Origin: Tubulanus polymorphus
Lineage: Eukaryota; Animalia; Nemertea
Length of the DNA: 64,000 nt
Assembly (NCBI RefSeq): GCF_964204645.1
Contig: NC_134025.1
Span: forward strand, 16,591,101-16,655,100
Direction of reading: 5' to 3'
Shown: one piece after another, positions 1 through 64,000 of the stretch
Numbering within the stretch: the stretch's first letter is position 1
Layout of the letters: each line of letters opens with the position of its first letter
The notes under the pieces: model-generated
The model's database searches: none
What the model saw: the letters and a program-made list of their open reading frames with translations, nothing else
What the model was told of the DNA's origin: nothing
Made by a program: the position numbers and the translations under genes

Positions 1-647
1 TCATTGTTATTCATCACCAGGTTTAACATGGGATTGTGGATTAAAATTTACAGATATAAAAATGGATTTGTTAACAAATATAGGTCAATTATTATTATTT
101 GAAAAATCTATAAGAGGAGGAGTTTCAGGTGTATTAGGTGATAGATATTTCAATGTAAATGATAACCCTGGATATAAGTTATTATATATAGATGCAAATA
201 ATTTGCATGGTTGGGCAATGATGGAACCACAACCTTATGGAGTATTTGAAATAAGTGAAGTTTTACAACATGAAAATAATGATAAATTTGATTGGAAGAG
301 AAGAATCCTAGATATTGCAGATGATTCAGATACTGGGTACTTTTTTGTTGTAGATTTAGAATATCCTGAATATATTAAATTTAAATCTAGAAATCTAGCA
401 TACTGTCCCGAACATAAAACTGTAACTCATGAAGAACTATCAAATTATCAAAAAAGAATTAAAACCCGAAAATCATATTCATACAGAAAAGTTAATGGTA
501 ACTCAAGAAGATAAATATAATTATGTAGTACATTATAGAATGTTAAAGTTTTATCTAAAACAAGGAATGATCCTAAAAAAAGTACATAGATATATTTCAT
601 TTAGTCAATCTAAGTGGTTAGAAAAATATATAGATTTTAACACCAAA

Positions 648-1070
648 TGTTCTAAATCGACGAAACGAATCCTCGAAAATCTATTGAACACGAAAGCACA
701 GCTACATTTCAAACTCAGCGTGTTTATTTTAGCAACTAACGATGCTGCACTATGCCATATAATGCCGGTTTGCTACAAATATGAAAATATATATATAAGT
801 AATCAATTCAATTTATGCAAAGAAAACTAACCCACAGCAAATCTAAAAATTCGTTACTTACAATTACTGTAGCTCCTCGAGCAAGTTTCTACGAAAATGA
901 CCAATGCTCAACTGTGAGATATTCAATATATACTGTATATATAATGTACTAGACTTAGTAACAACAAAGCATGGAGAGGTTCAATGAAGGGTTACAAATC
1001 CTACAGTACTAAAGCTAAACTCGACTACAATGAAATTCTATAGCAGCAAACCGGACTTCAATTTACAACA
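648..1070 (-). repeat. 3' LTR of BEL element
   Basis: Direct repeat of 7092-7514; only 2 mismatches seen (AATGAA vs AATAAA, twice). Confidence 0.95.
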
Positions 1071-1221
1071 CAGCACCTCCTAAACATCCGTATCAGACGG
1101 TGTTTGAAAATATAACGATATCATATTACAAAGATTACATGATTACTTCAAATACATATTATTGTCGTATCAAATATAAGTAATTATCTCGCACATACAA
1201 ATACGAATTTAAGCAAGATAA

Positions 1222-4200
1222 TTATGCAATACTCTCTTCCAATACGCAAAGCTTAACTACTGGTCGAACATAACCTGACGAAGAGGTTTTTACTTTTACC
1301 GAACGAATTCGTCCATCATTAGGACTAGGATAAACTTCAATAATACGACCCAATGGCCATTGACCACGAGGAATGTCTTTGTCTTTGATTAACACTAAGT
1401 CACCTAATTTGACATTTTCTGTATTTTCTAGCCACTTGCTTCTCATGGTTAAGGGTGGCAAATACTCTTTCAGCCAGCGACGCCAAAAGTGGTCTGCCAG
1501 AACCTGGGACTGACGCCATCTTTTTCTACTGTTGATTTCACGCTCATGAAATACTCCAAGGGCCACGACAGAACTAGCACCCCCGTGTAAAAAGTGGTTT
1601 GGTGTAATGGGTGTAAAATCTGCAGGATCCACGCTATTATAAGTTAAAGGTCGACTATTAACAGATGCTTCCACCTCTATAAGCGTTGTTCGCAGCACGT
1701 TTTCAGGAAATGATTGTCCTTTAAGGACTGATTTGATAGCCGCCTTTACCGTTCGAACCAATCTCTCCCAAACCCCACCAAAATGGGGGGCACAGGGACT
1801 ATTAAAGGTCCATTTAATACCCTTTTCATGACAAAAATTAGAAATACGAGATTGATTTAATTGTGTTAAACATTCTCTTAACTCTCTCTCAGCTCCAACA
1901 AAGTTGGAACCATTGTCACTATAAATATGACTCGGCTGACCACGTCGCCCAATGAAATTCCTCAGAATTAGTAAAAATGTGTCAGTTTCCATTGAGTCAG
2001 CTACTTCCAAATGTACTGCACGAGTTACTAAACACGTGAATAAGCAAACCCATACTTTGATTGTAGAACGCCCTCTTTTGATGAATAAAGGGCCAAAATA
2101 GTCTACCCCACTAAATTGAAAGGGTCTGCAATGGCTAGTAATTCTATGTGCGGGTAAATCCGACATAAAAGGAACTCTAGACTTAGCTAATCGACGACGA
2201 CAACCGAAGCACCGCGAAATCGCACGCTTTGCGACAGATCTAGCTTTAATTGGCCAGTACTTTTGACGAACTAATGAAATCAAGTGCTCTGGACCAGCAT
2301 GGAAATGAATAAGGTGTTCTTTTCGTACAAGAAGCTCCGTGATATGATGAGAGAAAGGGAGAAGCAACTGATGGCGCGCCTCTACGGAAACATTTGGAGC
2401 ATTGTGAATCCTTCCACCTACTCTGATACAGGAGCCATCAAAAACTGGATCAAGACAGCGCAAAGAACTATGATCCTTTAACTTCCCCTTTTTAAGGAAA
2501 GAGAACTCCTCTGGGAATGAGTCACGTTGGGCTTGAGAAACTAAGCATGTTTCCGCAAAATCAAAATCTTCCACTGTCAAAGTTTTTGCTTTTACAGCTG
2601 TATATCCCAAACGTGGAACGTGTGAGGCAAAATTCCTGATAGCCCTTAAAATCCAAGCTGTTCTGCGTAACAAAGGGTACCAACGAGAATAATCCTCCGG
2701 CTGTACAAGACCCGTTAAGTCAATGACTGGCTCAGCCTGAGGAAATGCTAAGACTTTATTCACTAGCTTAGTTTTCTTGAGATTTTCATCTATATCTGAA
2801 ATGATACCTAGATCAGGCTGAGACGGCCATTGCTTTTCAGGAACACGGAGAAATTCTCGACCTGCAAACCAACGATGCGAAAAAGTCAGATCAGAAGCTA
2901 AAAGCCCCCTTGAGCAATCGTCAGCAGGATTCGACTCGGATGCAATATACATCCACTGATTAACCGATGATATTTCACGAATTTCCCCCACTCTATTGGC
3001 TACAAAAATCTTGAATCTTTTTTTTTCATTACGAATATATCGTAAAACAGTTTGTGAGTCAGTCCAATAAGAGACTTCATTGTCACAAATTTCTGACAGT
3101 TCTCGCTTCAAAACCTCACCCAAACGAACCGACATAACTGCACCTTGCAGCTCCAATTTCGGCATGGTTAAAGGATGTTTTGTAGGAGCTAAGTGAGTTT
3201 TTGAAGCGAGAAAGGTAGTTTGAAATGAACTATCAATCAAATAACGCAAATATGCTACACTACCAAATGCCCTCTCGGACGCGTCACTAAACAAATGCAA
3301 CTGTACATTACTAACAGAAGGAGAAAACAACTCATGGTGACGAGGAATTTTCAGCTCATGCAACAACTTCAACTCATTTTGCCATTCATCCCAGGTTACC
3401 AATAAGTCCCCAGAAATATCTTCATCCCATTCGAACCCAGACCGCCATATATCTTGAATCAAGCACTTGGCCCTAAGTATGAATGGTGATAGGAAACCTA
3501 ATGGATCAAAAATGGATGAGACAGCGCTTATGATACCTCGTTTAGTAAGTTTAACATCTTTGATAACAGGTTTAAATACAAAGGAATCATTCTGAGCGTT
3601 CCATTTCACACCTAAAGTCCGTTCTACTGATAAGTCACCTAAGTCTAGGTCTAACGAAGGGTTAGCAAGTTCTTCAGGGTGAATTTGGGATAGGACCCAT
3701 TTACTTGATGACATCCACTTTGTGAGATGGAAACCTCCTTTAGCAAGAATATCTTTTACCTCATAAGCTAATTGCAACGCTTTGCTATCACCAGGAACTG
3801 ACTTGAGAAAATCATCCACATAGAAATTTCGCAAGACAGAATTTACAGCGATGCTACTAAAACAATCAATGTTATCACGAGCTGATCTTTTTAGAGCGTA
3901 ATTCGCACAACAAGGCGAGTCTCGAGCACCGAAAATGTGCACCAACATCTTAAAAACCTCCGGAGAACCATATGAGCCATCTGGCCGCCAAAGGAATCTC
4001 AATGATTCAGATTCGCTTTCAGAGGTTCTCACTTGATGAAACATCGCTTGTATGTCCGCAACAAGCGCTGTTTCAAATAAACGAAATCTTTGTAAGACAC
4101 CAAACAAACTATTTAACAGATCAGGGCCTGTCATTAGTAAGTTGTTTAACGAAGAACCCCTGAACTGCGAAGCTGCATCAAACACTACCCGAAATTTACG

Positions 4201-5913
4201 CGGCTTGTTCGGGTTCAAAACGCAATGGTGAGGAAGATACCAAGTTCTAGGTGTCGAAATAATTTCTTCCTCAGGAGTCAACTTTCGAGCATACCCAGCG
4301 GAAATATAGCCATTAAGTGTATCACAATAGCCATTTTTAATTACAGAATCTTTACACAGGCGGTTTGTTAGCAAGTCAAATCTTCTCTTAGCTAATGGAA
4401 AGTTATTTGGTAAAACACTATTTTCATCTCTCCATAGCATACCTACTTGATAATGATCACCCACAAGTTGGGTTGTTTCTTCAAGAATTTTAAGAGCTCT
4501 TTGATCTTCAACCGATCCAATCTTATCAGGGTAAGTTACACCAAAGGATTCTGTTGACCAAAAGTTCTCAATTTGTCGTGAGAGTGAATTTTCATCAACA
4601 AGAGAGCATTCATAAACAATTGAATGGACGTGAACATCGCACAAGTCATTTGACATGTTCCCAAACAAACACCACCCTAATCTAGTCCGAATAGCTAAGG
4701 GCTGATTTGATGTCCCTTCCCTTACCTCTAATTGTATATGTGCTCTAGGTACATTTGCACCCAAAAGTACTTTAACCTGACGTGGGAATGTATCAGGAAA
4801 TCGCAGACCCTCTAAATGTTTCAACTTATGAGGAGAAAATTCATTATATTTCTGAAGTGGACAACTGATATTACCAGATGTAGTCCATGCTTGGGACACA
4901 TGAATGATTTCTGACAAAGGATCATTGCTTCGAACGGTAAAGGAAACACGGCGAGATAACTGTGCATCGCTTGAGTGAAGTGTGTTGATAGTCAATACTT
5001 GTTTTTTACCAGACAACCCTAAATCAATAGCCAGATCTTCACGGATTAATGTCACGTCACTCCCAGAATCCAGCAGACCATACGTCAATATACGTCTTCC
5101 GTTAGCACCCTGAACCACAATCGGCAAAACCTGAAAATACACGTCAGAACAATTACTATCGAGACCAAGAACTATATTGCGTTCTATTGCGCTAGGTGCT
5201 ACACCTTGACTACTACTGGCTTGCGATTCACTATTACAAGTGTCTAGATTCTGAGTTTGATTCTTTTGTTCAATATCATTAATTTTGATTTTACGTTTAA
5301 CATGAAGCAGTGTATGATGTCTCTTGCCACACCCTGGTTCTTTACAGCAAGAAAGAGATTTGCAAGTCGCAATGAAATGACCAGGTGACAAACAATTAAT
5401 ACACAAACGTAATCTCTTGACTAGAGCAAATCTTTCATCTACCGATTTATCAATGAAATCTCCACAATTACTCACAGAATGACTACCTGAACAAATAACA
5501 CATTCAAATATTTTCCCACCTGACACGCAACTGCTAGACATCTGTTTCGTGGAATTATTCACATTGATTTTCCGTGATCCTAAAGCATTACTAGAAAAAT
5601 TATTACGTTTCAATTTCAACCTATTTTGTTGTAATGAAAATGGACCGAAGTCAGCGTCAACACAATCTTTGAGCCAACTTTCTAGATCAAACAATGTAGG
5701 ATCTCGTTGTCGAGATATACGTCTAACGAATTCGTTCCATTTTGAACGCTTGTCAATCGGGATACGTTTTACAACTTTCTGTAATAAATCACTACTGCCA
5801 ATTTCAGAAAGATAATTCATTTGTTTTAGAGTAATTAAGCAATCTCTCACACTAATGTAAAAGGAACGTAATGATATTGAATCATATGAATTTGTGGGTG
5901 GACCGTTCGTAAT
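1222..5913 (-). CDS. BEL/Pao Gag(C-part)-Pol: Zn knuckles, aspartic protease, RT, RNase H, integrase
   Basis: Three Cys/His knuckles (CVICSGSH, CINCLSPGH, CKEPGCGKRHH), LLDSGS protease, YLPHH..RVVFDA, ADIQAMF, FYVDD RT, LHLFSDAS RNase H, GVDYFGP..SDNGSNF..GGVWERL integrase. Frame stays open upstream of 5850 to the MITE junction at 5913. Confidence 0.95.
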   Translation of the reverse strand: MTNGPPTNSYDSISLRSFYISVRDCLITLKQMNYLSEIGSSDLLQKVVKRIPIDKRSKWNEFVRRISRQRDPTLFDLESWLKDCVDADFGPFSLQQNRLKLKRNNFSSNALGSRKINVNNSTKQMSSSCVSGGKIFECVICSGSHSVSNCGDFIDKSVDERFALVKRLRLCINCLSPGHFIATCKSLSCCKEPGCGKRHHTLLHVKRKIKINDIEQKNQTQNLDTCNSESQASSSQGVAPSAIERNIVLGLDSNCSDVYFQVLPIVVQGANGRRILTYGLLDSGSDVTLIREDLAIDLGLSGKKQVLTINTLHSSDAQLSRRVSFTVRSNDPLSEIIHVSQAWTTSGNISCPLQKYNEFSPHKLKHLEGLRFPDTFPRQVKVLLGANVPRAHIQLEVREGTSNQPLAIRTRLGWCLFGNMSNDLCDVHVHSIVYECSLVDENSLSRQIENFWSTESFGVTYPDKIGSVEDQRALKILEETTQLVGDHYQVGMLWRDENSVLPNNFPLAKRRFDLLTNRLCKDSVIKNGYCDTLNGYISAGYARKLTPEEEIISTPRTWYLPHHCVLNPNKPRKFRVVFDAASQFRGSSLNNLLMTGPDLLNSLFGVLQRFRLFETALVADIQAMFHQVRTSESESESLRFLWRPDGSYGSPEVFKMLVHIFGARDSPCCANYALKRSARDNIDCFSSIAVNSVLRNFYVDDFLKSVPGDSKALQLAYEVKDILAKGGFHLTKWMSSSKWVLSQIHPEELANPSLDLDLGDLSVERTLGVKWNAQNDSFVFKPVIKDVKLTKRGIISAVSSIFDPLGFLSPFILRAKCLIQDIWRSGFEWDEDISGDLLVTWDEWQNELKLLHELKIPRHHELFSPSVSNVQLHLFSDASERAFGSVAYLRYLIDSSFQTTFLASKTHLAPTKHPLTMPKLELQGAVMSVRLGEVLKRELSEICDNEVSYWTDSQTVLRYIRNEKKRFKIFVANRVGEIREISSVNQWMYIASESNPADDCSRGLLASDLTFSHRWFAGREFLRVPEKQWPSQPDLGIISDIDENLKKTKLVNKVLAFPQAEPVIDLTGLVQPEDYSRWYPLLRRTAWILRAIRNFASHVPRLGYTAVKAKTLTVEDFDFAETCLVSQAQRDSFPEEFSFLKKGKLKDHSSLRCLDPVFDGSCIRVGGRIHNAPNVSVEARHQLLLPFSHHITELLVRKEHLIHFHAGPEHLISLVRQKYWPIKARSVAKRAISRCFGCRRRLAKSRVPFMSDLPAHRITSHCRPFQFSGVDYFGPLFIKRGRSTIKVWVCLFTCLVTRAVHLEVADSMETDTFLLILRNFIGRRGQPSHIYSDNGSNFVGAERELRECLTQLNQSRISNFCHEKGIKWTFNSPCAPHFGGVWERLVRTVKAAIKSVLKGQSFPENVLRTTLIEVEASVNSRPLTYNSVDPADFTPITPNHFLHGGASSVVALGVFHEREINSRKRWRQSQVLADHFWRRWLKEYLPPLTMRSKWLENTENVKLGDLVLIKDKDIPRGQWPLGRIIEVYPSPNDGRIRSVKVKTSSSGYVRPVVKLCVLEESIA

Positions 5914-6259
5914 GGGGTACCCGCAGTGCTACTGTGGCAATCGAGGATTCCACGTATGGCAGGCGAGGATCCACCAGGTGTCGCTAGTAGATAGTTGGTC
6001 GTCCACGTTCGATTTCGTCTACATTTCAATTAAACCTAAATTAACTTTTCTCTTAAATGAATGAATCATTTTTGGAAACTTTACCGATATCCGATTAGAA
6101 GAATGAAAGTATTGTATATTGGTAGGTGCTGTGATAGTATATGGATTGAGGAGTTCAAAAATCCAGTTCAAATGTCATTGAAAATGAACTAATTTTGACA
6201 ACGAACGACCTACTGCTTGTCGCGCCATCTGGTGGTATAGCTGGTTTCGCGGGTACCCC
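5914..6259. mobile_element. 346-bp MITE, 11-bp TIR GGGGTACCCGC, 2-bp AT target duplication (ISL2EU/Harbinger-like)
   Basis: GGGGTACCCGC at 5914-5924 and GCGGGTACCCC at 6249-6259; AT on both flanks; excision restores the gag frame. Confidence 0.85.
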
Positions 6260-7062
6260 ATTGATTCAATATAAGCCCTAGCTACGTGTACTCTGTGTCC
6301 AAACACAAACTTTAGCTCCTTAAGGGAGCGTGCATAATTACAACCACTAAACCCAAGACCTTGAATGAGCTCTCTGGCCTCACCTTTCACATGCGACTGC
6401 AGAAGGTCTTGACGTCTGGAATCTTTGATCCCGGGACGATTATGTACTTGCACATAAAACTGCTCAATGAACCTTGGCCATACAAGTGGTGAACCGTCGA
6501 ACATCGGGAGACCAACTTTCGGTAAATCTCGATCAATCTCCATCTTGATAACGGCTTCTTCCAGGGAGGTTGATGATTCCACATTTACTATAGTTTCGAC
6601 TCCTTCGACCAAATCATCGATCCACGCATCAATGGTCCTAAGCGACGAGTTGTTTACAGCATTCGTCACGACATTCTCTGAAAGATCCTCTGCAACTGGA
6701 TGCGACACGGAAGATGTAGACGACGCTTGGAAAACGGGTGCATTCGGATCAAGAGACGAGTCTCTTTTAGCAAAATTGTCTAACCTTTCTAAAGCAACCA
6801 TAGCTTTATCGAAATAACACTCCATCCAACGCCCAGCGGTTTCGATTTCTTCTTCATTCTCGAGTACAGACATGAACTTGTCGTGAGCAGTCTGCAGATT
6901 TTGCAAACATCCAGTGATACGTTGCTTTGCCGGTTCAACAGCCGCCGATATGCGAACTGAATCCGCAGCATCAATAGCACGAGTAAGCCAACCAGCGAGA
7001 CTTGTACGAGTGGCTTTCAACGACTTACTTTTACTAGTATTTGAATCTTCGTTAGCGGTCAT
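6175..7062 (-). pseudogene. BEL Gag N-terminal part, truncated by MITE
   Basis: LPMFDGSPLVWPRF is the typical BEL gag motif. Removing the MITE plus TSD (348 bp) joins AYIES-ITNGPP in frame with the pol ORF (~1830 aa). Confidence 0.9.
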
Positions 7063-7091
7063 GATGAGCTTTCGAGTAATTCAAACTATAA

Positions 7092-7514
7092 TGTTCTAAA
7101 TCGACGAAACGAATCCTCGAAAATCTATTGAACACGAAAGCACAGCTACATTTCAAACTCAGCGTGTTTATTTTAGCAACTAACGATGCTGCACTATGCC
7201 ATATAATGCCGGTTTGCTACAAATATGAAAATATATATATAAGTAATCAATTCAATTTATGCAAAGAAAACTAACCCACAGCAAATCTAAAAATTCGTTA
7301 CTTACAATTACTGTAGCTCCTCGAGCAAGTTTCTACGAAAATGACCAATGCTCAACTGTGAGATATTCAATATATACTGTATATATAATGTACTAGACTT
7401 AGTAACAACAAAGCATGGAGAGGTTCAATAAAGGGTTACAAATCCTACAGTACTAAAGCTAAACTCGACTACAATAAAATTCTATAGCAGCAAACCGGAC
7501 TTCAATTTACAACA
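7092..7514 (-). repeat. 5' LTR of BEL element
   Basis: Direct repeat of 648-1070; gag ATG at 7062 lies 30 bp downstream. Confidence 0.95.
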
Positions 7515-8333
7515 CCAAATAGAGAACTGAAGCTAAAACTGATTTTGAGAAAGATTTCTTCAAGTTAATGAACAATGCATTCTATGGTAAGACTTGTGAA
7601 AATATTAGAAATAGAAATGATATTGAGTTAGTTAGTAATGGCAAAAGGATAAGGCATTTACAAACATACCCTTAATATATAGGTAAATGGATAAGTTATT
7701 AATGTATGAATTCTATTATAATGTATTACAACCTCATTTTGGAGAAAAACATATAGAAATCTTATATTTTGATACCGATTCTTACATATTGAAGATAAAA
7801 ACTAATAACATAACAGATGATTTAAAAACATTAAAACATCATTTTGATCTTAGTAACTATCCTAAAGATCATGAATTGTTTAGCAATGATAATAAAAAAG
7901 TTCCTGGTAAATTCAAAGATTAATTAGGTGGTGAAGAAATGATTGAATTCATAGGTATTAGATCTAAAATGTATTCATAAAAAACTAAAGAACATGAAGC
8001 TAAAAAGTTAAAAGGAATAACCAAAAGTGTAGTAGAAAAGAATATTCATTTCAAAGATTACATCAATTGTATATTCAATGAAGAAGTTAGAAAACATAAG
8101 ATGAGATGTTTAAGATCTGAAGATCATGAAATGTTTATTGAAGAAATTGAAAAGATTAGTCTAAACCCATTTGATGATAAAAGATATATTTTAGATGATG
8201 GAATTCATACAGTTGCTTATGGTTGTAATTTAGATGAATACTTAAAATTTAAAAGAGAAGAAACAAAAGAAAATGAGATAATGAAAAGAATTCTAACGTG
8301 TTAATCAAATTTTAATAAAAATATGTATTATAA

Positions 8334-8687
8334 ATGGAGAGAAAACAAGCACACCGTGAGAACAACAAATTATTTCTAGATAGAATAACAGATACTTCAA
8401 ATGTCAAATCAGTAGATTATAAATTTAAGAAGTTAAAAGAATTAATAATCCATAAGAAATATCTAATTACAAATATTGATACAGTTACTAACAAATATGG
8501 AGATAAATTAGTTATACACTTAGAATATGAAGGATTAAAAGGAAATAAATATAAATTCAGAACATATTTAGCAGATAGATTTCATAGATTATCAAGTGAA
8601 GATTTAGAAGAATTATGTTCTGGTGATTTCTATTTCATATACAAAGGTAAGAATGAAAAAGGGCATCATGAAATAGATTTCGAATAA
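8334..8687 (+). CDS. Conserved ~115-aa protein, possible OB-fold ssDNA-binding protein
   Basis: Homologous to 46295-46636 and 38503-38829 (FKKL..TNKYGDK..YLPDRF..YKGKN). Fold call is inference. Confidence 0.7.
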   Translation: MERKQAHRENNKLFLDRITDTSNVKSVDYKFKKLKELIIHKKYLITNIDTVTNKYGDKLVIHLEYEGLKGNKYKFRTYLADRFHRLSSEDLEELCSGDFYFIYKGKNEKGHHEIDFE

Positions 8688-8704
8688 GAAAATATGTAAA
8701 ATAA

Positions 8705-9213
8705 AGGGTAGAATTAAAAGAATATAGAATATTTGTTGATTCTAGAAGACTTACAAATTATAAATCTCATAATTTACTAGTTCAATTAGATAGGGAATAT
8801 AAAAGTTGTGTTGATTTAAAATTAGTAAATATAAGTTTATGTAACTCATTTTACAATATATCGAATAAAACTGTTGAACATAGAGCCTTTTTAATTTTTA
8901 ATAAAAATAAAAATGAATGGGCCTATATATCTTTAAAACCGGGGTTATATAATTTAGATACATTGGCACAAGAAATTAATAGAAAAGCCTGGCACAAGTC
9001 AGGTAATAATTCCGGGTTTTATATTAGATTTTTAAAAAGTGAGAGTTCTAACAAAATAAAGATAAGGTTGTCTGATATTGAAAAACATGCATTTATGGTA
9101 AAAAAAAACCTATAGCTAAACTGTTAGGAATTCCTCCAGATAAATCTTTTACAAATATTGATGCTACACCACACTTAATACCTTTTACACACTTTTATAT
9201 TTATTGCAATTTA
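8705..9213 (+). pseudogene. Minor capsid protein remnant (E1)
   Basis: Aligns to 46654-47415; start mutated (TAAAGG); frameshift; deletion at ~9213 removes its 3' end and most of the next gene. Confidence 0.85.
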
Positions 9214-9261
9214 AATAAGATAACTTAATATTTTGAAGATAGTAATTTTTTTGATAAATAA

Positions 9262-9483
9262 ATGAGTGATAATAAGTGGATAATAACTGGATTATATAAT
9301 GGAGCATTACTATCAGTTGGAACTGTTGGTTATTCAACGGTATTAAAAAAAGTATTTAAAATGGGAAGTGTTAATGTTGATAGATTTGATATAAATGATA
9401 TTTTAAAATTAACATTAGCAGTTACTTTATCTAATTTAACTATTGATTATTTGGAAAAACAAAAATATATTCCTCCCATATAA
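9262..9483 (+). CDS. 73-aa small hydrophobic protein
   Basis: Near-identical to 30208-30429 and 47775-47996. Confidence 0.85.
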   Translation: MSDNKWIITGLYNGALLSVGTVGYSTVLKKVFKMGSVNVDRFDINDILKLTLAVTLSNLTIDYLEKQKYIPPI

Positions 9484-9507
9484 ATACATAATTATTTTAC
9501 TAAATAA

Positions 9508-9930
9508 ATGGCTTCTGCAGTTAAAACTTTTATAGGATCGGCAATTGTTAACGCTTTAGCATTTACTGGTGGTGGTTATTTATTTAAGCATATTGATAAA
9601 AATGGTTCATTAACACAACAAAAAAGACATAACTTAGCATAAGAGAAATACAATAAAGCAGCAGAAGAATATAGAGAAAAGAGGCAAAACTATATGGATT
9701 ATATTAACAAGGAATTATATGATCAGAAGATTTCACATAGAGATTTTCAATCAGTTGATGATGCAATGAGTTTATATAACGCGGTAACCAATAAAGAAAA
9801 ATTACATCTATACAAACCTAAATTATCAGATTATTATACCCCGAGTAAAGAACAACAGGAATATGAAATAAAATGGATTTAAGGTGGAACAGTTATTGTT
9901 ATATTTGTAGTATATAGATTTACTAATTAG
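9508..9930 (+). pseudogene. 140-aa membrane protein homolog with stops
   Basis: Aligns to 30455-30877; two in-frame TAA. Confidence 0.85.
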
Positions 9931-9950
9931 TAATTTTTTTTGCTAAATAA

Positions 9951-10376
9951 ATGGATGATAATATTGATATTATTCCTCATGATATAAATAAAACTAAATT
10001 AAAAATATATTTAGAAAAACAAATATTAGAATTTGAAAATGATTTAAAAGTTAAAAAGAAAAAATATTAAAAAAGTGAAATTATATATTATTTGATTATA
10101 AGTGGTTCGGTTACAATTAGTTCTGTAATAACATTTCTAGCAATATTCAGTCCATTAACACCTTTAGCTATATCAATTGGTGTGTTAGGATTAAGTTCAA
10201 GTGTTTTAACTGGTATAAGTTCAAAATTAAATATAAAAAGTAATAACGAAAAAATTAAAACTAATATAAAAGAGATTAATAAATTGAAAAATACACTAGA
10301 TTATATAATAAGTTTAAATGGTCATATAACAGTTGAAGAACAAGATAAATTATTAAAAGAATTAGTTAATTATTAA
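9951..10376 (+). pseudogene. 144-aa two-TM protein homolog with stop
   Basis: Aligns to 30897-31331. Confidence 0.85.
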
Positions 10377-10392
10377 TTTTTTAATTATATAA

Positions 10393-11694
10393 ATGGGGTT
10401 TCCAAAAGCTTTCCAATATAATAAATTAATTAAATATAATATTCCTGCAATAGATTTTAAAAAAAAATATTACAGATAAAAATGTAGTTTTAAATTCATT
10501 AACTAATTTAAAAATTTATGTTACTGAATCACAGTTTTTTATTTCTAAAATGGAAAATATATTTAATACATATGAAGTTACTTTTACTCGAGATGAATAT
10601 CATATATATAAAGTAAAATCTAATATGAAATATTGGCAGAATCAATTGAATTTTGCTGTTTATTGTGCAACAACAGGATGCGGAATAAGTTGGAATGATC
10701 ATTTAAATAACTTAGATAAAAATTTGAAGTATTCTGATTTAAAATTGATTCACACAATATTTAGATTTCACACATATTTTCAAATCAGAATAATATTAAA
10801 TGAATTAGAATGTCCTTTACCCGGATCTAAATATTTTAAAGAATTGGACAATAATATTAATCTATCTAAGTTTTATAAAATATGTAATGAATTTAACATA
10901 AATATTAATTCCGATTTTAGAGCGCATGGTAAATTGCAAGATGTTGGTGAAGAGTATGAAATAAAAAAAATTGATTATATGCATAGAATTGGAGCTTATC
11001 ATAATTATAAAATTGATAATAATAATGGTTGGGTTAATTTCATTTTAGAAAATGGCGAAGGTTTTACAAAATCAGGTATACAAAGAATAAATCAATCTAT
11101 TAGAACTTATTTGATATGTATTTTAGGCGCTCAAGTTGAAACAAGATCCCCAATAGTTGGAAATGATAACACTTCATTTGATTCGCAGAAACAATTCAAA
11201 GTATTATTTGAAGATTCCATTCATAATGATAAAAAATAGATCGATTCCAGAAAACAGTAAGATATCAAAATTATTTAGATGAATCACATATTAGATTAAA
11301 TTATTGTATAGGCCCTAATCTATTAATTATTTCTAATGATTTAGTATTAAAGATGGGAAATATAATTGGTTATTATAATCTAATTAAAACTGCAAGAATA
11401 AATAATTCATTTGGATTAAATGATATAAATAAAAAGATTATTACTGCTCCAAAATTAATGGAAGGTGAAAAAAATAAAAAACATATTCAATCAACAGAAA
11501 CTAAAACTAATAATATTAAATTAAATAATGATTCTAAAATAAAAGATTACAATACATCAGAAGATATAAAAACTGATATTATTCAACATGACATAATTAA
11601 ACTAAATGATGATTATAAATCCCATGAAAATACTAAATTAGCTTTAACTTGTATAGGAATTGTAATCGGAGGAATATTATATTTTAAATTTTAA
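10393..11694 (+). pseudogene. ~445-aa protein homolog (WQNQLNFAVxCATxGCG), frameshifted
   Basis: Aligns to 31348-32685 in pieces. Confidence 0.85.
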
Positions 11695-11710
11695 TTTTTT
11701 TATTATGTAA

Positions 11711-13293
11711 ATGGTAGAAGGTGTAGGAGATTTCGAAATGGAAGGCACGGGAAATAATAATGAAGGATATATTGATGATGATTAAAATGATGAAGAAACT
11801 AATATTGATAATGATGATGAATCAGCATATAATTCTAATTCAACAAATAGTGGTTCTAAAGCCCCATCAACAGTATATTTGATAGAAACAATAAATCGAG
11901 AATAAGTACTGAAAATTTAAATCCAGATTTAGAAAGACAAGATTTAGAATATATAAAACAAATGCATAAATTAAAACATATATTTAAAGATTCTGGATAT
12001 AATATAAATGATAGAGGTGTTAGACTTTTAGTACAAGATTTAAAATATTTAGATGGTGAATATTATTATAATTTGAAAGATGATTATTATATTAATATCA
12101 CTTATAAAAATCAAGATAAAATATTAGCGGGATCAACTTTGGAAAAATTAGAATCAGATAGAATTAAAAGAATAAGTAATAGTAATGAAATAGAAAATGT
12201 AACAAAAGAAAAATAAATCAAAATAAAAGAGTATTTAAACAAAAAATTAATGACTTACTTAAAACAATCAATAATAATTTAGAACCAGAAATGGAAGAGG
12301 ATGGAGATCGATTAGATAAATTAAGATCTTCAACACCCGAAACATCGAGAAGAGATATTCAACAAATTGATAATGATTCAAGCCAATTACAATTAGGAAA
12401 ACATTTAGATAACTGACTGGATACAATGAATTCATTTGAAGAAGAGATGAATAGTGTTTTAGATATGCCCGGTGCTGAAACTGGAATAAATCGAATACAA
12501 TCTTTACTAGAAAAAGGATTATTTGATTTAACTGATGATGAATTAGAAGCATTTCCTGAACAAACACGTAGAGAAATTAAAGGTATGCAAGAATCAGCTG
12601 ATAAAATTGCGCATGATAAAAGTAAAAGAGATATTGAAATTAGATTTTTAGAAAAAGAATTAACTGATAAAAATAAAGAAATAGAACAATTAAAGTCTGA
12701 TCTTGATCGTCAAGTAATTTATGAAATGGAATATAGGCAAAAAGAATTACGTTTAGAAAAAGAAAAAGATGATTTAAAATATAACAGAATTACAAAAAGA
12801 AGAAATTAAATTATTATTAAAATCATATGATTATAATATTAATAGATTAAAAGTTATTTTTAAAAATTTGTTGATAAAACCAAATTCTGAAATATCATTA
12901 AAAGATAGAATAAAATTATTATTTAAATTAGAAGGAATAACAATTCTTTCAATTCTAACAGGTGTAACTATGTTATTTACAACAATTGGTTTAGCAATAT
13001 CAAATGCTTTAAAATCTACTCCTGCTCCCAATAAACCGGATAAACCCCCGAATGATAATAATTCTATACAAGATAAAGTTAAATATGGTTTAAAAAAATT
13101 AGCAAAATATTTATGGGAACTATCTAAAAAATCTGCTGCAGCATTACGAGGAATTATTGCATCAATTGTTGGTTTCATATTGAAATCTGCAGGAAACATT
13201 ATTAACTTTGCTGCTGAACATATTATTTTATTTTTAATTACAGTTGTAAGTGCTATTATTTTTGGGTTAGTAAACATGATAAAAAATAAATAA
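11711..13293 (+). pseudogene. Large acidic/coiled-coil membrane protein homolog, broken
   Basis: C-terminal LFKLEGITILSILT...AAEHIILF block shared with E2/E3. Confidence 0.85.
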
Positions 13294-13313
13294 TTAATTT
13301 TTTTGTTAAATAA

Positions 13314-14546
13314 ATGAGTGGGAGTTACATCAATCCTTCTAAGAATCATAGAATATCTAATGCTATTAAAGCAGAAAGATCACATCATATAATTACTCAT
13401 AACCCTTCTAATAATAATCCCGATGAAACTTTATATGTTAGAATTCCTCGATTAACACAAAATACTTTTTATGTTCCAAATAGTATTTATTTATCAGCCG
13501 ATATAAAAGTAATCGGTAATAATAATAATTATGTTGTTGATAATGTTGGAAGATATTTGATTAAAAAATTAACAATAAAGATTGGTCCGGAAACAGTTTT
13601 CTCATTAGATAATTATAATTTATTTATGCATTATAAAGATTTAAGAAAATAGAAATAATATGATATTTCAAGGAATCCAATCAGAAAACCATAATAAATT
13701 AAGATCAGAAGTTAATAGCGCAATATTAACTAATGCTATAGATAAATTGATAAAAAGTACATATGGAAGCGAATATAAAATTCCATTAGACTTTGAATTG
13801 ATAAATAATAATGCACCTTTATATAAATACGCAATTCAAGAAGACGTTATATTCGAAATAACATTTGCTCCTGTTAATGAAATTGTAATATCTAGCGTTA
13901 ATAAAGATATGGGTTATAAATTATCGAATATATGTTTAGAATATGATACAGTAACTGATGAAAATATTTCAAGTATAATTCAATTTCAATACAATCAAGG
14001 ATTTTCATTATTATATGATTATATTGATAAATTTAAAACCGTATCAATGCAAATGATGAAATTATTAATGAGAATATTAACTTCCCAAGAAGATCTATTA
14101 AAGGTATATTAATATTTTTTACAATTGCAACATATTCTAATGGCGCAATGAATGTTGATAATTATTATAATCCTGAAATAACAAAAGTAGAAATAACTAT
14201 CGAAGGAATAGCAAATAAAATATTTTGTCAAGGAATGAGAATGATTGATCAATGGCCAGAAATTAGAAAACATTTTATGAATGAAAAAGTAAAATCATCT
14301 GAAAATTGTAATATTAATCAAATTGATTATTATGCCGGTAATAAATATGCATTATGGTTAGATTTTAGAACAACTGAGGATAATTCATTACATGGTTCTG
14401 GAAAAAAACTACAGAACATTTAAGATGGAATACAATTATTCATGACAAAGAATATAGGAATCAAAAATTTTAAAATGCACATTTATATTATATCTGACGC
14501 GCAATTAAATATTGTAAATTCTGAATTAAATAGTGTTATGTATTAG
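13314..14546 (+). pseudogene. Major capsid protein (E1), frameshifted
   Basis: Three ORF pieces align to the 415-aa MCP at 34161 and 52055. Confidence 0.88.
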
Positions 14547-14578
14547 AATTTTAACTTTAATAAAAATTTATATAATAA

Positions 14579-15450
14579 ATGGAAGGAGGTAAAATATATA
14601 AACATATTCCATACATTGATACACATGAAAATAATGATGGTTTATATTATGTAATACCTTGTAATATAGTTTTGATATTTGATCCTATTTTCAAAATTTA
14701 TAAAACTAAACTAATAGAAATCGATAATAATAAAAGTGGTGTTGTTGATAATTTAAGTAATGTAATTGATAATAATGTAATACCTTCTACATCTAATAAT
14801 GTAATACCTTCTACATCTAATAATGTAATACCTTCTACATCTAATAATGTAATACCTTCTACATCTAATAATGTAATACCTTCTACATCTAATAATGTAA
14901 TACCTTCTACATCTAATAATGAAATAATATTAAATATTAGTGAAAATAGAAATTATTGTGATTATTGTAAAGGCGAATTTTCAAACGCTCCATCAAATTG
15001 GAATAAACATATGAATACAAAGGTACATATAACTAATGTAATAGAACGTGTTGGTTTAAGAGAATTTATATAGAACACCCATTTAGATATGTTACAAAGT
15101 TTGTTTCAAATAAAAAAGTAAATGGTAAAGAATTATATGAAGATTTATTATTAGGTGTTGCTAATAAAGATGAATTAGATTTAACCGATGCTAATAAAAT
15201 ATTAGGATCAAACACTAAGAAAGATGATAATGAAAATATAGTTACAAATAAGCATATTGATAATAAAGATTCTATGAAACATAAAGTAGAAAATAATGAT
15301 AAATTTGATTGGATGAATAAGCATAACAATGAAACAACCAATGATGAAGATACGGTAGAGCATTTGAATAAATTGTTAGGGTTTGATGATGAATTGGAGA
15401 GTGATGATGAAAGTGATTCAGAAAGTAATTATCTAACACTCAAAAAGTAA
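14579..15450 (+). pseudogene. Variable zinc-finger protein with NNVIPSTS repeats, frameshift near 15070
   Basis: TAAATG start, MEGG N-terminus as in the E3 gene at 53335, CDYCK..WNKHMNTKVH finger. Confidence 0.6.
14771..14914 (+). repeat. Perfect 24-bp coding tandem repeat x6 (AATAATGTAATACCTTCTACATCT)
   Basis: Read directly; encodes NNVIPSTS x6. Confidence 0.95.
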
Positions 15451-15509
15451 TAAAGGATGAAAATTGTATAAAATAATAGTAAATAAAAAAGGGGGTTTTA
15501 AGTATTACG

Positions 15510-15846
15510 GTATCTAATAAATATCTAATACATATCTAATACATATTATTTGAAAATACCTAAAATTATATATTTCTTTTAATTTATATTGAAACCTCAG
15601 TAATAATAAATAACCTTTATTATTTTCAAACTTATTCATATATTAGTTGAAAAAATAAAAATAGATTGGTTGAAAGTTGTATAAATAATATTTAACGGGG
15701 TTTTAAGTATTAAGGTATCTAATAGGGTATCTAATACATAGGTAGGTATTAGGGTATATAATAGGGTATCTAATGGGGTATCTAATACATAGGTAGGTAT
15801 TAGGGTATATAATAGGGTATCTAATAGGGTATCTAATACATAGGTA
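15510..15846. repeat. Intergenic repeat built from TATCTAATACATAGGTA / TATCTAATAGGG units
   Basis: Multiple copies at 15715-15846; same unit at 55030-55068 in E3. Confidence 0.8.
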
Positions 15847-15989
15847 TATTTTAAACATTATTTCAATATTCATTTTTGTATGAGTTAGATTTTTAAACAT
15901 TAAAAGTGTGAGTAAAGTGTGATTGAAATAATTCATATTTAAATCATTGAACTTCTAAAATCAATTTAGCAAAAAAATATGTATAATAA

Positions 15990-16637
15990 ATGGAATCAGA
16001 ACAACCACAAACTATAGATATTACAAATAACACTGGCGTTATAAATATATACTACAAGAAGTGTTCTAAATGTGAATTAGATAAATTAGCTTTAACAGAA
16101 TTCAGTAAGCGTAAGATTAGCAAAGATGGTTTTCAATATTGCTGTAAAACTTGTACTAAACTATATACCAAACAATATCGAGAAGATAATAGAGAAGCTT
16201 ACAATGATTATATGACAGAATATATGAGAGAAAGATATAAAACAGATCTTAATTTTAGATTGAAACAATGCTTAAGATCTAGATTAACACAATTATTCAA
16301 CAAAGAAACACATTCAGAAACACCATCTAATTTATTGGGTTGTACAGATGAATTTCTCAAATCATGGATTATATTTCAATTCGACTATAAAATGAATATA
16401 GGTAATTATGGGGATTATTGCCATATTGATCATGTGTTACCGATATCTAAATTTAACATGAATGATGAACACAATAAAAAACTTATTTGGAATTGGAGAA
16501 ATTTAAGACCTTTAGAAAAGAAGGAAAACATAATTAAATCTAACAAACTAGATATGAAATTATATTTAGATCAACTGGATAAAGCAAACGCATTTGTTGA
16601 ATTATGGAATTCAACACATAATGAACAAGAAAATTAA
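15990..16637 (+). CDS. HNH-type endonuclease with N-terminal Cys cluster (3' end replaced by insertion)
   Basis: CSKC..CKTC, NFRL..LRSRL, LLGC, HIDHVLPISKF, NWRNLRPL..EN..KSN; resembles the HNH family common in large DNA viruses. Confidence 0.8.
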   Translation: MESEQPQTIDITNNTGVINIYYKKCSKCELDKLALTEFSKRKISKDGFQYCCKTCTKLYTKQYREDNREAYNDYMTEYMRERYKTDLNFRLKQCLRSRLTQLFNKETHSETPSNLLGCTDEFLKSWIIFQFDYKMNIGNYGDYCHIDHVLPISKFNMNDEHNKKLIWNWRNLRPLEKKENIIKSNKLDMKLYLDQLDKANAFVELWNSTHNEQEN

Positions 16638-18629
16638 TTTTAGAAAATTATTTGACGCCTGCGAAAAAAATGTAGAATTTCTGGGCTAAGCTAATGTGGA
16701 ATTGCAAATTTGAAATCGAAGTTTTAAGAAATTTGGGGAATGATGAGATTTGGCGACTGGGTAGATGATACAGGTCTTCGACTCTAGTAGTAGTTTAGAT
16801 TTTTTTAAATGAAAATTCTCAATAATTGATCGCGAACTTGCGACCGACTTCATTTACTTATGCCTCTAAGCTGGTCTGCAACTTCATAGCCTCCATGGTT
16901 GAAGAGAGAGCTCTTCTGATGTCTGCTTCATCATGACTTCGAGCATATCGTGTGGCCTAGCCAGCCGGCCCGGGCCACGGGTTTGGCTGTCACTCGATAT
17001 CCTAGAGTTGAGTCTGGGTGGGTTGAGGTAGACATTGTCATTTAAAATAACATGCTTATGTTGTTCTGTATGAATTACCCGTGTGTCATGTATGTTGTAT
17101 TAATTTATTTTAAAATTTGTATTTATTGAATTTGGGAATTTTATCCCGGAATTTCAATGTAATAAGGATCAATAAAGAATTGAATTGAATTGTCAGCTAA
17201 TTCACATGCCATCAGAGGACGCGGAGCCGTATATGACAGCTATGCTATTATAAATTGCTAATCTCACGAAACCTGCATACTCCTAATATCAAACATATTT
17301 TCTAAAACGTTTGAATATTGAAATTATATGTTTAAACATTTTCATATTGACCGCTTGTAGCCGCTGATGAAATTCACGCCGGCCCTACACACATCGTAGA
17401 TAGCTTCGTCATTCCACCAGCATGCCCACGTCAGGGTCTGACTTTTATATCAGACTTCCAAATCGTGTATACATCCGCCATTTAACCGAATAATCCGATT
17501 TACTTATCATTTCTATTTATGCCTGCCGCTTCTGATATAATCATACATCCTTCACTATTACAATACGTCTTCTAATGATATTCAATGCAATATAACATTT
17601 CGACGTTCAAATATAGGTCATTATATAATCACAGGAAGCCATTCTACATCTATGTCAATAATATTTTGCCAGATAGCTTGTTTGTGTACACATAGACCTG
17701 TGACGTTTTGCACATCGATTTACGGCTGTCGTTTGTAAAATGACGCTGAATGGTTAACATTGTTTAGGTTTCATAATGGTAACGTTTTATAAGGCATCAA
17801 AAAATACGTTGAAGCTTAAGCGCTTAGAAAACCGGTTACTCTCGATCTATGTCAAACTGCCTATATGTAATTGTATTAGCTCTTTGCATCTGTCGCACGT
17901 TATATTCAGTTGAATGGGGTGTATCTCATTTGAATATTGATCGAATGTGCTATTTCAGTTGAAAAGGATTAATCAATTACATTACAAAGGAACATCTGTT
18001 GCTCAGGCAGTGTTTAGCTAGTGAATAACTGGCAGTTATATATAAGCGCGCAGCACATAAGCATAGGAACGCATAGAATATTCTCTCTATAAACACAATT
18101 TTAGGAGTTTACAGTTATAAATGTAAGTACTGTTTTTGTTGTTATTAAGCGCCGGGAAACGTTAAACATGTAAAACTTACCCTGGTAAGATGCGCCACAA
18201 ATGACCATGTTTAAGTGCTGCAATCAATATTTTACAAGTACGACTTCAAGTTAGTTTTATTCTACGTTAGATATTTATCTTTTAGATAACAAAATGAAGA
18301 CCATTGAAGCAAGAAAGTGAAGATGGATGGATGTGGAATCAGAAATTATGGATATTTCAACTCATGAGACTGTAGCAGTTTAGCCATACTGTATAGGCTT
18401 TCAATGCATTACGTTTTTTCGAAAATTTCAATTGCGTCATTAAGCTGTTGTTAATGACACACAGTGACAGATATTGTATTGTACTTTATTGATTCCTGCA
18501 TTCCACGCATAACTTGCCGGGCCTCAGACGCCCGGTGAGGAATGTGGAAATCGATAATGATTGTAGAATAAAATATATGTGTTTATGAAATAGTATTTCC
18601 ACCAGTCGTTTCTTTGAATTTATTTTCAG
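16630..18629. other. ~2-kb higher-GC non-Polinton insertion in the 3' end of the HNH gene
   Basis: E3 homology breaks after AATGAACAA (~16629) and resumes at TTGAGGATTT..ATCCGAAATG (~18631). No ORF. AATAAAGAATTGAATTGAATTG (LINE-tail-like) at ~17171-17192. Confidence 0.7.
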
Positions 18630-18964
18630 TTTGAGGATTTATTATCGAGAATCCGAAATGACTTATCTGGACAGTTATAATTACTGCTCCTAATAGATAA
18701 ACAATAGTAGTGAGATATTAAATCCTAATTCAAATAAAAAGTATTTAAAAAACAATAACTTCAACTAGCTAGTGAATTCTATTATATTTTTAATATTTTC
18801 TTTTGGTAATTCTAATTGACATTAGATTGAATAGATTTTGAATAGATTTGAATAGAAATTCTTTAACTTTAACTAACCTAGTCAATTTAGTATTAACCCA
18901 AAGAGATACTGGTATCATTTTATAATACTTATAATATTTTTCTTATTAAATTTCTCTAATATAA

Positions 18965-19565
18965 ATGTCACAGAAATCGAGTAAGAATAGTATTAATATT
19001 GAAAAAACATTAGATGATTTGGGCATAAGTGATAATAAGGATACAGTTGTTTCTAATTCTATTCAAGTTAATAACAATATTGATTATGAATACTATTTAT
19101 ATTGTAAGCACCATCTAGAATTATTAATTGCTGGCGGGAAATCTAAAGAGTTTCTAACTAAGATAATAACTTTTCAAGAATTAGATGCTATGAAACCAGA
19201 TAAAGTAATAAAATATTTTAAGATTTATGAAGAAGCTAGATTAGCTAGAATAAATGATTATTTCAGATGGTATTGTGAAATGTTATTCTTAGTTATGTAA
19301 CCGGTTAATATCAATTGATGATGAAAATAAATTATATACTGATTTGAAAAATGACTACTTAGTTATGACTGAATTACAAAAATGGGTTGGATATGCTTCA
19401 TTCCAATTAGGATCGGTTATGACATTAATTTCTACTGGTGTCATAACATTTTCGAATATCAAGCCTATGGAATATAAATCAGGTAAGAACGAAACAGATG
19501 TACTACAACCAAACGGCGAAACAGAAAATGAATCAGAACAAAAATTAACTAAAATAAATGAGTGA
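18965..19565 (+). pseudogene. ~200-aa conserved protein homolog, frameshifted
   Basis: Aligns to 57147-57749 and 37460-38065. Confidence 0.85.
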
Positions 19566-19931
19566 TAGCGTTAAGAAAAAGGCTAGATCTGAAAAACAAA
19601 TTAAATGGGCAAGAGAATTAGGTAAAAGATCTGCAGAATTAAAAAAAAAGCTAAGAAAAAGAAATTAACTGATATTAATGAATCACAGAAATTATCTGAT
19701 ATTGATTCAAATAATAATCCATCTGATTCTTCTAATAGTGGAAGAAATAATTACTTATATATTACAATTGGGTTAATCACAATTATTATATTATCCGGTG
19801 TAATATATAAATATAAGTATAAATCTGATTATAACAATAATGATTCCAATGATAATAAACCTATCATACCAGAAAATAAGTCAAATCATAAAGTCATTGA
19901 AACTTAATCTAAATTATTATTAATGGATTAA
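19558..19931 (+). pseudogene. ~125-aa basic single-TM protein homolog, frameshifted
   Basis: RSEKQIKWARELGKRS motif as in 56774-57154; A-run frameshift. Confidence 0.8.
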
Positions 19932-19937
19932 AATAAG

Positions 19938-21030
19938 ATGAAAAAAGAACAATATTTAAGAGATTTATATTACAACCCAGAAAGTGAAGTATCATATTCT
20001 AGCGTTTCCGAATTATGGAATAAAATTAAATCTGATAAAGAAAATGGTAATATAAAATATAGTGAATTAAAATCATGGTTACAAAATCAACCAACATATC
20101 AAATCCATAAGAAAATGGATAAAACTTATTTAAAAAGAAAATGAATGGTTTCATATATTGATCAACAATGGCAAGCAGATTTAATTGACATGAAGAACTT
20201 AGAAGAATATAACAAATTATATTTCTGGATATTAAATGTTATAGATATATTCAGTAGATACGCATGGTCAATTCCAATCAAAAATAAAACTGGTATAGAA
20301 GTAACAAATGCTTTTAAATCAATATATAAAGAAGCTATTCTAGATAAGATACAATTTGATGAAGGTAAGGAATTTTATAACAAACATTTCAAAAAACTAT
20401 TATCTGATAACGATGTAGATTATTTTTCAACACACTCAGATAAAAAAGCATCTACTATAGAAAGATTTAATAAAACATTGAAAAATAGAATGTGGAAATA
20501 TTTTACTGCTAATGAAACATATAAATATATCGATGTATTAGATGATTTAGTGAAAGGTTATAATAATTCTAAACATTCAAGTATTGGTATGAAACCTATA
20601 CAAGCTAGAAAAGAAGATAATTCGGAAATAGTTTGGAATAATTTATATGGAGCATTTGTTACACATGATTTTGGAGAACCTAAATTTAAAATTGGACAAC
20701 ACGTTAGAATATCTAAATATAGAAAAACATTTTATAAAGGTTATACCCCTAATTTTACAGAAGAAATATTTAAGATTAAAAAGATAATATTAACTAAACC
20801 ATTTGTTCATAAATTAGAAGATCTAAAAGATGAAGAAATATTAGGTTATCTCTATTAACAAGAATTATCACTTGTACCAAATCCAGATGAAATAGAATAC
20901 AAAATAGAAAAAGTATTGAAAACAAAATCTCTTAAAGGAAAAAAGTATTCTTTGGTGAAATATAAAGGATACGAGAGATAAATTTAATGAAGGGATTTTA
21001 TCTAGTAAAATTAAAAGAATAAATGAATAA
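19938..21030 (+). pseudogene. RVE integrase (E1), broken
   Basis: QWQADLIDM, IDIFSRY, IQFDEGKEF, IERFNKT; frameshift and stop. Confidence 0.9.
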
Positions 21031-21638
21031 AAATTTATTTATATTTGAACCGCATAATATGTTAATAACTGGGGTAACAAACTGTGGTAAAACACATTTC
21101 ATATTAGATTTGTTAGAAACTATTTATAAGAATCATTTCGATAATATAATATTATTCTGTCCTACTTATGAAATGAATAAAACATATAATAGAGATATAG
21201 TTAAGATAAAAAAGTTTATTATATAAGATCCTAAAACAGTAAAAGAAAATTTAGATAATTGTATAAAAATAGCAATTGATACTTATAAAGGATCAAATAC
21301 ATTATTCATTATAGATGATTACGCAAATTTACATGATTCAAAAGTTAGAGAAAGTCAGTTATGTTATCTAGCTTTCTCTGGGAGACATTTTGGGATAACA
21401 ACATGGGTTCTAAATCAAAAATATAATTCAATTGTTAAAGACTTTAGGGATAATATAAGATTTCTAGTTTTATTTTATTACAAAGATAAAAAATCTATGC
21501 AACAATCATTGGAAGAAAATCAAATTATACCTACTGAATTACATGATGAATATATGAATAAATTAAAGAATAATTAATAAAGGTTCAAAATTATTACTGA
21601 GACTACAATTTCCATATGAATATAAATTTATAAAATAA
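21023..21638 (+). pseudogene. A32-like packaging ATPase (E1), broken
   Basis: GVTNCGKT Walker A, LFIIDD, SGRH; frameshift and stops. Confidence 0.88.
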
Positions 21639-21767
21639 CTATTTATATATCTATATATCTATTCCATAAGAGCTCGTACTCTCGTACTCTGGCTTGAAAG
21701 CCTACTTTTCTAATTACTTATATACGTTATTCATTTATATTCTATTCATGTATATGAATATTTTAAG

Positions 21768-21910
21768 AGTAATAGGGAATAAGTTGTTTCATATCAAAGG
21801 TTGAAGGGGCGAGTGAGTAAAAAATAAAAAATAAATTCGAGTGTGCGAGAATTTATTTTTTAAATTCGACCCTTCGACCTTTGGTATGAAACAACTTCTT
21901 CCCTATTACT
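21768..21910. repeat. Imperfect terminal palindrome at E1 right end
   Basis: AGTAATAGGGAA..GTTGTTTCATATCAAAGG pairs with CCTTTGGTATGAAACAAC..TTCCCTATTACT. Confidence 0.88.
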
Positions 21911-22498
21911 GATGTGTTGGAAGGTGTTGAAAAATTTATCTAATAAGCGTAAGTCATTTATTTATCCTTCACTTCACGAAGTTCACATACAACCCGCAAT
22001 GGCGCTATTGATGATTTTATCTCTGACTATTAACACATGCACGCGTGTGCGCTAGTACATGTTAGCCCATACAGAGTGTTTCATAAAAAAGATACCCTCG
22101 GAGAATTCTCCACAACTCCGGTTGAAGTCATGTGGGAAGCTAATTTTCTAGGAGATTGAGCATGACTGAACACCAACTTGCGCAAAGCTGACCACAAGTG
22201 AAAGTGGAATCAACTTGTAACGGGCCTAAAAATCATTGCGCAGCAACGCCGACCACGATTTTTTAGTGGTTCGACTTGCACTCCATATTCCCACTTTTCT
22301 CCGTTATTTGACATAAGATAGCTCTGTCACTTGCTCAGGTAGTCTTAAATTTGTTGCGTTTTCCAGAGTTTGTGTAAAAGAAAGAATGAATTTTTTTCTG
22401 AAAGGAGAAATTGAAGGATTTCTGTAAAATAATAATTATATTCCCGCCTGATGTCATATCGGGATATCCCTTGACTTTTGCGCACCGATATGGCTGTG

Positions 22499-22588
22499 AG
22501 TAATTAGAAGATGGCGTTTTCATACCAGAGGGCGAGAGGGCGAGACACCACTCATCACCACAAGTAATTTTTTTCCCTAATAAATGGG
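22499..22588 (+). repeat. E2 left TIR (90 bp), ending in T7-CCCTAA-TAAATGGG
   Basis: Inverted copy at 38825-38914. Confidence 0.95.
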
Positions 22589-25500
22589 GGAGAATGAACA
22601 CCAACTAGAAAACAATAATGTCAATAAAAATCAATATTATTGTCAATATTGTAAAAAATACATCGATACATCTCATAAAACACGACATGAAAAAACTGCA
22701 AATCATATAAAAAAATGTAATAGATTTTGAAACTCCAGAAAATTCCAATGAAAGAAAAGAAAGATTAGAAAATATGAATGTGGATGAAATAAAATGTGAA
22801 GTTTGTAATGAATTTATAGTAAAAAGGAATTATAATAGACATCTCGAATCACAAAAACATTATAAAAATTTAAATAAAAATGTTTTAGAATTAGAATATT
22901 TTGATAATAAACCTCAACAAGTAAAAGAATCAACTAAATCCATTTCAAATAAACCTTACATGGAAAATGTTAGAAATTATATTGATTCACTAGAAATAAA
23001 AGATACAATTGAAATCTTAGAAACATTACATAGTAAAATTGGTCCTGCAGCTATTATATTTAGATTTTTTAAAGGTACAACAATAGAAGATTATAGTAAA
23101 TTTAATAAAATAATAGAAAAAATACTAGATTTGATAACAGATGTTGAATATCCAAAAATTAGTATTTCTGGGAAAGTAAGTTTTATAAAGTCAGAAGAAA
23201 AAATGAATTATAATATTCAAACACACTCTGAAGAAATAATTTCAAAAACACAAATAAAAGAGAAGTTAGAAAAAATATTAAATGAATTTAAACGTCATAT
23301 TGAAGAAAGATATTTTGAGGGTTCTGGCTTAACATTGAATGAAATTATATATTTAGATTTAAATGTTTATAATACAAAAAGAAATAAAACATCAAAAAGT
23401 AATAAAATGTTTAAAAATGATTCAAACTTTATAACAGAAAAAGATATGAAAGCATCAAGTTATATCAAATTACCGTTTACAACAAAAGCAGTAATAAATG
23501 TTCAAAATGAAGATAATAAATGTTTTCTATGGTCAATTATTAGTTGTTTACACCAAACAGAAGATATGACGCATAGTTTTAGAATAACAAATTACCGGAA
23601 ATATGAAACATTATATAAAATTGATCAATATCCAGTAACTATAAAAATGATTCCTAAAATAGAAAAAATTAATAATTTAAAAATAAATGTATTCGGATTA
23701 ATGCAATTACCAAAGACAAAAGGTGAAAATATTAAAGATTATACATTGGAAGCTTTATATTTAACAGAATATTATGATGATGAAAATGCTATAGATTTGT
23801 TATATTACAAAAAAGATGAAAATGAACATTATATGTGGTTAAAACAAATTGATTTATTCTTTAGAACAGAAAGTGATTTTAACAGCCATAAAATTTATCT
23901 ATGTAGAAAATGTTTATCTAAATAGAACTGAGTTTAGAACTGAGAATACATTATTAAAACATAAAGAATTATGTGATAATAAAGATTTTTGTAAATTAAT
24001 AATGCCAACAGAAAAAGATTATAAATTGAAATTTACTAATCATAAATTTAAAAATATTGTTCCATTTTTATTTATGGGGATTTTGAATCGTTGAATAAAG
24101 AATTAACTGATCAAGATAGAAAAGAAATATATAACAAAAAGCAATTATTAAAATCAATGGATAAAGGAAATGAATTAAATGAAGACGCAATACAAGACCC
24201 ACCAATTATAAATACAATTAAAGTTCATCAAAGAGCTGCTGCTTATGGAATTTACATCAAATCAAATTATCCCGAATTATATGAAAGTCAATATATTTCT
24301 TTTAGAGGTGAAAATGTAGTTAATGATTTTTGTGATAAAATGATTGAATTAGAAAGTGATTTTACAAAATTATTAAACAAAAATAAAAGAATAGTTATGA
24401 CAAAAGAAGATGAAATTGATTTTAATTATGCAACTCATTGTTGTTATTGTGAAAAACGTTTTTATTCATTTGATAAAAGAGTTAGAGATCATGATCATTT
24501 GAATTCAAAATATCGTGGAGCTGCTCATGAAGATTGCAATTTACAAGCTAAGAAAGTTAATTTCGTACCAATATTATTTCATAATTTATCAGGCTATGAT
24601 ACCCATCTATTTATAAAACAATTATCGGGAAAATTGGGCGCAATTAATCAAGAAATAGAAGAATATAATGCTATGAATGGTGTAAATGTAAGAAAATATG
24701 ATTTTAAACTATTAGCTAAAACATCTGAAAATTATATTTCATTTCAATTTGGTTGCATTAGATTTTTAGATTCTTATAGATTTCTAGCAAGTTCATTAGA
24801 TAATTTATCAAAAAGTTTAGTTGATAATGATTTTGTTATGACTCGATATTATTATCCAAATGAACAAGATTTTAAATTATTGAGATATAAAGGCGCAATT
24901 CCTTATTCATTTTATAAAACACATGATGATTTTAATGTAACAGAATTATTAAAAGATCAATTTTATGATCAATTAAAAGAGGAGTATGTGAAAGATGAAG
25001 TGTTTAATAGAACATTAAATATTTGGAACCATTTTAAGATGAAAAATCATGGTGAATTAGTTGATTTATATTTAAAATCAGATGTTATGATATTGGCTGA
25101 CATATTTGAAAAATTTAGAGAAGTTAATTTGAATCATTTTAATGTTGATCCTTGTTATTGTTATTCTAGTCCTGGTTTAACCTGGCAATGTGGTTTAAAA
25201 TATACAAATGTAGAATTAGATTTATTAAAAGAACCAGATATGGTTTTATTATTTGAAAAATCAATTAGAGGTGGAATTAGTGGTGTTATGGGAGATAGGT
25301 ATTTTAAAGCAAATGATGAATATAAATTATTATATATTGACGCCAATAATTTATATGGTTGGGCAATGATGCAACCTCAACCATATAAAAATTTTATATT
25401 AACAGAAGTTGAAAATGGTGATAAAACTGATTGGGAAAGCGCAATTATTAGTTTAAAAGATGAAGCACCAATTGGTTATTTCTTTGTAGTTGATTTAGAA

Positions 25501-27654
25501 TATCCTGAAAATATAAAGTTTAAAACAAGAAACTTACCTTATTGCCCAGAACATTTAACTGTAGATGATAGTTATTTAAGTGAATACCAGAAGAAAATAA
25601 AACCGAAAGATCATGTTTTTACAGAAAAATTAATACTTACTCAAAATAATAAATACAATTATATTGTTCATTATAGAATGTTAAAATTTTATCTAAAACA
25701 AGGAATGAAATTAAAGAAAGTACATAGATATATTGAATTTAATCAATCAAAGTGGTTAGAAAAATATATAGATTTCAATACTCAACAGAGAACCATATCA
25801 AAAACAGATTTTGAAAAAGATTTCTTCAAATTAATGAATAATAGTTTTTATGGTAAAACATGTGAAAATATTAGAAATAGAAATGATATTGAATTAGTAA
25901 ATAATTCTGAACGATTGAGACACCTACAATCAAGTCCTAGACATTTAGGAAATAAAAGATTTGAGGATTATTTAACCGCGGTAAAATTAAAAAGAACGTC
26001 TATTAAATTCAATAAACCTATATTTATTGGTTCGACTGTTTTAGAATTATCAAAATTACTAATGTATGAATTCTATTATAATGTATTACAACCTCATTTT
26101 GGGGAAAAGAATATAGAAATTCTATACTTTGATTCTGTTACAGCAGACACCCCAATATTATTAAAATGTAATGATAAAATATTGATAAGAAGAATTTCAG
26201 AAATAATTCCAAAACAAAATGAATGTTATATTTCATATGGAGAAAAAGAATTAATACAAATAAATGGTTTAATGGATGTTTGGACAAGAAATGGATGGAA
26301 AAAATTAAAGAATATAATTAGACATAAAACGAATAAGAAAATCTATAGAGTTAGAACTAAATTAGGATTTGTTGATATTACTGAAGACCATAGTTTGATT
26401 AAACAAAATGGTAATGAAATAAAACCAACTGATATAAAAATTGGAGATGAATTATTACATAAAAGATTTTTCCCAAGAATGAATCATATGTCATTTGATG
26501 AAATAATTGATAATATTTATAATATAGAACCCGAAACATTGGAAGAAAAAGAATATTTTATCAAAGGATTTTTCATGGGTGATGGTTCAGCAGGTGTGTA
26601 TAATTATGTTAGTGGAACTAAATATTGTTGGTATTTATGCAATCAAGACTTAAAATTATTAGAAAGAATTGAGAAATTCTGTGAAGAAGTTTATTCACAT
26701 AAAACATTCAAAATCATAGATGTTATGAAATCATCGCAATGTTATAGAATACATGTGAATAATCCTAAAGATTTTGCTATAAAATATAATAACGAATTCT
26801 ATATTCATGCAATAGTGAAAAGTAATACTTCAACAAAAGAAAAGATAGTTCCAGATTATGTATTAAATGCAAAAAATAATTTAAGAAAATGGTTCTTCAT
26901 TGGATTCTATGCAGCAGATGGTTCAAAAAGTTTCCAAAACCGCAAAACAATATCTTTAGCTCAAAAAGGAAAAGTTGCTATATCAGGATTGAATATATTA
27001 TGCACTTCATTAGGATTTAATATGAATATTGGATTGATTAAATCTAAACCAAATTGCTTTAATTTAAGCCATGTAGAAAATGAGTTAACAGAAGAAGTTA
27101 AGGATTTATTTGAAATATATAACCCAACAGATTATGTTTATGATTTATCAACTGAAGATGGTACATTTAACTGTGGATTTCCATTAATAGCGGTCAATAC
27201 TGACGCCTACATACTAAAAATCAAGACAAATAATATAACAAAAGACTTAAAAACATTAAAACATTATTTTGATTTTAGCAATTACCCCAAAGATCATGAA
27301 TTGTTTAGCAATGATAATAAAAAGATTCCTGGTAAATTTAAAGATGAATTAGGGGGTGATGAAATGATTGAATTTGTTGGGATAAGAAGTAAAATGTATA
27401 GTTACAGAACAAAAGATCATGAAGCTAAAAAGTTAAAAGGAATAACAAAACATGTGGTTGATAAACATATAGAATTTCAAGATTATATAAAGTGTTTATA
27501 TAAATCAATTGTAATGAAACACAAAATAAATTATTTAAGATCAGAAGATCATGAGATGTACATTAATGAAGTTGAAAAAACTAGTTTAAATCCATTTGAT
27601 GATAAAAGGCATATTTCAGATGATGGTATAAAAACATTACCTTATAGCCATTAA
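22584..27654 (+). pseudogene. pPolB of E2 (ZnF, OTU-like and Endo VII-like inserts, intein), three frameshifts
   Basis: ATG at 22584. Breaks at an A-run ~22710, a 10-bp duplication TAGAACTGAG ~23924 and ~24068. Motifs DNKCFLWSI, YGDFES, VRDHDH..RGAAH..CN, HNLSGYD, YIDANNLY, KLMNNSFYGKT. Confidence 0.9.
26134..27198 (+). other. 355-aa intein with LAGLIDADG homing endonuclease in pPolB motif C (YFD|TD)
   Basis: Block A SVTADTPILL, block B DITEDHSL, LAGLIDADG-like GFFMGDGS and GFYAADGS, block F YVYDLSTEDGTF, end IAVN|T. E1 and E3 have uninterrupted YFDTDSY. Confidence 0.95.
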
Positions 27655-28967
27655 AACATAAAATCAATATCATCATACTCGAAATCACTATTAGCTTCTT
27701 CATTTTCATTTAATTGTTCAGGTTCTTCTTCCATTCCATTTTTCTCATTTAAATAAATTTCTATCTTGTTCCACATTTCATCTCGCACTCTTTGTTTCTT
27801 TTTGTTTGTTAATTCATCAAATGGAATTATAATATCTAGGTTTAAATAATTTACAATCTTATTTAAAAAGAATTCATAATTTATTGAATCTGTTATTCTA
27901 TTTTCCAAATGATACATTAATATTTGTTTAAATATTTTTTTTATATTTTCCATATCTTCTTCTGTTAATTTAGGTTTTTCATAATAATCGTTAAATAATA
28001 AATATAAATACATTTTCTTTTGTTTTGTGTTAAATGTTGGTGGAATAATTGTTTTTATAATATCTTTTTTAGTTATTTCACCATTTTTATTTTCTATTAT
28101 TTTCATTTTTTCAAGCCATTGCATATATTCTGGTGTATGATCTTCTATAGAAAATATTTTAAAAATTTTATCAAGATAATTTAATTTTGGTTCTATAAGA
28201 AAATTTCTAGTTTTTTCTTCACCCCATAAATTCCTTTGCCATCCACAATCAACACAAAATAACACAGTACCTTCTTGCCTTAAGGTCGCATAAATACATT
28301 GTGGGCATTTTTGTTTATAATTTACTGGTAATAGATCTTCATTAAGCTCTTGGTATTTTCTTACGTTTTCTTTATGTTTTATTGTTCTATTATGTAGATT
28401 TGAATTACTTGTTGTAATAATCAATTTACAATATTTACAATAATATGTTTTTCTTGTTAATTCATTATATTGTTTTTCTAACTTTTTAACTGTTTCTTCA
28501 TTATCTGGTAACGTTTTCTCATATTTTATTTTTTCTAATAAATTATTTTTTCTTGCATTGAATTCAGTTTCAAATTTATTAGAAATTTTATCTATATGTA
28601 CTTTACGAAATTGATGATTCTCCCAATCTTCTATATTTTCAGGGTTATATTTTATTCGACAAGGCTCACAGAAATAATCTTTTATATTATCCTTATCATA
28701 GAATAAGAAAGGTCTTTTCCAAATAATTTCACGTTCAACTTCAACAGAATTATTATTACTTTCGTTACTGTCAACATTAACTATAAAGTTATTATTTTTA
28801 CACTTCTCCGAATGTTTTTTGAAATAATTTCTAGAGAATGTTTTATTACATTTTGGGCAGTTTATTTTAGGGGGTTTATAATTTTCATCATGTTTTTTCA
28901 TATGTCGAGCCTTATTACTTTTTCTTAGAAGTTCACCACAAATTTCGCATGCTATCTTCTCATCCAT
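27651..28967 (-). CDS. Zinc-finger protein fused to a poxvirus VLTF-3 (A2)-like late transcription factor domain
   Basis: N-terminal Cx2C..H..H fingers. C-terminal CPQC-x13-CVDC, RNFLIEPKLNYL, IFKQILMYHLEN..SINYEFFLNKI..DEMWNKI, matching the recalled vaccinia A2 pattern (CSGC-x13-CIFC, [35 protein letters not shown]..W). Confidence 0.75.
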   Translation of the reverse strand: MDEKIACEICGELLRKSNKARHMKKHDENYKPPKINCPKCNKTFSRNYFKKHSEKCKNNNFIVNVDSNESNNNSVEVEREIIWKRPFLFYDKDNIKDYFCEPCRIKYNPENIEDWENHQFRKVHIDKISNKFETEFNARKNNLLEKIKYEKTLPDNEETVKKLEKQYNELTRKTYYCKYCKLIITTSNSNLHNRTIKHKENVRKYQELNEDLLPVNYKQKCPQCIYATLRQEGTVLFCVDCGWQRNLWGEEKTRNFLIEPKLNYLDKIFKIFSIEDHTPEYMQWLEKMKIIENKNGEITKKDIIKTIIPPTFNTKQKKMYLYLLFNDYYEKPKLTEEDMENIKKIFKQILMYHLENRITDSINYEFFLNKIVNYLNLDIIIPFDELTNKKKQRVRDEMWNKIEIYLNEKNGMEEEPEQLNENEEANSDFEYDDIDFMF

Positions 28968-29035
28968 TTATTAAGGAAAAATTTTATTAAAATTAATTTT
29001 TAGTGATGAGCGGTAATTTTTTTATGTTATAAATA

Positions 29036-29834
29036 ATGGTAGAATTAAAAGAATACAGAATATTTGTTGATTCTAGAAAACTTATAAATTATAAATCTCA
29101 TAATTTATTAGTACAATTAGATAGAGAATTTAAGAATTGTGTAGATTTAAAATTAGTAAATATAAGTTTATGTAATTCTTTTTATAATATATCGGATAAA
29201 ACTGATGAACATAGAAGCCTTCTTATTTTTGATAAACTTGAAAAAAAATGGATTCATGCTTATGCTTACACCAGGATTATATGATTTAGAAACATTAGAG
29301 CAAGAAATTAATAGAAAAGCTCGGATTAGATTAGGTAATGGTAATTCTAAATTTTATATTAAATTCATAAAAAGTGAGAGCTCTAATAAAATTAAAATAA
29401 AGCTTGATGATGAACTTATTAAACTTGATAAATCTAATCCATTGATGACAAGAAGACATACTTACACGGTAAAAAAACCTATAGCTAAACTATTAGGAAT
29501 TACTCCAAATCAATTTGGTGGAAACAAACACGGTAACTCAAATATAATACCTTTTACACACTTTTATATTTATTGCAATTTAATCGATCCTACAAAAACA
29601 TTCGAAGCAACTAAAGATACAACATGTAATTCTAGTATATTTAACATTTTACCATTGAAGAATGTTAAACAATTTGGAACGCAAATAAATTATAATTTAG
29701 CTGAATGTGATTTTAAACCTTGTATTCCACATTTCAATAATTTTAAATTAGAAATAAGAAATCATAATGGTTATTTAATTGATTTGAATAACTTTCTTGT
29801 AATTTATGAATTAGTTATAAGATGTAAAGAGTAA
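29036..29834 (+). pseudogene. Minor capsid (penton-like) protein, one frameshift ~29245
   Basis: Two ORFs that together align to the E3 253-aa protein. Confidence 0.8.
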
Positions 29835-29850
29835 TTTTTCACCCATATAA

Positions 29851-30204
29851 ATGAATATAACTGTTGGACCGAGTATATGTTTTGGATTTGATTTTAAACG
29901 TGAGAAAGAAATGAAATCTAACATTAATGATGTAATTACACATATCAAAAATATTGCATTTTCTAATGAAACAACATTTGAGTATGAAACAACAATAGAT
30001 AAAGAAACTTTAAATGTAGAAAAGATTACTAATTTAATTAGAGAATCTTTAAGATTTTATGAATTAGATGAAAATTTTATAATCGATGATATTAAGAAAA
30101 TAATAATTGAAATATATACAAATGAAACTAGTAATGAAATAAATGTTGAATTAATCATAAATAAGTTAACTAAATATTTTGAAGTTAGTAATTTTTTTGA
30201 TTAA
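29851..30204 (+). CDS. Hypothetical 117-aa protein
   Basis: Homolog of 47433-47774 (MNITVGPSICFGFDFK); TAAATG start. Confidence 0.8.
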   Translation: MNITVGPSICFGFDFKREKEMKSNINDVITHIKNIAFSNETTFEYETTIDKETLNVEKITNLIRESLRFYELDENFIIDDIKKIIIEIYTNETSNEINVELIINKLTKYFEVSNFFD

Positions 30205-30207
30205 TAA

Positions 30208-30429
30208 ATGAGTGATAATAAGTGGATAATAACTGGATTATATAATGGCGCATTACTATCAGTTGGAACGGTTGGTTATTCAATGGTATTAAAAAAAGTA
30301 TTCAAAATGGGAAGTGTTAATGTTGATAGATTTGATATAAATGATATTTTAAAGTTAACATTAGCAGTTACTTTATCTAATTTAACTATTGATTATTTAG
30401 AAAAACAAAAATATATTCCTCCCATATAA
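30208..30429 (+). CDS. 73-aa small hydrophobic protein
   Basis: Identical protein in E3. Confidence 0.88.
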   Translation: MSDNKWIITGLYNGALLSVGTVGYSMVLKKVFKMGSVNVDRFDINDILKLTLAVTLSNLTIDYLEKQKYIPPI

Positions 30430-30454
30430 ATGTGTAATTTTTTTTGTTAAATAA

Positions 30455-30877
30455 ATGGCTTCTGCAATTATAACTATTATAGGATCGGCAATTGTTAACG
30501 CTTTAGCATTTACTGGTGGTGGATATTTATTTAAACATATTGATAAAAATAGTTCATTAGGAGAACAAAGAAGACATAACTTAGCGTTAGAGAAATACAA
30601 TAAAGCTGCAGAAGAATATAGAGAAAAGAGACAAAACTATATGGATTACATCAATAAAGAATTATATGATCAGAAGATTTCACATAGAGATTTTCAATCA
30701 GTTGATGATGCAATGAGTTTATATAACGCAGTAACAAATAAAGAAAAATTACATCTATACAAACCTAAATTATCAGATTATTATACCCCAAGTAAAGAAC
30801 AACAGAAATATGAAATAATATGGATTTTAGGTGGAACAGTTATTGTTATATTTGTTGCTTATAAGTTTACTAATTAG
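30455..30877 (+). CDS. 140-aa protein with hydrophobic N- and C-termini
   Basis: Near-identical in E3; canonical T8-GTTAAA-TAAATG start. Confidence 0.88.
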   Translation: MASAIITIIGSAIVNALAFTGGGYLFKHIDKNSSLGEQRRHNLALEKYNKAAEEYREKRQNYMDYINKELYDQKISHRDFQSVDDAMSLYNAVTNKEKLHLYKPKLSDYYTPSKEQQKYEIIWILGGTVIVIFVAYKFTN

Positions 30878-30896
30878 TAATTTTTATTCTAAATAA

Positions 30897-31331
30897 ATGG
30901 AAGATAAAGTTGATAGTATTGATATTATTCCTCATGATATAAATAAAACTAAATTAAAAACATATTTAGAAAAACAAATATTAGAATTTGAAAGTGACTT
31001 AAAGATAAAAAAGAAAAAATATTTAAAAAGTAAAATTATATATTATTTGATTATAAGTGGTTCGGTTACAATTAGTTCTGTAATAACATTTCTAGCAATA
31101 TTCAGCCCATTAACACCTTTAGCTATATCAATTGGTGTATTAGGATTAAGTTCAAGTGTTTTAACTGGTATAAGTTCAAAATTAAATATAAAAAGTAATA
31201 AAGAAAAAATCAAAACTAATATAAAAGAAATTAATAAATTAAAGAACACACTAGATTATATAATAAGTTTAAATGGCCATATAACAGTTGAAGAACAAGA
31301 TAAATTATTAAAAGAATTAATAAATTATTAA
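30897..31331 (+). CDS. 144-aa two-TM coiled-coil protein
   Basis: Central hydrophobic hairpin; near-identical in E3. Confidence 0.88.
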   Translation: MEDKVDSIDIIPHDINKTKLKTYLEKQILEFESDLKIKKKKYLKSKIIYYLIISGSVTISSVITFLAIFSPLTPLAISIGVLGLSSSVLTGISSKLNIKSNKEKIKTNIKEINKLKNTLDYIISLNGHITVEEQDKLLKELINY

Positions 31332-31347
31332 TTTTTTAGTTATATAA

Positions 31348-32685
31348 ATGGGGTTTCCAAAAGCTTTCCAATATAATAAATCACATGAATATTATAAATA
31401 TAATACTCCAGCAATAGATTTTAGTAACATGATAATATATAAAAATTTAGTTTTACCTTCATTGATTAATTTAGAAATTTATGTTACTGAAACAAACTAT
31501 TTTATTTCTAAAATGGAAAATATATTTAATACATATGAAGTTACTTTTACTCGAGATGAATATAATATATATAAAGTAAAATCTAATATGAAATATTGGC
31601 AGAATCAATTAAATTTTGCTGTTCATTGTGCAACAGCTGGTTGTGGTGTAAGTTGGTATGATCACTTGAATAACTTAGATAAAAATTTGAAATATTCTGA
31701 TTTAAAATTCATTCATACAATATTTAGATTTCATGTATACTTTCAAATTAGAATTATATTAAATGAATTAGAATGCCCTTTACCTGGATCAAAATATCTT
31801 AAAGAATTAGATAATAATATTAATCTATCTAAGTTTTATAAAATATGTAATGAATTTAATATAAATATTAATTTCGATTTTAGAGCGCATGGTAAATTGC
31901 AAGGTGTCGGTGAACAGTATGAAATAAAAAGAATTGATTATATGCATAGAATTGGAGCTTATCATAATTATAAAATTAATAATAATAATGGTTGGGTTTA
32001 TTTTATTGAATCTTATAGTGAAGGATTTACAAAACCCGGTATACAAAGAATAAATCAATCAATTAGAACTTATTTGATATGTATTTTAGGTGCACAAGTT
32101 GAAACAAGATCACCAATAGTTGGAAATAATAGTACTTCATTTGATGCGCAGAAACAATTCAAAGTATTATTTGAAGATTCCATTCATAATGATAAAAATA
32201 GATCGATTCCAGAAAACATTGTAAGATATCAAAATTATTTAGATAAATCACATATTAGATTAAATTATTGTATAGGACCTAATCTATTAATTATTTCTAA
32301 TGATTTAGTATTAAAGATGGGAAATATAATTGGTTATAATAATCTAATTAAAACTGCAACAATAAATAATTCAATTGGATTAAATGATATAAATAAAAAG
32401 ATTATTACTGCTCCAAAATTAATGGAAGGTGAAAAAAATAAAAAACATATTCAATCAACAGAAACTAAAACTAATAATATTAAATTAAATAATGATTCCA
32501 AAATAAAAGATTACAATACTATAGAAAATGGTGCCGTACGGCACCCACACGGTGATATTAAAACCGATAAAATTCAACATGATATAATTAAACTAAATGA
32601 TGATAATAAATCCCATGAAAATACTAAATTAGCTATAACTTGTATAGGAATTGTAATCGGAGGAATATTATATTTTAAATTTTAA
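31348..32685 (+). CDS. 445-aa conserved protein with C-terminal TM anchor
   Basis: WQNQLNFAVHCATAGCG, YLICILGAQVETR; homologs in E1 and E3. Confidence 0.88.
   Translation: MGFPKAFQYNKSHEYYKYNTPAIDFSNMIIYKNLVLPSLINLEIYVTETNYFISKMENIFNTYEVTFTRDEYNIYKVKSNMKYWQNQLNFAVHCATAGCGVSWYDHLNNLDKNLKYSDLKFIHTIFRFHVYFQIRIILNELECPLPGSKYLKELDNNINLSKFYKICNEFNININFDFRAHGKLQGVGEQYEIKRIDYMHRIGAYHNYKINNNNGWVYFIESYSEGFTKPGIQRINQSIRTYLICILGAQVETRSPIVGNNSTSFDAQKQFKVLFEDSIHNDKNRSIPENIVRYQNYLDKSHIRLNYCIGPNLLIISNDLVLKMGNIIGYNNLIKTATINNSIGLNDINKKIITAPKLMEGEKNKKHIQSTETKTNNIKLNNDSKIKDYNTIENGAVRHPHGDIKTDKIQHDIIKLNDDNKSHENTKLAITCIGIVIGGILYFKF
32530..32556 (+). repeat. GC palindromic micro-insertion GGTGCCGTACGGCACCCACACGGT(GAT)
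   Basis: Absent from the E1 and E3 orthologs; adds 9 codons. Confidence 0.85.
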
Positions 32686-32701
32686 TTTTTTCATTATGTA
32701 A

Positions 32702-34140
32702 ATGGATGTAGAAGGTGGAGAAGATATTGGAATGGATCCTTTTGATGAACCTGACATAACTGATGAACAACCACCTGATTTTGATGAAACAAGTTTTAAT
32801 GATGGTAATGAACCAGAATATAACAATAATTTGAATATGCCTGATTATATTAAAAATGCTGAATCACAATTAAATCCTGAAAATTTAGACCCATATTTAG
32901 TAAAACAAGATTTAGATAATTTAAACAAAATACCTAAATTAGAATATTTAATTGAAAAATCTAATTTTAACATAAATGATGAAGACGTTGGACTTTTAGC
33001 AGATCAATTGAAATTTTTAGATAATGGTAAATGTTATTATCGTTTGAAAGGTGATTATTATATTGATATCACTTATAAAAATAATAAAAATAAAATATTA
33101 TCAGAATCAACTTTAGAAAAATTAAAACCAGATAGAATTAAAATAATAAGTAATAGTAATGAAATAACTGATGTTACACAAAAAGAAATAGATGATAATA
33201 TAGATGTATTTAAACAAAGAATTAATGAATTATTTGAAATAATCAAAAAGAAATCAGAAACAGAAACAACTTCTGAACAGAATATAACTTCCAAAAATAG
33301 TAAACTTAGATCAAATAAAGTTCCAATTGAAAAACTTTTACCGAATGGATTATTTGATGCAACAGATCAAGAATTAGAAGATTTAGATATATTTTCTGAT
33401 AAAGCAATTAGAGAAATTATTAGTATAAGACTTGCATCTGATAAAATTGCACATAATAAAAGTATAAGAGATCAAAAAATTATGTATTTGGAAAAAGAAT
33501 TAACTGATAAAAATAAAGAAATAGAACAATTAAAGTCTGATTTAGATCATCAAGTAATTGATGAAATAGAATATAGGCAAAAAGAATTACGTTTAGAAAA
33601 AGAAATTAGTAATTTAAAAGATAATTTAGAAGTACAGAAAGAAGAAATTAAATTATTATTAAAATCATATGATTATAATATTAATAGATTAAAAGTTATT
33701 TTTAAAGATTTGTTGATTAAACCAAATTCTGAAATATCATTAAAAGACAGGATGAAGTTATTATTTAAATTAGAAGGAATAACAATTCTTTCAATTCTAA
33801 CAGCTGTAACTATGTTATTTACAACAATTGGTTTAGCAATATCAAATGCTTTGAAATCTACTCCTACTCCCACTCCAATAAACCAGATAAACCTCCAGGT
33901 AATAATTCTATACAAGATAAAGTTAAGGATGGTTTAAAGAAATTAGCAAAATATTTATGGGAACTATCTAAAAAATCTGCTGCAGCATTGCCAGGAGTTA
34001 TTGCATCAATTGTTGGTTTTATATTGAAATCTGCAGGAAACATTATTAACTTTGCTGCTGAACATATTATTTTATTTTTAATTACAGTTGTAAGTGCTAT
34101 TATTTTTGGGTTAGTAAATATGATATCAAAAAATAAATAA
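32702..34140 (+). pseudogene. Large acidic/coiled-coil membrane protein, 1-bp frameshift ~33878
   Basis: CCCACTCCAATA vs CCCACTCCCAATA in E3; C-terminal TM block is out of frame. Confidence 0.82.
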
Positions 34141-34160
34141 TTAATTTTTTTGTTAAATAA

Positions 34161-35408
34161 ATGAGTGGGAGTTATATAAGTCCTTCGAAGAATCATAGAA
34201 TATCTAATGCTATTAAAGCAGAAAGATTACATCATATAATTACTCATAACCCTTCAAATATTAATCCCGATGAAACTTTATACGTGAGGATTCCTCGATT
34301 AACACAAAATACTTTTTATGTTCCAAATAGTATTTATTTATCAGCTGATATAAAAGTAATCGGTAATAATAATAATTATGTTGTTGATAATGTTGGAAGA
34401 TATTTGATTAAAAAGTTAACAATAAAGATTGGTCCAGAAACAGTTTTCTCATTAGATGATTATAATTTATTTTCACATTATAAAGATTTATGGTTAACTA
34501 AAGAAAATAGAAATAATATGATATTTCAGGGTATTCAATCAGAAAACCAAAATAAATTAAGATCTGAAGCCAATAACGCAGTAGTAAATAATGGTGTAGA
34601 TAATTTGATTAAAAGTATATATGGAAGCAAATATAAAATTCCATTAGACTTTGAATTGATAAATAATAATGCACCTTTATATAAATACGCAATTCAAGAA
34701 GATATTATATTTGAGATAACATTTGCTCCTGTAAATGAAATTGTATTATCTAGCGTTGTTAAAGATATGGGTTATAAATTATCGAATATATGTTTAGAAT
34801 ATAACACAGTAACTAATGAAAATATTGCTAGCACAATTCAAACTCAATACAATCAAGGATTTTCATTATTATATGATTATATTGATAAATTTAAAACTGT
34901 AACTATTAATGCAAATGATGAAATTATTAATGAGAATATTAACTTCCCAAGAAGATCTATTAAAGGTATATTAATATTTTTTACTATTGCAACATATTCT
35001 AATGGTGCAATAAATGTTGATAATTATTATAATCCTGAAATAACAAAAGTAGAAATAACTATCGAAGGAATAGCGAATAAAATATTTTGTCAAGGAATGA
35101 GAATGATTGATCAATGGGTAGAAATTAAAAAACATTTTATGAATGAAAAAGTAAAATCATTTGAAAATTGTAATATTAATCAAATTGATTATTATACCGG
35201 TAATAAATATGCATTATGGTTAGATTTTAGAACAACTGAAGATAATTCATTACATGGTTCTGGGAAAAAACTACAGAACACTAAAGATGGAATACAATTA
35301 TTTATGAAAAAGAATAAAGGAATCAAAAATTTTAAAATGCACATTTATATTATATCTGACGCGCAATTAAATATTGTAAATTCACAATTAGATAGTATTC
35401 AATATTAG
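34161..35408 (+). CDS. Major capsid protein (double jelly-roll), 415 aa
   Basis: Size, beta-rich pattern, VDNVGRYLIKKLTIKIG and YKIPLDF motifs resembling DJR capsids; most conserved large gene in all three elements. Confidence 0.8.
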   Translation: MSGSYISPSKNHRISNAIKAERLHHIITHNPSNINPDETLYVRIPRLTQNTFYVPNSIYLSADIKVIGNNNNYVVDNVGRYLIKKLTIKIGPETVFSLDDYNLFSHYKDLWLTKENRNNMIFQGIQSENQNKLRSEANNAVVNNGVDNLIKSIYGSKYKIPLDFELINNNAPLYKYAIQEDIIFEITFAPVNEIVLSSVVKDMGYKLSNICLEYNTVTNENIASTIQTQYNQGFSLLYDYIDKFKTVTINANDEIINENINFPRRSIKGILIFFTIATYSNGAINVDNYYNPEITKVEITIEGIANKIFCQGMRMIDQWVEIKKHFMNEKVKSFENCNINQIDYYTGNKYALWLDFRTTEDNSLHGSGKKLQNTKDGIQLFMKKNKGIKNFKMHIYIISDAQLNIVNSQLDSIQY

Positions 35409-35438
35409 AAATATAAAGTTAAAATTAAGGATATATAA

Positions 35439-36566
35439 ATGAGTGGTAAAAAAACTCCTAATACTAAAGAACAATATTTAAGAAATTTATATTACAACCC
35501 TGAGAGTTCGGTTGCTTATTCTTCTACTAAAAATATATGGCGTAAAGTAAAACAAGATAAATTAGATAAGATAATCCCACAAAATTTAGTTAAATATAAA
35601 GATATAAATGAATTTATGTTAGAACAACCAACATATACAACACATAAAAAAATTGTTAGAAAATATAAAACTCGTAAAACTATGGTAAGTTATGTAGATC
35701 AACAGTGGCAAGGAGATTTAATTGATATGAAAAATGTTAAGAAAGATAATGATGATTATTGGTGGTTATTGAATATAATTGATATTTTTAGTCGTTATGT
35801 ATGGAGCTTCCCACTTTATAGAAAAGATGCTGTACAAACATCAAATGTTTTAAGAAAATTTCTTTCGGATGATAAACTAAAACCAGAAAAAATACAATTT
35901 GATGATGGAAAAGAATTTGATAATTCACTTGTTCATGAACTCTTAGATAATCATAATATTAAATATTTTTCAACAAAATCAGATAAAAAAGCAGCAGTTG
36001 TTGAACGATTTAATAGAACATTAAGAACAAGAACGTGGAAATATTTTACAGCAAATAATACTTTTAAATGGATTGATGTTTTACCAAAATTGATAGAAGG
36101 ATATAATAATTCTTATCATTCTTCTATTGGAATGAAACCTATTGATGCTAGAAAATCTGAAAATGCTGAAATTGTTTGGAATAATTTATATGGAGCATTT
36201 CTTATAGATGATTTTGGTGAACCTAAATTTAAAGTTGGTCAAAATGTTAGAATTTCTAAGTATAAAAAGATATTTGATAAAGGATACGATCGAAATTTTA
36301 CTAGAGAAATATATAAAATAAAAAAGGTAATAACAACAAAACCATATGTCTATAAATTAGAAGATTTAGATGGTGAAGAAGTTGATGGCTACTTTTACGA
36401 AGAAGAATTAAGTTTAACTACTGAAAATCTAGAACAAGAATATAAAATTGAAAAAGTACTAAAAACAAAAACTGTTAAAAGAAAAAAATATTCTTTAGTA
36501 AAATGGGTTGGATGGCCAGATAAATTTAATGAATGGATATTATCAAGTAAAATTAAAAATATATAA
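35439..36566 (+). CDS. RVE (DDE) integrase with C-terminal chromodomain-like region
   Basis: QWQGDLIDM, IDIFSRY, IQFDDGKEF, AVVERFNRT; YKIEKVLK..LVKWVGWPDKFNEW. Confidence 0.94.
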   Translation: MSGKKTPNTKEQYLRNLYYNPESSVAYSSTKNIWRKVKQDKLDKIIPQNLVKYKDINEFMLEQPTYTTHKKIVRKYKTRKTMVSYVDQQWQGDLIDMKNVKKDNDDYWWLLNIIDIFSRYVWSFPLYRKDAVQTSNVLRKFLSDDKLKPEKIQFDDGKEFDNSLVHELLDNHNIKYFSTKSDKKAAVVERFNRTLRTRTWKYFTANNTFKWIDVLPKLIEGYNNSYHSSIGMKPIDARKSENAEIVWNNLYGAFLIDDFGEPKFKVGQNVRISKYKKIFDKGYDRNFTREIYKIKKVITTKPYVYKLEDLDGEEVDGYFYEEELSLTTENLEQEYKIEKVLKTKTVKRKKYSLVKWVGWPDKFNEWILSSKIKNI

Positions 36567-37175
36567 ATGAATAAGGAATTATTTATATTTGAGCCTCATA
36601 ATATGTTAATTTCTGGTGTAACAAATTGTGGAAAAACTTATTTTATATTAAATTTATTAGAAACTGTTTATGAAAACTATTTTGATAATATAGTATTATT
36701 TTGTCCAACATATGAATTTAATCAAACTTATGATAGAAATATTACTAGAAATAATAAATTTATTATATTAGATCCTAAAACAGTAAAAGAAAATTTAGAT
36801 AATTGTATAAAAATAGCAATTGATATTTATAAAGGATCAAATACATTATTCATTATAGATGATTGTGCTAATCTACATGATTCAAAAGTTAGAGAAAGTG
36901 AGTTATGTTATTTAGCTTTCTCTGGTAGACATTTTGGGATAACAACATGGGTTTTAAATCAGAAATATAATTCAATTGTGAAAGATTTTAGAGAGAATAT
37001 AAGATTTCTAGTTTTATTTTACAATAAAGATAGAAAATCGATGAAAAATGCACTTGAGGAAAATGATATTATTCCACATGATTTACATAATGAATATATG
37101 GATGAGTTGAAAAATATTAAAAGATCAAAATTACTATTTAGATTACAACACCCATTTAAATATGAATTTATTTAA
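36567..37175 (+). CDS. A32/FtsK-like genome packaging ATPase
   Basis: GVTNCGKT, LFIIDD, SGRHFG, NQ. Confidence 0.93.
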   Translation: MNKELFIFEPHNMLISGVTNCGKTYFILNLLETVYENYFDNIVLFCPTYEFNQTYDRNITRNNKFIILDPKTVKENLDNCIKIAIDIYKGSNTLFIIDDCANLHDSKVRESELCYLAFSGRHFGITTWVLNQKYNSIVKDFRENIRFLVLFYNKDRKSMKNALEENDIIPHDLHNEYMDELKNIKRSKLLFRLQHPFKYEFI

Positions 37176-37182
37176 ATTCAAT

Positions 37183-37430
37183 TAGTTTGTTAATCTAGTT
37201 GAATTCTAGTTATTGGTAGTTGTAACAAAAATCAAATAGATTTAACAATATTTTAACTAGCTTGTTAATCTATTTTAATTCTAGTTACATTCTAGTTGAA
37301 TTCTAGTTGTTAGTAGTTGAAACAAAAATCAATTAGATTTAACAAGAAATAAATAAAAACAACAATATTTCAACTAGCTTGTTAATCTAGTTGAATTCTA
37401 GTTACATTCTAGTTAAATTCTAGTTGTAAC
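37183..37430. repeat. Intergenic repeat rich in CTAGTT/GAATTC palindromic units
   Basis: CTAGTTGAATTCTAGTT repeated; about two longer imperfect copies. Confidence 0.8.
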
Positions 37431-37459
37431 ATCACATAATTAATTTTTTTGTTATATAA

Positions 37460-38065
37460 ATGGTAGGTGAAAAGAAAATAAAATCTAAAAATGGTAATGT
37501 TCCAATTGAAAAAACTTTAGATGATTTAGGAATAACAGAAACAAAATTAACTCCAGATGATGGTGCTTTAAATATTGTTACAACAAATAATAATTATGAA
37601 TATTATCTTTATTGTAAACATCAATTAGAAATATTAATAGCATCTGGAAAATGTAAAAATTTTGTCGGTAAAAATTTAACTTATAATGAATTAGATACAA
37701 TGAAATCAGATGAAATTATTAGATTATTTAAGATTTATGAAGCCGCGAGAACAGCTAGAATTAATGACGCGATATCAGAAAATGTAGTAAAAGGTTATAG
37801 TAAATTATGTAATTATATACTACCAATTGAAGATGAAAATAGATTATATTCCGATTTAAAAAATGATTATTTAGTTATGACTGAATTAAATAAATGGATT
37901 GGATATTTATCATTTCAATTAGGTGGATTTATGACATTATTATCAACTGGGGTTATAACATTTTCAAATATTGAAAGTAAAAATATTTCTATAATAAATG
38001 AGCGAGGTGAAAGAAGTGAAGGAATTAACTGTGAAGAAAAAACCGAGAACTCAGAAACAAATTGA
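37460..38065 (+). CDS. 201-aa conserved protein
   Basis: YEYYLYCK, LKNDYLVMTEL; homologs in E1 and E3. Confidence 0.85.
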   Translation: MVGEKKIKSKNGNVPIEKTLDDLGITETKLTPDDGALNIVTTNNNYEYYLYCKHQLEILIASGKCKNFVGKNLTYNELDTMKSDEIIRLFKIYEAARTARINDAISENVVKGYSKLCNYILPIEDENRLYSDLKNDYLVMTELNKWIGYLSFQLGGFMTLLSTGVITFSNIESKNISIINERGERSEGINCEEKTENSETN

Positions 38066-38366
38066 ATGGTCTCGGCAATTAGGAATTAAATCACAAGAAT
38101 ATAAAAAAGCTGTAAAAGAAAAAATAAGTAATAAAAATGTTAATAAAAATGGTGAAAATATTGTTATTTCTACTCCTTCTGATAGTAGAATATTTGATAA
38201 ATATTTATATTTTACAGTTGGATTTGTAATTGTATTCATTTTGATTGGGTGTAATTGGTATAAGAAATCAAATAAAATTCATGATATTAGTAATTCTGAA
38301 CCAACTGCTATCAAAAATGAAAATACTTCTGAAATTCCAAAATTGATAATAAAAAAAATGGATTAA
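37998..38366 (+). CDS. 122-aa basic single-TM protein
   Basis: RTQKQIEWSRQLG; homolog of 56774-57154. Confidence 0.82.
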   Translation: MSEVKEVKELTVKKKPRTQKQIEWSRQLGIKSQEYKKAVKEKISNKNVNKNGENIVISTPSDSRIFDKYLYFTVGFVIVFILIGCNWYKKSNKIHDISNSEPTAIKNENTSEIPKLIIKKMD

Positions 38367-38398
38367 TATTTTAGAAAAAAAGCAAAAAAAATAATTGA

Positions 38399-38465
38399 AT
38401 ATCTCACTACTTTTGTCTATCCATGCGGAGCAATTAAATTGTCCAGATAAGTCATTTCGGATTCT
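38399..38465. other. Conserved non-coding motif shared by all three elements
   Basis: ATATCTCACTAC.TTGTCTAT..GGAGC..GTCCAGATAAGTCATTTCGGAT also at 57993-58090 and (rc) 18650-18719. Confidence 0.75.
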
Positions 38466-38502
38466 AGATATTCATTATTTTTATTAATTTATTTTTTTAA
38501 AT

Positions 38503-38829
38503 TTAATCAACAATTTCTAAATCATGATGACCGTCTTCATTTTTCCCATGATATATTATTTTAAATCCTACTAAATCTTTCAATTCCTCCATACTCAATG
38601 AAACCCATTTATCAGGTAAAAACACTTTAAATTCTCGCGATGTACTAACATTACAGTAGCTTAAATTAGCTGATACTTTCTCTCCATATTTAGTTTTTAT
38701 CTTTTCTAATTTCAATATTTTATGTTCAATTTCTTTTGTAACATCAATTAACTTTTTTATTTCAAATTGTTTTTTTGCTGGTTTTATTCTGTTATTTATT
38801 GTTGCTAAGAATGCTTTTCTATCTCCCAT
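38503..38829 (-). CDS. 108-aa homolog of the ~115-aa putative OB-fold protein
   Basis: KTKYGEK..VFLPDKW..YHGKNEDGHH; starts inside the right TIR. Confidence 0.8.
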   Translation of the reverse strand: MGDRKAFLATINNRIKPAKKQFEIKKLIDVTKEIEHKILKLEKIKTKYGEKVSANLSYCNVSTSREFKVFLPDKWVSLSMEELKDLVGFKIIYHGKNEDGHHDLEIVD

Positions 38830-38914
38830 TTATTAGGGAAAAAAATTACTTGTGGTGATGAGTGGTGTCTCGCCCTCTCGCCCTCTGGTATGAAAACGCC
38901 ATCTTCTAATTACT
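38825..38914 (-). repeat. E2 right TIR (90 bp)
   Basis: Reverse complement of 22499-22588; supplies the ATG of ORF 38503-38829. Confidence 0.95.
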
Positions 38915-39984
38915 GCTGTGGTGATCGACCTTTCTAAAAAAAGAATTCTTACTCGTTGAGGTGTGCCGCTACTCGTTGTATTGTATATCGTAGGCCTAAA
39001 AAAACAGTTCTTGATGAAATTTGAATCAACAACGTATATTTGGTTATGATATGAGGACTAGGCAAGGACATAAAACCAGCACTTCTCACGCGTGTAAGCA
39101 TCTAAGATTTGTGTTCCGAAAACAGGTTCAACATGTATCACGTGTAATGCAGTTTCCGATCCTCACTTCAAAAGTTAACAACTAATTGAAATTAATTGTC
39201 GTCATCCGATTTACTCTTACTAAAATTCAGAGAATGATGAGAAAGAATAATCTAATAGCATATTGCACTGTGCTGAAAATTCCATGTTGATGCGCGGCGT
39301 AGTTAGCAATATTTACTGTGAAGCTGTGATGATAGCGCCATCGTTTTAGTAACACGTGTAGCTCATCAAAATCAACGAAGCCGTTAATATTTAGATAAAG
39401 GATAATCTATCGATAGAAAAAGATTCCTTTGAAAATATTTGAATTAAGATTAAATATGCATACGCCCGGGGTCATCGTGACGAAGAAAATACGTTTGTAT
39501 CGATATGCAGATGAATTTTAAAGAATACTGATTTGCATTAAAAAACACCGTACTGGTTGACCAACATTGTGTAGTATATACTTGGAATCGAACCTGAGAA
39601 CAGTAAGCGGCTCGTTCGTTACTACTCTGCATTTGTGCGTGTATCGAATTGTTGACCCTACCACTTAGATGCACAGCAACATATTGGTATGAGATGGTTA
39701 TGAGACGATGTCGCTACAGATTGGCACGGCTACGAGGGAATGTAGACTGTAACTTCGTATCGGTGTATCAGTTGCGTTCTCACGTAGTGGCCAGGTGTGG
39801 AGTGGTATAGTTCGTAACTGTCACCGAGTGTCTTCAATCACCCGACCACATAGAATTATTCTTTCTAGTTCATTGTGAACTGAAATAATGAAAAGGTAGT
39901 CCAGTTATTGACTTTTCGTCAGATACATCGGAATAAAAGCTCCTTAATCCACTAAGTGTATGACATGGATGTACTGGCAATGAA

Positions 39985-40380
39985 ACTTCACCCGTTAAAC
40001 TTTCATTTTTCACCCGTCAAAACTTAAGATCGAATTTTCTTGTCAACTCAAAATAGAATTCTCGTCAAAACATCGTATTTGACGCGTCAAATATAATCTC
40101 GCATATACTTACAAAACCAAATCGCTTTATCGTAGATATTTTGTCAAAACTCATCATTTGACGCATCTTCGTACATATTTTGTCCAGACTAAATGTTCGT
40201 TTGACGCGTCAAAATTACTATGGTAGATATGCTGTCAAAATTAAAACTTCATATTCGCCAATCATCCGTCAAACACAACGTATTTACCCGCAAAAACATT
40301 TTTTAAACAGTTTTTACCCGACAAACACATTTACCCGTCAAAAATCGTTTTTACCAGTCAAACACATCGTTTTTAGCCCA
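39985..40380. repeat. Degenerate host repeat rich in CCCGTCAAA / TTTGACGCGTCAAA motifs
   Basis: Many copies of the motif; related TTTGACG words again at 41580-41630. Confidence 0.5.
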
Positions 40381-41634
40381 CTTGGGACTTTAGGACTTTA
40401 GGCATATTTTGTTACCATGATCAATTGAAAAGTTGTAGCTTATGACATGCTCTATGATTATGGTTAGTTGCATAGTTATTGGGCTTTGCATATGGTCACC
40501 AGGGTGGGTTGTATAGTAGAATAACTTAGTATTTCCACATTATAGTGTTATTTTGGCATATTTTGTCAGCATAATCTACTTCAAAATCGTAGCTGCCGAC
40601 ATGTTCTACAATTGTGGTGAGTTTCAAAGTCATTGAATTTTTTCAAGGTCATTGGATGGGGGGCGTTGAATATTGAAATTGTCATATTGTTGAGCATTTG
40701 AAACCACTTCCAAGTGGGCATGGTGTCCCTGGACCCCTAGTAACCTGTCTTATTACCCATCAAATCACGTAATTTGGAGAGTTATTTGAACCTCGCTGAA
40801 ATTGTTTCATAGCAGCTGTAACGAAGACACCACTTACCGCGAATACAGGAGGCGCAGAAGTAGACAGGCAACCAGTCTAACATAAAAGCTTAAAGGGCGC
40901 ACTTTTACGGCACCCCTCCAACGCATCATCGCTTGCCAGGAGTCCGGTATCACTCCCTGAACGCGCTTGAACCAGCCCTGGCCTCGCGACGTGTTATTTC
41001 ATTACTGGCGCTTTTGTTCATGACGTCATACATATATCGATCAGCGAAATACTTCCTTGTTCGGTAAAACGTTCGCTGATCGGTCCATTTGACGGGAATT
41101 CCAACTGAAGACTAATGACGTTTGTTACGAGCGCTGTGATGAGCCCGAGCTTATCGGCAAATAAATTTTTCACGAGAGACCACAAGAAGTGCATTTTATT
41201 GTCAAAAACCTGAACTGGCACTATTTTGATAAAAGCTTTTTTATACTTCATAATTCTTGCATGTATATAAACCTGTGTAGAATTTGTACTTGGCAGTCAA
41301 ATAAAGATATCTCTCCGGCTGGACATCTAGTTTTCTATCGTCGTCGTTGTCGAATTTTGCTGGTCGCGTATTGCTCGAATGTATCGTTTGAATGACATAT
41401 AAAGACAATGAAAACGTCTACGGACAGACGAATGAACGGAAGGACGGTGGACGAAAAGTGAACGCAATATAGTAATATATCTCAAGTTGGGATCAAGCAC
41501 ACGCTCTCGTCAACCACAGTCTAAAACCAATTCAAAAGGGGGCGGTGACATGATATTGATATTTGAGGTCCAAATACGTGATTTGATGCGTAATTTGACG
41601 GGTAAAGATGAGACGTTTTTGATTGGTAAATACG

Positions 41635-41841
41635 AGTAATAGGGGTTTAGTTGTTCTATACCAAAGGTCGAAAGGTCGAGGTCGATAAATTTTCCAAAAT
41701 GTTAAAATAACAATAATTTCTACTTGAATTAGTCGCGTACACTCCTAATTCAAGTAGAAATTATTATTATTTTAACATTTGGAAAATTTATCAACCTCAA
41801 CCTCTCAACCTTTGATATAGCACAACTAAACCCCTATTACT
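41635..41841. repeat. 207-bp terminal palindrome (left)
   Basis: Arms AGTAATAGGGG...TTGAATTAG and CTAATTCAA...CCCCTATTACT around a 12-nt loop. Confidence 0.93.
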
Positions 41842-41934
41842 CTATCTAATCACAAGTCTCATAATTTACAAGCCTCAACACGTTGAGTATTGCGTATTAC
41901 ATGTTGATTCTAGAACAACCCATCTAGAAAACTA

Positions 41935-42180
41935 CATTAGCCAATCACAGTTGAATATTCCCTATTACTCTATCCAATCACAGTTGAGTATTTTACTATT
42001 AATCTATCCAATCACAGTTGAGTATTACTCTATCCAATCACAGTTGAGTATTCCCTATTACACTAGCCAATCACAAGCCTCATAATTTACAAGTCTCAAC
42101 ACGCAGCTGGGTTTCCCCCACTGTTGAGTAGTATAAATAGGCGGGACTCACACGTGGTAGGACTCACACGTGGTGGGACG
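41935..42180 (+). promoter_or_regulatory. Putative host RNA Pol II promoter for pPolB
   Basis: CCAAT at 41941, 41974, 42008, 42034, 42067; TATAAAT at 42132; GGCGGGA at 42140; two CACGTG in GGACTCACACGTGGT repeats. Confidence 0.6.
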
Positions 42181-42198
42181 CGTTGAGAGGTAAGTGTT

Positions 42199-45100
42199 AT
42201 GTTCAATTTTAATAAAAAGTTTAGTATTAAAATGGAAGCAAATAAGTACTACTGTCCAACATGTAATATCAATATAGATAAATCCCAAAAAGCAAGACAC
42301 AATAAAACTAAAACACATTTAGAGAATAAATTGAAACTAGAATATAAAGATGATATATTAGAAACTAAATTAGAAGAATTAAAGAATGAAAAAGAAACAT
42401 ACAAATGTGATACATGTAATCAATCATTCAGTGATAAAAGATATTATAAAGAACATTTAAAATCTATAAGTCATATTAGAAATAAGAATAATGATATTTT
42501 AGGTGAAGATTATTTTGATAATGATAACGATAAGAAACAGAAGACAATTAAAAGAATAAAAAATAAATTAAACAATAAAAGACCATATATGGAAGATGTA
42601 AGAAATTATATTAATTCATTAGATAATAAAAAAGATATAGAAATAACCGAAGCATTTAAAAGTGATATAGGGCCAGCCGCTATTGAGTTTAAATTTCATA
42701 AAGGAAAAACAATAGAAGAAAATAAAAAACATTTAGAAAATATGAAAGAAATAATAAAAATAATAACTGATGTTGAATACCCTAAAATTAGTATTTCATC
42801 AAAAGTTAAATTTATAAAATCTGAAGATAAACCAATATATAATATAAATTCTCATTCACAACATATTATATCTAAACAACATATAGATGATAAATTAGAT
42901 AAATGTTATAATGAAGTAAAAACTAAAATAGAAGAGAAATATTTTGAAGGATCTGGTTTAATATTTGATGAGATAATATTTATGACTTTACATGTTTATA
43001 ACACAAAATATAATAAGTTAACTAAATCAAAACCAATAGATGAAAATAATGTATCATATTATAAAGAACCAGATATTGAAGCATTGAGTTATATTAAACT
43101 ACCATTTAAAACTAATGCTGTAATAAATGTACAAAATGAAGATGATAAATGTTTTCTATGGGCTATAATAAGTTGTTTACAGCCAACAGAAGATATTACA
43201 CATAGTTTTAGATTAACTCATTATAAACCATTTGAAAATAATTATAAGATAGATAAGTATCCTGTTATAATTAAAGACATCCCAAAGATAGAAAGAGATA
43301 ATAATTTAAGAATAAATGTATTTGATTTAATCAAATTACCAAATACAAAAGGTAACAACATAAAACATTATACATTGGAACCTTTATATCTATCAAAAGA
43401 TTATGATTCAAAGGATGTTATAGATATACTATATTATGAGAATCATTATATGTGGATAAAACGTATTGATTTATTTTTCAAATCAGAAAATGATTTTGAT
43501 AATAAAATATATCTATGTAGAAAATGTATAACTAAATTCAGAACTGAAAGTGCATTATTAAATCATAAACAACTATGTGATAATCATGATTATTGTAAAT
43601 TAGTTTTACCAAATGAAAAAGATAAAGTATTAGAATTCAAAAAATATGATTACAAAAATAAAGTACCATTTGTAATATATGGAGATTTTGAATCATTAAA
43701 TAAAGAATTAACAGATAAAGATAGAAAAGATATATATTATAAAAGAAAGAAATTAAATTCTAATGAAAGTGATTATTCAGAAGAACCACCAAAAACAAAT
43801 ACTATTAAAAAGATTCATCAATCAGCTGCAGCTTTCGGGTTATATATAAAATCTGATTATGTAGAACTAATTGAAAGTGAATATTATAATTATAGAAATG
43901 AAAATGTTATCAATCATTTTTGTGACTTATTAATTGAATATGAAATAAGATTTAGTAAATTATTGAATACAAATAAAGAAATAATTATGACAGAAGAAGA
44001 TAAAGAAGAATTCGTGTTTGCAGATAAATGTTATTATTGTGAAAAGATATTTAATTATAAAGATAAAAAAGTAAGAGACCATGATCATTTGAATGGAAAA
44101 TTTAGAGGCGCGGCGCATGAGAATTGTAACTTACAAGCTAAGAAAATCAATTTTGTTCCAGTAATATTTCATAATTTATCAGGATATGACGCACATTTAT
44201 TTATCAAACAGTTATGCCATAAAATAGAAGAAATCAATAATGAAATAGAAATATTAAATTCAAATAGATTAAAAGATGACAAAGTATCAACTTATAAATT
44301 TAAAATGCTAGCTAAAACATCTGAGAATTATATATCTTTCCAATTTGGATGCTTAAGATTTATAGATTCATATAGATTTTTAAGTAGTTCATTTGACAAT
44401 CTATCAAAATCATTAGTTGATGATGAATTACAAATATTAAAACAACATTACCCAAATAATGATGATTTTCAATTAATGAGATATAAAGGAGCAATTCCAT
44501 ATTCATTTTATAAATCACATAATGATTTTAATATAACTGAATTATTAAAAGAACAATTCTATGATGAATTAAAAAATGAATATGTTAAAGATGAAGTATA
44601 TAATAGAACATTGAATATTTGGAATCATTTCGAAATTAAAAATCATGGACAATTAGTAGATTTATATTTAAAATCAGATGTATTATTATTAACTGATATA
44701 TTTGAAAGGTTTAGAGATGTAAACCTAAAATATTTTAATATTGATCCTTGTCATTGTTATTCATCACCTGGATTAACATGGGATTGTGGATTAAAATTTA
44801 CAGATATAAAAATGGATTTGTTAACAAATATAGATCAATTACTATTATTTGAAAAATCTATAAGAGGAGGTGTTTCAGGTGTATTGGGTGATAGATATTT
44901 CAATGTAAATGATAACCCCGGATATAAATTATTATACATAGATGCAAATAATCTTTATGGTTGGGCAATGATGGAACCACAACCTTATGGGATGTTTGAA
45001 ATAACTGAAGTTTTACAAATTGATAAATTTGATTGGAAGAAAAGAATCCTAGATATTGCAGATGATTCAGAGACTGGTTACTTCTTTGTTGTAGATTTAG

Positions 45101-46266
45101 AATACCCTGAAAATATTAAATTCAAATCTAGAAATCTAGCATATTGTCCCGAACATAAAACTGTTAAACATGAAGAATTATCAAATTATCAAAAAAGAAT
45201 TAAACCCGAAAATCATATTCATACTGAAAAGTTAATGGTAACTCAAGAAGATAAATATAATTATGTACTACATTATAGAATGTTAAAATTCTATTTGAGA
45301 CAAGGAATGATATTAAAAAAAGTACATAGATATATTTCATTCAGTCAATCTAAATGGTTAGAAAAATATATAGATTTTAATACTACACAGAGAACTAAAT
45401 CTAAAACTGATTTTGAAAAAGATTTTTTTAAGTTAATGAATAATGCGTTCTATGGTAAGACTTGTGAAAATATTAGAAATAGAAATGATATTGAGTTAGT
45501 TAGTAATGGTAAAAGGATAAGGCATTTACAATCATATCCTAAGTTTATAGGTAACAGAATATTTGATGAAAATTTAGCAGCAGTTAAAATGAAAAGAACT
45601 TCAATGAAATTTAATAAACCAATTTATGTTGGAGCTGCAGTTTTAGAAATTTCAAAGCTATTGATGTATGAATTCTATTATAATGTATTACAACCTCATT
45701 TTGGAGAAAAGCATATAGAAATCTTATATTTCGATACTGACAGTTACATATTAAAGATAAAAACTAATAACATAACTGATGATTTAAAAACATTAAAACA
45801 TCATTTTGATTTCAGTAACTATCCAAAAAATCATGAATTGTTTACCAATGATAATAAAAAAGTTCCTGGGAAGTTTAAGGATGAATTAGGTGGTGAAGAA
45901 ATGATAGAGTTCATTGGTATTAGATCTAAAATGTATAGTTATAAAACTAAAACTCATGAAGCTAAAAAGTTAAAAGGAATTACCAAAAGCGTTGTTGAAA
46001 AGAATATTCATTTTAAAGATTACATCAATTGTATATTTAATGAAGAAGTTAGAAAACATAAAATGAAATGTTTAAGATCTGAGTACCACGAAATGTTTAT
46101 TGAAGAGATAGAGAAGATAAGTCTAAACCCATTTGATGATAAAAGATATATTTTAGATGATGGAATCCACACAGTCGCCTATGGTTGCAATTTAGATGAA
46201 TATATAAAATTCAAAAGAGAAGAAACAAAAGAAAATGAGATTATGAAAAGGATTCTAGCGTGTTAA
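42199..46266 (+). CDS. Protein-primed DNA polymerase B, intact (likely start 42232)
   Basis: N-terminal Zn fingers, DDKCFLWAI (OTU-like), YGDFES, Endo VII-like VRDHDH..RGAAH..CN insert, HNLSGYD, YIDANNLY, KLMNNAFYGKT, YFDTDS, KLKGI, FDDKR. Confidence 0.96.
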   Translation: MFNFNKKFSIKMEANKYYCPTCNINIDKSQKARHNKTKTHLENKLKLEYKDDILETKLEELKNEKETYKCDTCNQSFSDKRYYKEHLKSISHIRNKNNDILGEDYFDNDNDKKQKTIKRIKNKLNNKRPYMEDVRNYINSLDNKKDIEITEAFKSDIGPAAIEFKFHKGKTIEENKKHLENMKEIIKIITDVEYPKISISSKVKFIKSEDKPIYNINSHSQHIISKQHIDDKLDKCYNEVKTKIEEKYFEGSGLIFDEIIFMTLHVYNTKYNKLTKSKPIDENNVSYYKEPDIEALSYIKLPFKTNAVINVQNEDDKCFLWAIISCLQPTEDITHSFRLTHYKPFENNYKIDKYPVIIKDIPKIERDNNLRINVFDLIKLPNTKGNNIKHYTLEPLYLSKDYDSKDVIDILYYENHYMWIKRIDLFFKSENDFDNKIYLCRKCITKFRTESALLNHKQLCDNHDYCKLVLPNEKDKVLEFKKYDYKNKVPFVIYGDFESLNKELTDKDRKDIYYKRKKLNSNESDYSEEPPKTNTIKKIHQSAAAFGLYIKSDYVELIESEYYNYRNENVINHFCDLLIEYEIRFSKLLNTNKEIIMTEEDKEEFVFADKCYYCEKIFNYKDKKVRDHDHLNGKFRGAAHENCNLQAKKINFVPVIFHNLSGYDAHLFIKQLCHKIEEINNEIEILNSNRLKDDKVSTYKFKMLAKTSENYISFQFGCLRFIDSYRFLSSSFDNLSKSLVDDELQILKQHYPNNDDFQLMRYKGAIPYSFYKSHNDFNITELLKEQFYDELKNEYVKDEVYNRTLNIWNHFEIKNHGQLVDLYLKSDVLLLTDIFERFRDVNLKYFNIDPCHCYSSPGLTWDCGLKFTDIKMDLLTNIDQLLLFEKSIRGGVSGVLGDRYFNVNDNPGYKLLYIDANNLYGWAMMEPQPYGMFEITEVLQIDKFDWKKRILDIADDSETGYFFVVDLEYPENIKFKSRNLAYCPEHKTVKHEELSNYQKRIKPENHIHTEKLMVTQEDKYNYVLHYRMLKFYLRQGMILKKVHRYISFSQSKWLEKYIDFNTTQRTKSKTDFEKDFFKLMNNAFYGKTCENIRNRNDIELVSNGKRIRHLQSYPKFIGNRIFDENLAAVKMKRTSMKFNKPIYVGAAVLEISKLLMYEFYYNVLQPHFGEKHIEILYFDTDSYILKIKTNNITDDLKTLKHHFDFSNYPKNHELFTNDNKKVPGKFKDELGGEEMIEFIGIRSKMYSYKTKTHEAKKLKGITKSVVEKNIHFKDYINCIFNEEVRKHKMKCLRSEYHEMFIEEIEKISLNPFDDKRYILDDGIHTVAYGCNLDEYIKFKREETKENEIMKRILAC

Positions 46267-46294
46267 TCAATTTCAATAAAAATGTGTATAATAA

Positions 46295-46636
46295 ATGGAG
46301 AGTAAACAAGTACACAGTGAATTCTTAGATAGAATTAAAGATACTTCAAGCGTCAAATCTGTAGATTATAAATTTAAAAAACTAACTGAGTTAACAATTC
46401 ACAAGAAATATTTAATTACTAACATTGAAACAATTACTAATAAATATGGAGATAAATTAGTAATTCATTTAGAATATGAAGGATTAAAAGGAAATAAATA
46501 TAAATTCAGAACTTATTTACCAGATAGATTTCATAGATTATCAAGTGAAGATTTAGAAGAATTATGTTCTGGTGATTTCTATTTCATATACAAAGGTAAG
46601 AATGAAAAAGGGCACCATGAAATAGATTTCGAATAA
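46295..46636 (+). CDS. 113-aa putative OB-fold protein
   Basis: Homologs in E1 and E2; TAAATG start. Confidence 0.78.
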   Translation: MESKQVHSEFLDRIKDTSSVKSVDYKFKKLTELTIHKKYLITNIETITNKYGDKLVIHLEYEGLKGNKYKFRTYLPDRFHRLSSEDLEELCSGDFYFIYKGKNEKGHHEIDFE

Positions 46637-46653
46637 GAAAATATGTAAAATAA

Positions 46654-47415
46654 ATGGCGGAATTAAAAGAATACAGAATATTTGTAGATTCTAGAAAACT
46701 TACAAATTATAAATCACATTATTTATTAGTACAATTAGACAGAGAATTCAAAAATTGTGTAGATTTAAAATTAGTTAATATAAGTTTATGTAATTCTTTT
46801 TACAATATATCGAATAAAACTATTGAACATAGAGCTTTTTTAATTTTTAATAAAAATAAAAATGAATGGGTCTATATATATTTAAAACCAGGGTTATATA
46901 ATTTAGATACATTGGCACAAGAAATTAATAGAAAAGCCTGGCACAAATTAGGTAGTAGTTCTGGGTTTAGTATTAGATTTTTAAAAAGTGAGAGTTCTGA
47001 TAGAATAAAGATAAGGTTGTCTAATAGTGAAAAACATAAATTTATGGTAAAAAAACCTATAGCTAAACTGTTAGGAATTCTTCCAGATAGATCTTTTACA
47101 AATATTGACGCTACTACACCAAACTTAATACCTTACACACATTTTTATATTTATTGCAATTTAATTGATCCTACAAAAACATTCGAAGCAACTAAAGATA
47201 TAACTTGTAATTCTGGTTTACTAAACATTTTACCATTGAAGAATGTTAAAGAATTTGGAACGCAAATAAATCATAATTTAACAGAATGTGATTTCAAACC
47301 ATGCATTCCTCGTTTTAATAATTTTAGATTAGAAATTAGAAATCATAATGGATACTTAATTGATTTAAATAATTTCCCTGTAATTTATGAATTAGTTATA
47401 AGATGTAGAGAGTAA
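46654..47415 (+). CDS. Minor capsid (penton, single jelly-roll) protein
   Basis: NSFYNIS..LKPGLYNL..FYIYCNLID..LNILPL..LEIRNHNGYLIDLNNFPV pattern typical of Polinton mCP. Confidence 0.82.
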   Translation: MAELKEYRIFVDSRKLTNYKSHYLLVQLDREFKNCVDLKLVNISLCNSFYNISNKTIEHRAFLIFNKNKNEWVYIYLKPGLYNLDTLAQEINRKAWHKLGSSSGFSIRFLKSESSDRIKIRLSNSEKHKFMVKKPIAKLLGILPDRSFTNIDATTPNLIPYTHFYIYCNLIDPTKTFEATKDITCNSGLLNILPLKNVKEFGTQINHNLTECDFKPCIPRFNNFRLEIRNHNGYLIDLNNFPVIYELVIRCRE

Positions 47416-47432
47416 TTTTTTTCACTATATAA

Positions 47433-47774
47433 ATGAATATAACTGTTGGCCCGAGTATATGTTTTGGGTTTGATTTTAAACATGGTAAAGAAATGAGAAT
47501 TAAACTAAATGATGTAATTACTGATATAAAAAGTAAATTATTTAACAATGCGTCAATGATTGATAAAGAAAAGTATAATATAGAAAAAGTAATTGATTTA
47601 ATTAAATCACCTTTAGAATATTATGAATTAAATGAAGATGGAATTATTGAAGATATTAAAAACATATTATCCAAAATATATGATAATCATAAAACTAGTA
47701 ATGAAATAAATGTTGAAATAATCATAAATAAGTTAACTAAATATTTTGAAGATAGTAATTTTTTTGATAAATAA
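47433..47774 (+). CDS. Hypothetical 113-aa protein
   Basis: Homolog of 29851-30204. Confidence 0.8.
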   Translation: MNITVGPSICFGFDFKHGKEMRIKLNDVITDIKSKLFNNASMIDKEKYNIEKVIDLIKSPLEYYELNEDGIIEDIKNILSKIYDNHKTSNEINVEIIINKLTKYFEDSNFFDK

Positions 47775-47996
47775 ATGAGTGATAATAAGTGGATAATAAC
47801 TGGATTATATAATGGCGCATTACTATCAGTTGGAACGGTTGGTTATTCAATGGTATTAAAAAAAGTATTCAAAATGGGAAGTGTTAATGTTGATAGATTT
47901 GATATAAATGATATTTTAAAATTAACATTAGCAGTTACTTTATCTAATTTAACTATTGATTATTTAGAAAAACAAAAATATATTCCTCCCATATAA
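47775..47996 (+). CDS. 73-aa small hydrophobic protein
   Basis: Conserved in all three elements. Confidence 0.88.
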   Translation: MSDNKWIITGLYNGALLSVGTVGYSMVLKKVFKMGSVNVDRFDINDILKLTLAVTLSNLTIDYLEKQKYIPPI

Positions 47997-48020
47997 ATGC
48001 ATAATTTTTTTGCTAAATAA

Positions 48021-48443
48021 ATGGCTTCTGCAATTATAACTATTATAGGATCGGCAATTGTTAACGCTTTAGCATTTACTGGTGGTGGATATTTATTTAA
48101 ACATATTGATAAAAATAGTTCATTAGGAGAACAAAGAAGACATAACTTAGCGTTAGAGAAATACAATAAAGCTGCAGAAGAATATAGAGAAAAACGACAA
48201 AACTATATGGATTACATCAATAAAGAATTATATGATCAGAAGATTTCACATAGAGATTTTCAATCAGTTGATGATGCAATGAGTTTATATAACGCAGTAA
48301 CAAATAAAGAAAAATTACATCTATACACACCTAAATTATCAGATTATTATACCCCAAGTAAAGAACAACAGAAATATGAAATAATTTGGATTTTAGGTGG
48401 AACAGTTATTGTTATATTTGTAGCATATAAGTTTACTAATTAG
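48021..48443 (+). CDS. 140-aa membrane-associated protein
   Basis: Conserved in all three elements. Confidence 0.88.
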   Translation: MASAIITIIGSAIVNALAFTGGGYLFKHIDKNSSLGEQRRHNLALEKYNKAAEEYREKRQNYMDYINKELYDQKISHRDFQSVDDAMSLYNAVTNKEKLHLYTPKLSDYYTPSKEQQKYEIIWILGGTVIVIFVAYKFTN

Positions 48444-48461
48444 TAATTTTTTTCTAAATAA

Positions 48462-48896
48462 ATGGAAGATAAAGTTGATAGTATTGATATTATTCCTCAT
48501 GATATAAATAAAACTAAATTAAAAACATATTTAGAAAAACAAATATTAGAATTTGAAAGTGACTTAAAGATAAAAAAGAAAAAATATTTAAAAAGTAAAA
48601 TTATATATTATTTGATTATAAGTGGTTCGGTTACAATTAGTTCTGTAATAACATTTCTAGCAATATTCAGCCCATTAACACCTTTAGCTATATCAATTGG
48701 TGTATTAGGATTAAGTTCAAGTGTTTTAACTGGTATAAGTTCAAAATTAAATATAAAAAGTAATAAAGAAAAAATAAAATCTAATATAAAAGAAATTAAT
48801 AAATTAAAGAACACACTAGATTATATAATAAGTTTAAATGGCCATATAACAGTTGAAGAACAAGATAAATTATTAAAAGAATTAATAAATTATTAA
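48462..48896 (+). CDS. 144-aa two-TM protein
   Basis: Conserved in all three elements. Confidence 0.88.
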   Translation: MEDKVDSIDIIPHDINKTKLKTYLEKQILEFESDLKIKKKKYLKSKIIYYLIISGSVTISSVITFLAIFSPLTPLAISIGVLGLSSSVLTGISSKLNIKSNKEKIKSNIKEINKLKNTLDYIISLNGHITVEEQDKLLKELINY

Positions 48897-48913
48897 TTTT
48901 TTTAATTATATAA

Positions 48914-50302
48914 ATGGTAGATAGTTTTCCAAAAGCTTTCCAATACAATAAATCAATTAAATATAATATTCCAGCAATAGATTTTAATAAAGATATTACA
49001 TATAGAAATGAAGTTTTAGATTCATTAACTAATTTAGAAATTTATGTTACTGAAACTAATAATTTTAATGCAAAGATGGAAAATATATTTCATATATATT
49101 TAATTAATTTTTAAAAATTGAAAGATGAAAAACAATGGTTATTAAAATCTAATATGAAGTATTGGCAGAATCAATTAAATTTTGCTGTTTATTGTGCAAC
49201 AACAGGTTGTGGAATTAGTTGGAATGATCATTTGAATAATTCTAAATATAAACTAATTCAAAGTTTATTTAGATTTCATACATACTTTCAAATCAGAATA
49301 ATATTAAATGAATTAGTGTGCGCTTTACCAGGATCTAGGTATTTCAAAGAATTAGATAATAATATTAATTTATCTAAGTTTTATAAGATTTGCAATGAAT
49401 TTAATATAGATATAAATAATTCTGATTTTAGAACAAAAATTGGAACAATAAGATCACTTCCATGCCCTAGAAAGATTGCAGAATATTGTGCACTTCCCAT
49501 ACCATCTAATAGTTTTTATAATATCTATAATAATAAATTAGGTTATGGTAAAATAGAAACAAAGGATTTAGAAACATTAAATTTCAATAAATTACCGAAA
49601 TTTTACGATAATTTAAAACAAGAAAACAATAATGGTTGGGTTTATTTCATTTTAGAAAATAGTGAAGGTTTTACTAAATCAGGTATAGAAAGAATAAATC
49701 AATCTATTAGAATTTATTTGATATGTATTTTAGGCGCTCAAGTTGAAACAAGATCACCGATAATTGGAAATTTAAATACATCATTCGATACACAAAAACA
49801 ATTTAAAGTTTTATTTGAAGATTCCATACATAATGATAAAAATAGATCGATTCCAGAAAACATTATAAGATATCAAAATTATTTAGATAAATCACATATT
49901 AGATTAAATTATTGTATAGGTCCTAATCTATTAATTATTTCTAATGATTTAGTATTAAAGATGGGAAACATAATTGGTTATAATAATCTAATTAAAACCG
50001 CAACAATAAATAATTCATTTGGATTGAATGATATAAATAAAAAGATTATCACTGCTCCAAAATTAATGGAAGGTGAAAAAAATAAAAAACATATTCAATC
50101 AACAGAAACTAAAACTAAGAATATTAAATTAAATAATGATTCTAAAATAAAAGATTACAATACATCAGAAGATATAAAAACTGATAAAATTCAACATGAT
50201 ATAATTAAACTAAATGACGATAATAAATCCCATGAAAATACTAAATTAGCTATAACTTGTATAGGAATTGTAATCGGAGGAATATTATATTTTAAATTTT
50301 AA
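48914..50302 (+). pseudogene. ~445-aa conserved protein with one in-frame TAA (49112-49114)
   Basis: 66-aa and 394-aa ORFs are in the same frame and align to 31348-32685. Confidence 0.82.
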
Positions 50303-50318
50303 TTTTTTTATTATGTAA

Positions 50319-52034
50319 ATGGATGTAGAAGGTGGAGAAGATTATGAAATGGGAGAAATGGGAAATAATAATGAAGGATATATTGATGATGATTATAATG
50401 ATGCAGAAACTAATATTGATAATGATGATGAATCAGCATATAATACTAATTTAGGTGAAGATGATGATTATGATGATGATTATGATGATGATCCCGAATT
50501 ACGTGAAAAATTAAATAAATATTTAAAAGCTCCTGAAATTGGTAGAATTTCAACTAGAAGAGAAAGAAAAGAATTTATGGAACTATTAGAAAAACAACAA
50601 GAAAAATATCCTGATAAACCTATGGAATTATATAAAATGAAATCTAGAGTAACAGATACAATTGTTAACGAATTATTACCAACAGTTGTAATAGATGAAA
50701 TTGATTCAGAAGGTGTTGTAGAACAAATTTTTAAAGATGACCCATATTTCACAAATAATTTAGAATTTAAAAATGATTCATGGTATTATAATGTTAATTT
50801 AAATAACACAATTGTATCAATTCAATTATCTAAAATGGGTCAAGAAAATATTTATGAACCTGAAATGCGAGCAACATCTACAATTGAAGGTTCAAAAGGT
50901 GGTAGAGAATTTCTCAGAATTATATGGAATGCACTCGATAGAGTAAATGAAGAAGAACCAATTCCTAATATTGATATAAACAAATATTCACCATTTAAAA
51001 ATCCAAATCCAAATCCTACTGATTTTGATCCAGAAATGGAAGAGAATAGAAATCGATTAGATAAATTGAGATCTTCAACACCCGAAACATCGAGAAGAGA
51101 CACTCAACCAATTGATAATTATTCAAGTCAATTACAATTAGAAAAACAAATTGATAGATTAAGAGATTCAGAAGAACTGATGAATAGTATATCAGATACA
51201 TCTGGTTCTGAAACTGGAATAAATCGACTGCAATATTTACTAGAAAAAGGATTTCTTAATTTAACTGATGCAGAATTAGAAACATTTCCTGAACAAATAC
51301 GTAGAGAAATTAAAGGTATACAAGTATCAGCTGATGAAATTGCTAATATTAAGATGAGATTTTCTAAAATAACCATGTTAGAAAAAGAATTAGTTAATGT
51401 AGATGAAGAATTAAAACAATTAGAATTAAATAGAGATCATCAAGTAGTTTATGAAGCTGATTATGAAAGCAGAAAGTTAGCTTTAGTAAAAGAAATAGAT
51501 GATTTAGAATATAACATAAAATTACAAAAAGAAGAAAGAGATATATTATTAAAATCATATGATCTTAATCATATTAAAAAATTAAAAGTTATTTTTAAAG
51601 ATTTGTTGATAAAACCAGATTCTGAAATATCATTAAAAGACAGAATAAAGTTATTATTTAAGTTAGAAGGAATAACAATTCTTTCAATTCTAACAGCTGT
51701 AACTATGTTATTTACAACAATTGGTTTAGCAATATCAAATGCTTTAAAATCTACTCCTACTCCCACTCCCAATAAACCAGATAAACCTCCAGGTAATAAT
51801 TCTATACAAGATAAAGTTAAGGATGGTTTAAAAAAATTAGCAAAATATTTATGGGAACTATCAAAGAAATCTGCTGCAGCATTGCCAGGAGTTATTGCAT
51901 CAATTGTTGGTTTTATATTGAAATCTGCAGGAAACATTCTTAACTTTGCTGCTGAACATATTATTTTATTTTTAATTACAGTTGTAAGTGCTATTATTTT
52001 TGGGTTAGTAAATATGATATCAAAAAATAAATAA
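50319..52034 (+). CDS. 571-aa acidic/coiled-coil protein with C-terminal TM segments
   Basis: Variable N-terminal part, conserved hydrophobic C-terminus. Confidence 0.88.
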   Translation: MDVEGGEDYEMGEMGNNNEGYIDDDYNDAETNIDNDDESAYNTNLGEDDDYDDDYDDDPELREKLNKYLKAPEIGRISTRRERKEFMELLEKQQEKYPDKPMELYKMKSRVTDTIVNELLPTVVIDEIDSEGVVEQIFKDDPYFTNNLEFKNDSWYYNVNLNNTIVSIQLSKMGQENIYEPEMRATSTIEGSKGGREFLRIIWNALDRVNEEEPIPNIDINKYSPFKNPNPNPTDFDPEMEENRNRLDKLRSSTPETSRRDTQPIDNYSSQLQLEKQIDRLRDSEELMNSISDTSGSETGINRLQYLLEKGFLNLTDAELETFPEQIRREIKGIQVSADEIANIKMRFSKITMLEKELVNVDEELKQLELNRDHQVVYEADYESRKLALVKEIDDLEYNIKLQKEERDILLKSYDLNHIKKLKVIFKDLLIKPDSEISLKDRIKLLFKLEGITILSILTAVTMLFTTIGLAISNALKSTPTPTPNKPDKPPGNNSIQDKVKDGLKKLAKYLWELSKKSAAALPGVIASIVGFILKSAGNILNFAAEHIILFLITVVSAIIFGLVNMISKNK

Positions 52035-52054
52035 TTAATTTTTTTGTTAAATAA

Positions 52055-53302
52055 ATGAGTGGGAGTTATATCAATCCTTCTAAGAATCATAGAATATCTA
52101 ATGCTATTAAAGCAGAAAGATCACATCATATAATTACTCATAACCCTTCAAATATTAATCCCGATGAAACTTCATACGTTAGAATCCCTCGATTAACACA
52201 AAATACTTTTTATGTTCCAAATAGTATTTATTTATCAGCCGATATAAAAGTAATCGGTAATAATAATAATTATGTCGTTGATAATGTTGGAAGATATTTG
52301 ATTAAAAAATTAACTATAAAGATTGGTCCGGAAACAGTTTTCTCATTAGATGATTATAATTTATTTATGCATTATAAAGATTTATGGTTAACTAAAGAAA
52401 ATAGAAATAATATGATATTTCAAGGAATTCAATCAGAAAACCAAAATAAATTAAGATCAGAAGCTAATAGCGCAATATTAACAAATGATGTAGATAAATT
52501 GATAAAAAGTATATATGGAAGCAAATATAAAATTCCATTAGACTTTGAATTGATAAATAATAATGCACCTTTATATAAATACGCAATTCAAGAAGATATT
52601 ATATTCGAAATAACATTTGCTCCTGTAAATGAAATTGTATTATCTAGCGTTAATAAAGATATGAGTTATAAATTATCGAATATATGTTTAGAAAATGATA
52701 CAGTAACTGATGAAAATATTTCAAGTATAATTCAAACTCAATACAATCAAGGATTTTCATTATTATATGATTATATTGATAAATTTAAAACTGTAACTAT
52801 TAATGCAAATGATGAAATAATTAATGAGAATATTAACTTTCCTAGAAGATCTATTAAAGGTATATTAATATTTTTTACCATTGGAACGTATACTAATGGC
52901 GCAATAAATGTTGACAATTATTATAATCCTGAAATATCAAAAGTAGAAATAACTATTGAAGGTATAGCGAATAAAATATTTTGTCAAGGAATGAGAATGA
53001 TAGATCAATGGGTAGAAATTAGAAAACATTTTATGAATGAAAAAGTAAAATCATCTGAAAATTGTAACATTAATCAAATTGATTATTATACCGGTAATAA
53101 ATATGCATTATGGTTAGATTTTAGAACAACTGAAGATAACTTATTACATGGTTCTGGAAAAAAACTACAGAACACTAAAGATGGAATACAATTATTCATG
53201 AAAAAGAAAAAAGGAAGCTTAAATTTTAAAATGCATATTTATATTATATCTGACGCGCAATTAAATATTGTAAATTCACAATTAGATAGTGTTATGTATT
53301 AA
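52055..53302 (+). CDS. Major capsid protein (double jelly-roll), 415 aa
   Basis: Highly similar to 34161-35408. Confidence 0.8.
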   Translation: MSGSYINPSKNHRISNAIKAERSHHIITHNPSNINPDETSYVRIPRLTQNTFYVPNSIYLSADIKVIGNNNNYVVDNVGRYLIKKLTIKIGPETVFSLDDYNLFMHYKDLWLTKENRNNMIFQGIQSENQNKLRSEANSAILTNDVDKLIKSIYGSKYKIPLDFELINNNAPLYKYAIQEDIIFEITFAPVNEIVLSSVNKDMSYKLSNICLENDTVTDENISSIIQTQYNQGFSLLYDYIDKFKTVTINANDEIINENINFPRRSIKGILIFFTIGTYTNGAINVDNYYNPEISKVEITIEGIANKIFCQGMRMIDQWVEIRKHFMNEKVKSSENCNINQIDYYTGNKYALWLDFRTTEDNLLHGSGKKLQNTKDGIQLFMKKKKGSLNFKMHIYIISDAQLNIVNSQLDSVMY

Positions 53303-53334
53303 AATTTTAACTTTAATAAAAAATCTTATATTAA

Positions 53335-54462
53335 ATGGAAGGTGGAATATATGAAATACAAACTCCAAGTGAAATGATATCAGATATATATTATATATTA
53401 CCTTATGATGAATACAGTAAGTATTTTGGAGATTACTTTAATCAATTCAAATATAGAATAAGTAAAATAAAAGATAATATTGAATATAAAATAGAAGATA
53501 ATATTGAAACTAAAATAGAAGATAAGAATGATATTGAATATAAAATAGAAGATGTAACAGCATCTACATCTTATAATATACCCTCTACATATGATATTGA
53601 ATCAAAAAAGACAAATGAAAAATATTGTGACGTATGTAAACAGTATAAAAGTTATAAGAATTGGGCAACTCATCTTAATTCACTCAAGCATGAGAAAAAT
53701 AAGAATAAGATTTTAAATGAATTGAATAATGATAGTGAAATTGATAATGATAATGTTAAAGAAGATAAATATTGTGAAGAATGTGATAAATATATAAGTC
53801 GTAGTAATTTTTCAAAACATAAATTAACACAGATACATTTGGATAATATAGAAAGAAATATATGTGAAAAGTGTAATGTTGTTGTATTACCTAAAGATAG
53901 AATTAAACATGATAATTCTTTTGAACATACAATAAAAGCTGCTGATTTAAATTACCTTTATAGAGTACCAACTGTATTTTTTGATATCGAAAATAATGAT
54001 CATAGGAAATTATATAGATCAATTTTTATCGATTATGTAAGAAATAATCCAAAACAAGTATTATCAGATATTAAAATTGGTCGGACGCTTATAAAAATTG
54101 ATCTAAATAATTATTGGGGTATATATTATTTCATCAAATTTAAAAGGAGAGATTTTTTAACAGAATTGAAAAAAGTTGCTGCTAATGATAATATAAGTGA
54201 TAACTTTGATGAAATAATTCAATACTATAGTTATGAAGATTTTTCACAGGATGTTATAAATAAAATAAGAAATGAAGCAAAAAATGAATATAAAAATATA
54301 AGTGAAGACAAATTAAACCAATATATTTATTTAACTTATGAATTCTTTGTTAAGGGTTTGAATGGTAATGGTTATCATTTTAAACTATTAGGTGAAAGAA
54401 GATCACAAGAATTAAGAGTTGCATGGCGCAAATTGTTTTTAGAATTAGAATCAGAAAAGTAA
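53335..54462 (+). CDS. Multi-zinc-finger protein, C-terminus weakly VLTF-3-like
   Basis: CDVC..HLNSLKH, CEEC..HKLTQIH, CEKC..HDNSFEH; LTYEFF..FKLL..QEL..AWRKL. Confidence 0.7.
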   Translation: MEGGIYEIQTPSEMISDIYYILPYDEYSKYFGDYFNQFKYRISKIKDNIEYKIEDNIETKIEDKNDIEYKIEDVTASTSYNIPSTYDIESKKTNEKYCDVCKQYKSYKNWATHLNSLKHEKNKNKILNELNNDSEIDNDNVKEDKYCEECDKYISRSNFSKHKLTQIHLDNIERNICEKCNVVVLPKDRIKHDNSFEHTIKAADLNYLYRVPTVFFDIENNDHRKLYRSIFIDYVRNNPKQVLSDIKIGRTLIKIDLNNYWGIYYFIKFKRRDFLTELKKVAANDNISDNFDEIIQYYSYEDFSQDVINKIRNEAKNEYKNISEDKLNQYIYLTYEFFVKGLNGNGYHFKLLGERRSQELRVAWRKLFLELESEK

Positions 54463-54489
54463 TTTAAAATATGAATATAATACCCTTTG

Positions 54490-55015
54490 TGTCTTTATTG
54501 TCTTTAGTAGTTTAGTACTTTTAGTACATAAAGAATAAATCTTTATTTTATTAGTAGTGAATAAAATTATTTTTAAAACTACTAAACTACTAAAGACAAT
54601 AAAGACATAAATATATATATATAACACTGTTTCAATAATTATATTTATTCATCTGATGGATTTTATATATTACTGTTTCAATAATTAAATCTATTTATCA
54701 CACATATTTATTATATATATCATAGATTTACCATTTATAAAAATTATTTATATATTTATTCTTTATGTACTAAAATTATAAAAGATAATAAACACATAAC
54801 AAAACACATATAGATGTAATAAATATCATAGATTTATTTATCTCACATATTTATTATATATATTTAATTCAGTAATAATAAATCTATATGTGTTTGTTAT
54901 GTCTTTATTATCTTTAGTAGTTTAGTAGTTCTATTTTATTTTATTCACTACTAATAAAATAAAGATTTATTCTATATGTACTAAAAGTACTAAACTACTA
55001 AAGATAATAAAGACA
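54490..55015. repeat. Nested inverted-repeat (fold-back) region between convergent gene arrays
   Basis: 54490-54567 is the rc of 54938-55015 (2 mismatches); 54577-54609 is the rc of 54897-54930. Confidence 0.85.
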
Positions 55016-55074
55016 TTAGGGGGAGGTATATAATACATATCTAATACATATCTAATACATAGGTATACAAATAG

Positions 55075-55689
55075 TTATTTTATAAATTTATATTCATATG
55101 GAAATTGTAGTCTCAGAAGTAATTTGGAACCTTTATTATTCTTTAATTTATTCATATATTCATCGTGTAATTCAGTAGGTATAATTTGATTTTCTTCCAA
55201 AGATTGTTGCATAGATTTTCTATCTTTGTTGTAGAATAAAACTAGAAATCTTATATTCTCTCTAAAATCTTTCACAATTGAATTATATTTCTGATTTAAA
55301 ACCCAAGTTGTTATCCCAAAATGTCTACCAGAGAAAGCTAAATAACATAACTCACTTTCTCTAATTTTAGAATCATGTAAATTTGCGCAATCATCGATAA
55401 TAAATAATGTATTAGATCCTTTATAAATATCTAATGCAATTTTTATACAATTATCTAAATTATCTTTTACTGTTTTAGAATTTAATATAATAAACTTTTT
55501 ATCTTTAAAAACTATATCTCTATTATACGTTTCATTCATTTCATAAGTTGGGCAGAATAATATTATATTATCGAAATGATTTTTATAAATAGTTTCTAAT
55601 AAATCTAATATGAAGTGTGTTTTACCACAATTTGTAAATCCAGTAACTAACATATTATGTGGTTCAAATATAAACAAATCTTTATTCAT
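55075..55689 (-). CDS. A32-like packaging ATPase
   Basis: GFTNCGKT, LFIIDD, SGRH. Confidence 0.93.
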   Translation of the reverse strand: MNKDLFIFEPHNMLVTGFTNCGKTHFILDLLETIYKNHFDNIILFCPTYEMNETYNRDIVFKDKKFIILNSKTVKDNLDNCIKIALDIYKGSNTLFIIDDCANLHDSKIRESELCYLAFSGRHFGITTWVLNQKYNSIVKDFRENIRFLVLFYNKDRKSMQQSLEENQIIPTELHDEYMNKLKNNKGSKLLLRLQFPYEYKFIK

Positions 55690-56770
55690 TTATTCTTTTA
55701 ATTTTACTAGATAAAATCCATTCATTAAATTTATCATCATATCCTTTATATTTCACCAGAGAATATTTCTTACCGCGTAATGTTTTAGTTTTCAATACCT
55801 TTTCTATTTTGTATTCTATTTCATCTGGATTTGGTACTAATGATAATTCTTGTTCATAAAAATAACCTAATATTTCTTCATCTTTTAAATCAAACAATTT
55901 ATAAACAAATGGTTTAGTTAATATTATCTTTTTAATCTTGAATATTTCTTCAGTAAAATTAGGGGTATAACCTTTATAAAATGTTTTTCTATATTTAGAA
56001 ATTCTAACATGTTGTCCTATTTTAAATTTAGGTTCTCCAAAATCATGTGTAACAAATGCTCCATATAAATTATTCCAAACTATTTCTGAATTATCTTCTT
56101 TTCTAGCTTGTATAGGTTTCATATTTATAGAACTATGTTTAGAATTATTATAACCTTTCACTAAATCATCTAACACATCGATATATTTATCTGTTTCATT
56201 AGCAGTAAAATATTTCCACATTCTAGTTTTCAATGTTTTATTAAATCTTTCTATAACAGATGCTTTTTTATCTGAGTGTGTTGAAAAATATTCTACATCG
56301 TTATCAGACAATAGTTTATTGAAATGTTTGTTATAAAATTCTTTACCTTCATCAAATTGTATCTTATCTGGAATAGCTTCTTTAAATATAGATTTAAAAG
56401 CATTTGTTACTTCTATTCCAGTTTTATTTTTGATTGGAATTGACCATGCGTATCTACTGAATATGTCTATAACATTTAGTATCCAAAAATATCCTTTGTT
56501 ATATTCTTCTAAGTTTTTCATATCAATTAAATCAGCTTGCCATTGTTGGTCAATATATGAAACCATTACTTTTCTTGTTAAATATTTTCTATCCATCTTT
56601 TTATGAATTTGATATGTGGGTTGATTTTGTAACCATGATTTTAATTCACTATATTTTATTTTTTCTTTATCAGATTTAATTTTATCCCATAATTCCGAAA
56701 CACTTGAATATGAAACTTCACTTTCTGGGTTATAATATAAATCTCTTAAATATTGTTCTTTTTTCATCAT
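55682..56770 (-). CDS. RVE integrase with chromodomain-like C-terminus
   Basis: QWQADLIDM, IQFDEGKEF, SVIERFNKT. Confidence 0.94.
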   Translation of the reverse strand: MMKKEQYLRDLYYNPESEVSYSSVSELWDKIKSDKEKIKYSELKSWLQNQPTYQIHKKMDRKYLTRKVMVSYIDQQWQADLIDMKNLEEYNKGYFWILNVIDIFSRYAWSIPIKNKTGIEVTNAFKSIFKEAIPDKIQFDEGKEFYNKHFNKLLSDNDVEYFSTHSDKKASVIERFNKTLKTRMWKYFTANETDKYIDVLDDLVKGYNNSKHSSINMKPIQARKEDNSEIVWNNLYGAFVTHDFGEPKFKIGQHVRISKYRKTFYKGYTPNFTEEIFKIKKIILTKPFVYKLFDLKDEEILGYFYEQELSLVPNPDEIEYKIEKVLKTKTLRGKKYSLVKYKGYDDKFNEWILSSKIKRINE

Positions 56771-56773
56771 ATT

Positions 56774-57154
56774 TTAATCCATTAATAATATTTTAGATTT
56801 ATTTTCATTTGATTTATTTTCTGGTATGATAGGTTTATCATCGGAATCATCTTTATCATCAGAATTGAATTTTGATTTATATATTACACCGGAGAATATA
56901 ATAATTGTGATTAACCCAATTGTAATATATAAGTAATTATTTCTTCCACTATTAGAAGAATTAGATGGATTATTATTTGAATCAATACCACCGTGTGGGT
57001 GCCGTACGGCATCATCAGATAATTTCTGTGATTCATTTATATCAGTTAATTTCTTTTTCTTAGCTTTTTTTAATTCTGATGATCTTTTACCTAATTCTCT
57101 TGCCCATTTAATTTGTTTCTCGGATCTAGCCTTTTTCTTAACGCTATCACTCAT
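56774..57154 (-). CDS. 126-aa basic single-TM protein
   Basis: RSEKQIKWARELG; carries the in-frame AVRHPHG palindrome insert. Confidence 0.82.
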   Translation of the reverse strand: MSDSVKKKARSEKQIKWARELGKRSSELKKAKKKKLTDINESQKLSDDAVRHPHGGIDSNNNPSNSSNSGRNNYLYITIGLITIIIFSGVIYKSKFNSDDKDDSDDKPIIPENKSNENKSKILLMD

Positions 57155-57749
57155 TTATTTTAGTTAATTTTTGTTCTGATTCATTTTCTGTTTCGACGTT
57201 TGGTTGTAGTACATCTGTTTCGTTCTTACCTGATTTATATTCCATAGGCTTGATATTCGAAAATGTTATAACTCCAGTAGAAATCAATGTCATAACCGAT
57301 CCTAATTGAAATGAAGCATAACCGACCCATTTTTGTAATTCAGTCATAACTAAATAGTCATTTTTCAAATCATTATATAATTTATTTTCATCATCAATTG
57401 GTATTAACTGGTTACATAACTTAGAATAACATTTGACAATACCATTCGAAATAGAATCATTTATTTTAGATAATCTTGCCTCTTCATAAATCTTAAAATA
57501 TTTTATTACTTTATCGGGTTTCATAGCATCTAATTCTTGAAAAGTTATTATTTTTCCCAAGAAATCCTTAGATTTCCCTCCAGCAATTAATAATTCAAGA
57601 TGGTCCTTACAATATAAATAGTATTCATAATCAATATTACAATTAATATTATTTTCAATTTTGATTGGAATATCCTTATTATCACTAATGCCTAAATCAT
57701 CTAATGTTTTTTCAATGTTGGTATTATTCTTATTAGATTTCTTTGACAT
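57147..57749 (-). CDS. 200-aa conserved protein
   Basis: Homologs in E1 and E2. Confidence 0.85.
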   Translation of the reverse strand: MSKKSNKNNTNIEKTLDDLGISDNKDIPIKIENNINCNIDYEYYLYCKDHLELLIAGGKSKDFLGKIITFQELDAMKPDKVIKYFKIYEEARLSKINDSISNGIVKCYSKLCNQLIPIDDENKLYNDLKNDYLVMTELQKWVGYASFQLGSVMTLISTGVITFSNIKPMEYKSGKNETDVLQPNVETENESEQKLTKINE

Positions 57750-58079
57750 TTATATAGGAGAAAAAAGCAAGAAAAATATTATAAGTATTATAAAATGATA
57801 CTAGCTAGTTAAAGCTAAAGAATTCTAGTATTGACTACTGATACTAGCTATTTGAATTTAAAGAATTTCTATTTGAATCTATTCAAAATATAAAGTATTC
57901 TCTTTTTGAAAAGAAAATATTAAAAATATAATAGAATTCACTAGCAGTTGAAGTTATTGTTTTTTTATTATATTTTATTTAAATTAGGATCTAATATCTC
58001 ACTACTATTGTCTATCACTGTGTGGGTGCTGTTTATGGCACCATCTATTAGGAGCAGTAACTATAACTGTCCAGATAAG

Positions 58080-58757
58080 TCATTTCGGATCCTTGATATC
58101 AAATTCCTCAACGTATCGTTCATTATTTGGATTATTGTTCCATTGATCAATAAATTTCTTTGCCTTTGTTAACTGTTCTAAATATAACGGTAAATCTAGT
58201 TTATTAGATTTGATTTGATTTTCTTTCTTTTCTAAAGGTCTTAAATTTTTCCAACCCCAAATAAGTTTTTTATTGTATTCATCATTCATGTTAAATTTAG
58301 ATATTGGTAACACATGATCAATATGGTAATAATCCCCATAATTATCTATATTCATTTTATCATCAAATTGAAATATAATCCATGATTTGAGAAATTCATC
58401 TGAACAACCCAATAGATAAGATAGTGTTTCTGAATGTGTTTCTTTGTTGAATAATTGTGTTAATCTAGTCCTTAAGCATTGTTTCAATCTAAAATTAAGA
58501 TCTGTTTGATATCTTTCTCTCATATATTCTGCCATATAATAATTATAATGTTCTATATTATCTTCTCGATATTGTTTAGTATATAGTTTAGTGCAAGTTT
58601 TACAGCAATATTGAAAACCATCTTTGCTAATCTTACGCTTACTAAATTCTGTTAAAGCTAATTTATCTAATTCACATTTAGAACACTTCTTGTAATATAT
58701 GTTTATAACGCCAGTGTTATTTGTAATATTGATAGTTTGTGGTTGTTCTGGTTCCAT
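58080..58757 (-). CDS. HNH-type endonuclease
   Basis: CSKC..CKTC, HIDHVLPISKF, WKNLRPL..EN..KSN. Confidence 0.82.
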   Translation of the reverse strand: MEPEQPQTINITNNTGVINIYYKKCSKCELDKLALTEFSKRKISKDGFQYCCKTCTKLYTKQYREDNIEHYNYYMAEYMRERYQTDLNFRLKQCLRTRLTQLFNKETHSETLSYLLGCSDEFLKSWIIFQFDDKMNIDNYGDYYHIDHVLPISKFNMNDEYNKKLIWGWKNLRPLEKKENQIKSNKLDLPLYLEQLTKAKKFIDQWNNNPNNERYVEEFDIKDPK

Positions 58758-59057
58758 TTATTATACGTATTTTTGCACGTTTGTAATAATGATTCATAAT
58801 ATCTCGGCGTCATAGTAACAACTGTAACAGCTGTGAATTTATAGATTTATTCCATAGCTCTGTACATTGAATGTATATAGGCTCAAATAGAATCATTTTC
58901 TAGTATAAACATCGGATCCTCAACGTATTGTTCATTATTTGGATCATTATTCCATAATTCAATAAATTTCTTTCCCTTTGTTAACTGTTCTGAATATTCT
59001 AGTTTCAATTTATTCTCTAAATGTGTTTTAGTTTTATTGTGTCTTGCTTTTTGGGAT

Positions 59058-62000
59058 TTACGCTAGAATCCTTTTCATAATCTCATTTTCTTTTGTTTCT
59101 TCTCTTTTGAATTTTATATATTCATCTAAATTGCAACCATAGGCGACTGTGTGGATTCCATCATCTAAAATATATCTTTTATCATCAAATGGGTTTAGAC
59201 TTATCTTCTCTATCTCTTCAATAAACATTTCGTGGTACTCAGATCTTAAACATTTCATTTTATGTTTTCTAACTTCTTCATTAAATATACAATTGATGTA
59301 ATCTTTAAAATGAATATTCTTTTCAACAACGCTTTTGGTAATTCCTTTTAACTTTTTAGCTTCATGAGTTTTAGTTTTATAACTATACATTTTAGATCTA
59401 ATACCAATGAACTCTATCATTTCTTCACCACCTAATTCATCCTTAAACTTCCCAGGAACTTTTTTATTATCATTGGTAAACAATTCATGATTTTTTGGAT
59501 AGTTACTGAAATCAAAATGATGTTTTAATGTTTTTAAGTCATCAGTTATGTTATTAGTTTTTATCTTTAATATGTAACTGTCAGTATCGAAATATAAGAT
59601 TTCTATATGCTTTTCTCCAAAATGAGGTTGTAATACATTATAATAGAATTCATACATCAATAGCTTTGAAATTTCTAAAACTGCAGCTCCAACATAAATT
59701 GGTTTATTAAATTTCATTGAAGTTCTTTTCATTTTAACTGCTGCTAAATTTTCATCAAATATTCTGTTACCTATAAACTTAGGATATGATTGTAAATGCC
59801 TTATCCTTTTACCATTACTAACTAACTCAATATCATTTCTATTTCTAATATTTTCACAAGTCTTACCATAGAACGCATTATTCATTAACTTAAAAAAATC
59901 TTTTTCAAAATCAGTTTTAGATTTAGTTCTCTGTGTAGTATTAAAATCTATATATTTTTCTAACCATTTAGATTGACTGAATGAAATATATCTATGTACT
60001 TTTTTTAATATCATTCCTTGTCTCAAATAGAATTTTAACATTCTATAATGTAGTACATAATTATATTTATCTTCTTGAGTTACCATTAACTTTTCAGTAT
60101 GAATATGATTTTCGGGTTTAATTCTTTTTTGATAATTTGATAATTCTTCATGTTTAACAGTTTTATGTTCGGGACAATATGCTAGATTTCTAGATTTGAA
60201 TTTAATATTTTCAGGGTATTCTAAATCTACAACAAAGAAGTAACCAGTCTCTGAATCATCTGCAATATCTAGGATTCTTTTCTTCCAATCAAATTTATCA
60301 ATTTGTAAAACTTCAGTTATTTCAAACATCCCATAAGGTTGTGGTTCCATCATTGCCCAACCATAAAGATTATTTGCATCTATGTATAATAATTTATATC
60401 CGGGGTTATCATTTACATTGAAATATCTATCACCCAATACACCTGAAACACCTCCTCTTATAGATTTTTCAAATAATAGTAATTGATCTATATTTGTTAA
60501 CAAATCCATTTTTATATCTGTAAATTTTAATCCACAATCCCATGTTAATCCTGGTGATGAATAACAATGACAAGGATCAATATTAAAATATTTTAGGTTT
60601 ACATCTCTAAACCTTTCAAATATATCAGTTAATAATAATACATCTGATTTTAAATATAAATCTACTAATTGTCCATGATTTTTAATTTCGAAATGATTCC
60701 AAATATTCAATGTTCTATTATATACTTCATCTTTAACATATTCATTTTTTAATTCATCATAGAATTGTTCTTTTAATAATTCAGTTATATTAAAATCATT
60801 ATGTGATTTATAAAATGAATATGGAATTGCTCCTTTATATCTCATTAATTGAAAATCATCATTATTTGGGTAATGTTGTTTTAATATTTGTAATTCATCA
60901 TCAACTAATGATTTTGATAGATTGTCTAATGAACTACTTAAAAATCTATATGAATCTATAAATCTTAAGCATCCAAATTGGAAAGATATATAATTCTCAG
61001 ATGTTTTAGCTAGCATTTTAAATTTATAAGTTGATACTTTGTCATCTTTTAATCTATTTGAATTTAATATTTCTATTTCATTATTGATTTCTTCTATTTT
61101 ATGGCATAACTGTTTGATAAATAAATGTGCGTCATATCCTGATAAATAATGAAATATTACTGGAACAAAATTGATTTTCTTAGCTTGTAAGTTACAATTC
61201 TCATGCGCCGCGCCTCTAAACTTTCCATTCAAATGATCATGGTCTCTTACTTTTTTATCTTTATAATTGAATATCTTTTCACAATAATAACATTTATCTG
61301 CAAACACGAATTCTTCTTTATCTTCTTCTGTCATAATTATTTCTTTATTTGTATTCAATAATTTACTAAATCTTATTTCATATTCAATTAATAAGTCACA
61401 AAAATGATTGATAACATTTTCATTTCTATAATTATAATATTCACTTTCAATTAGTTCTACATAATCAGATTTTATATATAACCCGAAAGCTGCAGCTGAT
61501 TGATGAATCTTTTTAATAGTATTTGTTTTTGGTGGTTCTTCTGAATAATCACTTTCATTAGAATTTAATTTCTTTCTTTTATAATATATATCTTTTCTAT
61601 CTTTATCTGTTAATTCTTTATTTAATGATTCAAAATCTCCATATATTACAAATGGTACTTTATTTTTGTAATCATATTTTTTGAATTCTAATACTTTATC
61701 TTTTTCATTTGGTAAAACTAATTTACAATAATCATGATTATCACATAGTTGTTTATGATTTAATAATGCACTTTCAGTTCTGAATTTAGTTATACATTTT
61801 CTACATAGATATATTTTATTATCAAAATCATTTTCTGATTTGAAAAATAAATCAATACGTTTTATCCACATATAATGATTCTCATAATATAGTATATCTA
61901 TAACATCCTTTGAATCATAATCTTTTGATAGATATAAAGGTTCCAATGTATAATGTTTTATGTTGTTACCTTTTGTATTTGGTAATTTGATTAAATCAAA

Positions 62001-63122
62001 TACATTTATTCTTAAATTATTATCTCTTTCTATCTTTGGGATGTCTTTAATTATAACAGGATACTTATCTATCTTATAATTATTTTCAAATGGTTTATAA
62101 TGAGTTAATCTAAAACTATGTGTAATATCTTCTGTTGGATGTAAACAACTTATTATAGCCCATAGAAAACATTTATCATCTTCATTTTGTACATTTATTA
62201 CAGCATTAGTTTTAAATGGTAGTTTAATATAACTCAATGCTTCAATATCTGGTTCTTTATAATATGATACATTATTTTCATCTATTGGTTTTGATTTAGT
62301 TAACTTATTATATTTTGTGTTATAAACATGTAAAGTCATAAATATTATCTCATCAAATATTAAACCAGATCCTTCAAAATATTTCTCTTCTATTTTAGTT
62401 TTTACTTCATTATAACATTTATCTAATTTATCATCTATATGTTGTTTAGATATAATATGTTGTGAATGAGAATTTATATTATATATTGGTTTATCTTCAG
62501 ATTTTATAAATTTAACTTTTGATGAAATACTAATTTTAGGGTATTCAACATCAGTTATTATTTTTATTATTTCTTTCATATTTTCTAAATGTTTTTTATT
62601 TTCTTCTATTGTTTTTCCTTTATGAAATTTAAACTCAATAGCGGCTGGCCCTATATCACTTTTAAATGCTTCGGTTATTTCTATATCTTTTTTATTATCT
62701 AATGAATTAATATAATTTCTTACATCTTCCATATATGGTCTTTTATTGTTTAATTTATTTTTTATTCTTTTAATTGTCTTCTGTTTCTTATCGTTATCAT
62801 TATCAAAATAATCTTCACCTAAAATATCATTATTCTTATTTCTAATATGACTTATAGATTTTAAATGTTCTTTATAATATCTTTTATCACTGAATGATTG
62901 ATTACATGTATCACATTTGTATGTTTCTTTTTCATTCTTTAATTCTTCTAATTTAGTTTCTAATATATCATCTTTATATTCTAGTTTCAATTTATTCTCT
63001 AAATGTGTTTTAGTTTTATTGTGTCTTGCTTTTTGGGATTTATCTATATTGATATTACATGTTGGACAGTAGTACTTATTTGCTTCCATTTTAATACTAA
63101 ATTTTTTATTAAAATTGAACAT
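59058..63122 (-). CDS. Second intact pPolB copy
   Basis: Differs from the left copy at Q/H, N/Y and F/L, and lacks the last Cys. Confidence 0.95.
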   Translation of the reverse strand: MFNFNKKFSIKMEANKYYCPTCNINIDKSQKARHNKTKTHLENKLKLEYKDDILETKLEELKNEKETYKCDTCNQSFSDKRYYKEHLKSISHIRNKNNDILGEDYFDNDNDKKQKTIKRIKNKLNNKRPYMEDVRNYINSLDNKKDIEITEAFKSDIGPAAIEFKFHKGKTIEENKKHLENMKEIIKIITDVEYPKISISSKVKFIKSEDKPIYNINSHSQHIISKQHIDDKLDKCYNEVKTKIEEKYFEGSGLIFDEIIFMTLHVYNTKYNKLTKSKPIDENNVSYYKEPDIEALSYIKLPFKTNAVINVQNEDDKCFLWAIISCLHPTEDITHSFRLTHYKPFENNYKIDKYPVIIKDIPKIERDNNLRINVFDLIKLPNTKGNNIKHYTLEPLYLSKDYDSKDVIDILYYENHYMWIKRIDLFFKSENDFDNKIYLCRKCITKFRTESALLNHKQLCDNHDYCKLVLPNEKDKVLEFKKYDYKNKVPFVIYGDFESLNKELTDKDRKDIYYKRKKLNSNESDYSEEPPKTNTIKKIHQSAAAFGLYIKSDYVELIESEYYNYRNENVINHFCDLLIEYEIRFSKLLNTNKEIIMTEEDKEEFVFADKCYYCEKIFNYKDKKVRDHDHLNGKFRGAAHENCNLQAKKINFVPVIFHYLSGYDAHLFIKQLCHKIEEINNEIEILNSNRLKDDKVSTYKFKMLAKTSENYISFQFGCLRFIDSYRFLSSSLDNLSKSLVDDELQILKQHYPNNDDFQLMRYKGAIPYSFYKSHNDFNITELLKEQFYDELKNEYVKDEVYNRTLNIWNHFEIKNHGQLVDLYLKSDVLLLTDIFERFRDVNLKYFNIDPCHCYSSPGLTWDCGLKFTDIKMDLLTNIDQLLLFEKSIRGGVSGVLGDRYFNVNDNPGYKLLYIDANNLYGWAMMEPQPYGMFEITEVLQIDKFDWKKRILDIADDSETGYFFVVDLEYPENIKFKSRNLAYCPEHKTVKHEELSNYQKRIKPENHIHTEKLMVTQEDKYNYVLHYRMLKFYLRQGMILKKVHRYISFSQSKWLEKYIDFNTTQRTKSKTDFEKDFFKLMNNAFYGKTCENIRNRNDIELVSNGKRIRHLQSYPKFIGNRIFDENLAAVKMKRTSMKFNKPIYVGAAVLEISKLLMYEFYYNVLQPHFGEKHIEILYFDTDSYILKIKTNNITDDLKTLKHHFDFSNYPKNHELFTNDNKKVPGKFKDELGGEEMIEFIGIRSKMYSYKTKTHEAKKLKGITKSVVEKNIHFKDYINCIFNEEVRKHKMKCLRSEYHEMFIEEIEKISLNPFDDKRYILDDGIHTVAYGCNLDEYIKFKREETKENEIMKRILA

Positions 63123-63686
63123 AACACTTACCTCTCAACGCGTCCCACCACGTGTGAGTCCTACCACGTGTGAGTCCCGCCTATTTATACTACTCAACAG
63201 TGGGGGAAACCCAGCTGCGTGTTGAGACTTGTAAATTATGAGGCTTGTGATTGGCTAGTGTAATAGGGAATACTCAACTGTGATTGGATAGAGTAATACT
63301 CAACTGTGATTGGATAGATTAATAGTAAAATACTCAACTGTGATTGGATAGAGTAATAGGGAATATTCAACTGTGATTGGCTAATGTAGTTTTCTAGATG
63401 GGTTGTTCTAGAATCAACATGTAATACGCAATACTCAACGTGTTGAGGCTTGTAAATTATGAGACTTGTGATTAGATAGAGTAATAGGGGTTTAGTTGTT
63501 CTATATCAAAGGTTGAGAGGTTGAGGTTGATAAATTTTCCAAATGTTAAAATAATAATAATTTCTACTTGAATTAGGAGTGTACGCGACTAATTCAAGTA
63601 GAAATTATTGTTATTTTAACATTTTGGAAAATTTATCGACCTCGACCTTTCGACCTTTGGTATAGAACAACTAAACCCCTATTACT
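59060..63686 (-). repeat. E3 right TIR, 4627 bp, includes second pPolB
   Basis: Reverse complement of 41635-46261. Confidence 0.95.
63480..63686. repeat. 207-bp terminal palindrome (right)
   Basis: Mirror of the left hairpin. Confidence 0.93.
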
Positions 63687-64000
63687 AATACGGTTCAAAT
63701 CCAGAACAGGTATAAGTAGATCTGCGCAGAATCTGATCACGGCGGACTGGTATTTATCCGCCAATATTGGACTGCTAATCGTCGACTGATTTAACTCGTC
63801 GACAATGGCTACAATCCTAAATGTCGGCCGATTCTACTCGTCGACGGTGTCTACAATCCTGATTGTGAAAATCAACTGGGATCATTGGGCGTAAACTGTT
63901 TCAAATCCCCGCTGTAGAGTTCGCTGGGGTCGTGGGGCGTTAAGTGTTTCAAATATTCCCCTGTTGTGTTGTGTCTTCTTTTCGCGCCAAAATAATACAC

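Follow-up and report, generated by a model that had tools for sequence, protein, structure and literature searches.

Although they carry capsid genes, animal Polintons lack an RNA polymerase, and the mode of their expression, together with the question of a virophage life, is a standing problem. In the literature examined, the dependence of virophages has been demonstrated in protists and algae only. The stretch of Tubulanus polymorphus DNA analysed here (the window, 64,000 nucleotides of contig NC_134025.1) carries three Polintons, E1, E2 and E3, and raises the question of which polymerase reads their genes. A preliminary description had proposed that nearly all of these genes start in a poxvirus late-promoter motif and are transcribed by a poxvirus-type helper.

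Three Polintons in the window

The features to which the text refers are as follows.

1..21910, + strand: degraded Polinton E1; its left end lies beyond the window
646..7500, − strand: BEL/Pao LTR retrotransposon within E1 polB (right end approximate)
22499..38914, + strand: Polinton E2, AGT..ACT ends, 6-bp target duplication GCTGTG, 15 genes
22499..22588, + strand: left 90-bp terminal repeat of E2, with a predicted T7-N6-TAAATG promoter motif ahead of polB (22584)
24157..27654, + strand: C-terminal piece of E2 protein-primed polB (DNA_pol_B_2, E 6e-19)
27651..28967, − strand: E2 VLTF3/A2-like late transcription factor, start in T5-N6-TAAATG
29036..33937, + strand: E2 virion-module genes: putative penton-like gene, g117, g73, g140, g144, g445, g411
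34161..35408, + strand: putative E2 major capsid protein (MCP), start in T7-GTTAAA-TAAATG
35439..37175, + strand: E2 rve integrase with chromodomain and A32 packaging ATPase, A-run class TAAATG
37460..38366, + strand: E2 g201 and g122, start codons in TAAATG
38825..38914, − strand: right 90-bp terminal repeat of E2, identical predicted motif ahead of g108 (38829)
41635..63686, + strand: Polinton E3, target duplication AATACG, 4627-bp terminal repeats with 9 mismatches
41635..41841, + strand: E3 terminal hairpin (−73.3 kcal/mol as DNA, z −19)
41941..42195, + strand: host Pol II-like block in the E3 repeat: five CCAAT, TATAAATA (42132), two CACGTG, GTAAGT donor-like site (42190)
42232..46266, + strand: E3 polB from its second ATG, A-run and TAAAATG context
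46295..54462, + strand: E3 g113, penton-like gene, g117, g73, g140, g144, g445, g411, MCP (52055) and g375, 10/10 starts in TAAATG
55075..58757, − strand: E3 HNH-like gene, g201, g122, integrase and ATPase, 4/5 starts in TAAATG
59058..63089, − strand: mirror copy of E3 polB in the opposite terminal repeat

The polB gene of E1 is interrupted by the BEL/Pao retrotransposon, a family whose range points to an animal host; most E1 ORFs are frameshifted, and about 2 kb of unrelated DNA is inserted at 16.7–18.7 kb. E2 is damaged in three genes (polB, the penton-like gene and g411), and its polB contains an intein with a LAGLIDADG domain (LAGLIDADG_3, 3e-5; Intein_splicing, 1e-4, under its cut-off). 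E3 has a whole polB in each terminal repeat and a split g445, and a hairpin related to its own also terminates E1. The dN/dS ratios between E2 and E3 (0.05–0.34 in 5/5 genes) indicate purifying selection. Read depth and divergence suggest that the elements are multi-copy in the genome.

The polB of E3 is a homologue of the E2 gene. The rve integrases (E 2e-10 and 2e-9) include a chromodomain, the packaging ATPases match Pox_A32 (E 2.5e-13 and 3.5e-12), and terminal inverted repeats, AG..CT ends and a 6-bp target duplication are present in E2 and E3. The sole family match of the capsid candidate, which has 922 unnamed homologues, is Capsid_N at a weak E of 0.016. Judged by gene content, E1–E3 are classified as Polintons and not as members of the virophage taxon. 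Neither an adenovirus-type cysteine protease nor the virophage capsid family was found among the 34 ORFs scanned, several of which have no family and may include a remote protease. RNA polymerase families, pox subunits included, were found neither in the window ORFs nor in the scanned ORFs of relatives, among them 27 of 146 that had no assignment. A protein atlas search gave no usable match for g201 and g117, and PDB sequence searches gave no match.

Start codons lie in a poxvirus-type motif

The proposed counts were reproduced on both strands. In E2, 14/15 genes start in TAAATG, the exception being the penton-like gene (29036, context TAAATAATG). The figure for E3 is 14/17 with both copies of polB and 14/16 when they enter as a single gene, as in the preliminary description; the starts off the motif are those of the two polB copies (second ATG in TAAAATG, at 42232 and in the mirror copy) and of the integrase (56770, TAAAATATG). 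In E1, 12/13 scorable starts (12/14 homologous starts overall) have the motif, at 8334, 9262, 9508, 9951, 10393, 11711, 13314, 14579, 15990, 18965, 19558 and 21023; its integrase start is off the motif, and its penton-like gene no longer has a start codon. All seven layouts quoted previously are present: T8-GTTAAA at 30455, T7 at 34161, 48021, 37460, 22584 and 38829, and T5 at 28967. The BEL gag start (7062) lacks the motif, as had been stated, and so does BEL pol (5820).

The preliminary description called for a comparison with background ATGs, and the starts proved to be far above a background of 7–8%: TAAATG occurs at 48/651 of all ATGs in E2 and 50/679 in E3, at 46/569 out-of-frame sense ATGs and at 16/400 antisense ATGs. 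The binomial p for start-codon enrichment is ~1e-14, although E1–E3 are non-independent; since their common genes are 90–97% identical, the ~17 gene families are the independent units. The in-frame internal ATGs suggested earlier as a control (0/139 in TAAATG) were discarded because the TAA would be an in-frame stop.

Two upstream classes were distinguished. A T-run lies 6–7 nt upstream of 19/28 TAAATG starts but of only 4/54 internal TAAATG sites (p 2e-8); the remaining 9/28 starts have an A-run and then T at −9, resembling the vaccinia intermediate class. T at −9 is found in 89% of the window TAAATG starts. According to excerpts of two reviews, from which the spacing is taken, vaccinia late promoters have TAAAT(G), T near −10 and a T-run 5–7 nt upstream, and intermediate promoters have TAAA with an A-rich upstream region, an A-run and then T (PMC11980589, PMC5294985). 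The start motifs match the initiator and the T-rich or A-rich core of poxvirus post-replicative promoters and are predicted promoters. The classes fit early and late functions poorly because polB, the penton-like gene and g108/g113 swap class between E2 and E3. The E2 virion-module genes are mostly 3–25 nt apart, and a complete T-run with TAAATG fits in these gaps.

The motif is not an AT artefact

The motif might be no promoter at all and reflect AT bias, stop–start coupling (TAA followed by ATG) or overlap with an upstream AATAAA poly(A) signal. The GC content of the elements (24%), the reading AATAAATG at 17/28 window starts and the prevalence of TAA among the stops (25/31) agree with such an origin. 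However, the gene upstream actually ends at this TAA at just 2/28 window starts (36567, 47775) and 2/71 starts of relatives, TAG or TGA joined to ATG occurs at 1/83 starts of positive loci, and starts other than AATAAATG account for 11/28 in the window and 42/68 in relatives. The motif also precedes terminal or divergent genes with no upstream partner (22584, 28967, 38829).

Base composition was further addressed in relatives. The MCP clade that includes the window elements (15 rows, SH-aLRT 97) has the motif at 55/63 starts, and a distant 34-row clade has it at 3/257, with counts assigned by the row labels of the MCP tree. In groups set by GC content and picked after the motif was known, it was found at 30/35 starts of positive loci with GC ≥ 0.30 and at 1/41 starts of negative loci with GC < 0.37. 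Clade members at 40% GC retain it (9/11 starts), and a cargo deoxynucleoside kinase gene in one related locus (L003) likewise starts at the motif. The motif is therefore not an AT artefact, and the non-promoter explanation as a whole is largely refuted and highly improbable. The MCP scan found no relative among viral contigs and two distant matches among prokaryote genome contigs. A CroV-like TCTA signal in the high-GC clade, enriched over the group (17/65) but present at no more than two genes per locus, was rejected as a sign of kinship.

Comparison with poxvirus and giant virus stretches

A chordopoxvirus stretch (L105) shows the same T-run layout in 6/9 TAAATG starts, and entomopoxvirus stretches fit it poorly (3/14). 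The share of TAAATG among starts in pox stretches is about half (9/16, 8/17 and 6/15), whereas nearly all element genes have it. The upstream profile of the elements correlates with that of pooled poxviruses (r 0.53, p 0.016), neither pox group being significant alone.

TAAATG by itself is not unique to poxviruses, since it occurs at 10/18 starts of a non-pox giant virus bin (L128) that encodes topoisomerase IB, a capping enzyme and a ligase. The helper could thus be another member of Nucleocytoviricota with a TAAAT initiator, and the host showed no sign of a poxvirus. L128, however, has a T-run at only 1/10 of these starts and a profile correlation of −0.02. Viral contigs were also scanned for the motif (120 loci, 68/694 starts), which brought up a single chordopoxvirus, a single giant virus bin and no helper linked to this host.

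The late transcription factor of E2

E2 is assigned a gene for a VLTF3/A2-family factor on the basis of its domains: N-terminal zinc fingers, a CxxC..CxxC ribbon and a Pox_VLTF3 domain (~27729–28343; E 4e-6, 27.1 bits against a Pfam cut-off of 25), the last missed in the whole-protein scan. A search of 1.84 billion proteins gave four matches, three Polinton-like and one an entomopoxvirus-type VLTF-3 (P0158), which is 60–63% identical to named entomopoxvirus VLTF-3 and whose A2L zinc ribbon aligns to the E2 CxxC..CxxC. A word-indexed search with the E2 region found nothing. Profile scores were 55.9 bits for pox and 9.0 bits for giant-virus VLTF3 (80 segments). In a fold search, whose list was filled by VLTF3 proteins, cowpox VLTF3 ranked on top (E 8e-6) and ASFV B385R 20th; the model (pLDDT 89.7) was built from an alignment that included pox sequences, and the single-sequence model reached pLDDT 41. 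The tree groups the E2 factor with pox A2 (support 91/96), on long branches and among rows that include no asfarvirus, egovirus or iridovirus, and one clade of all Polinton VLTF3s was not rejected (AU test, p 0.343). AT-biased composition may raise the similarity of the E2 protein to entomopoxviruses. The nearness of this factor to pox A2, compared with the giant-virus segments and ASFV B385R, also argues against a non-pox helper, which we consider quite unlikely.

The VLTF3 gene is absent from E1 and E3; the idea, formed by eye, that E3 g375 is such a gene was not supported. Sister Polintons combine a giant-virus-type VLTF3 with a TATA signal resembling the asfarvirus late initiator, so that promoter type and VLTF3 type vary together between Polinton clades.

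Host polymerase or helper polymerase

The same covariation would also suit an autonomous nuclear virus, in which a TFIIB-like VLTF3, encoded in cis or by sibling copies, brings the host's RNA polymerase II to a promoter private to the element. The resemblance to poxviruses would then be inherited from the factor's donor, and genes would be expressed early from Pol II blocks like that of E3, where five CCAAT boxes, TATAAATA and a donor-like site lie ahead of polB. VLTF3 has also been reported in some coral polintoviruses (excerpts of PMC11131425). The predicted zinc ribbon and cyclin/TFIIB-like fold of the E2 factor are in keeping with this: its model is best matched to yeast TFIIB at Z 7.0 (rmsd 3.9, 95 aligned), while many cyclins are among its structural matches, all below Z 8, and Foldseek against PDB gave none at E ≤ 0.001. 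Yet the Pol II-like block is missing from most copies in the genome: depth is 95–186 in three places of the block, compared with at least 500 in polB, and divergence sets in before 42203 in 693 reads. The 34 window ORFs yielded no TBP gene. In E2, no host-readable first step is apparent because polB, which starts 85 bp from the element terminus, and VLTF3 both start at the motif. A transcript begun within TAAAT would moreover have a 5′ UTR only through slippage of the polymerase, which is known for poxvirus and yeast virus-like element polymerases (excerpts of PMC6211774). The nuclear explanation is thus unlikely.

We consider it probable (about two chances in three) that E1–E3 are provirophage-like integrated Polintons for whose transcription a co-infecting poxvirus-type virus supplies the RNA polymerase. 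The proposed poxvirus-type transcription is favoured by the clade-conserved motif, the layout shared with a chordopoxvirus, the E2 VLTF3 and the lack of a polymerase gene, and is weakened by the occurrence of TAAATG outside poxviruses and by the E3 block. The earlier term virophage-like holds for the helper-type motif and the missing polymerase, but not for the Polinton gene content or for taxonomy. Under helper transcription, element DNA would reach the helper's cytoplasmic factory, where its polymerase would start inside TAAAT and add a slipped 5′ poly(A) leader in place of the missing 5′ UTR. The E2-type VLTF3 may enter the late initiation complex of the helper, or compete there, and so bias it to element genes. 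Replicated genomes would then either be packaged or return to the nucleus and integrate again. That the elements protect their host, as also suggested earlier, is conceivable by analogy with mavirus only.

Known systems

The published systems are described here from excerpts of the cited sources. The elements resemble mavirus and EMALE04 of Cafeteria burkhardae, integrated DNA viruses of 15–25 kb with pPolB, an rve integrase, no RNA polymerase and a helper-type late motif ahead of genes that differs by element type (PMC10945749). Those have a virophage capsid lineage, a protist host and CroV as helper, with reactivation and protection shown experimentally (PMC10945749), whereas the window elements, known from sequence alone, have Polinton genes, an animal host, a pox-type motif and their own VLTF3. 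The entomopoxvirus-associated PLVs AHEV_PLV1/2, CBEV_PLV1 and Ca_PLV1 were proposed to be hyperparasites of poxviruses, with an exchange of genes between the two (Barth et al., PMC11296320). By description they differ in size (~12 kb), in an adenovirus-type protease, in lacking an rve integrase (two have a tyrosine recombinase) and in coming from occlusion bodies; the words promoter, transcription and VLTF do not occur in that main text as available.

Vaccinia shares TAAAT(G) over the start codon, the T-run or A-rich class and a VLTF3-family gene (PMC11980589, PMC5294985), but the window elements are integrated, 16–22 kb long, and encode neither a polymerase nor a capping enzyme nor any further pox transcription factor. 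With Mavericks/Polintons they share pPolB, an rve integrase with chromodomain, the A32 ATPase, terminal repeats, a 6-bp target duplication and, in a subgroup, VLTF3 (PMC8502044, ‘adintoviruses’; PMC11131425; 10.64898/2026.06.19.733378); unlike in those Polintons, the cysteine protease was not detected. The word promoter is missing from the main texts of these three sources as available, and literature searches found no description of poxvirus-type promoters in animal Polintons. Yeast pGKL virus-like elements are likewise linear with a pox-like TAAAN initiator, and have 5′ poly(A) leaders, but are cytoplasmic and have genes for an RNA polymerase and a capping enzyme, neither of which the window elements encode (PMC6211774).

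Significance

Since vaccinia polymerase should be able to read such a promoter, a 30-bp reporter insert is enough to put the expression question to the test, and the helper reading leads one to expect a poxvirus-type virus in hosts in which this analysis saw none. The motif also offers a molecular link for the reported and unexplained association of PLVs with entomopoxviruses. More tentatively, and at somewhat less than even odds, a widespread animal Polinton lineage may consist of integrated parasites of large DNA viruses with branches tuned to different helpers: here pox promoters and an A2 factor to hijack an undiscovered poxvirus, in the sister branch an asfarvirus-like TATA initiator and a giant-virus-type VLTF3. 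If this is true, animal viruses still to be discovered could be charted from the promoter motifs in animal genomes, and the elements would be a candidate inherited antiviral system.

Results

The window holds three related Polintons and, in the same DNA, a BEL/Pao retrotransposon, from whose presence an animal host is assumed (polB, protein-primed DNA polymerase gene):

E1, up to 21910: decayed, polB interrupted by the retrotransposon
E2, 22499-38914: 90-bp terminal repeats, target duplication GCTGTG
E3, 41635-63686: 4627-bp terminal repeats, 6-bp target duplication AATACG

Protein-primed polymerase, rve integrase with a chromodomain and A32 ATPase were identified by Pfam. The E3 terminal repeats (41635-46261 and 59060-63686) differ by nine mismatches, each containing one complete, inward-reading polB. 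Broken genes are present in all three elements, and dN/dS was 0.05-0.34 for five of five E2/E3 gene pairs. Raw DNA reads under the same species label covered the conserved E3 genes deeply at 1-10% divergence, and this is therefore a multi-copy family.

Several other structures were seen. Imperfect terminal hairpins of ~200 nt occur in E3 (41635-41841) and E1 (about 21770-21910); E2 has none. The E2 polB (24157-27654) contains an intein with a LAGLIDADG domain, unusual in an element of an animal genome; the E3 polB has no intein. The E2 terminal repeat carries AAGATGGCG (22509-22517, mirrored in the right repeat), a match to the YY1 site. The E3 centre (54462-55075) is AT-rich, non-coding and flanked by converging gene blocks, with apparent internal inverted repeats, and the g375-like gene of E1 contains a 24-nt tandem array (14722-14961). 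Capsid homologues at 55% identity (database cluster P0046) bear Bartonella names in NCBI/UniRef and are probably carried-over animal DNA.

TAAATG covers the start codon of 14/15 genes in E2, 14/17 in E3 and 12/14 in E1, as the preliminary description had claimed for nearly all genes, the independent units being about 17 gene families since the elements are close kin. The other starts are near misses: TAAATAATG, TAAAATG (twice), TAAAATATG, the start of the E1 integrase gene, and one start codon that has been lost. Enrichment over background was confirmed, TAAATG being found at only 48/651 and 50/679 of all ATGs and at 46/569 out-of-frame ATGs; in-frame internal ATGs are an invalid control because TAA is a stop. 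Intergenic gaps of 16-25 nt contain the entire motif. The full late layout with a T-run, also claimed previously, holds for part of the genes: at least five T at −13 to −7 from TAAAT precede 19/28 starts versus 4/54 internal TAAATG (p 2e-8), and the remaining nine carry an A-run that ends with a T at position −9. A T at this position is present at 89% of starts.

Reviews describe two vaccinia promoter classes (PMC5294985, PMC11980589). In the late class, TAAAT(G) overlaps the start codon, with T residues lying 5-7 nt upstream and a T conserved near −10; in the intermediate class, TAAA is combined with an A-rich run that is followed by T. A T-run accompanied 6/9 TAAATG starts in a chordopoxvirus stretch and 3/14 in two entomopoxvirus stretches, and against these small references the window layout is nearer the chordopoxvirus sample. 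In L128, a non-pox giant virus bin whose upstream DNA is rich in TTTAAA, TAAATG was found at 10/18 starts but the T-run at just 1/10 (a small sample); TAAATG by itself is thus not diagnostic of a poxvirus. A non-pox virus as the helper appears improbable.

Conservation was followed in the best 80 of 238 metagenome loci with a window-type capsid gene. On a quick capsid tree of 57 rows (capsid ORFs of at least 330 aa), TAAATG was found at 55/63 starts in a 15-row clade including the window (SH-aLRT 97), at 9/9 in two separate rows, at 0/46 in six neighbouring rows and at 3/257 in a 34-row clade. A more distant set (L056, L058, L059, L062 and L080; capsids 33-36% identical) had it at 12/14 starts, L058 and L080 being placed apart from the main positive clade. 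In the close relative L003, a deoxynucleoside kinase gene (10340-10981, E 2e-31) is preceded by the full T-run and TAAATG. Composition does not explain the clade pattern, because three loci of 41% GC had TAAATG at 9/11 starts versus 1/41 in nine outside loci below 37% GC. The TAA served as stop codon of the preceding gene at only 2/71 starts, TAG or TGA replaced it in 1/83, and 42/68 relative starts were other than AATAAATG. The motif is therefore poorly explained by coupling of stop and start codons or by overlap with a poly(A) signal, and a non-promoter origin is very improbable.

Of the three elements only E2 has a VLTF3 gene (27651-28967), whose product contains a zinc ribbon and a Pox_VLTF3 domain in its C-terminal half (E 4e-6, above cut-off). 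The region had four matches among 1.84 billion representative proteins: P0155 has an N-terminus in common with a gene of L003, a locus with TAAATG starts; P0156 and P0157 resemble element proteins; and P0158 shows 60-63% identity to named entomopoxvirus VLTF-3. It scored 55.9 bits against a profile of seven pox A2 (VLTF-3) proteins versus 9.0 against one of 80 giant-virus segments. Cowpox VLTF3 was the top fold match of its structure model (pLDDT 89.7), with weak matches to TFIIB and cyclins (Z 7.0); a Foldseek search of the PDB gave no match. In a tree without asfarvirus and egovirus rows it grouped with pox A2 (support 91/96), and a single Polinton VLTF3 clade was not rejected (AU test, p 0.343). 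Some Polintons were already reported to carry VLTF3 (PMC11131425).

Sister loci lacking TAAATG have TATA 5-22 nt before ATG in 23/28 starts (expected 3.0). This type was seen in L036, L051/L053, L065, L029 and L017, with counts of 9/9 in L051 (expected 0.5), 6/8 in L036, 5/5 in L065 and 6/8 in L029. Judged from its position, this TATA lies nearer the ATG than a Pol II TATA box would; it resembles the ASFV late initiator TA*TA, for which a median 5′ UTR of 9 nt is reported (PMC7163114). L036 and L051 encode another, NFLSY-type VLTF3. Promoter and factor thus switch together.

Discussion

Pfam detected neither an RNA polymerase nor a TBP or protease family among the element ORFs of the window; without a polymerase gene of their own, the promoters must be read by something else. 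The E2 replicase gene, 85 bp from the element end, starts at the motif, as does the E2 VLTF3 gene, and a host-readable first step is therefore not apparent. We favour, at a probability of roughly two in three, a helper of poxvirus type, whose RNA polymerase would read the element promoters inside its factory, the element VLTF3 acting upon the helper late complex. Transcripts starting within TAAAT would lack a 5′ UTR if A residues were not added by polymerase slippage, a behaviour described for the vaccinia and yeast VLE polymerases (PMC6211774).

The main alternative, that the element's own factor steers host Pol II to the promoters, is unlikely, if somewhat less so than a non-pox helper. It draws on a host Pol II-like block ahead of the E3 polB (41941-42195) with five CCAAT, TATAAATA, two CACGTG and GTAAGT, through which the replicase might be expressed without a helper; this block is, however, confined to a minority of genomic copies. 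EMALE types that differ in helper likewise differ in promoter motif (PMC10945749). The joint change of promoter and factor fits helper tuning and also a private factor-promoter pair.

PLVs are already known from entomopoxvirus occlusion bodies (PMC11296320), and promoter mimicry by virophages is not new either. Literature searches for pox-type promoters of animal Polintons found no paper, supplements and most subscription journals lying outside the search, and the word promoter is absent from the relevant main texts covered. Protection of the host by the elements, suggested in the preliminary description along with the poxvirus-type helper, would be only an analogy. What this window adds is the conservation of the motif across a clade, a VLTF3 of pox-like kind and a sister branch with TATA-type starts; the motif phenomenon is real and directly testable.

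Follow-up and report, generated by a model that had tools for sequence, protein, structure and literature searches.

The closest described relatives of the insert analysed here are the pol-c inteins of Mimivirus and other giant viruses, which, in the sections available of two sources (PMC549080, PMC5784728), are likewise of the Asn type, carry a homing endonuclease, begin with Ser and occupy the equivalent YxD/TD motif. Their host is an RNA-primed PolB (PF00136), whereas the intein here interrupts a protein-primed PolB (pPolB, PF03175), and its carrier, unlike theirs, is chromosomal and multicopy, with intein-bearing (plus) and empty alleles in one nucleus. Archaeal PolB inteins (PI-PkoII; the Tli and Mja pol-c inteins) have the same Hint and LAGLIDADG architecture, but they live in a prokaryotic host and share 15-16% identity with this intein in structural alignment; PI-PkoII, with 537 aa, is a different allele in length.

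Viral-like DNA polymerase inteins have also been placed on scaffolds of the nuclear genomes of two algae, Klebsormidium and Tetrabaena, and of a labyrinthulid, Hondaea, together with an intein in the Pol delta of Chloropicon, according to the part of PMC10710043 available to us. The first three resemble our case in being viral polymerase inteins of eukaryotic nuclear genomes; their carriers, on the other hand, are algae and a protist, and that portion of the text names no Polinton, Maverick, animal or metazoa. In Polintons themselves, HNH and VSR nuclease inserts are known from pPolB2, the HNH-bearing form also in oomycetes (Jeong et al. 2023, PMC10748475, in extract), and Krupovic et al. 2024 suggest, in the passages at hand, that the nuclease inserts of pPolB result from intein invasions (PMC11071308). 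What these inserts share with ours is a nuclease domain within a Polinton polymerase. They stay in the protein, no splicing domain is reported for them and the extract from Jeong et al. is without the terms intein, Hint or LAGLIDADG, whereas the insert here is a full Hint intein that splits the catalytic motif. Free homing endonucleases occur in PLVs (PMC12220804, in extract).

For animals, a review describes metazoan genomes as being without inteins, which is a basis of the case for intein-directed drugs (PMC8529194), and a survey of inteins in eukaryotes (PMC5784728) records them solely from large DNA viruses, fungi, algae and some protists, both as far as the portions available extend. The literature searched yielded no report of a Polinton carrying a Hint intein; the datasets behind PMC10710043 and PMC5784728 could hold one. 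What we describe is a known kind of element in a new host-gene class and, probably, in animal chromosomes, and it sits in an endogenous virus-like element rather than in a host gene. The Hedgehog/Hint autoprocessing domains of animals have the Hint fold in common with this intein; they are without an endonuclease and do not lie in a foreign gene with exact empty alleles.

Positions 26134..27198 of the forward strand of the window (the whole 64-kb stretch of DNA analysed) form a stop-free frame of 1,065 bases that encodes 355 aa, from Ser1 to a terminal Val-Asn, and is followed by Thr. A preliminary description had proposed such an insert, S to N and then T, in the catalytic YxD/TD motif, and this is borne out by the translation and by alignment with an intact neighbouring empty pPolB, in which the insert is the sole large gap and falls exactly between YFD and TD. 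All 42 empty homologues aligned have zero residues in the intein columns. The proposed equivalence with the pol-c site likewise holds (YFD/TD here, YGD/TDS there; PMC549080, available in part), with homologues at the same site. The features of the locus are collected in Table 1.

Table 1. Coordinates of the intein, its host polymerase, the Polinton E2 and neighbouring elements in the window
Feature	Position	Strand	Basis or remark
Full intein, Ser1 to Asn355, 355 aa	26134..27198	+	Translation, domain profiles, PDB matches, AlphaFold model
N-terminal Hint part (block A Ser1; block B Thr83, His86)	26134..26463, end approximate	+	TIGR01445, aa 2-88
LAGLIDADG homing endonuclease domain, Asp150 (block C), Asp262 (block E)	26539..27072, bounds approximate	+	Pfam LAGLIDADG_3; model; I-DmoI matches
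C-terminal Hint part: block F Asp337, block G Val354-Asn355, +1 Thr of C-extein	27130..27201	+	
Open frame, exonuclease/polymerase part of pPolB, intein at YFD/TD	24052..27654	+	Pfam DNA_pol_B_2 (PF03175), E 6.8e-19
N-terminal pPolB piece, ends in stop, then frameshifted stretch	22711..23925	+	
Polinton/Maverick element E2, 16,416 bp	22499..38914	+	AG...CT ends
E2 left terminal inverted repeat, 93 bp	22499..22591	+	98.9% against right repeat
E2 right terminal inverted repeat	38822..38914	-	
E2 6-bp target duplication	22493-22498 and 38915-38920		
rve integrase with chromodomain, open	35439..36566	+	Pfam rve, E 2.4e-10; Chromo, E 2.3e-4
A32-type packaging ATPase, open	36567..37175	+	Pfam Pox_A32, E 2.5e-13
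Candidate major capsid protein	34161..35408	+	Capsid_N, E 0.076, weak
Empty site YFD/TDSY, decayed element E1	7765..7785	+	
Empty site, left-arm pPolB of 41635-63686 element (E3)	45727..45747	+	
Empty site, right-arm duplicate pPolB of 41635-63686 element	59574..59594	-	
BEL/Pao LTR retrotransposon in pPolB of E1	646..7515	-	LTRs 426 bp, 99.5% alike

Profiles and structure agree on the nature of the insert. Its N-terminus scores 29.5 bits against TIGR01445, above the cut-off of 24.5, and the insert matches Pfam LAGLIDADG_3 at E 1.9e-6; the match to Pfam Intein_splicing (PF14890; E 3.1e-7) reaches 30.8 bits, below the cut-off of 35.8, and the same profile scores above its cut-off in the related inteins P0053 and P0054. 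PI-PkoII is the best PDB match by sequence (E 7.6e-8). With an AlphaFold model (pLDDT 75, from a 13-row alignment), the first nine PDB matches in Foldseek were homing-endonuclease inteins, the best being TliVMA, PhoVMA, PI-PkoII, PI-PfuI and PI-SceI (E 9e-15 to 5e-8), and I-DmoI is also among the structural matches. The Hint-domain match on which the preliminary description staked its proposal is thus present in both kinds of search.

The insert has the features of a full class-1 intein: a Ser1 nucleophile, a terminal Asn355, a +1 Thr and exact empty alleles. Thr83 and His86 of the block B TxxH, and the block F Asp337, are invariant in all 12 full Polinton inteins (41-86% alike), as are Ser1, Asp150, Asp262 and Asn355. 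Invariance of these seven positions at such divergence indicates that both splicing and nuclease residues have been kept, each of the two LAGLIDADG motifs retaining its acidic residue (Asp150 and Asp262); blocks A, B, F and G and the paired LAGLIDADG motifs had been recognised correctly from the start. Judged by its sequence, the insert is a real, full class-1 intein with a LAGLIDADG endonuclease and no chance pattern.

The penultimate residue is Val354 in place of the usual, non-obligatory His. The preliminary description identified it correctly, but its exceptional status does not survive comparison: among 129 inteins the residue before the last Asn is His in 59, Lys in 52, Tyr in 5, Ser in 5, Val in 3, Phe in 3 and Ala in 2, and Lys, Tyr, Ser, Phe, Ala and Val are all found there in open giant-virus-type polymerases. 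With 70 of the 129 lacking His and two others carrying Val, we rejected the residue as a novelty. Composition, too, gave no sign of a recent foreign origin, the GC (0.255) and GC3 (0.15) of the intein matching those of the exteins (0.24-0.25 and 0.12-0.18).

Class-1 inteins splice through an acyl shift at Ser1, transesterification by the +1 Thr and cyclisation of the terminal Asn. In the protein predicted here, Ser1 would undergo an N-O acyl shift aided by the Thr and His of block B, the +1 Thr would then attack, and Asn355 would cyclise with the help of the block F Asp. Splicing is predicted to restore the YFDTD motif, a step that would be needed because the polymerase could not work without it.

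The carrier, E2, combines terminal inverted repeats, AG...CT ends, a 6-bp target duplication, a pPolB, an rve integrase and a packaging ATPase, and by these features of its sequence it is a Polinton/Maverick that was recently inserted. For the candidate capsid protein a PDB search returned no match and a single-sequence fold reached a pLDDT of 33; domain scans of the genes in the window gave no family match for a protease. As first described, the intein is open although its host gene is broken upstream: the pPolB has a stop at about 23.92 kb, followed at 23.93-24.07 kb by some 130 bp in which the homologous coding lies in another frame, and the E2 copy is therefore probably inactive.

To place the intein among its relatives, two homologue searches were run, which returned 22 and 153 proteins, 142 of them listed. 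Eighteen of the 142 have exteins that match these pPolBs and P0055 is one more pPolB according to Pfam; the same intein is found in at least 19 other pPolB clusters, with four short entries carrying little extein. Some of these clusters are large (136, 121, 55 and 17 members) and lie on contigs of up to 1 Mb, as expected for multicopy chromosomal elements. Of the Atlas rows, only that of a look-alike cluster names taxa, with Cnidaria on one record. The remaining listed relatives comprise the Chloropicon Pol delta, topoisomerase II and RNA-primed PolBs with YGD/TDS-type sites. Searching 1.84 billion representatives with a profile yielded 3,233 matches at E 0.001; the best 150 contained 148 new rows, with 132 RNA-primed PolBs, six topoisomerases II, ten unclassed proteins and no pPolB-type extein. 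The preponderance of RNA-primed PolB (132 of 148) argues that the intein family is centred on giant-virus-type PolB, with members also in a green-algal nuclear Pol delta (P0092) and in topoisomerases. A scan of viral contigs with P0052 as query found no relative, and scans with the intein alignment recovered three viral and five metagenome loci at 27-37% identity, one of which (L001) is the PolB of a giant-virus MAG.

Several side observations concern these relatives. In topoisomerase II the same intein family occupies more than one site, once with two inteins in one protein (topoisomerase II and two-intein entries: P0100, P0121, P0347, P0449, P0453, P0466, P0472 and P0479), and many giant-virus-type PolBs carry two related inteins. 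One intein-bearing pPolB, P0058, is filed in NCBI as a hypothetical protein on a 2.5-kb contig of a clam-symbiont bacterial MAG and is probably clam host DNA contaminating that MAG.

The preliminary description also called for an intein phylogeny against pol-c. A quick tree of 81 rows grouped all 12 full Polinton inteins together (SH-aLRT 90-94). A more careful tree of 53 rows placed a long-branch row, P0114, inside the Polinton group, which only 7% of bootstraps kept whole; after removal of two long-branch rows, the resulting unrooted tree of 51 rows united all 12 Polinton inteins on one branch (100/100) and joined this branch to ten RNA-primed PolB inteins at 94/87. These ten neighbours share a GxPLIxKN-like ending, and one of them, P0063, is 100% identical to a gene of a giant-virus MAG. 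Identity to giant-virus PolB inteins reaches 41%. Among the Polintons, intein identity (41-86%) tracks extein identity (38-84%; rho 0.72, 36 pairs).

One branch of 12 inteins, diverging in step with their polymerases, indicates that the capture was old and not specific to E2, and since diversity is greatest on the giant-virus side, the simplest account, and a likely one on these trees, is that a giant-virus PolB donated the intein once. The transfer from an NCLDV PolB to a pPolB proposed in the preliminary description is accordingly retained in its direction, the nearest non-Polinton relatives being giant-virus PolB inteins, but not as an event particular to E2. The distant pPolB P0055 combines an intein 41-49% identical with an extein only 21-26% identical to the others, a mismatch hinting at a second jump that an AU test (p 0.27) leaves unsecured. 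The first route may have been co-infection of Polinton and giant virus, which we infer only.

We then addressed mobility with an extein tree built without the intein columns. It comprised 11 plus and 42 empty rows (30 of 119 new homologues beyond the top ten were sampled), required at least seven changes, or nine with six partial proteins that had been left out, and rejected the plus rows as one clade (p-AU 1.7e-50). At least seven gains or losses among 53 polymerases make the presence of the intein patchy. A finer view comes from the P0053 cluster, where the 15 members listed out of 136 include seven plus alleles, five empty alleles with an exact gap of 346 aa and three uninformative ones. 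Plus and empty alleles are 94-99% alike, and one empty allele, P0192, shares 99% identity with plus alleles. Compared with the plus allele, all five listed empty alleles diverge most near the insertion point: of the 40 residues flanking it, 9-12 are changed, as opposed to 1-5% in the remainder of the protein (p 2e-4 to 2e-10), and most of the differences lie no farther than 20 residues away. The flank of the plus allele resembles those of other subfamilies.

Such clustering would be expected from homing accompanied by co-conversion; alternatively, it can reflect selection of empty sites that resist cutting. Under either account the endonuclease would have been active. On this sequence pattern, the intein likely still spreads by homing among related Polintons. 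Mechanistically, the endonuclease would cut empty pPolB sites of near sequence, and repair from an intein-bearing copy would transfer the intein together with a few flanking codons, either in the nucleus or during replication of the element. Divergence of the target would confine the intein to subfamilies, and for that reason the other subfamily in the window would stay empty. As a separate observation, several empty P0053-type pPolBs (P0180, P0234, P0254, P0258, P0262, P0266 and P0290) read D/CDS instead of D/TDS, a possible target-resistance change in the catalytic motif.

The window itself gives a different picture from the P0053 cluster with respect to its own empty sites. The three empty YFDTDSY alleles announced in the preliminary description do exist, but two of them (45727 and 59594) lie in the two arms of one element's inverted repeat, so that the three come from two elements, both of a subfamily other than that of E2. 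Around the site, 7 of 30 bases are different between them and the E2 flanks, and co-conversion between E2 and the neighbouring empty subfamily was rejected, the same-codon share being 0.70 and 0.52 beside the site and 0.66 elsewhere. Together with the separation of the subfamilies in the reads described below, this leaves the suggested homing into the neighbouring empty alleles of the window without support. The neighbouring empty pPolB carries an endonuclease VII/HNH domain.

Reads extend the comparison to the host genome. The stretch is present in four of ten listed runs, all from one study, and we added a raw-read run (X5) from a second study that carries the same species label. In X5 the intein is covered at a depth of 89-258 and the left flank at 3.4, a ratio of about 25 to 75 that is a rough estimate taken from a single flank bin; the intein is present in roughly tens of copies in the host genome. 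At the 5' junction, 177 reads of this run continue into the intein, and 129 or more run on into an empty site instead, the tails of the latter matching, by eye, the other subfamily; none of the five joints listed at 88% likeness skips the intein exactly. These junctions indicate that both types of allele are present in one nucleus, each within its own subfamily. In the E2 subfamily the plus alleles appear fixed. Of the 24 intein variants best supported by reads (from 40 of 147 rows), third codon positions account for 17 (p 2e-4), and the frame is kept in most reads, with one 1-base loss in 10 of 65.

Taken globally, the preferred reading is a complete class-1 intein, predicted to splice, whose likely origin is a single old acquisition from a giant-virus PolB and which is likely maintained by homing between close Polinton copies; we give it a probability of roughly 0.78. 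A rival reading, which we consider unlikely, keeps a real and splicing intein that is now merely inherited with its Polinton lineage and at times precisely lost, homing having stopped. The correlated divergence of intein and extein (rho 0.72 over 36 pairs), the lack of exchange between subfamilies in this genome and the apparent fixation of plus alleles in the E2 subfamily all fit such a history. Inheritance with loss sits less easily with the retention of both endonuclease Asp residues in 12 of 12 inteins, with flank differences that cluster at the site in five of five listed empty P0053 sisters, and with the seven or more changes on the extein tree.

The read variants weigh on another proposal, that the insert is a dead or splicing-defective relic in which Val before Asn marks decay: their bias towards third positions and a frame intact in most reads, the 1-base loss in 10 of 65 aside, speak against it, as do the six residues besides His, Val among them, that occupy the penultimate position in open giant-virus-type polymerases. 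Even granting that His is the commonest residue there (59 of 129) and that the host gene of the E2 copy is broken, we hold decay to be very improbable. As little credit goes to a different donor (cellular Pol delta or another gene) or to transfer from Polintons to giant viruses, an option kept in play by the unrooted tree and by family members in Chloropicon Pol delta and topoisomerase II. In that tree the inteins of Chloropicon and of topoisomerases are distant, whereas the nearest neighbours are giant-virus-type PolB inteins that share the GxPLIxKN terminal signature, and by far the larger diversity is found among giant viruses. A further rival, which we hold unlikely, accepts the element and the intein but assigns them to a protist, fungus or oomycete, in which case they would extend the viral inteins already known from algal nuclear scaffolds. 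In its favour are a window in which the scans matched no host gene or RNA family, the HNH-bearing pPolB2 of oomycetes and the viral-like PolB inteins on algal and labyrinthulid nuclear scaffolds; against it stand the recent BEL/Pao element nested in the array, which is our main clue to an animal host, the Cnidaria record and P0058. On balance an animal host is very probable.

A bolder form of the preferred reading holds that animals carry working, homing-competent, giant-virus-derived inteins in their Polinton polymerases, long resident, in tens to more than 100 germline copies in several animal genomes and still converting empty copies in nuclei, as a trace of giant-virus and Polinton co-infection in the animal line; for this we see even odds. 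If true, it would amount to a natural protein-level selfish drive within endogenous viruses of animals. With a multicopy intein family in chromosomal Polintons, the rule that metazoans are without inteins would be restricted to host genes. The intein adds a new extein class, protein-primed PolB, at a known site, shows a transfer, at a single conserved motif, between polymerases that are only remotely related, and provides sequence evidence of DNA exchange between Polintons and giant viruses. Because plus and empty alleles 94-99% alike coexist within clusters, eukaryotic nuclear repeats become a setting in which to test homing, co-conversion and target resistance. Studies of splicing chemistry also gain natural inteins of the Ser/Asn/Thr type in which the residue before Asn is His, Lys, Ser or Val.

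Lastly, the surroundings of E2 deserve description. A domain scan of the window found no host gene and an Rfam scan of its 64 kb gave 0 matches. Three related Polintons (1-21910, 22499-38914 and 41635-63686) fill most of it with spacers of 0.6-2.7 kb; packed this closely, they may mark a hot spot for insertion or a silencing cluster. The third, of about 22 kb with AG...CT ends and a 6-bp target duplication, has inverted repeats of 4,627 bp that are 99.8% alike and each contain a whole open pPolB, with an imperfect palindrome at 54490-55015 where the gene direction turns; this structure may be a snap-back or strand-switch product, or an assembly artefact. Within E1, a gene contains a 24-bp tandem repeat expansion (14722-14961). 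The pPolB of E1 is interrupted by a recent BEL/Pao element with an open pol of 1568 aa, BEL/Pao being described as a metazoan subclass in the part available of PMC3118150.

Follow-up and report, generated by a model that had tools for sequence, protein, structure and literature searches.

A tiny GC-rich hairpin unit at three unrelated sites in two Polintons of Tubulanus polymorphus

How does a GC-rich palindrome with a short tail come to lie at three unrelated sites within two Polinton/Maverick elements, and what might have moved it there? The stretch of DNA that we analysed, here called the window, spans 64,000 nucleotides, and 51,564 of these (81%) are Polinton DNA from the following elements:

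Polinton E1, 1 to 21,910, no strand assigned: decayed, starts before the window, and lacks the unit at each of the three sites.
Polinton E2, 22,499 to 38,914, forward strand: 93-bp terminal inverted repeats and a 6-bp target duplication (GCTGTG).
Polinton E3, 41,635 to 63,686, no strand assigned: 4,627-bp terminal inverted repeats and a 6-bp target duplication (AATACG).

Terminal inverted repeats, a 6-bp duplication, pPolB, an integrase, and an A32 ATPase, by which Polintons/Mavericks are recognised, were found in both E2 and E3, the E3 polymerase being assigned by 74% DNA identity to the pPolB region of E2 with no match to Pfam DNA_pol_B_2. E2 also encodes a 415-residue likely major capsid protein. 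Together with their AGT-starting inverted ends, these features agree with the Polintons described in the excerpted text of PMC8097293; set against that same text, the tiny passenger hairpin, the whole pPolB gene inside each E3 terminal repeat, and an intein in E2 are extra. The two E3 repeats differ at 9 of 4,627 sites (0.19%), and E1 contains two interruptions, a BEL/Pao LTR element (646-7515) and a 1.9-kb stretch of host-like DNA. Between E2 and E3, the structural modules are 87-91% identical and the polymerase regions approximately 74%, which suggests that recombination between Polinton families may have taken place. Moreover, the raw-read run depth over 22,400-38,400 varies from about 170 to 1,070 across 30 bins, and this is consistent with a multi-copy Polinton family.

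Three copies of the unit and their empty counterparts

The copies of the unit, and the genes at or beside which they lie, are these:

Copy 1 (site 1, in E2), 32,530 to 32,553, forward strand: a perfect 16-nt palindrome followed by a tail of 8 nt; net insert of 27 bp, in frame, nine codons.
Copy 2 (site 2, in E3), 56,990 to 57,013, reverse strand: the first arm differs by one change, as does the 3' flanking triplet; net insert of 27 bp, in frame.
Copy 3 (site 3, in E3), 58,017 to 58,042, reverse strand: decayed, with three CpG-to-CpA changes plus 2 nt; net insert of 29 bp, non-coding.
445-residue Polinton gene of unknown family, 31,348 to 32,685, forward strand: bears copy 1; its E1 and E3 paralogues are without the insert.
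126-residue gene, 56,774 to 57,154, reverse strand: bears copy 2; its E1 orthologue is empty and frameshifted.
225-residue endonuclease VII/HNH-like gene (phrog_1035, E 6e-16), 58,080 to 58,757, reverse strand: adjoins copy 3, which lies 38 bp downstream of it.

The unit can be laid out as an 8-nt inverted arm followed by 16 nt, and its ends, identical at all three sites, are direct (GGTG...GGTG) and not inverted. The sequence-only reading had placed the core at three non-homologous sites, and this holds: a 14-mer core with up to two mismatches gave two matches in the window, a count that none of 100 shuffles reached, and a fuzzy search of the window recovered the third copy and no fourth. The palindrome had also been called perfect, which is so at site 1 and not at the other two. 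In four folds, the stability of the hairpin equals that of same-letter shuffles and does not exceed it (z of -0.1 to -1.6).

As had likewise been proposed, all of the sites are empty in sister elements. Site 1 appears as a 27-bp gap in both paralogous segments (E1 and E3) and as a 9-residue gap in each of the eight aligned database homologues, and it falls in a variable linker ahead of the C-terminal hydrophobic segment of the 445-residue protein. Site 2 is a 27-bp gap in the E1 orthologue, the E2 paralogue having been left out of the empty-site count as its alignment there is too poor, and site 3 is a 29-bp gap in E1. A database homologue of the 126-residue protein was scored for none of 30 candidates. 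Copies 1 and 2, each with a net length of 27 bp, are in frame, just as claimed; copy 3 is indeed the non-coding 26-nt variant that had been described, though with a net length that is not a multiple of three. Among 61 indel rows of at least 8 nt from 16 paralogous segment pairs, four represent the hairpin unit (site 1 twice), and every other row of at least 10 nt has a GC content of 42% or less. The unit likely ranks among the smallest pieces of mobile DNA, and the enzyme that moves it probably belongs to another element.

Insertion junctions and the age of copy 3

An earlier proposal that each copy is flanked by a GAT or near-GAT triplet, with 24 + 3 bp keeping the frame, is weakened. The flanking triplets are AAT/GAT at site 1, GAT/GGT at site 2, and GAT/GAT at site 3, and an exact GAT duplication is therefore found at only this last site of the three. 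All three junctions can be read as A|T insertions, a register indistinguishable from a 2-bp AT duplication, and this reading does as well as a 3-bp GAT duplication or better; site 2 requires one change whatever the register. Homologues of the 445-residue protein have Asn before site 1, in agreement with the AAT of the filled copy, and so the shared junction need be AT only. For this register, which was picked after the data were seen, the frequency of AT in Polinton DNA is 0.15 of positions and that of RATA is 0.029. Here, the 16-nt hairpin begins directly after the first T and stops 10 nt short of the 3' end. Two other candidates were rejected, these being an intron (an AG end is absent on both strands) and a product of the Polinton integrase (a 6-bp duplication is absent).

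Copy 3 bears four changes in 24 nt, as against the 9 in 4,627 between the E3 terminal repeats, and CpG transitions are common between the elements (12 of 33 CpG columns versus 7.6% overall). Being more decayed than the age of E3 allows, given the 0.19% divergence of its repeats, this insert likely predates the integration of E3 and would have travelled in a replicating Polinton lineage.

Matches beyond the window

A metagenome search with an 18-mer returned 51 matches, 50 of which have a GC content of 0.47 or more and were treated as chance. The remaining one (L021), a single unconfirmed match without an empty site, agrees at 23 of 24 bases, has the same ends, and lies in non-Polinton, animal-like DNA of 41% GC. 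However, a match of 61% GC (L047) likewise agrees at 23 of 24, and so chance can give such a score. L021 also contains two minimal hammerhead-like motifs, at distances from the match of about 0.7 and 1.5 kb. In IMG/VR, a 21-mer pattern scan gave no matches, a 16-mer scan gave seven and none with the tail, a 15-mer scan gave 30 (best 20/24), and a degenerate 19-mer scan gave one of 66% GC. The tail 16-mer had at least 120 matches, with the palindrome arm in none of the 120 among the matches listed; most of those listed come from a single phage-like coding context that recurs. The IMG/VR scans for related Polinton DNA confirmed none, and relatives of six window proteins were encoded in none of 215 fetched loci. 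Across the 185,579 prokaryote genomes of GTDB, a 22-mer gave six single matches, each with a GC content of 66-72% and an agreement of at most 22/24. Among plasmid records, none covers 80% of the query, the 12 matches being weak (E of 1-4). Exact 5-residue peptides of the unit were absent from 240 Polinton-type proteins (120 of 272 matches for the 445-residue protein and 120 of 922 for the capsid). Within the window itself, Rfam gave eight weak microRNA-family matches, none at the gathering score and none at the inserts, and no hammerhead motif was found.

Specificity of the unit to this virus family, as the sequence-only reading had it, is unsupported. Since Polintons fill so much of the window, the presence of all three copies in them is uninformative (p=0.52), and L021, the only plausible match outside, is non-Polinton DNA. 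Three 14-mers of the unit had no match in the literature searched, where titles and abstracts, mostly from outside the subscription literature, yielded no description of a tiny mobile palindrome in Polintons. The unit may belong to a catalogued repeat.

How the unit may have moved and what it resembles

Our tentative preference is for a non-coding mobile hairpin whose single-stranded DNA would be copied by an HUH transposase of Helitron type, with the gene for this enzyme lying elsewhere in the genome of the host. Three filled and empty sites, shared ends, AT at each junction, and two in-frame positions are what was observed, and the evidence for this reading is limited to three copies. In the excerpts of PMC5148889, Helitron1 has a hairpin 10-12 nt from the 3' end, inserts between A and T, and bears 5' TC and 3' CTRR. 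The unit is alike in its hairpin 10 nt from the 3' end, its junction is compatible with A|T and equally with a 2-bp AT duplication, and its hairpin straight after the 5' T recalls the 5' ends of FoHeli1 and FoHeli2 in the same excerpts. In contrast, on the strand with the hairpin in that position, the unit begins with TG rather than TC (the opposite strand does begin with TC, but a hairpin then follows without a spacer), and it ends in GTGA (sites 1 and 3) or GTGG (site 2) rather than CTRR. Moreover, it differs from Helitron2/Helentron in having only a 4-nt CACC/GGTG match with no convincing asymmetric inverted repeat, and in targeting RAT-A and not a T-rich TT, and the shortest non-autonomous Helitron in those portions of PMC5148889, at 830 bp, is approximately 30 times its length. 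As a mechanism, the enzyme would recognise the hairpin and place the unit at A|T, duplicating no base, a step that is a guess among near-equal rivals. Copies that fall between genes, or that keep the frame of a linker able to tolerate them, would then survive selection, and the survivors would be inherited as the Polinton replicates and reintegrates, the last step being well supported because E3 is too young for the decay seen in copy 3. The match with the same ends in non-Polinton DNA was counted in favour of the Helitron-type reading. A Pfam scan of 51 of the 52 window ORFs found no HUH, RepHel, or Y1 domain, and no mobilising enzyme was found within the window. As for Replitrons, which a partial account places in plants, algae, and protists and which have short direct terminal repeats, the unit has GGTG at both ends, only 4 nt. 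The Ssn/NTS system, in its partly available description, was rejected, a GIY-YIG match being absent among the window ORFs scanned (51 of 52).

A possible though somewhat doubtful source is a retrotransposed stub, in which a Penelope-like palindromic end (or a LINE/SINE 3' hairpin) would have been laid down by target-primed reverse transcription at AT/GAT microhomology. The layout of an inverted arm and 16 nt suits such an origin, and small insect Penelope-derived repeats have a similar palindrome-plus-tail motif. Parts of PMC3846280 and PMC8557442 describe pLTR palindromes of 18 and 38 bp at the inverted 5' junction, an overlap of 15 bp, and a tail that is about 31 bp long, so that a palindrome at one end plus a short tail is common to both; the unit nevertheless lacks the body of a pLTR, a hammerhead, and a long duplication. 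The hammerhead-like motifs of L021 are of a kind known from pLTRs (PMC4209133, in part), but they do not adjoin the match, and the window has none. Retrotransposition usually truncates variably, whereas the ends here are the same at all three sites, and the Penelope duplications in the excerpted PMC3846280 span 8-10 bp, with one case showing none. The core was not found in the searched part of one supplement of PMC8557442 or in two files of PMC4209133, and the single, GC-rich match to the degenerate 19-mer also speaks against a stub. Rather unlikely, in our judgement, is a unit confined to Polintons that spreads during extrachromosomal strand-displacement replication and by recombination between co-resident Polintons, perhaps aided by hairpin cutting by the endonuclease VII/HNH-like protein. 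The location of all three copies in Polintons, the age of copy 3 and its closeness to the endonuclease gene, and the E2/E3 module identities favour it; against it stand the p value given above, the absence of exact unit peptides from the 240 proteins, and the non-Polinton match, as well as E1, which has the same endonuclease gene and yet is empty at all three sites.

That a cut-and-paste (DDE) transposon, one that duplicates 2-3 bp of its target, left the unit behind as a solo end or a footprint appears quite improbable. Mariner elements do occur as solo terminal repeats, and the copies have a repeated AT or GAT at their flanks, exactly so as GAT/GAT at site 3, but the ends are direct and not inverted as in a TIR MITE. 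The Polinton integrase is ruled out as the source because its duplications are 6 bp (PMC8097293, excerpted text). An adapter, vector, assembly error, or chance is hardly credible. The unit is short, GC-rich, and palindromic, as an artefact might be, and the site-1 insert is not among the read rows listed (12 of 335 indel and 15 of 223 joint rows from four runs over 22,400-38,400), which says nothing either way. However, the CpG decay of copy 3 is not expected of an adapter, and the exact ends and junction context common to the copies, the lack of a plasmid record at 80% query cover, and the shuffles all argue against it.

Likening the unit to mitochondrial GC clusters and Rickettsia palindromic elements, as had been done at the outset, is fair. 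The unit is tiny, discrete, and rich in GC, its ends agree across three independent pairs of filled and empty sites, and it keeps the frame in both genes. Yeast mitochondrial GC clusters are 30-80 bp long and number about 120 per genome, and, in the excerpts of PMC4464245, they too are short, palindromic, and GC-rich in AT-rich DNA, polymorphic for presence, and sometimes within genes whose product size they change. The unit differs in being 27 bp long, in lying in Polintons beside a BEL/Pao retrotransposon, and in being apparently nuclear, and the likeness is one of description, not sequence. Bacterial REP and Rickettsia palindromic elements (RPE) are 20-40-bp hairpins with a short tail that occur in frame inside genes, and an HUH (Y1) transposase is the presumed mover of the GTAG REPs (excerpts of PMC3733652 and PMC3116915). 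Unlike these GTAG- and CGTC-tagged elements, the unit has neither tag, its lower strand having GTGG before a 14-nt palindrome; the window has no RAYT gene, and the six GC-rich GTDB matches, each single, make up no multi-copy bacterial family. The cyanobacterial small dispersed repeats of Nostoc, reportedly described by Elhai et al. in 2008, are said to be very small, mobile, and of a size similar to the unit, again a likeness by description.

Tiny mobile palindromes are known from organelles and bacteria, and in the literature searched we found none described in Polintons. Elements so short fall under the usual limits of repeat finders and may therefore be widely missed. A bolder view, and an unlikely one, is that of an element fixed at 27 bp, which would be among the smallest mobile DNAs of animal nuclear genomes and one that is common to distant animals (the host of the window and the source of L021), is carried inside Polinton genomes between integrations, and adds nine residues to viral proteins. 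If true, this would be a nuclear counterpart of bacterial REP/RPE and would imply an unrecognised eukaryotic HUH or GIY-YIG activity on minimal hairpins. A fixed-end 27-bp unit with cleanly filled and empty sites, carried by a Polinton family of many copies, would give each genome numerous insertion sites that can be dated and aligned, which would let the target rule, the length limit, and the partner enzyme be tested directly, and Polinton lineages would be seen to take up and pass on in-frame passengers.

Polinton carriers of the unit

Three Polinton/Maverick elements, AT-rich (24-26% GC) and set amid host-like DNA of 36-40% GC, lie in the window; the domains identified include pPolB, integrase and A32 ATPase, and mapped read depth is consistent with a multi-copy Polinton family. 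These elements, and the copies of the GC-rich unit they carry, are as follows.

E1: begins outside the window and ends near 21910; decayed, with a BEL/Pao retrotransposon nested inside
E2: 22499-38914; AGT-starting inverted ends, 6-bp target duplication
E3: 41635-63686; AGT-starting inverted ends, 6-bp target duplication
Copy 1 (site 1): 32530-32553, + strand; 445-aa gene of E2; flanking triplets AAT/GAT
Copy 2 (site 2): 56990-57013, - strand; 126-aa gene of E3; GAT/GGT
Copy 3 (site 3): 58017-58042, - strand; decayed, in E3; GAT/GAT

The ends and duplications of E2 and E3 match those of Mavericks in the available part of PMC8097293. In E3, the terminal inverted repeats (41635-46261 and 59060-63686) span 4,627 bp with 9 differences (99.8% identity), and each encloses a complete pPolB gene (1,354-1,355 aa), giving this element two polymerase genes. 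The termini of E3 (41635-41841) and E1 (21768-21910) have, as their outermost 140-210 bp, long fold-backs that start with AGTAAT and finish with ATTACT, resembling two joined ends, and a repeated AT-rich fold-back sequence (54487-55016) separates the convergent gene blocks of E3. Within the E1 polymerase gene sits the BEL/Pao LTR retrotransposon (646-7515), a young one (LTR differences at 2 of 426 sites); the presence of BEL/Pao points towards an animal host. The E2 pPolB (24157-27654) is interrupted within the conserved YFD/TD motif by an insertion of about 355 aa, absent from the E3 polymerases, that gives weak matches to intein and LAGLIDADG domains. The structural-gene block of E2 (29031-35422) is 87-91% identical to those of E3 (46648-53316) and E1 (9212-14602), whereas its termini differ and its polymerase region is only about 74% identical, which suggests that Polinton families may exchange modules.

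Filled and empty sites

The sequence-only reading described a GC-rich unit at three sites that are empty in other elements, and both points were borne out. In the window, the unit core has two matches with at most one mismatch, a count reached by 0 of 100 shuffles; the third copy is decayed, and a fuzzy search of the window found no fourth. Sister elements show clean alignment gaps of 27, 27 and 29 bp at sites 1, 2 and 3. The unit accounts for four of the 61 indel rows of at least 8 nt between paralogous segments, and among the other rows of at least 10 nt none exceeds 42% GC. Copies 1 and 2 share an identical reading frame, each in a variable linker ahead of a C-terminal hydrophobic segment. 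The nine residues of copy 1 are missing from the E3 paralogue and from 8/8 aligned database homologues of the 445-aa protein (five of 272 matches plus three cluster members), so that the filled state is the derived one. Altogether, the unit is very probably a real, discrete insertion. Separately, one database homologue (P0249) has, relative to its cluster mate P0250, an additional Arg/Ala-rich stretch in the linker equivalent to window 32480-32530; it may represent a further in-frame insertion of GC-rich sequence, this time in another host.

Junctions and matches outside the window

The unit comprises a 16-nt palindrome and then a short tail, with GGTG opening and closing it; because the tail's last letters repeat the start of the unit, a second, weaker hairpin is possible. 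Its folding energy lies within the shuffle range (z -0.1 to -1.6). The 3-bp GAT duplication proposed earlier agrees with GAT/GAT at site 3, but costs one extra change at site 1, since homologues and filled copy both have Asn there. The simplest junction common to all sites is AT, taken either as a 27-bp unit between A and T or as a 25-bp unit plus a 2-bp duplication, the two being equivalent on the present sequence. As AT and RATA occupy 15% and 2.9% of positions in the Polinton DNA of the window, chance sharing of this context is unlikely, though the register was picked after inspecting the data.

The proposed specificity to this virus family was not supported: Polintons make up 51,564 of the 64,000 bases, so that 3/3 copies would fall in them with p=0.52. 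None of the unit's peptides (exact 5-residue words) occurred in 240 Polinton-type proteins (120 of 272 for the 445-aa protein, 120 of 922 for capsid). Scans of IMG/VR yielded no related Polinton DNA, and relatives of six window proteins are encoded in 0 of 215 loci. The matches listed from pattern searches in IMG/VR, GTDB and plasmid sequences were all chance-like or coding. In the metagenome scan, 50 of 51 matches had GC of at least 0.47; the other, locus L021 (GC 0.41), has 23/24 bases of copy 2 with identical ends, flanked by TACA on both sides within non-coding DNA. This locus also carries a 26-bp tandem array (about 570-1570) and two minimal hammerhead-like motifs (46-72 and 2306-2334), 0.7 and 1.5 kb from the match. 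As an outside copy it is a lead only, because it comes without an empty site and a GC-rich locus, L047, likewise attains 23/24.

Candidate mechanisms and age of the copies

The mechanism is a weaker part of the case than the unit's reality. We tentatively place first a single-strand reaction, in which an HUH/Helitron-type enzyme would act on the unit hairpin as single strand, with insertion at A|T. In its favour, the junction is A|T-compatible, 10 nt separate the hairpin from one end of the unit while a T immediately precedes it at the opposite end, and HUH transposons in general recognise hairpins (available parts of PMC5148889 and PMC10288648). No HUH, RepHel, Y1 or GIY-YIG domain was found in the 51 of 52 window ORFs scanned, and the two larger host flanks in the window hold no reading frame above 92 codons. 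We do not class the unit as a Helitron, as it lacks the TC and CTRR termini. A close second, though doubtful in itself, is a Penelope/LINE stub: palindromes occur at pLTR junctions (available parts of PMC3846280 and PMC8557442), but the unit's ends are fixed and a pLTR is missing. An element confined to Polintons, with which the endonuclease VII/HNH-like gene adjoining copy 3 and that copy's apparent pre-integration age would agree, seems rather unlikely. Behind these three stands the solo end of a DDE transposon, which we regard as improbable; lowest comes an artefact, a very remote prospect.

The unit behaves like yeast mitochondrial GC clusters and bacterial REP/RPE elements, yet lacks the defining features of either family as far as these appear in the available parts of PMC4464245 and of PMC3733652 and PMC3116915, respectively. 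A sequence search of non-subscription papers did not find the unit's 14-mers, and a topic search of their titles and abstracts found no such element described in Polintons; the unit may belong to a repeat already catalogued in Dfam/Repbase.

Copy 3 has CpA in place of all three CpG, plus two added bases. CpG transitions are common between the Polintons of the window (12/33 and 9/21 CpG columns), and CpG is depleted in E2 (o/e 0.56) and E3 (0.52). Because the E3 terminal repeats differ so little, the copy 3 changes appear older than integration; four changes in 24 nt after that event are very unlikely, barring later homogenisation of the repeats. Copy 2, 1 kb away with its CpGs intact, is probably younger. 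We infer that copy 3 was acquired before E3 integrated and would have been passed down in a replicating Polinton lineage.

Follow-up and report, generated by a model that had tools for sequence, protein, structure and literature searches.

Gene content and layout of the element

The unit at positions 41635-63686 of the window, the whole 64-kb stretch of DNA that was analysed, is a Polinton/Maverick transposon, a virus-like element of 22,052 bp (~22 kb) flanked by the target-site duplication (TSD) AATACG. This assignment is based on the presence of pPolB, an rve integrase, an A32-type ATPase, a double jelly-roll capsid protein and terminal inverted repeats (TIRs) with a 6-bp TSD, and the unit falls within the Polinton/Maverick criterion of a 6-bp TSD and a length of 13-25 kb. 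The features are collected in Table 1. Two further members of the Polinton family and a BEL/Pao retrotransposon are also present in the window, the retrotransposon hinting that the host is an animal.

Table 1. Features of the element, in window coordinates
Feature	Position	Strand	Description and evidence
Left TSD	41629..41634	+	AATACG; sequence
Left arm of inverted repeat	41635..46261	+	4,627 bp; self-BLAST
Native left TIR	41635..42345	+	711 bp; promoter-like region and first 49 pPolB codons; remnant and sibling reads
Terminal imperfect palindrome, predicted hairpin	41635..41841	.	207 bp, -73 kcal/mol; mirror copy 63480-63686
Promoter-like Pol II motifs in TIR	41941..42172	+	5 CCAAT, TATAAA at 42132, 2 CACGTG (E-box)
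pPolB, left copy	42199..46266	+	1,355 aa, open; ExoI-III and motifs A, B and C (all six catalytic motifs) found
Conserved ORF, penton candidate	46654..47415	+	253 aa
Major capsid protein, double jelly-roll	52055..53302	+	415 aa; AlphaFold2 model, Foldseek, Atlas
AT-rich imperfect palindrome	54490..55015	.	between two convergent gene blocks
A32-like packaging ATPase	55075..55689	-	Pfam Pox_A32, E 3.5e-12
rve integrase with chromodomain	55682..56770	-	Pfam rve, E 2e-9; DDE motifs; chromodomain weak
HNH/endonuclease VII-like gene	58080..58757	-	PHROG 1035, E 6e-16
Remnant, inner end of original right TIR	58994..59060	-	67-bp embedded repeat
Novel junction	59058..59060	-	1-nt microhomology; supplies stop codon TAA of second pPolB
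pPolB, right copy	59058..63122	-	1,354 aa, open; Tyr replaces the conserved ExoII Asn (residue 659)
Right arm of inverted repeat	59060..63686	-	4,627 bp; self-BLAST
Added segment	59060..63042	-	3,983 bp, copy of 42279-46261
Right TSD	63687..63692	+	AATACG; sequence

The pPolB ORF gave no match of its own to PF03175 in Pfam; it shares 62% identity with the pPolB of a neighbouring element, which matches this family (E 6e-19). The capsid protein, for which no sequence-level PDB match was obtained, yielded an AlphaFold2 model with a pLDDT of 95 from a 67-sequence alignment. The best Foldseek match of this model is the PBCV-1 capsid (E 3.4e-17, TM 0.65), and an iridovirus capsid was also matched. 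The conserved 253-aa ORF is listed as a candidate penton (minor capsid protein) because of a putative resemblance to Polinton pentons; it has no match in Pfam or PHROG. No Pfam match to an adenain-like protease was found among the 15 ORFs of the element that were scanned, and a crude six-frame motif scan gave none, although a divergent protease could escape such searches. This protease is reported in 74% of Polintons in the excerpts of PMC4028283, so it is common but not universal, and its absence was not used as a defining criterion for membership.

The genes form two convergent blocks that meet at the AT-rich palindrome. A metagenome scan with the capsid protein recovered four related loci (L001-L004; 71-77% identity), none of which extends to pPolB or to a terminus, and a scan of viral contigs with pPolB found no relative. 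Since L002-L004 share the convergent arrangement, this gene order is native. A fusion of two half-elements tail to tail at the palindrome was rejected in view of the same relatives, and also of sibling reads that join the right block to a short TIR.

A separate observation concerns the gene starts. The motif TAAATG heads 14 of the 16 non-pPolB ORFs, compared with 48 of 665 ATGs overall (P ~1e-14), and a T5 run lies upstream of 8 of the 16. The relatives L001-L004 have it at 28 of 30 ORFs, and the neighbouring element at 11 of 15. TAAATG is named as the vaccinia late start motif in titles of works cited in PMC4542343, and no paper with both TAAATG and Polinton was found among the literature matches listed. 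These starts hint, at the level of sequence, that this Polinton family may follow a late-type programme of transcription or one of a helper virus, an observation that may matter more than the TIR extension itself.

The long inverted repeat, its siblings and its two arms

Self-BLAST of the window returned a single ungapped inverted alignment, 41635-46261 against 63686-59060, of 4,627 bp and 99.8% identity. An earlier note on this DNA had described inverted copies within one unit flanked by a 6-bp TSD, and this arrangement is borne out, with nine substitutions between the arms, no gaps and AATACG on both sides (a chance match of ~3e-4 from the composition of the flanks). The repeat is also, as had been claimed, far longer than usual: in the excerpts of the respective sources, the TIRs of 134 intact vertebrate Mavericks measure 46-1,447 bp (PMC8097293), and those of Polintons in general are quoted as 100-1,500 bp (bioRxiv 2023.08.22.554363). 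pPolB is nearly whole in both 4.6-kb ends, whereas sibling copies have 0.7-kb ends, and the repeat extends only one base into the final sense codon of the left pPolB. Two features come in addition to those recorded earlier, namely a 207-bp imperfect hairpin at the start of each TIR and the 67-bp remnant of the original right TIR.

This remnant, located immediately inside the right junction, is a third copy of 42279-42345 and is 100% identical to it. Followed inwards from the right end, the sequence runs as positions 41635 to 46261 of the left end, returns to 42279, one base being shared, continues to 42345 and then enters the unique right block. An original TIR equivalent to 41635-42345, the outer part of which was extended by 3,983 bp, accounts for this geometry. 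Because the junction supplies a TAA, the reading frame of the right pPolB is open. The CCAAT, TATA and E-box motifs of the native TIR represent a candidate Pol II promoter, a function suggested by their sequence.

Sibling copies are visible in run X5, a set of raw Illumina reads from another study, of which ~12% was read; only family reads at least 95% alike were counted. In this run, two joints end at 62976, the mirror of 42345: one from 58997, with 8 intervening letters (56 reads, 38 distinct starts), and one from 58193 (45 reads, 28 distinct starts). These joints fix the family TIR at 711 bp. Siblings carry this short TIR with or without the HNH/endonuclease VII-like gene, so the 3,983 bp were added to the present copy. 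The HNH gene is bracketed by 81-bp direct repeats that are 90% alike (58105-58185 and 58917-58997), and it is optional in the family, as reads skip from 58193 to 62976.

Whether other copies have short or long TIRs had been raised in the earlier note, and in X5 only the short form is encountered: none of its reads carries the 57 bases across 59060, X5 being another sample than the assembled individual. Among the Logan contigs of runs X1, X3 and X4, which drop rare branches in a high-copy family, none bridges these 57 bases and seven lie on the remnant side. As a standing form of the family, the long repeat was thus not found in this one sample (short-TIR joints in 56 and 45 reads, long in 0). 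Depth in X5 is 52-859 over the element compared with ~14 on the flank, which may itself be repeated, so this ratio is not a copy number; contig depths are summed, and copy number from depth is not trusted.

The arms differ from each other by 0.19%, whereas 12,731 of the 13,884 X5 family reads are 95-99% alike and 1,153 of 13,884 at least 99% alike. Two right-arm alleles, among the 40 of 812 difference rows listed, are private relative to X5, since the other letter is carried by 94/94 reads at 59538 (a synonymous site) and by 26/26 at 61148. In X1, the allele at 59538 is present at a depth of ~22 (74,236.5 minus 74,214.4), and the one at 61148 occurs in no contig. Alleles common to both arms are nearly private as well, the other allele being found in 55/56 X5 reads at 60053, 183/183 at 61308, 254/254 at 61459, 106/107 at 61944, 301/303 at 62236 and 255/255 at 62652. 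Such rare alleles of both arms, again among the 40 of 812 difference rows listed, are missing from 98-100% of X5 reads and include a replacement of S by L at residue 296, where S is present in 91 of the 120 best homologues (the set used here being the best 120 of 3,132 pPolB matches).

The nine differences between the arms comprise the five synonymous and three replacement changes that had been noted earlier, together with one non-coding change at 41821. The synonymous differences affect K7, F618, K634, P857 and D1195 of pPolB, and the replacements are Q/H328, N/Y659 and F/L732. The polarity of the replacements is divided between the arms. The left arm departs from the best homologues at 328 (Q in 0/120) and at 732 (F in 2/120, L in 117/120), and the right arm departs at 659, the ExoII Asn (Y in 0/120, N in 119/120); proofreading by the right pPolB is predicted to be impaired by this ExoII change. 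The change at 41821 breaks one pair of the left terminal hairpin. The replacements and the hairpin change look like drift-type, unselected changes spread over both arms.

The synonymous excess emphasised in the earlier note is nominally present. Of the eight coding differences, five are synonymous, where the transitions and transversions observed would lead one to expect 1.7 (P=0.010); beyond the native TIR the share is 4/7 (P=0.026). Both comparisons are post hoc with tiny n, and all four transitions between the arms are silent. This small excess is the main evidence, albeit nominal, for a replicating or sibling donor. Two of the three replacements affect codons whose conservation among homologues is 97% or higher, which is above the neutral expectation (P=0.018). 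Divergence of the extension (7/3,983) is not significantly different from that of the outer TIR (2/644; Fisher P=0.36). Dating by TIR identity was dropped, since the intervals of the arms (0.09-0.37%) and of the outer TIR (0.04-1.1%) overlap. A mosaic tract, which clustered arm differences would have marked, was likewise rejected, as the clustering is not significant (P 0.12-0.14).

Origin of the long end

A single event is the most likely source of the long end. The leading explanation, held with roughly even confidence, is that the integrated element suffered a break within its right TIR, which was repaired by over-copying the element's own left end. We infer the break, its template and the timing of the extension as follows. 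A break would have formed inside the right TIR of the chromosomal copy, and the outer broken end, joined to host DNA and carrying 644 bp of TIR homology, would have paired with the left TIR. Synthesis would then have continued for 3,983 bp beyond the point of breakage, copying nearly the whole of pPolB, before the new strand disengaged and a 1-nt microhomology allowed it to join the inner broken end. The latter would have retained 67 bp of the old TIR, with the TSD left untouched. Both arms would have drifted afterwards (nine changes), and the second polymerase would be a by-product whose frame is open by the luck of the junction stop. The idea that the adjacent HNH gene made the break is a guess only and was set aside.

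If a right-TIR break was repaired, the junction should lie within the native TIR, a remnant should persist and the TSD should be intact, and these are the features found at the right end. A random template switch would land inside the native TIR only ~3.9% of the time by length, as this TIR makes up 711 of the 18,069 bp of a short-ended element. The template appears to have been the left end of the element itself or a near-clone, with drift thereafter, given the private right-arm alleles, the near-private alleles of both arms and the 0.19% divergence. The near-private alleles of both arms and the damaging replacements on both also count in favour of own-end repair followed by drift, while the native convergent gene order and the same mechanism proposed for the transposon Galileo count in favour of break repair. 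Several points weigh on the other side. The synonymous excess, including the four silent transitions, is unexpected under pure drift, the number of replacements on conserved codons exceeds the neutral expectation, and the rare alleles of both arms could mark a subfamily absent from X5, which counts against an own-end template. Break repair also implies that the extension is younger than the outer TIR, a difference that the divergence counts do not resolve.

A possible but clearly less probable origin is that a free linear genome acquired the extension before it integrated, and that this long-ended genome then inserted and drifted. This could have happened when a left-started strand switched template into the right TIR during protein-primed strand-displacement replication, or when a left-end fragment of a clone-mate recombined into the right TIR, the second route being a narrower form of the model in the earlier note. 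Both produce the same geometry as break repair with no gene lost, and they fit the silent changes, and thus the nominal synonymous excess, better than own-end repair does. The family is multi-copy, as the X5 depth suggests, although depth is not trusted as a copy number, and gene-bearing TIRs are described as polymorphic insertions in three butterfly species in the excerpts of bioRxiv 2025.02.07.637071. However, landing inside the native TIR is not predicted by a pre-integration origin, even if keeping all genes would favour it, and X5 contains no read on the junction compared with 45-56 per short-TIR joint, which indicates no spread of the long form there. The right-arm alleles tested (59538 and 61148) are, moreover, private relative to X5. 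The broader claim of the earlier note, that the second copy came from a sibling genome under selection rather than diverging by post-insertion drift, is not supported in that form in view of the damaging replacements, the private right-arm alleles and the rare alleles of both arms.

A more far-reaching version would be a mobile two-polymerase Polinton, in which the long-ended form came from a replicating genome and TIR promoters drive pPolB from both ends. This is improbable, and the same low confidence applies to its further element, that the silent differences reflect selection on both copies before integration. If such a form existed, other loci of the assembled genome would share the 59060 junction.

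Chromosomal repair may instead have used a near-identical copy elsewhere, from the same burst, whose silent changes had accumulated under selection, with the replacements following later. This scenario accounts jointly for the silent transitions and the damaging transversions, and the family offers many copies, including those represented by the 1,153 X5 reads at least 99% alike. It is nevertheless unlikely, because the right-arm synonymous allele at 59538 is found in 0/94 X5 reads, the nearest template is the element's own left TIR, and the arm differences are not significantly clustered. The least probable explanation is an assembly artefact, either a misjoin of two family copies or a chimeric read, which the high copy number of the family and the lack of a record bridging the junction in 4/4 runs would allow (contigs dropping rare branches and X5 being another sample), but against which stand the matching 6-bp TSD, the much greater similarity of the arms to each other than to typical siblings, the near-private alleles common to both, the private changes of each arm, and the presence in X1 of the right-arm allele at 59538, though not of that at 61148. 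The view of the earlier note that the repeat is not an assembly artefact is therefore probably correct, given the TSD, the divergence of the arms and their private changes.

Break repair in the right TIR thus retains its place as the preferred reading, and the structure is probably a real, well-resolved, one-off TIR extension that captured a whole polymerase gene. It offers an unusually clean snapshot of Polinton TIR growth, in which the old boundary, the break point, the copied tract and the join are all readable, and in which the capture of a whole core gene left its frame open. It also cautions that the age of an insertion may not be readable from the identity of its TIRs. A single, apparently drifting copy does not by itself establish new biology.

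Comparison with known systems

The comparisons that follow draw on excerpts of the cited sources. The element resembles animal Polinton/Maverick elements (adintoviruses) in its pPolB, rve integrase, A32 ATPase, major capsid protein, TIRs, 6-bp TSD and 22-kb length (PMC4028283, PMC8097293, PMC8502044). It differs from the usual members in its 4,627-bp TIR, its two pPolB ORFs, the lack of a detected protease, its 207-bp terminal hairpins and its end motif, which is AGTAAT and not AGTAGT. Virophages and PLVs, mostly those lacking pPolB, are described as carrying terminal palindromes inside their TIRs (bioRxiv 2026.07.28.741278). In the literature searched, no Polinton with pPolB in both TIRs was found, although Kapitonov and Jurka 2006 or Jurka 2007 may describe TIR expansion, and a search for adenovirus ITR extension gave nothing.

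The closest mechanistic precedent is Galileo of Drosophila mojavensis, in which internal sequence beside TIR1 recurs inverted before TIR2, the proposed cause being a TIR2 break repaired on TIR1 (PMC3573991). The same trait is seen here, as sequence beside one TIR was recruited inverted at the other while siblings are shorter. The extensions of Galileo measure hundreds of bp, are non-coding and are longest in defective copies, whereas the present one spans 4 kb, includes a whole gene and has its break point marked by what is left of the old TIR. The Galileo study, whose citations include Jurka 2007, also mentions that inverted-repeat expansion had been reported earlier for Polintons (PMC3573991). 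TIR extension as such is already known.

Poxviruses raise gene dose through ITR expansion, and such an expansion has reportedly been seen in mpox. The likeness to gene-containing poxvirus ITRs suggested in the earlier note holds for the shape, as in poxviruses and giant viruses one end copied onto the other doubles the terminal genes (PMC13712841). It does not extend further, since siblings keep the 711-bp TIR and the extension is hence confined to one copy. The viral ITRs are kept in free genomes (PMC13712841), whereas this is a single integrated copy with diverging arms and with no gene deleted at the receiving end.

Butterfly polintons come nearer, with ~2-kb TIRs that hold hexon and adenain, two copies per insertion (bioRxiv 10.1101/2025.02.07.637071, Pannagram). 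In both cases, core genes lie inside the TIRs and are present twice per insertion. In butterflies, however, hexon and adenain are doubled in a form common to many insertions in three species, whereas here the polymerase is doubled, the repeat is more than twice as long and the siblings have short TIRs. The extension described here provides a concrete route towards the gene-bearing TIRs of butterfly polintons and towards the doubling of genes at the ends of larger viruses with linear DNA.

Mosaic composition of the Polinton family

Members of this Polinton family are mosaics, sharing sequence to different degrees along their length (window 45655-47164 compared with 7693-9214 and 29031-31884). 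Between the main element and the second Polinton, the structural block is 87-91% alike, whereas pPolB and the integrase block are only 74% and 76% alike, respectively. This uneven likeness points to module exchange.

Features in the window
Feature	Window position	Size or TSD	Setting
Decayed Polinton, third of the family	1-21910		About 90% identity to the main element
BEL/Pao LTR retrotransposon	646-7515		Within pPolB of the decayed Polinton
Long imperfect palindrome	21768-21910	143 bp	Terminus of the decayed Polinton
Second Polinton of the family	22499-38914	TSD GCTGTG
Long imperfect palindromes	41635-41841 and 63480-63686	207 bp	Both termini of the main element
AT-rich imperfect palindrome	54490-55015	525 bp	Between the convergent gene blocks
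Endonuclease VII/HNH-like gene with its bracketing repeats	58080-58997	Direct repeats of 81 bp	Adjoins the right TIR

The second Polinton has TIRs of 93 bp, each ending at a start codon. Its pPolB is split into two ORFs (22774-23925 and 24157-27654), with motif C (YFD...TDA) the site of a LAGLIDADG intein. The integrase/ATPase block lies on the plus strand, and a 113-aa gene has been relocated to the right end. The decayed Polinton carries frameshifts, a right block in inverse orientation relative to the main element, a 2-kb insertion of higher GC (16630-18630) and a tandem array of 24-bp units (14770-14926). Its BEL/Pao retrotransposon retains an open pol ORF of 1,532 aa, and the two 426-bp LTRs differ at 2 positions.

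Palindromes and an optional gene

The terminal motif stands at both the start and the end of each terminal palindrome; the second Polinton lacks such palindromes. Going by bioRxiv 2026.07.28.741278, long terminal palindromes are unusual in pPolB-type elements. Two of four metagenomic relatives (L001-L004), namely L001 and L004, have inverted repeats shorter than the central palindrome in comparable positions. The endonuclease VII/HNH-like gene is optional, being skipped by 45 reads of X5, an Illumina run from another study, and has homologues in reversed orientation in L002 (5592-6050) and at window 15990-16637.

TAAATG gene starts

Excluding pPolB, nearly all genes start with TAAATG, and a T-run often precedes it. 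In the main element this holds for 14 of 16 genes (46295-58757), against a background of 48/665 ATGs. The same start is found at 28/30 genes in the metagenomic relatives and 11/15 in the second Polinton. The exception is pPolB, for which the TIR contains a putative Pol II-type promoter. The TAAATG starts could reflect a helper-virus-driven late programme for the non-pPolB genes, whose starts resemble the poxvirus late initiator.
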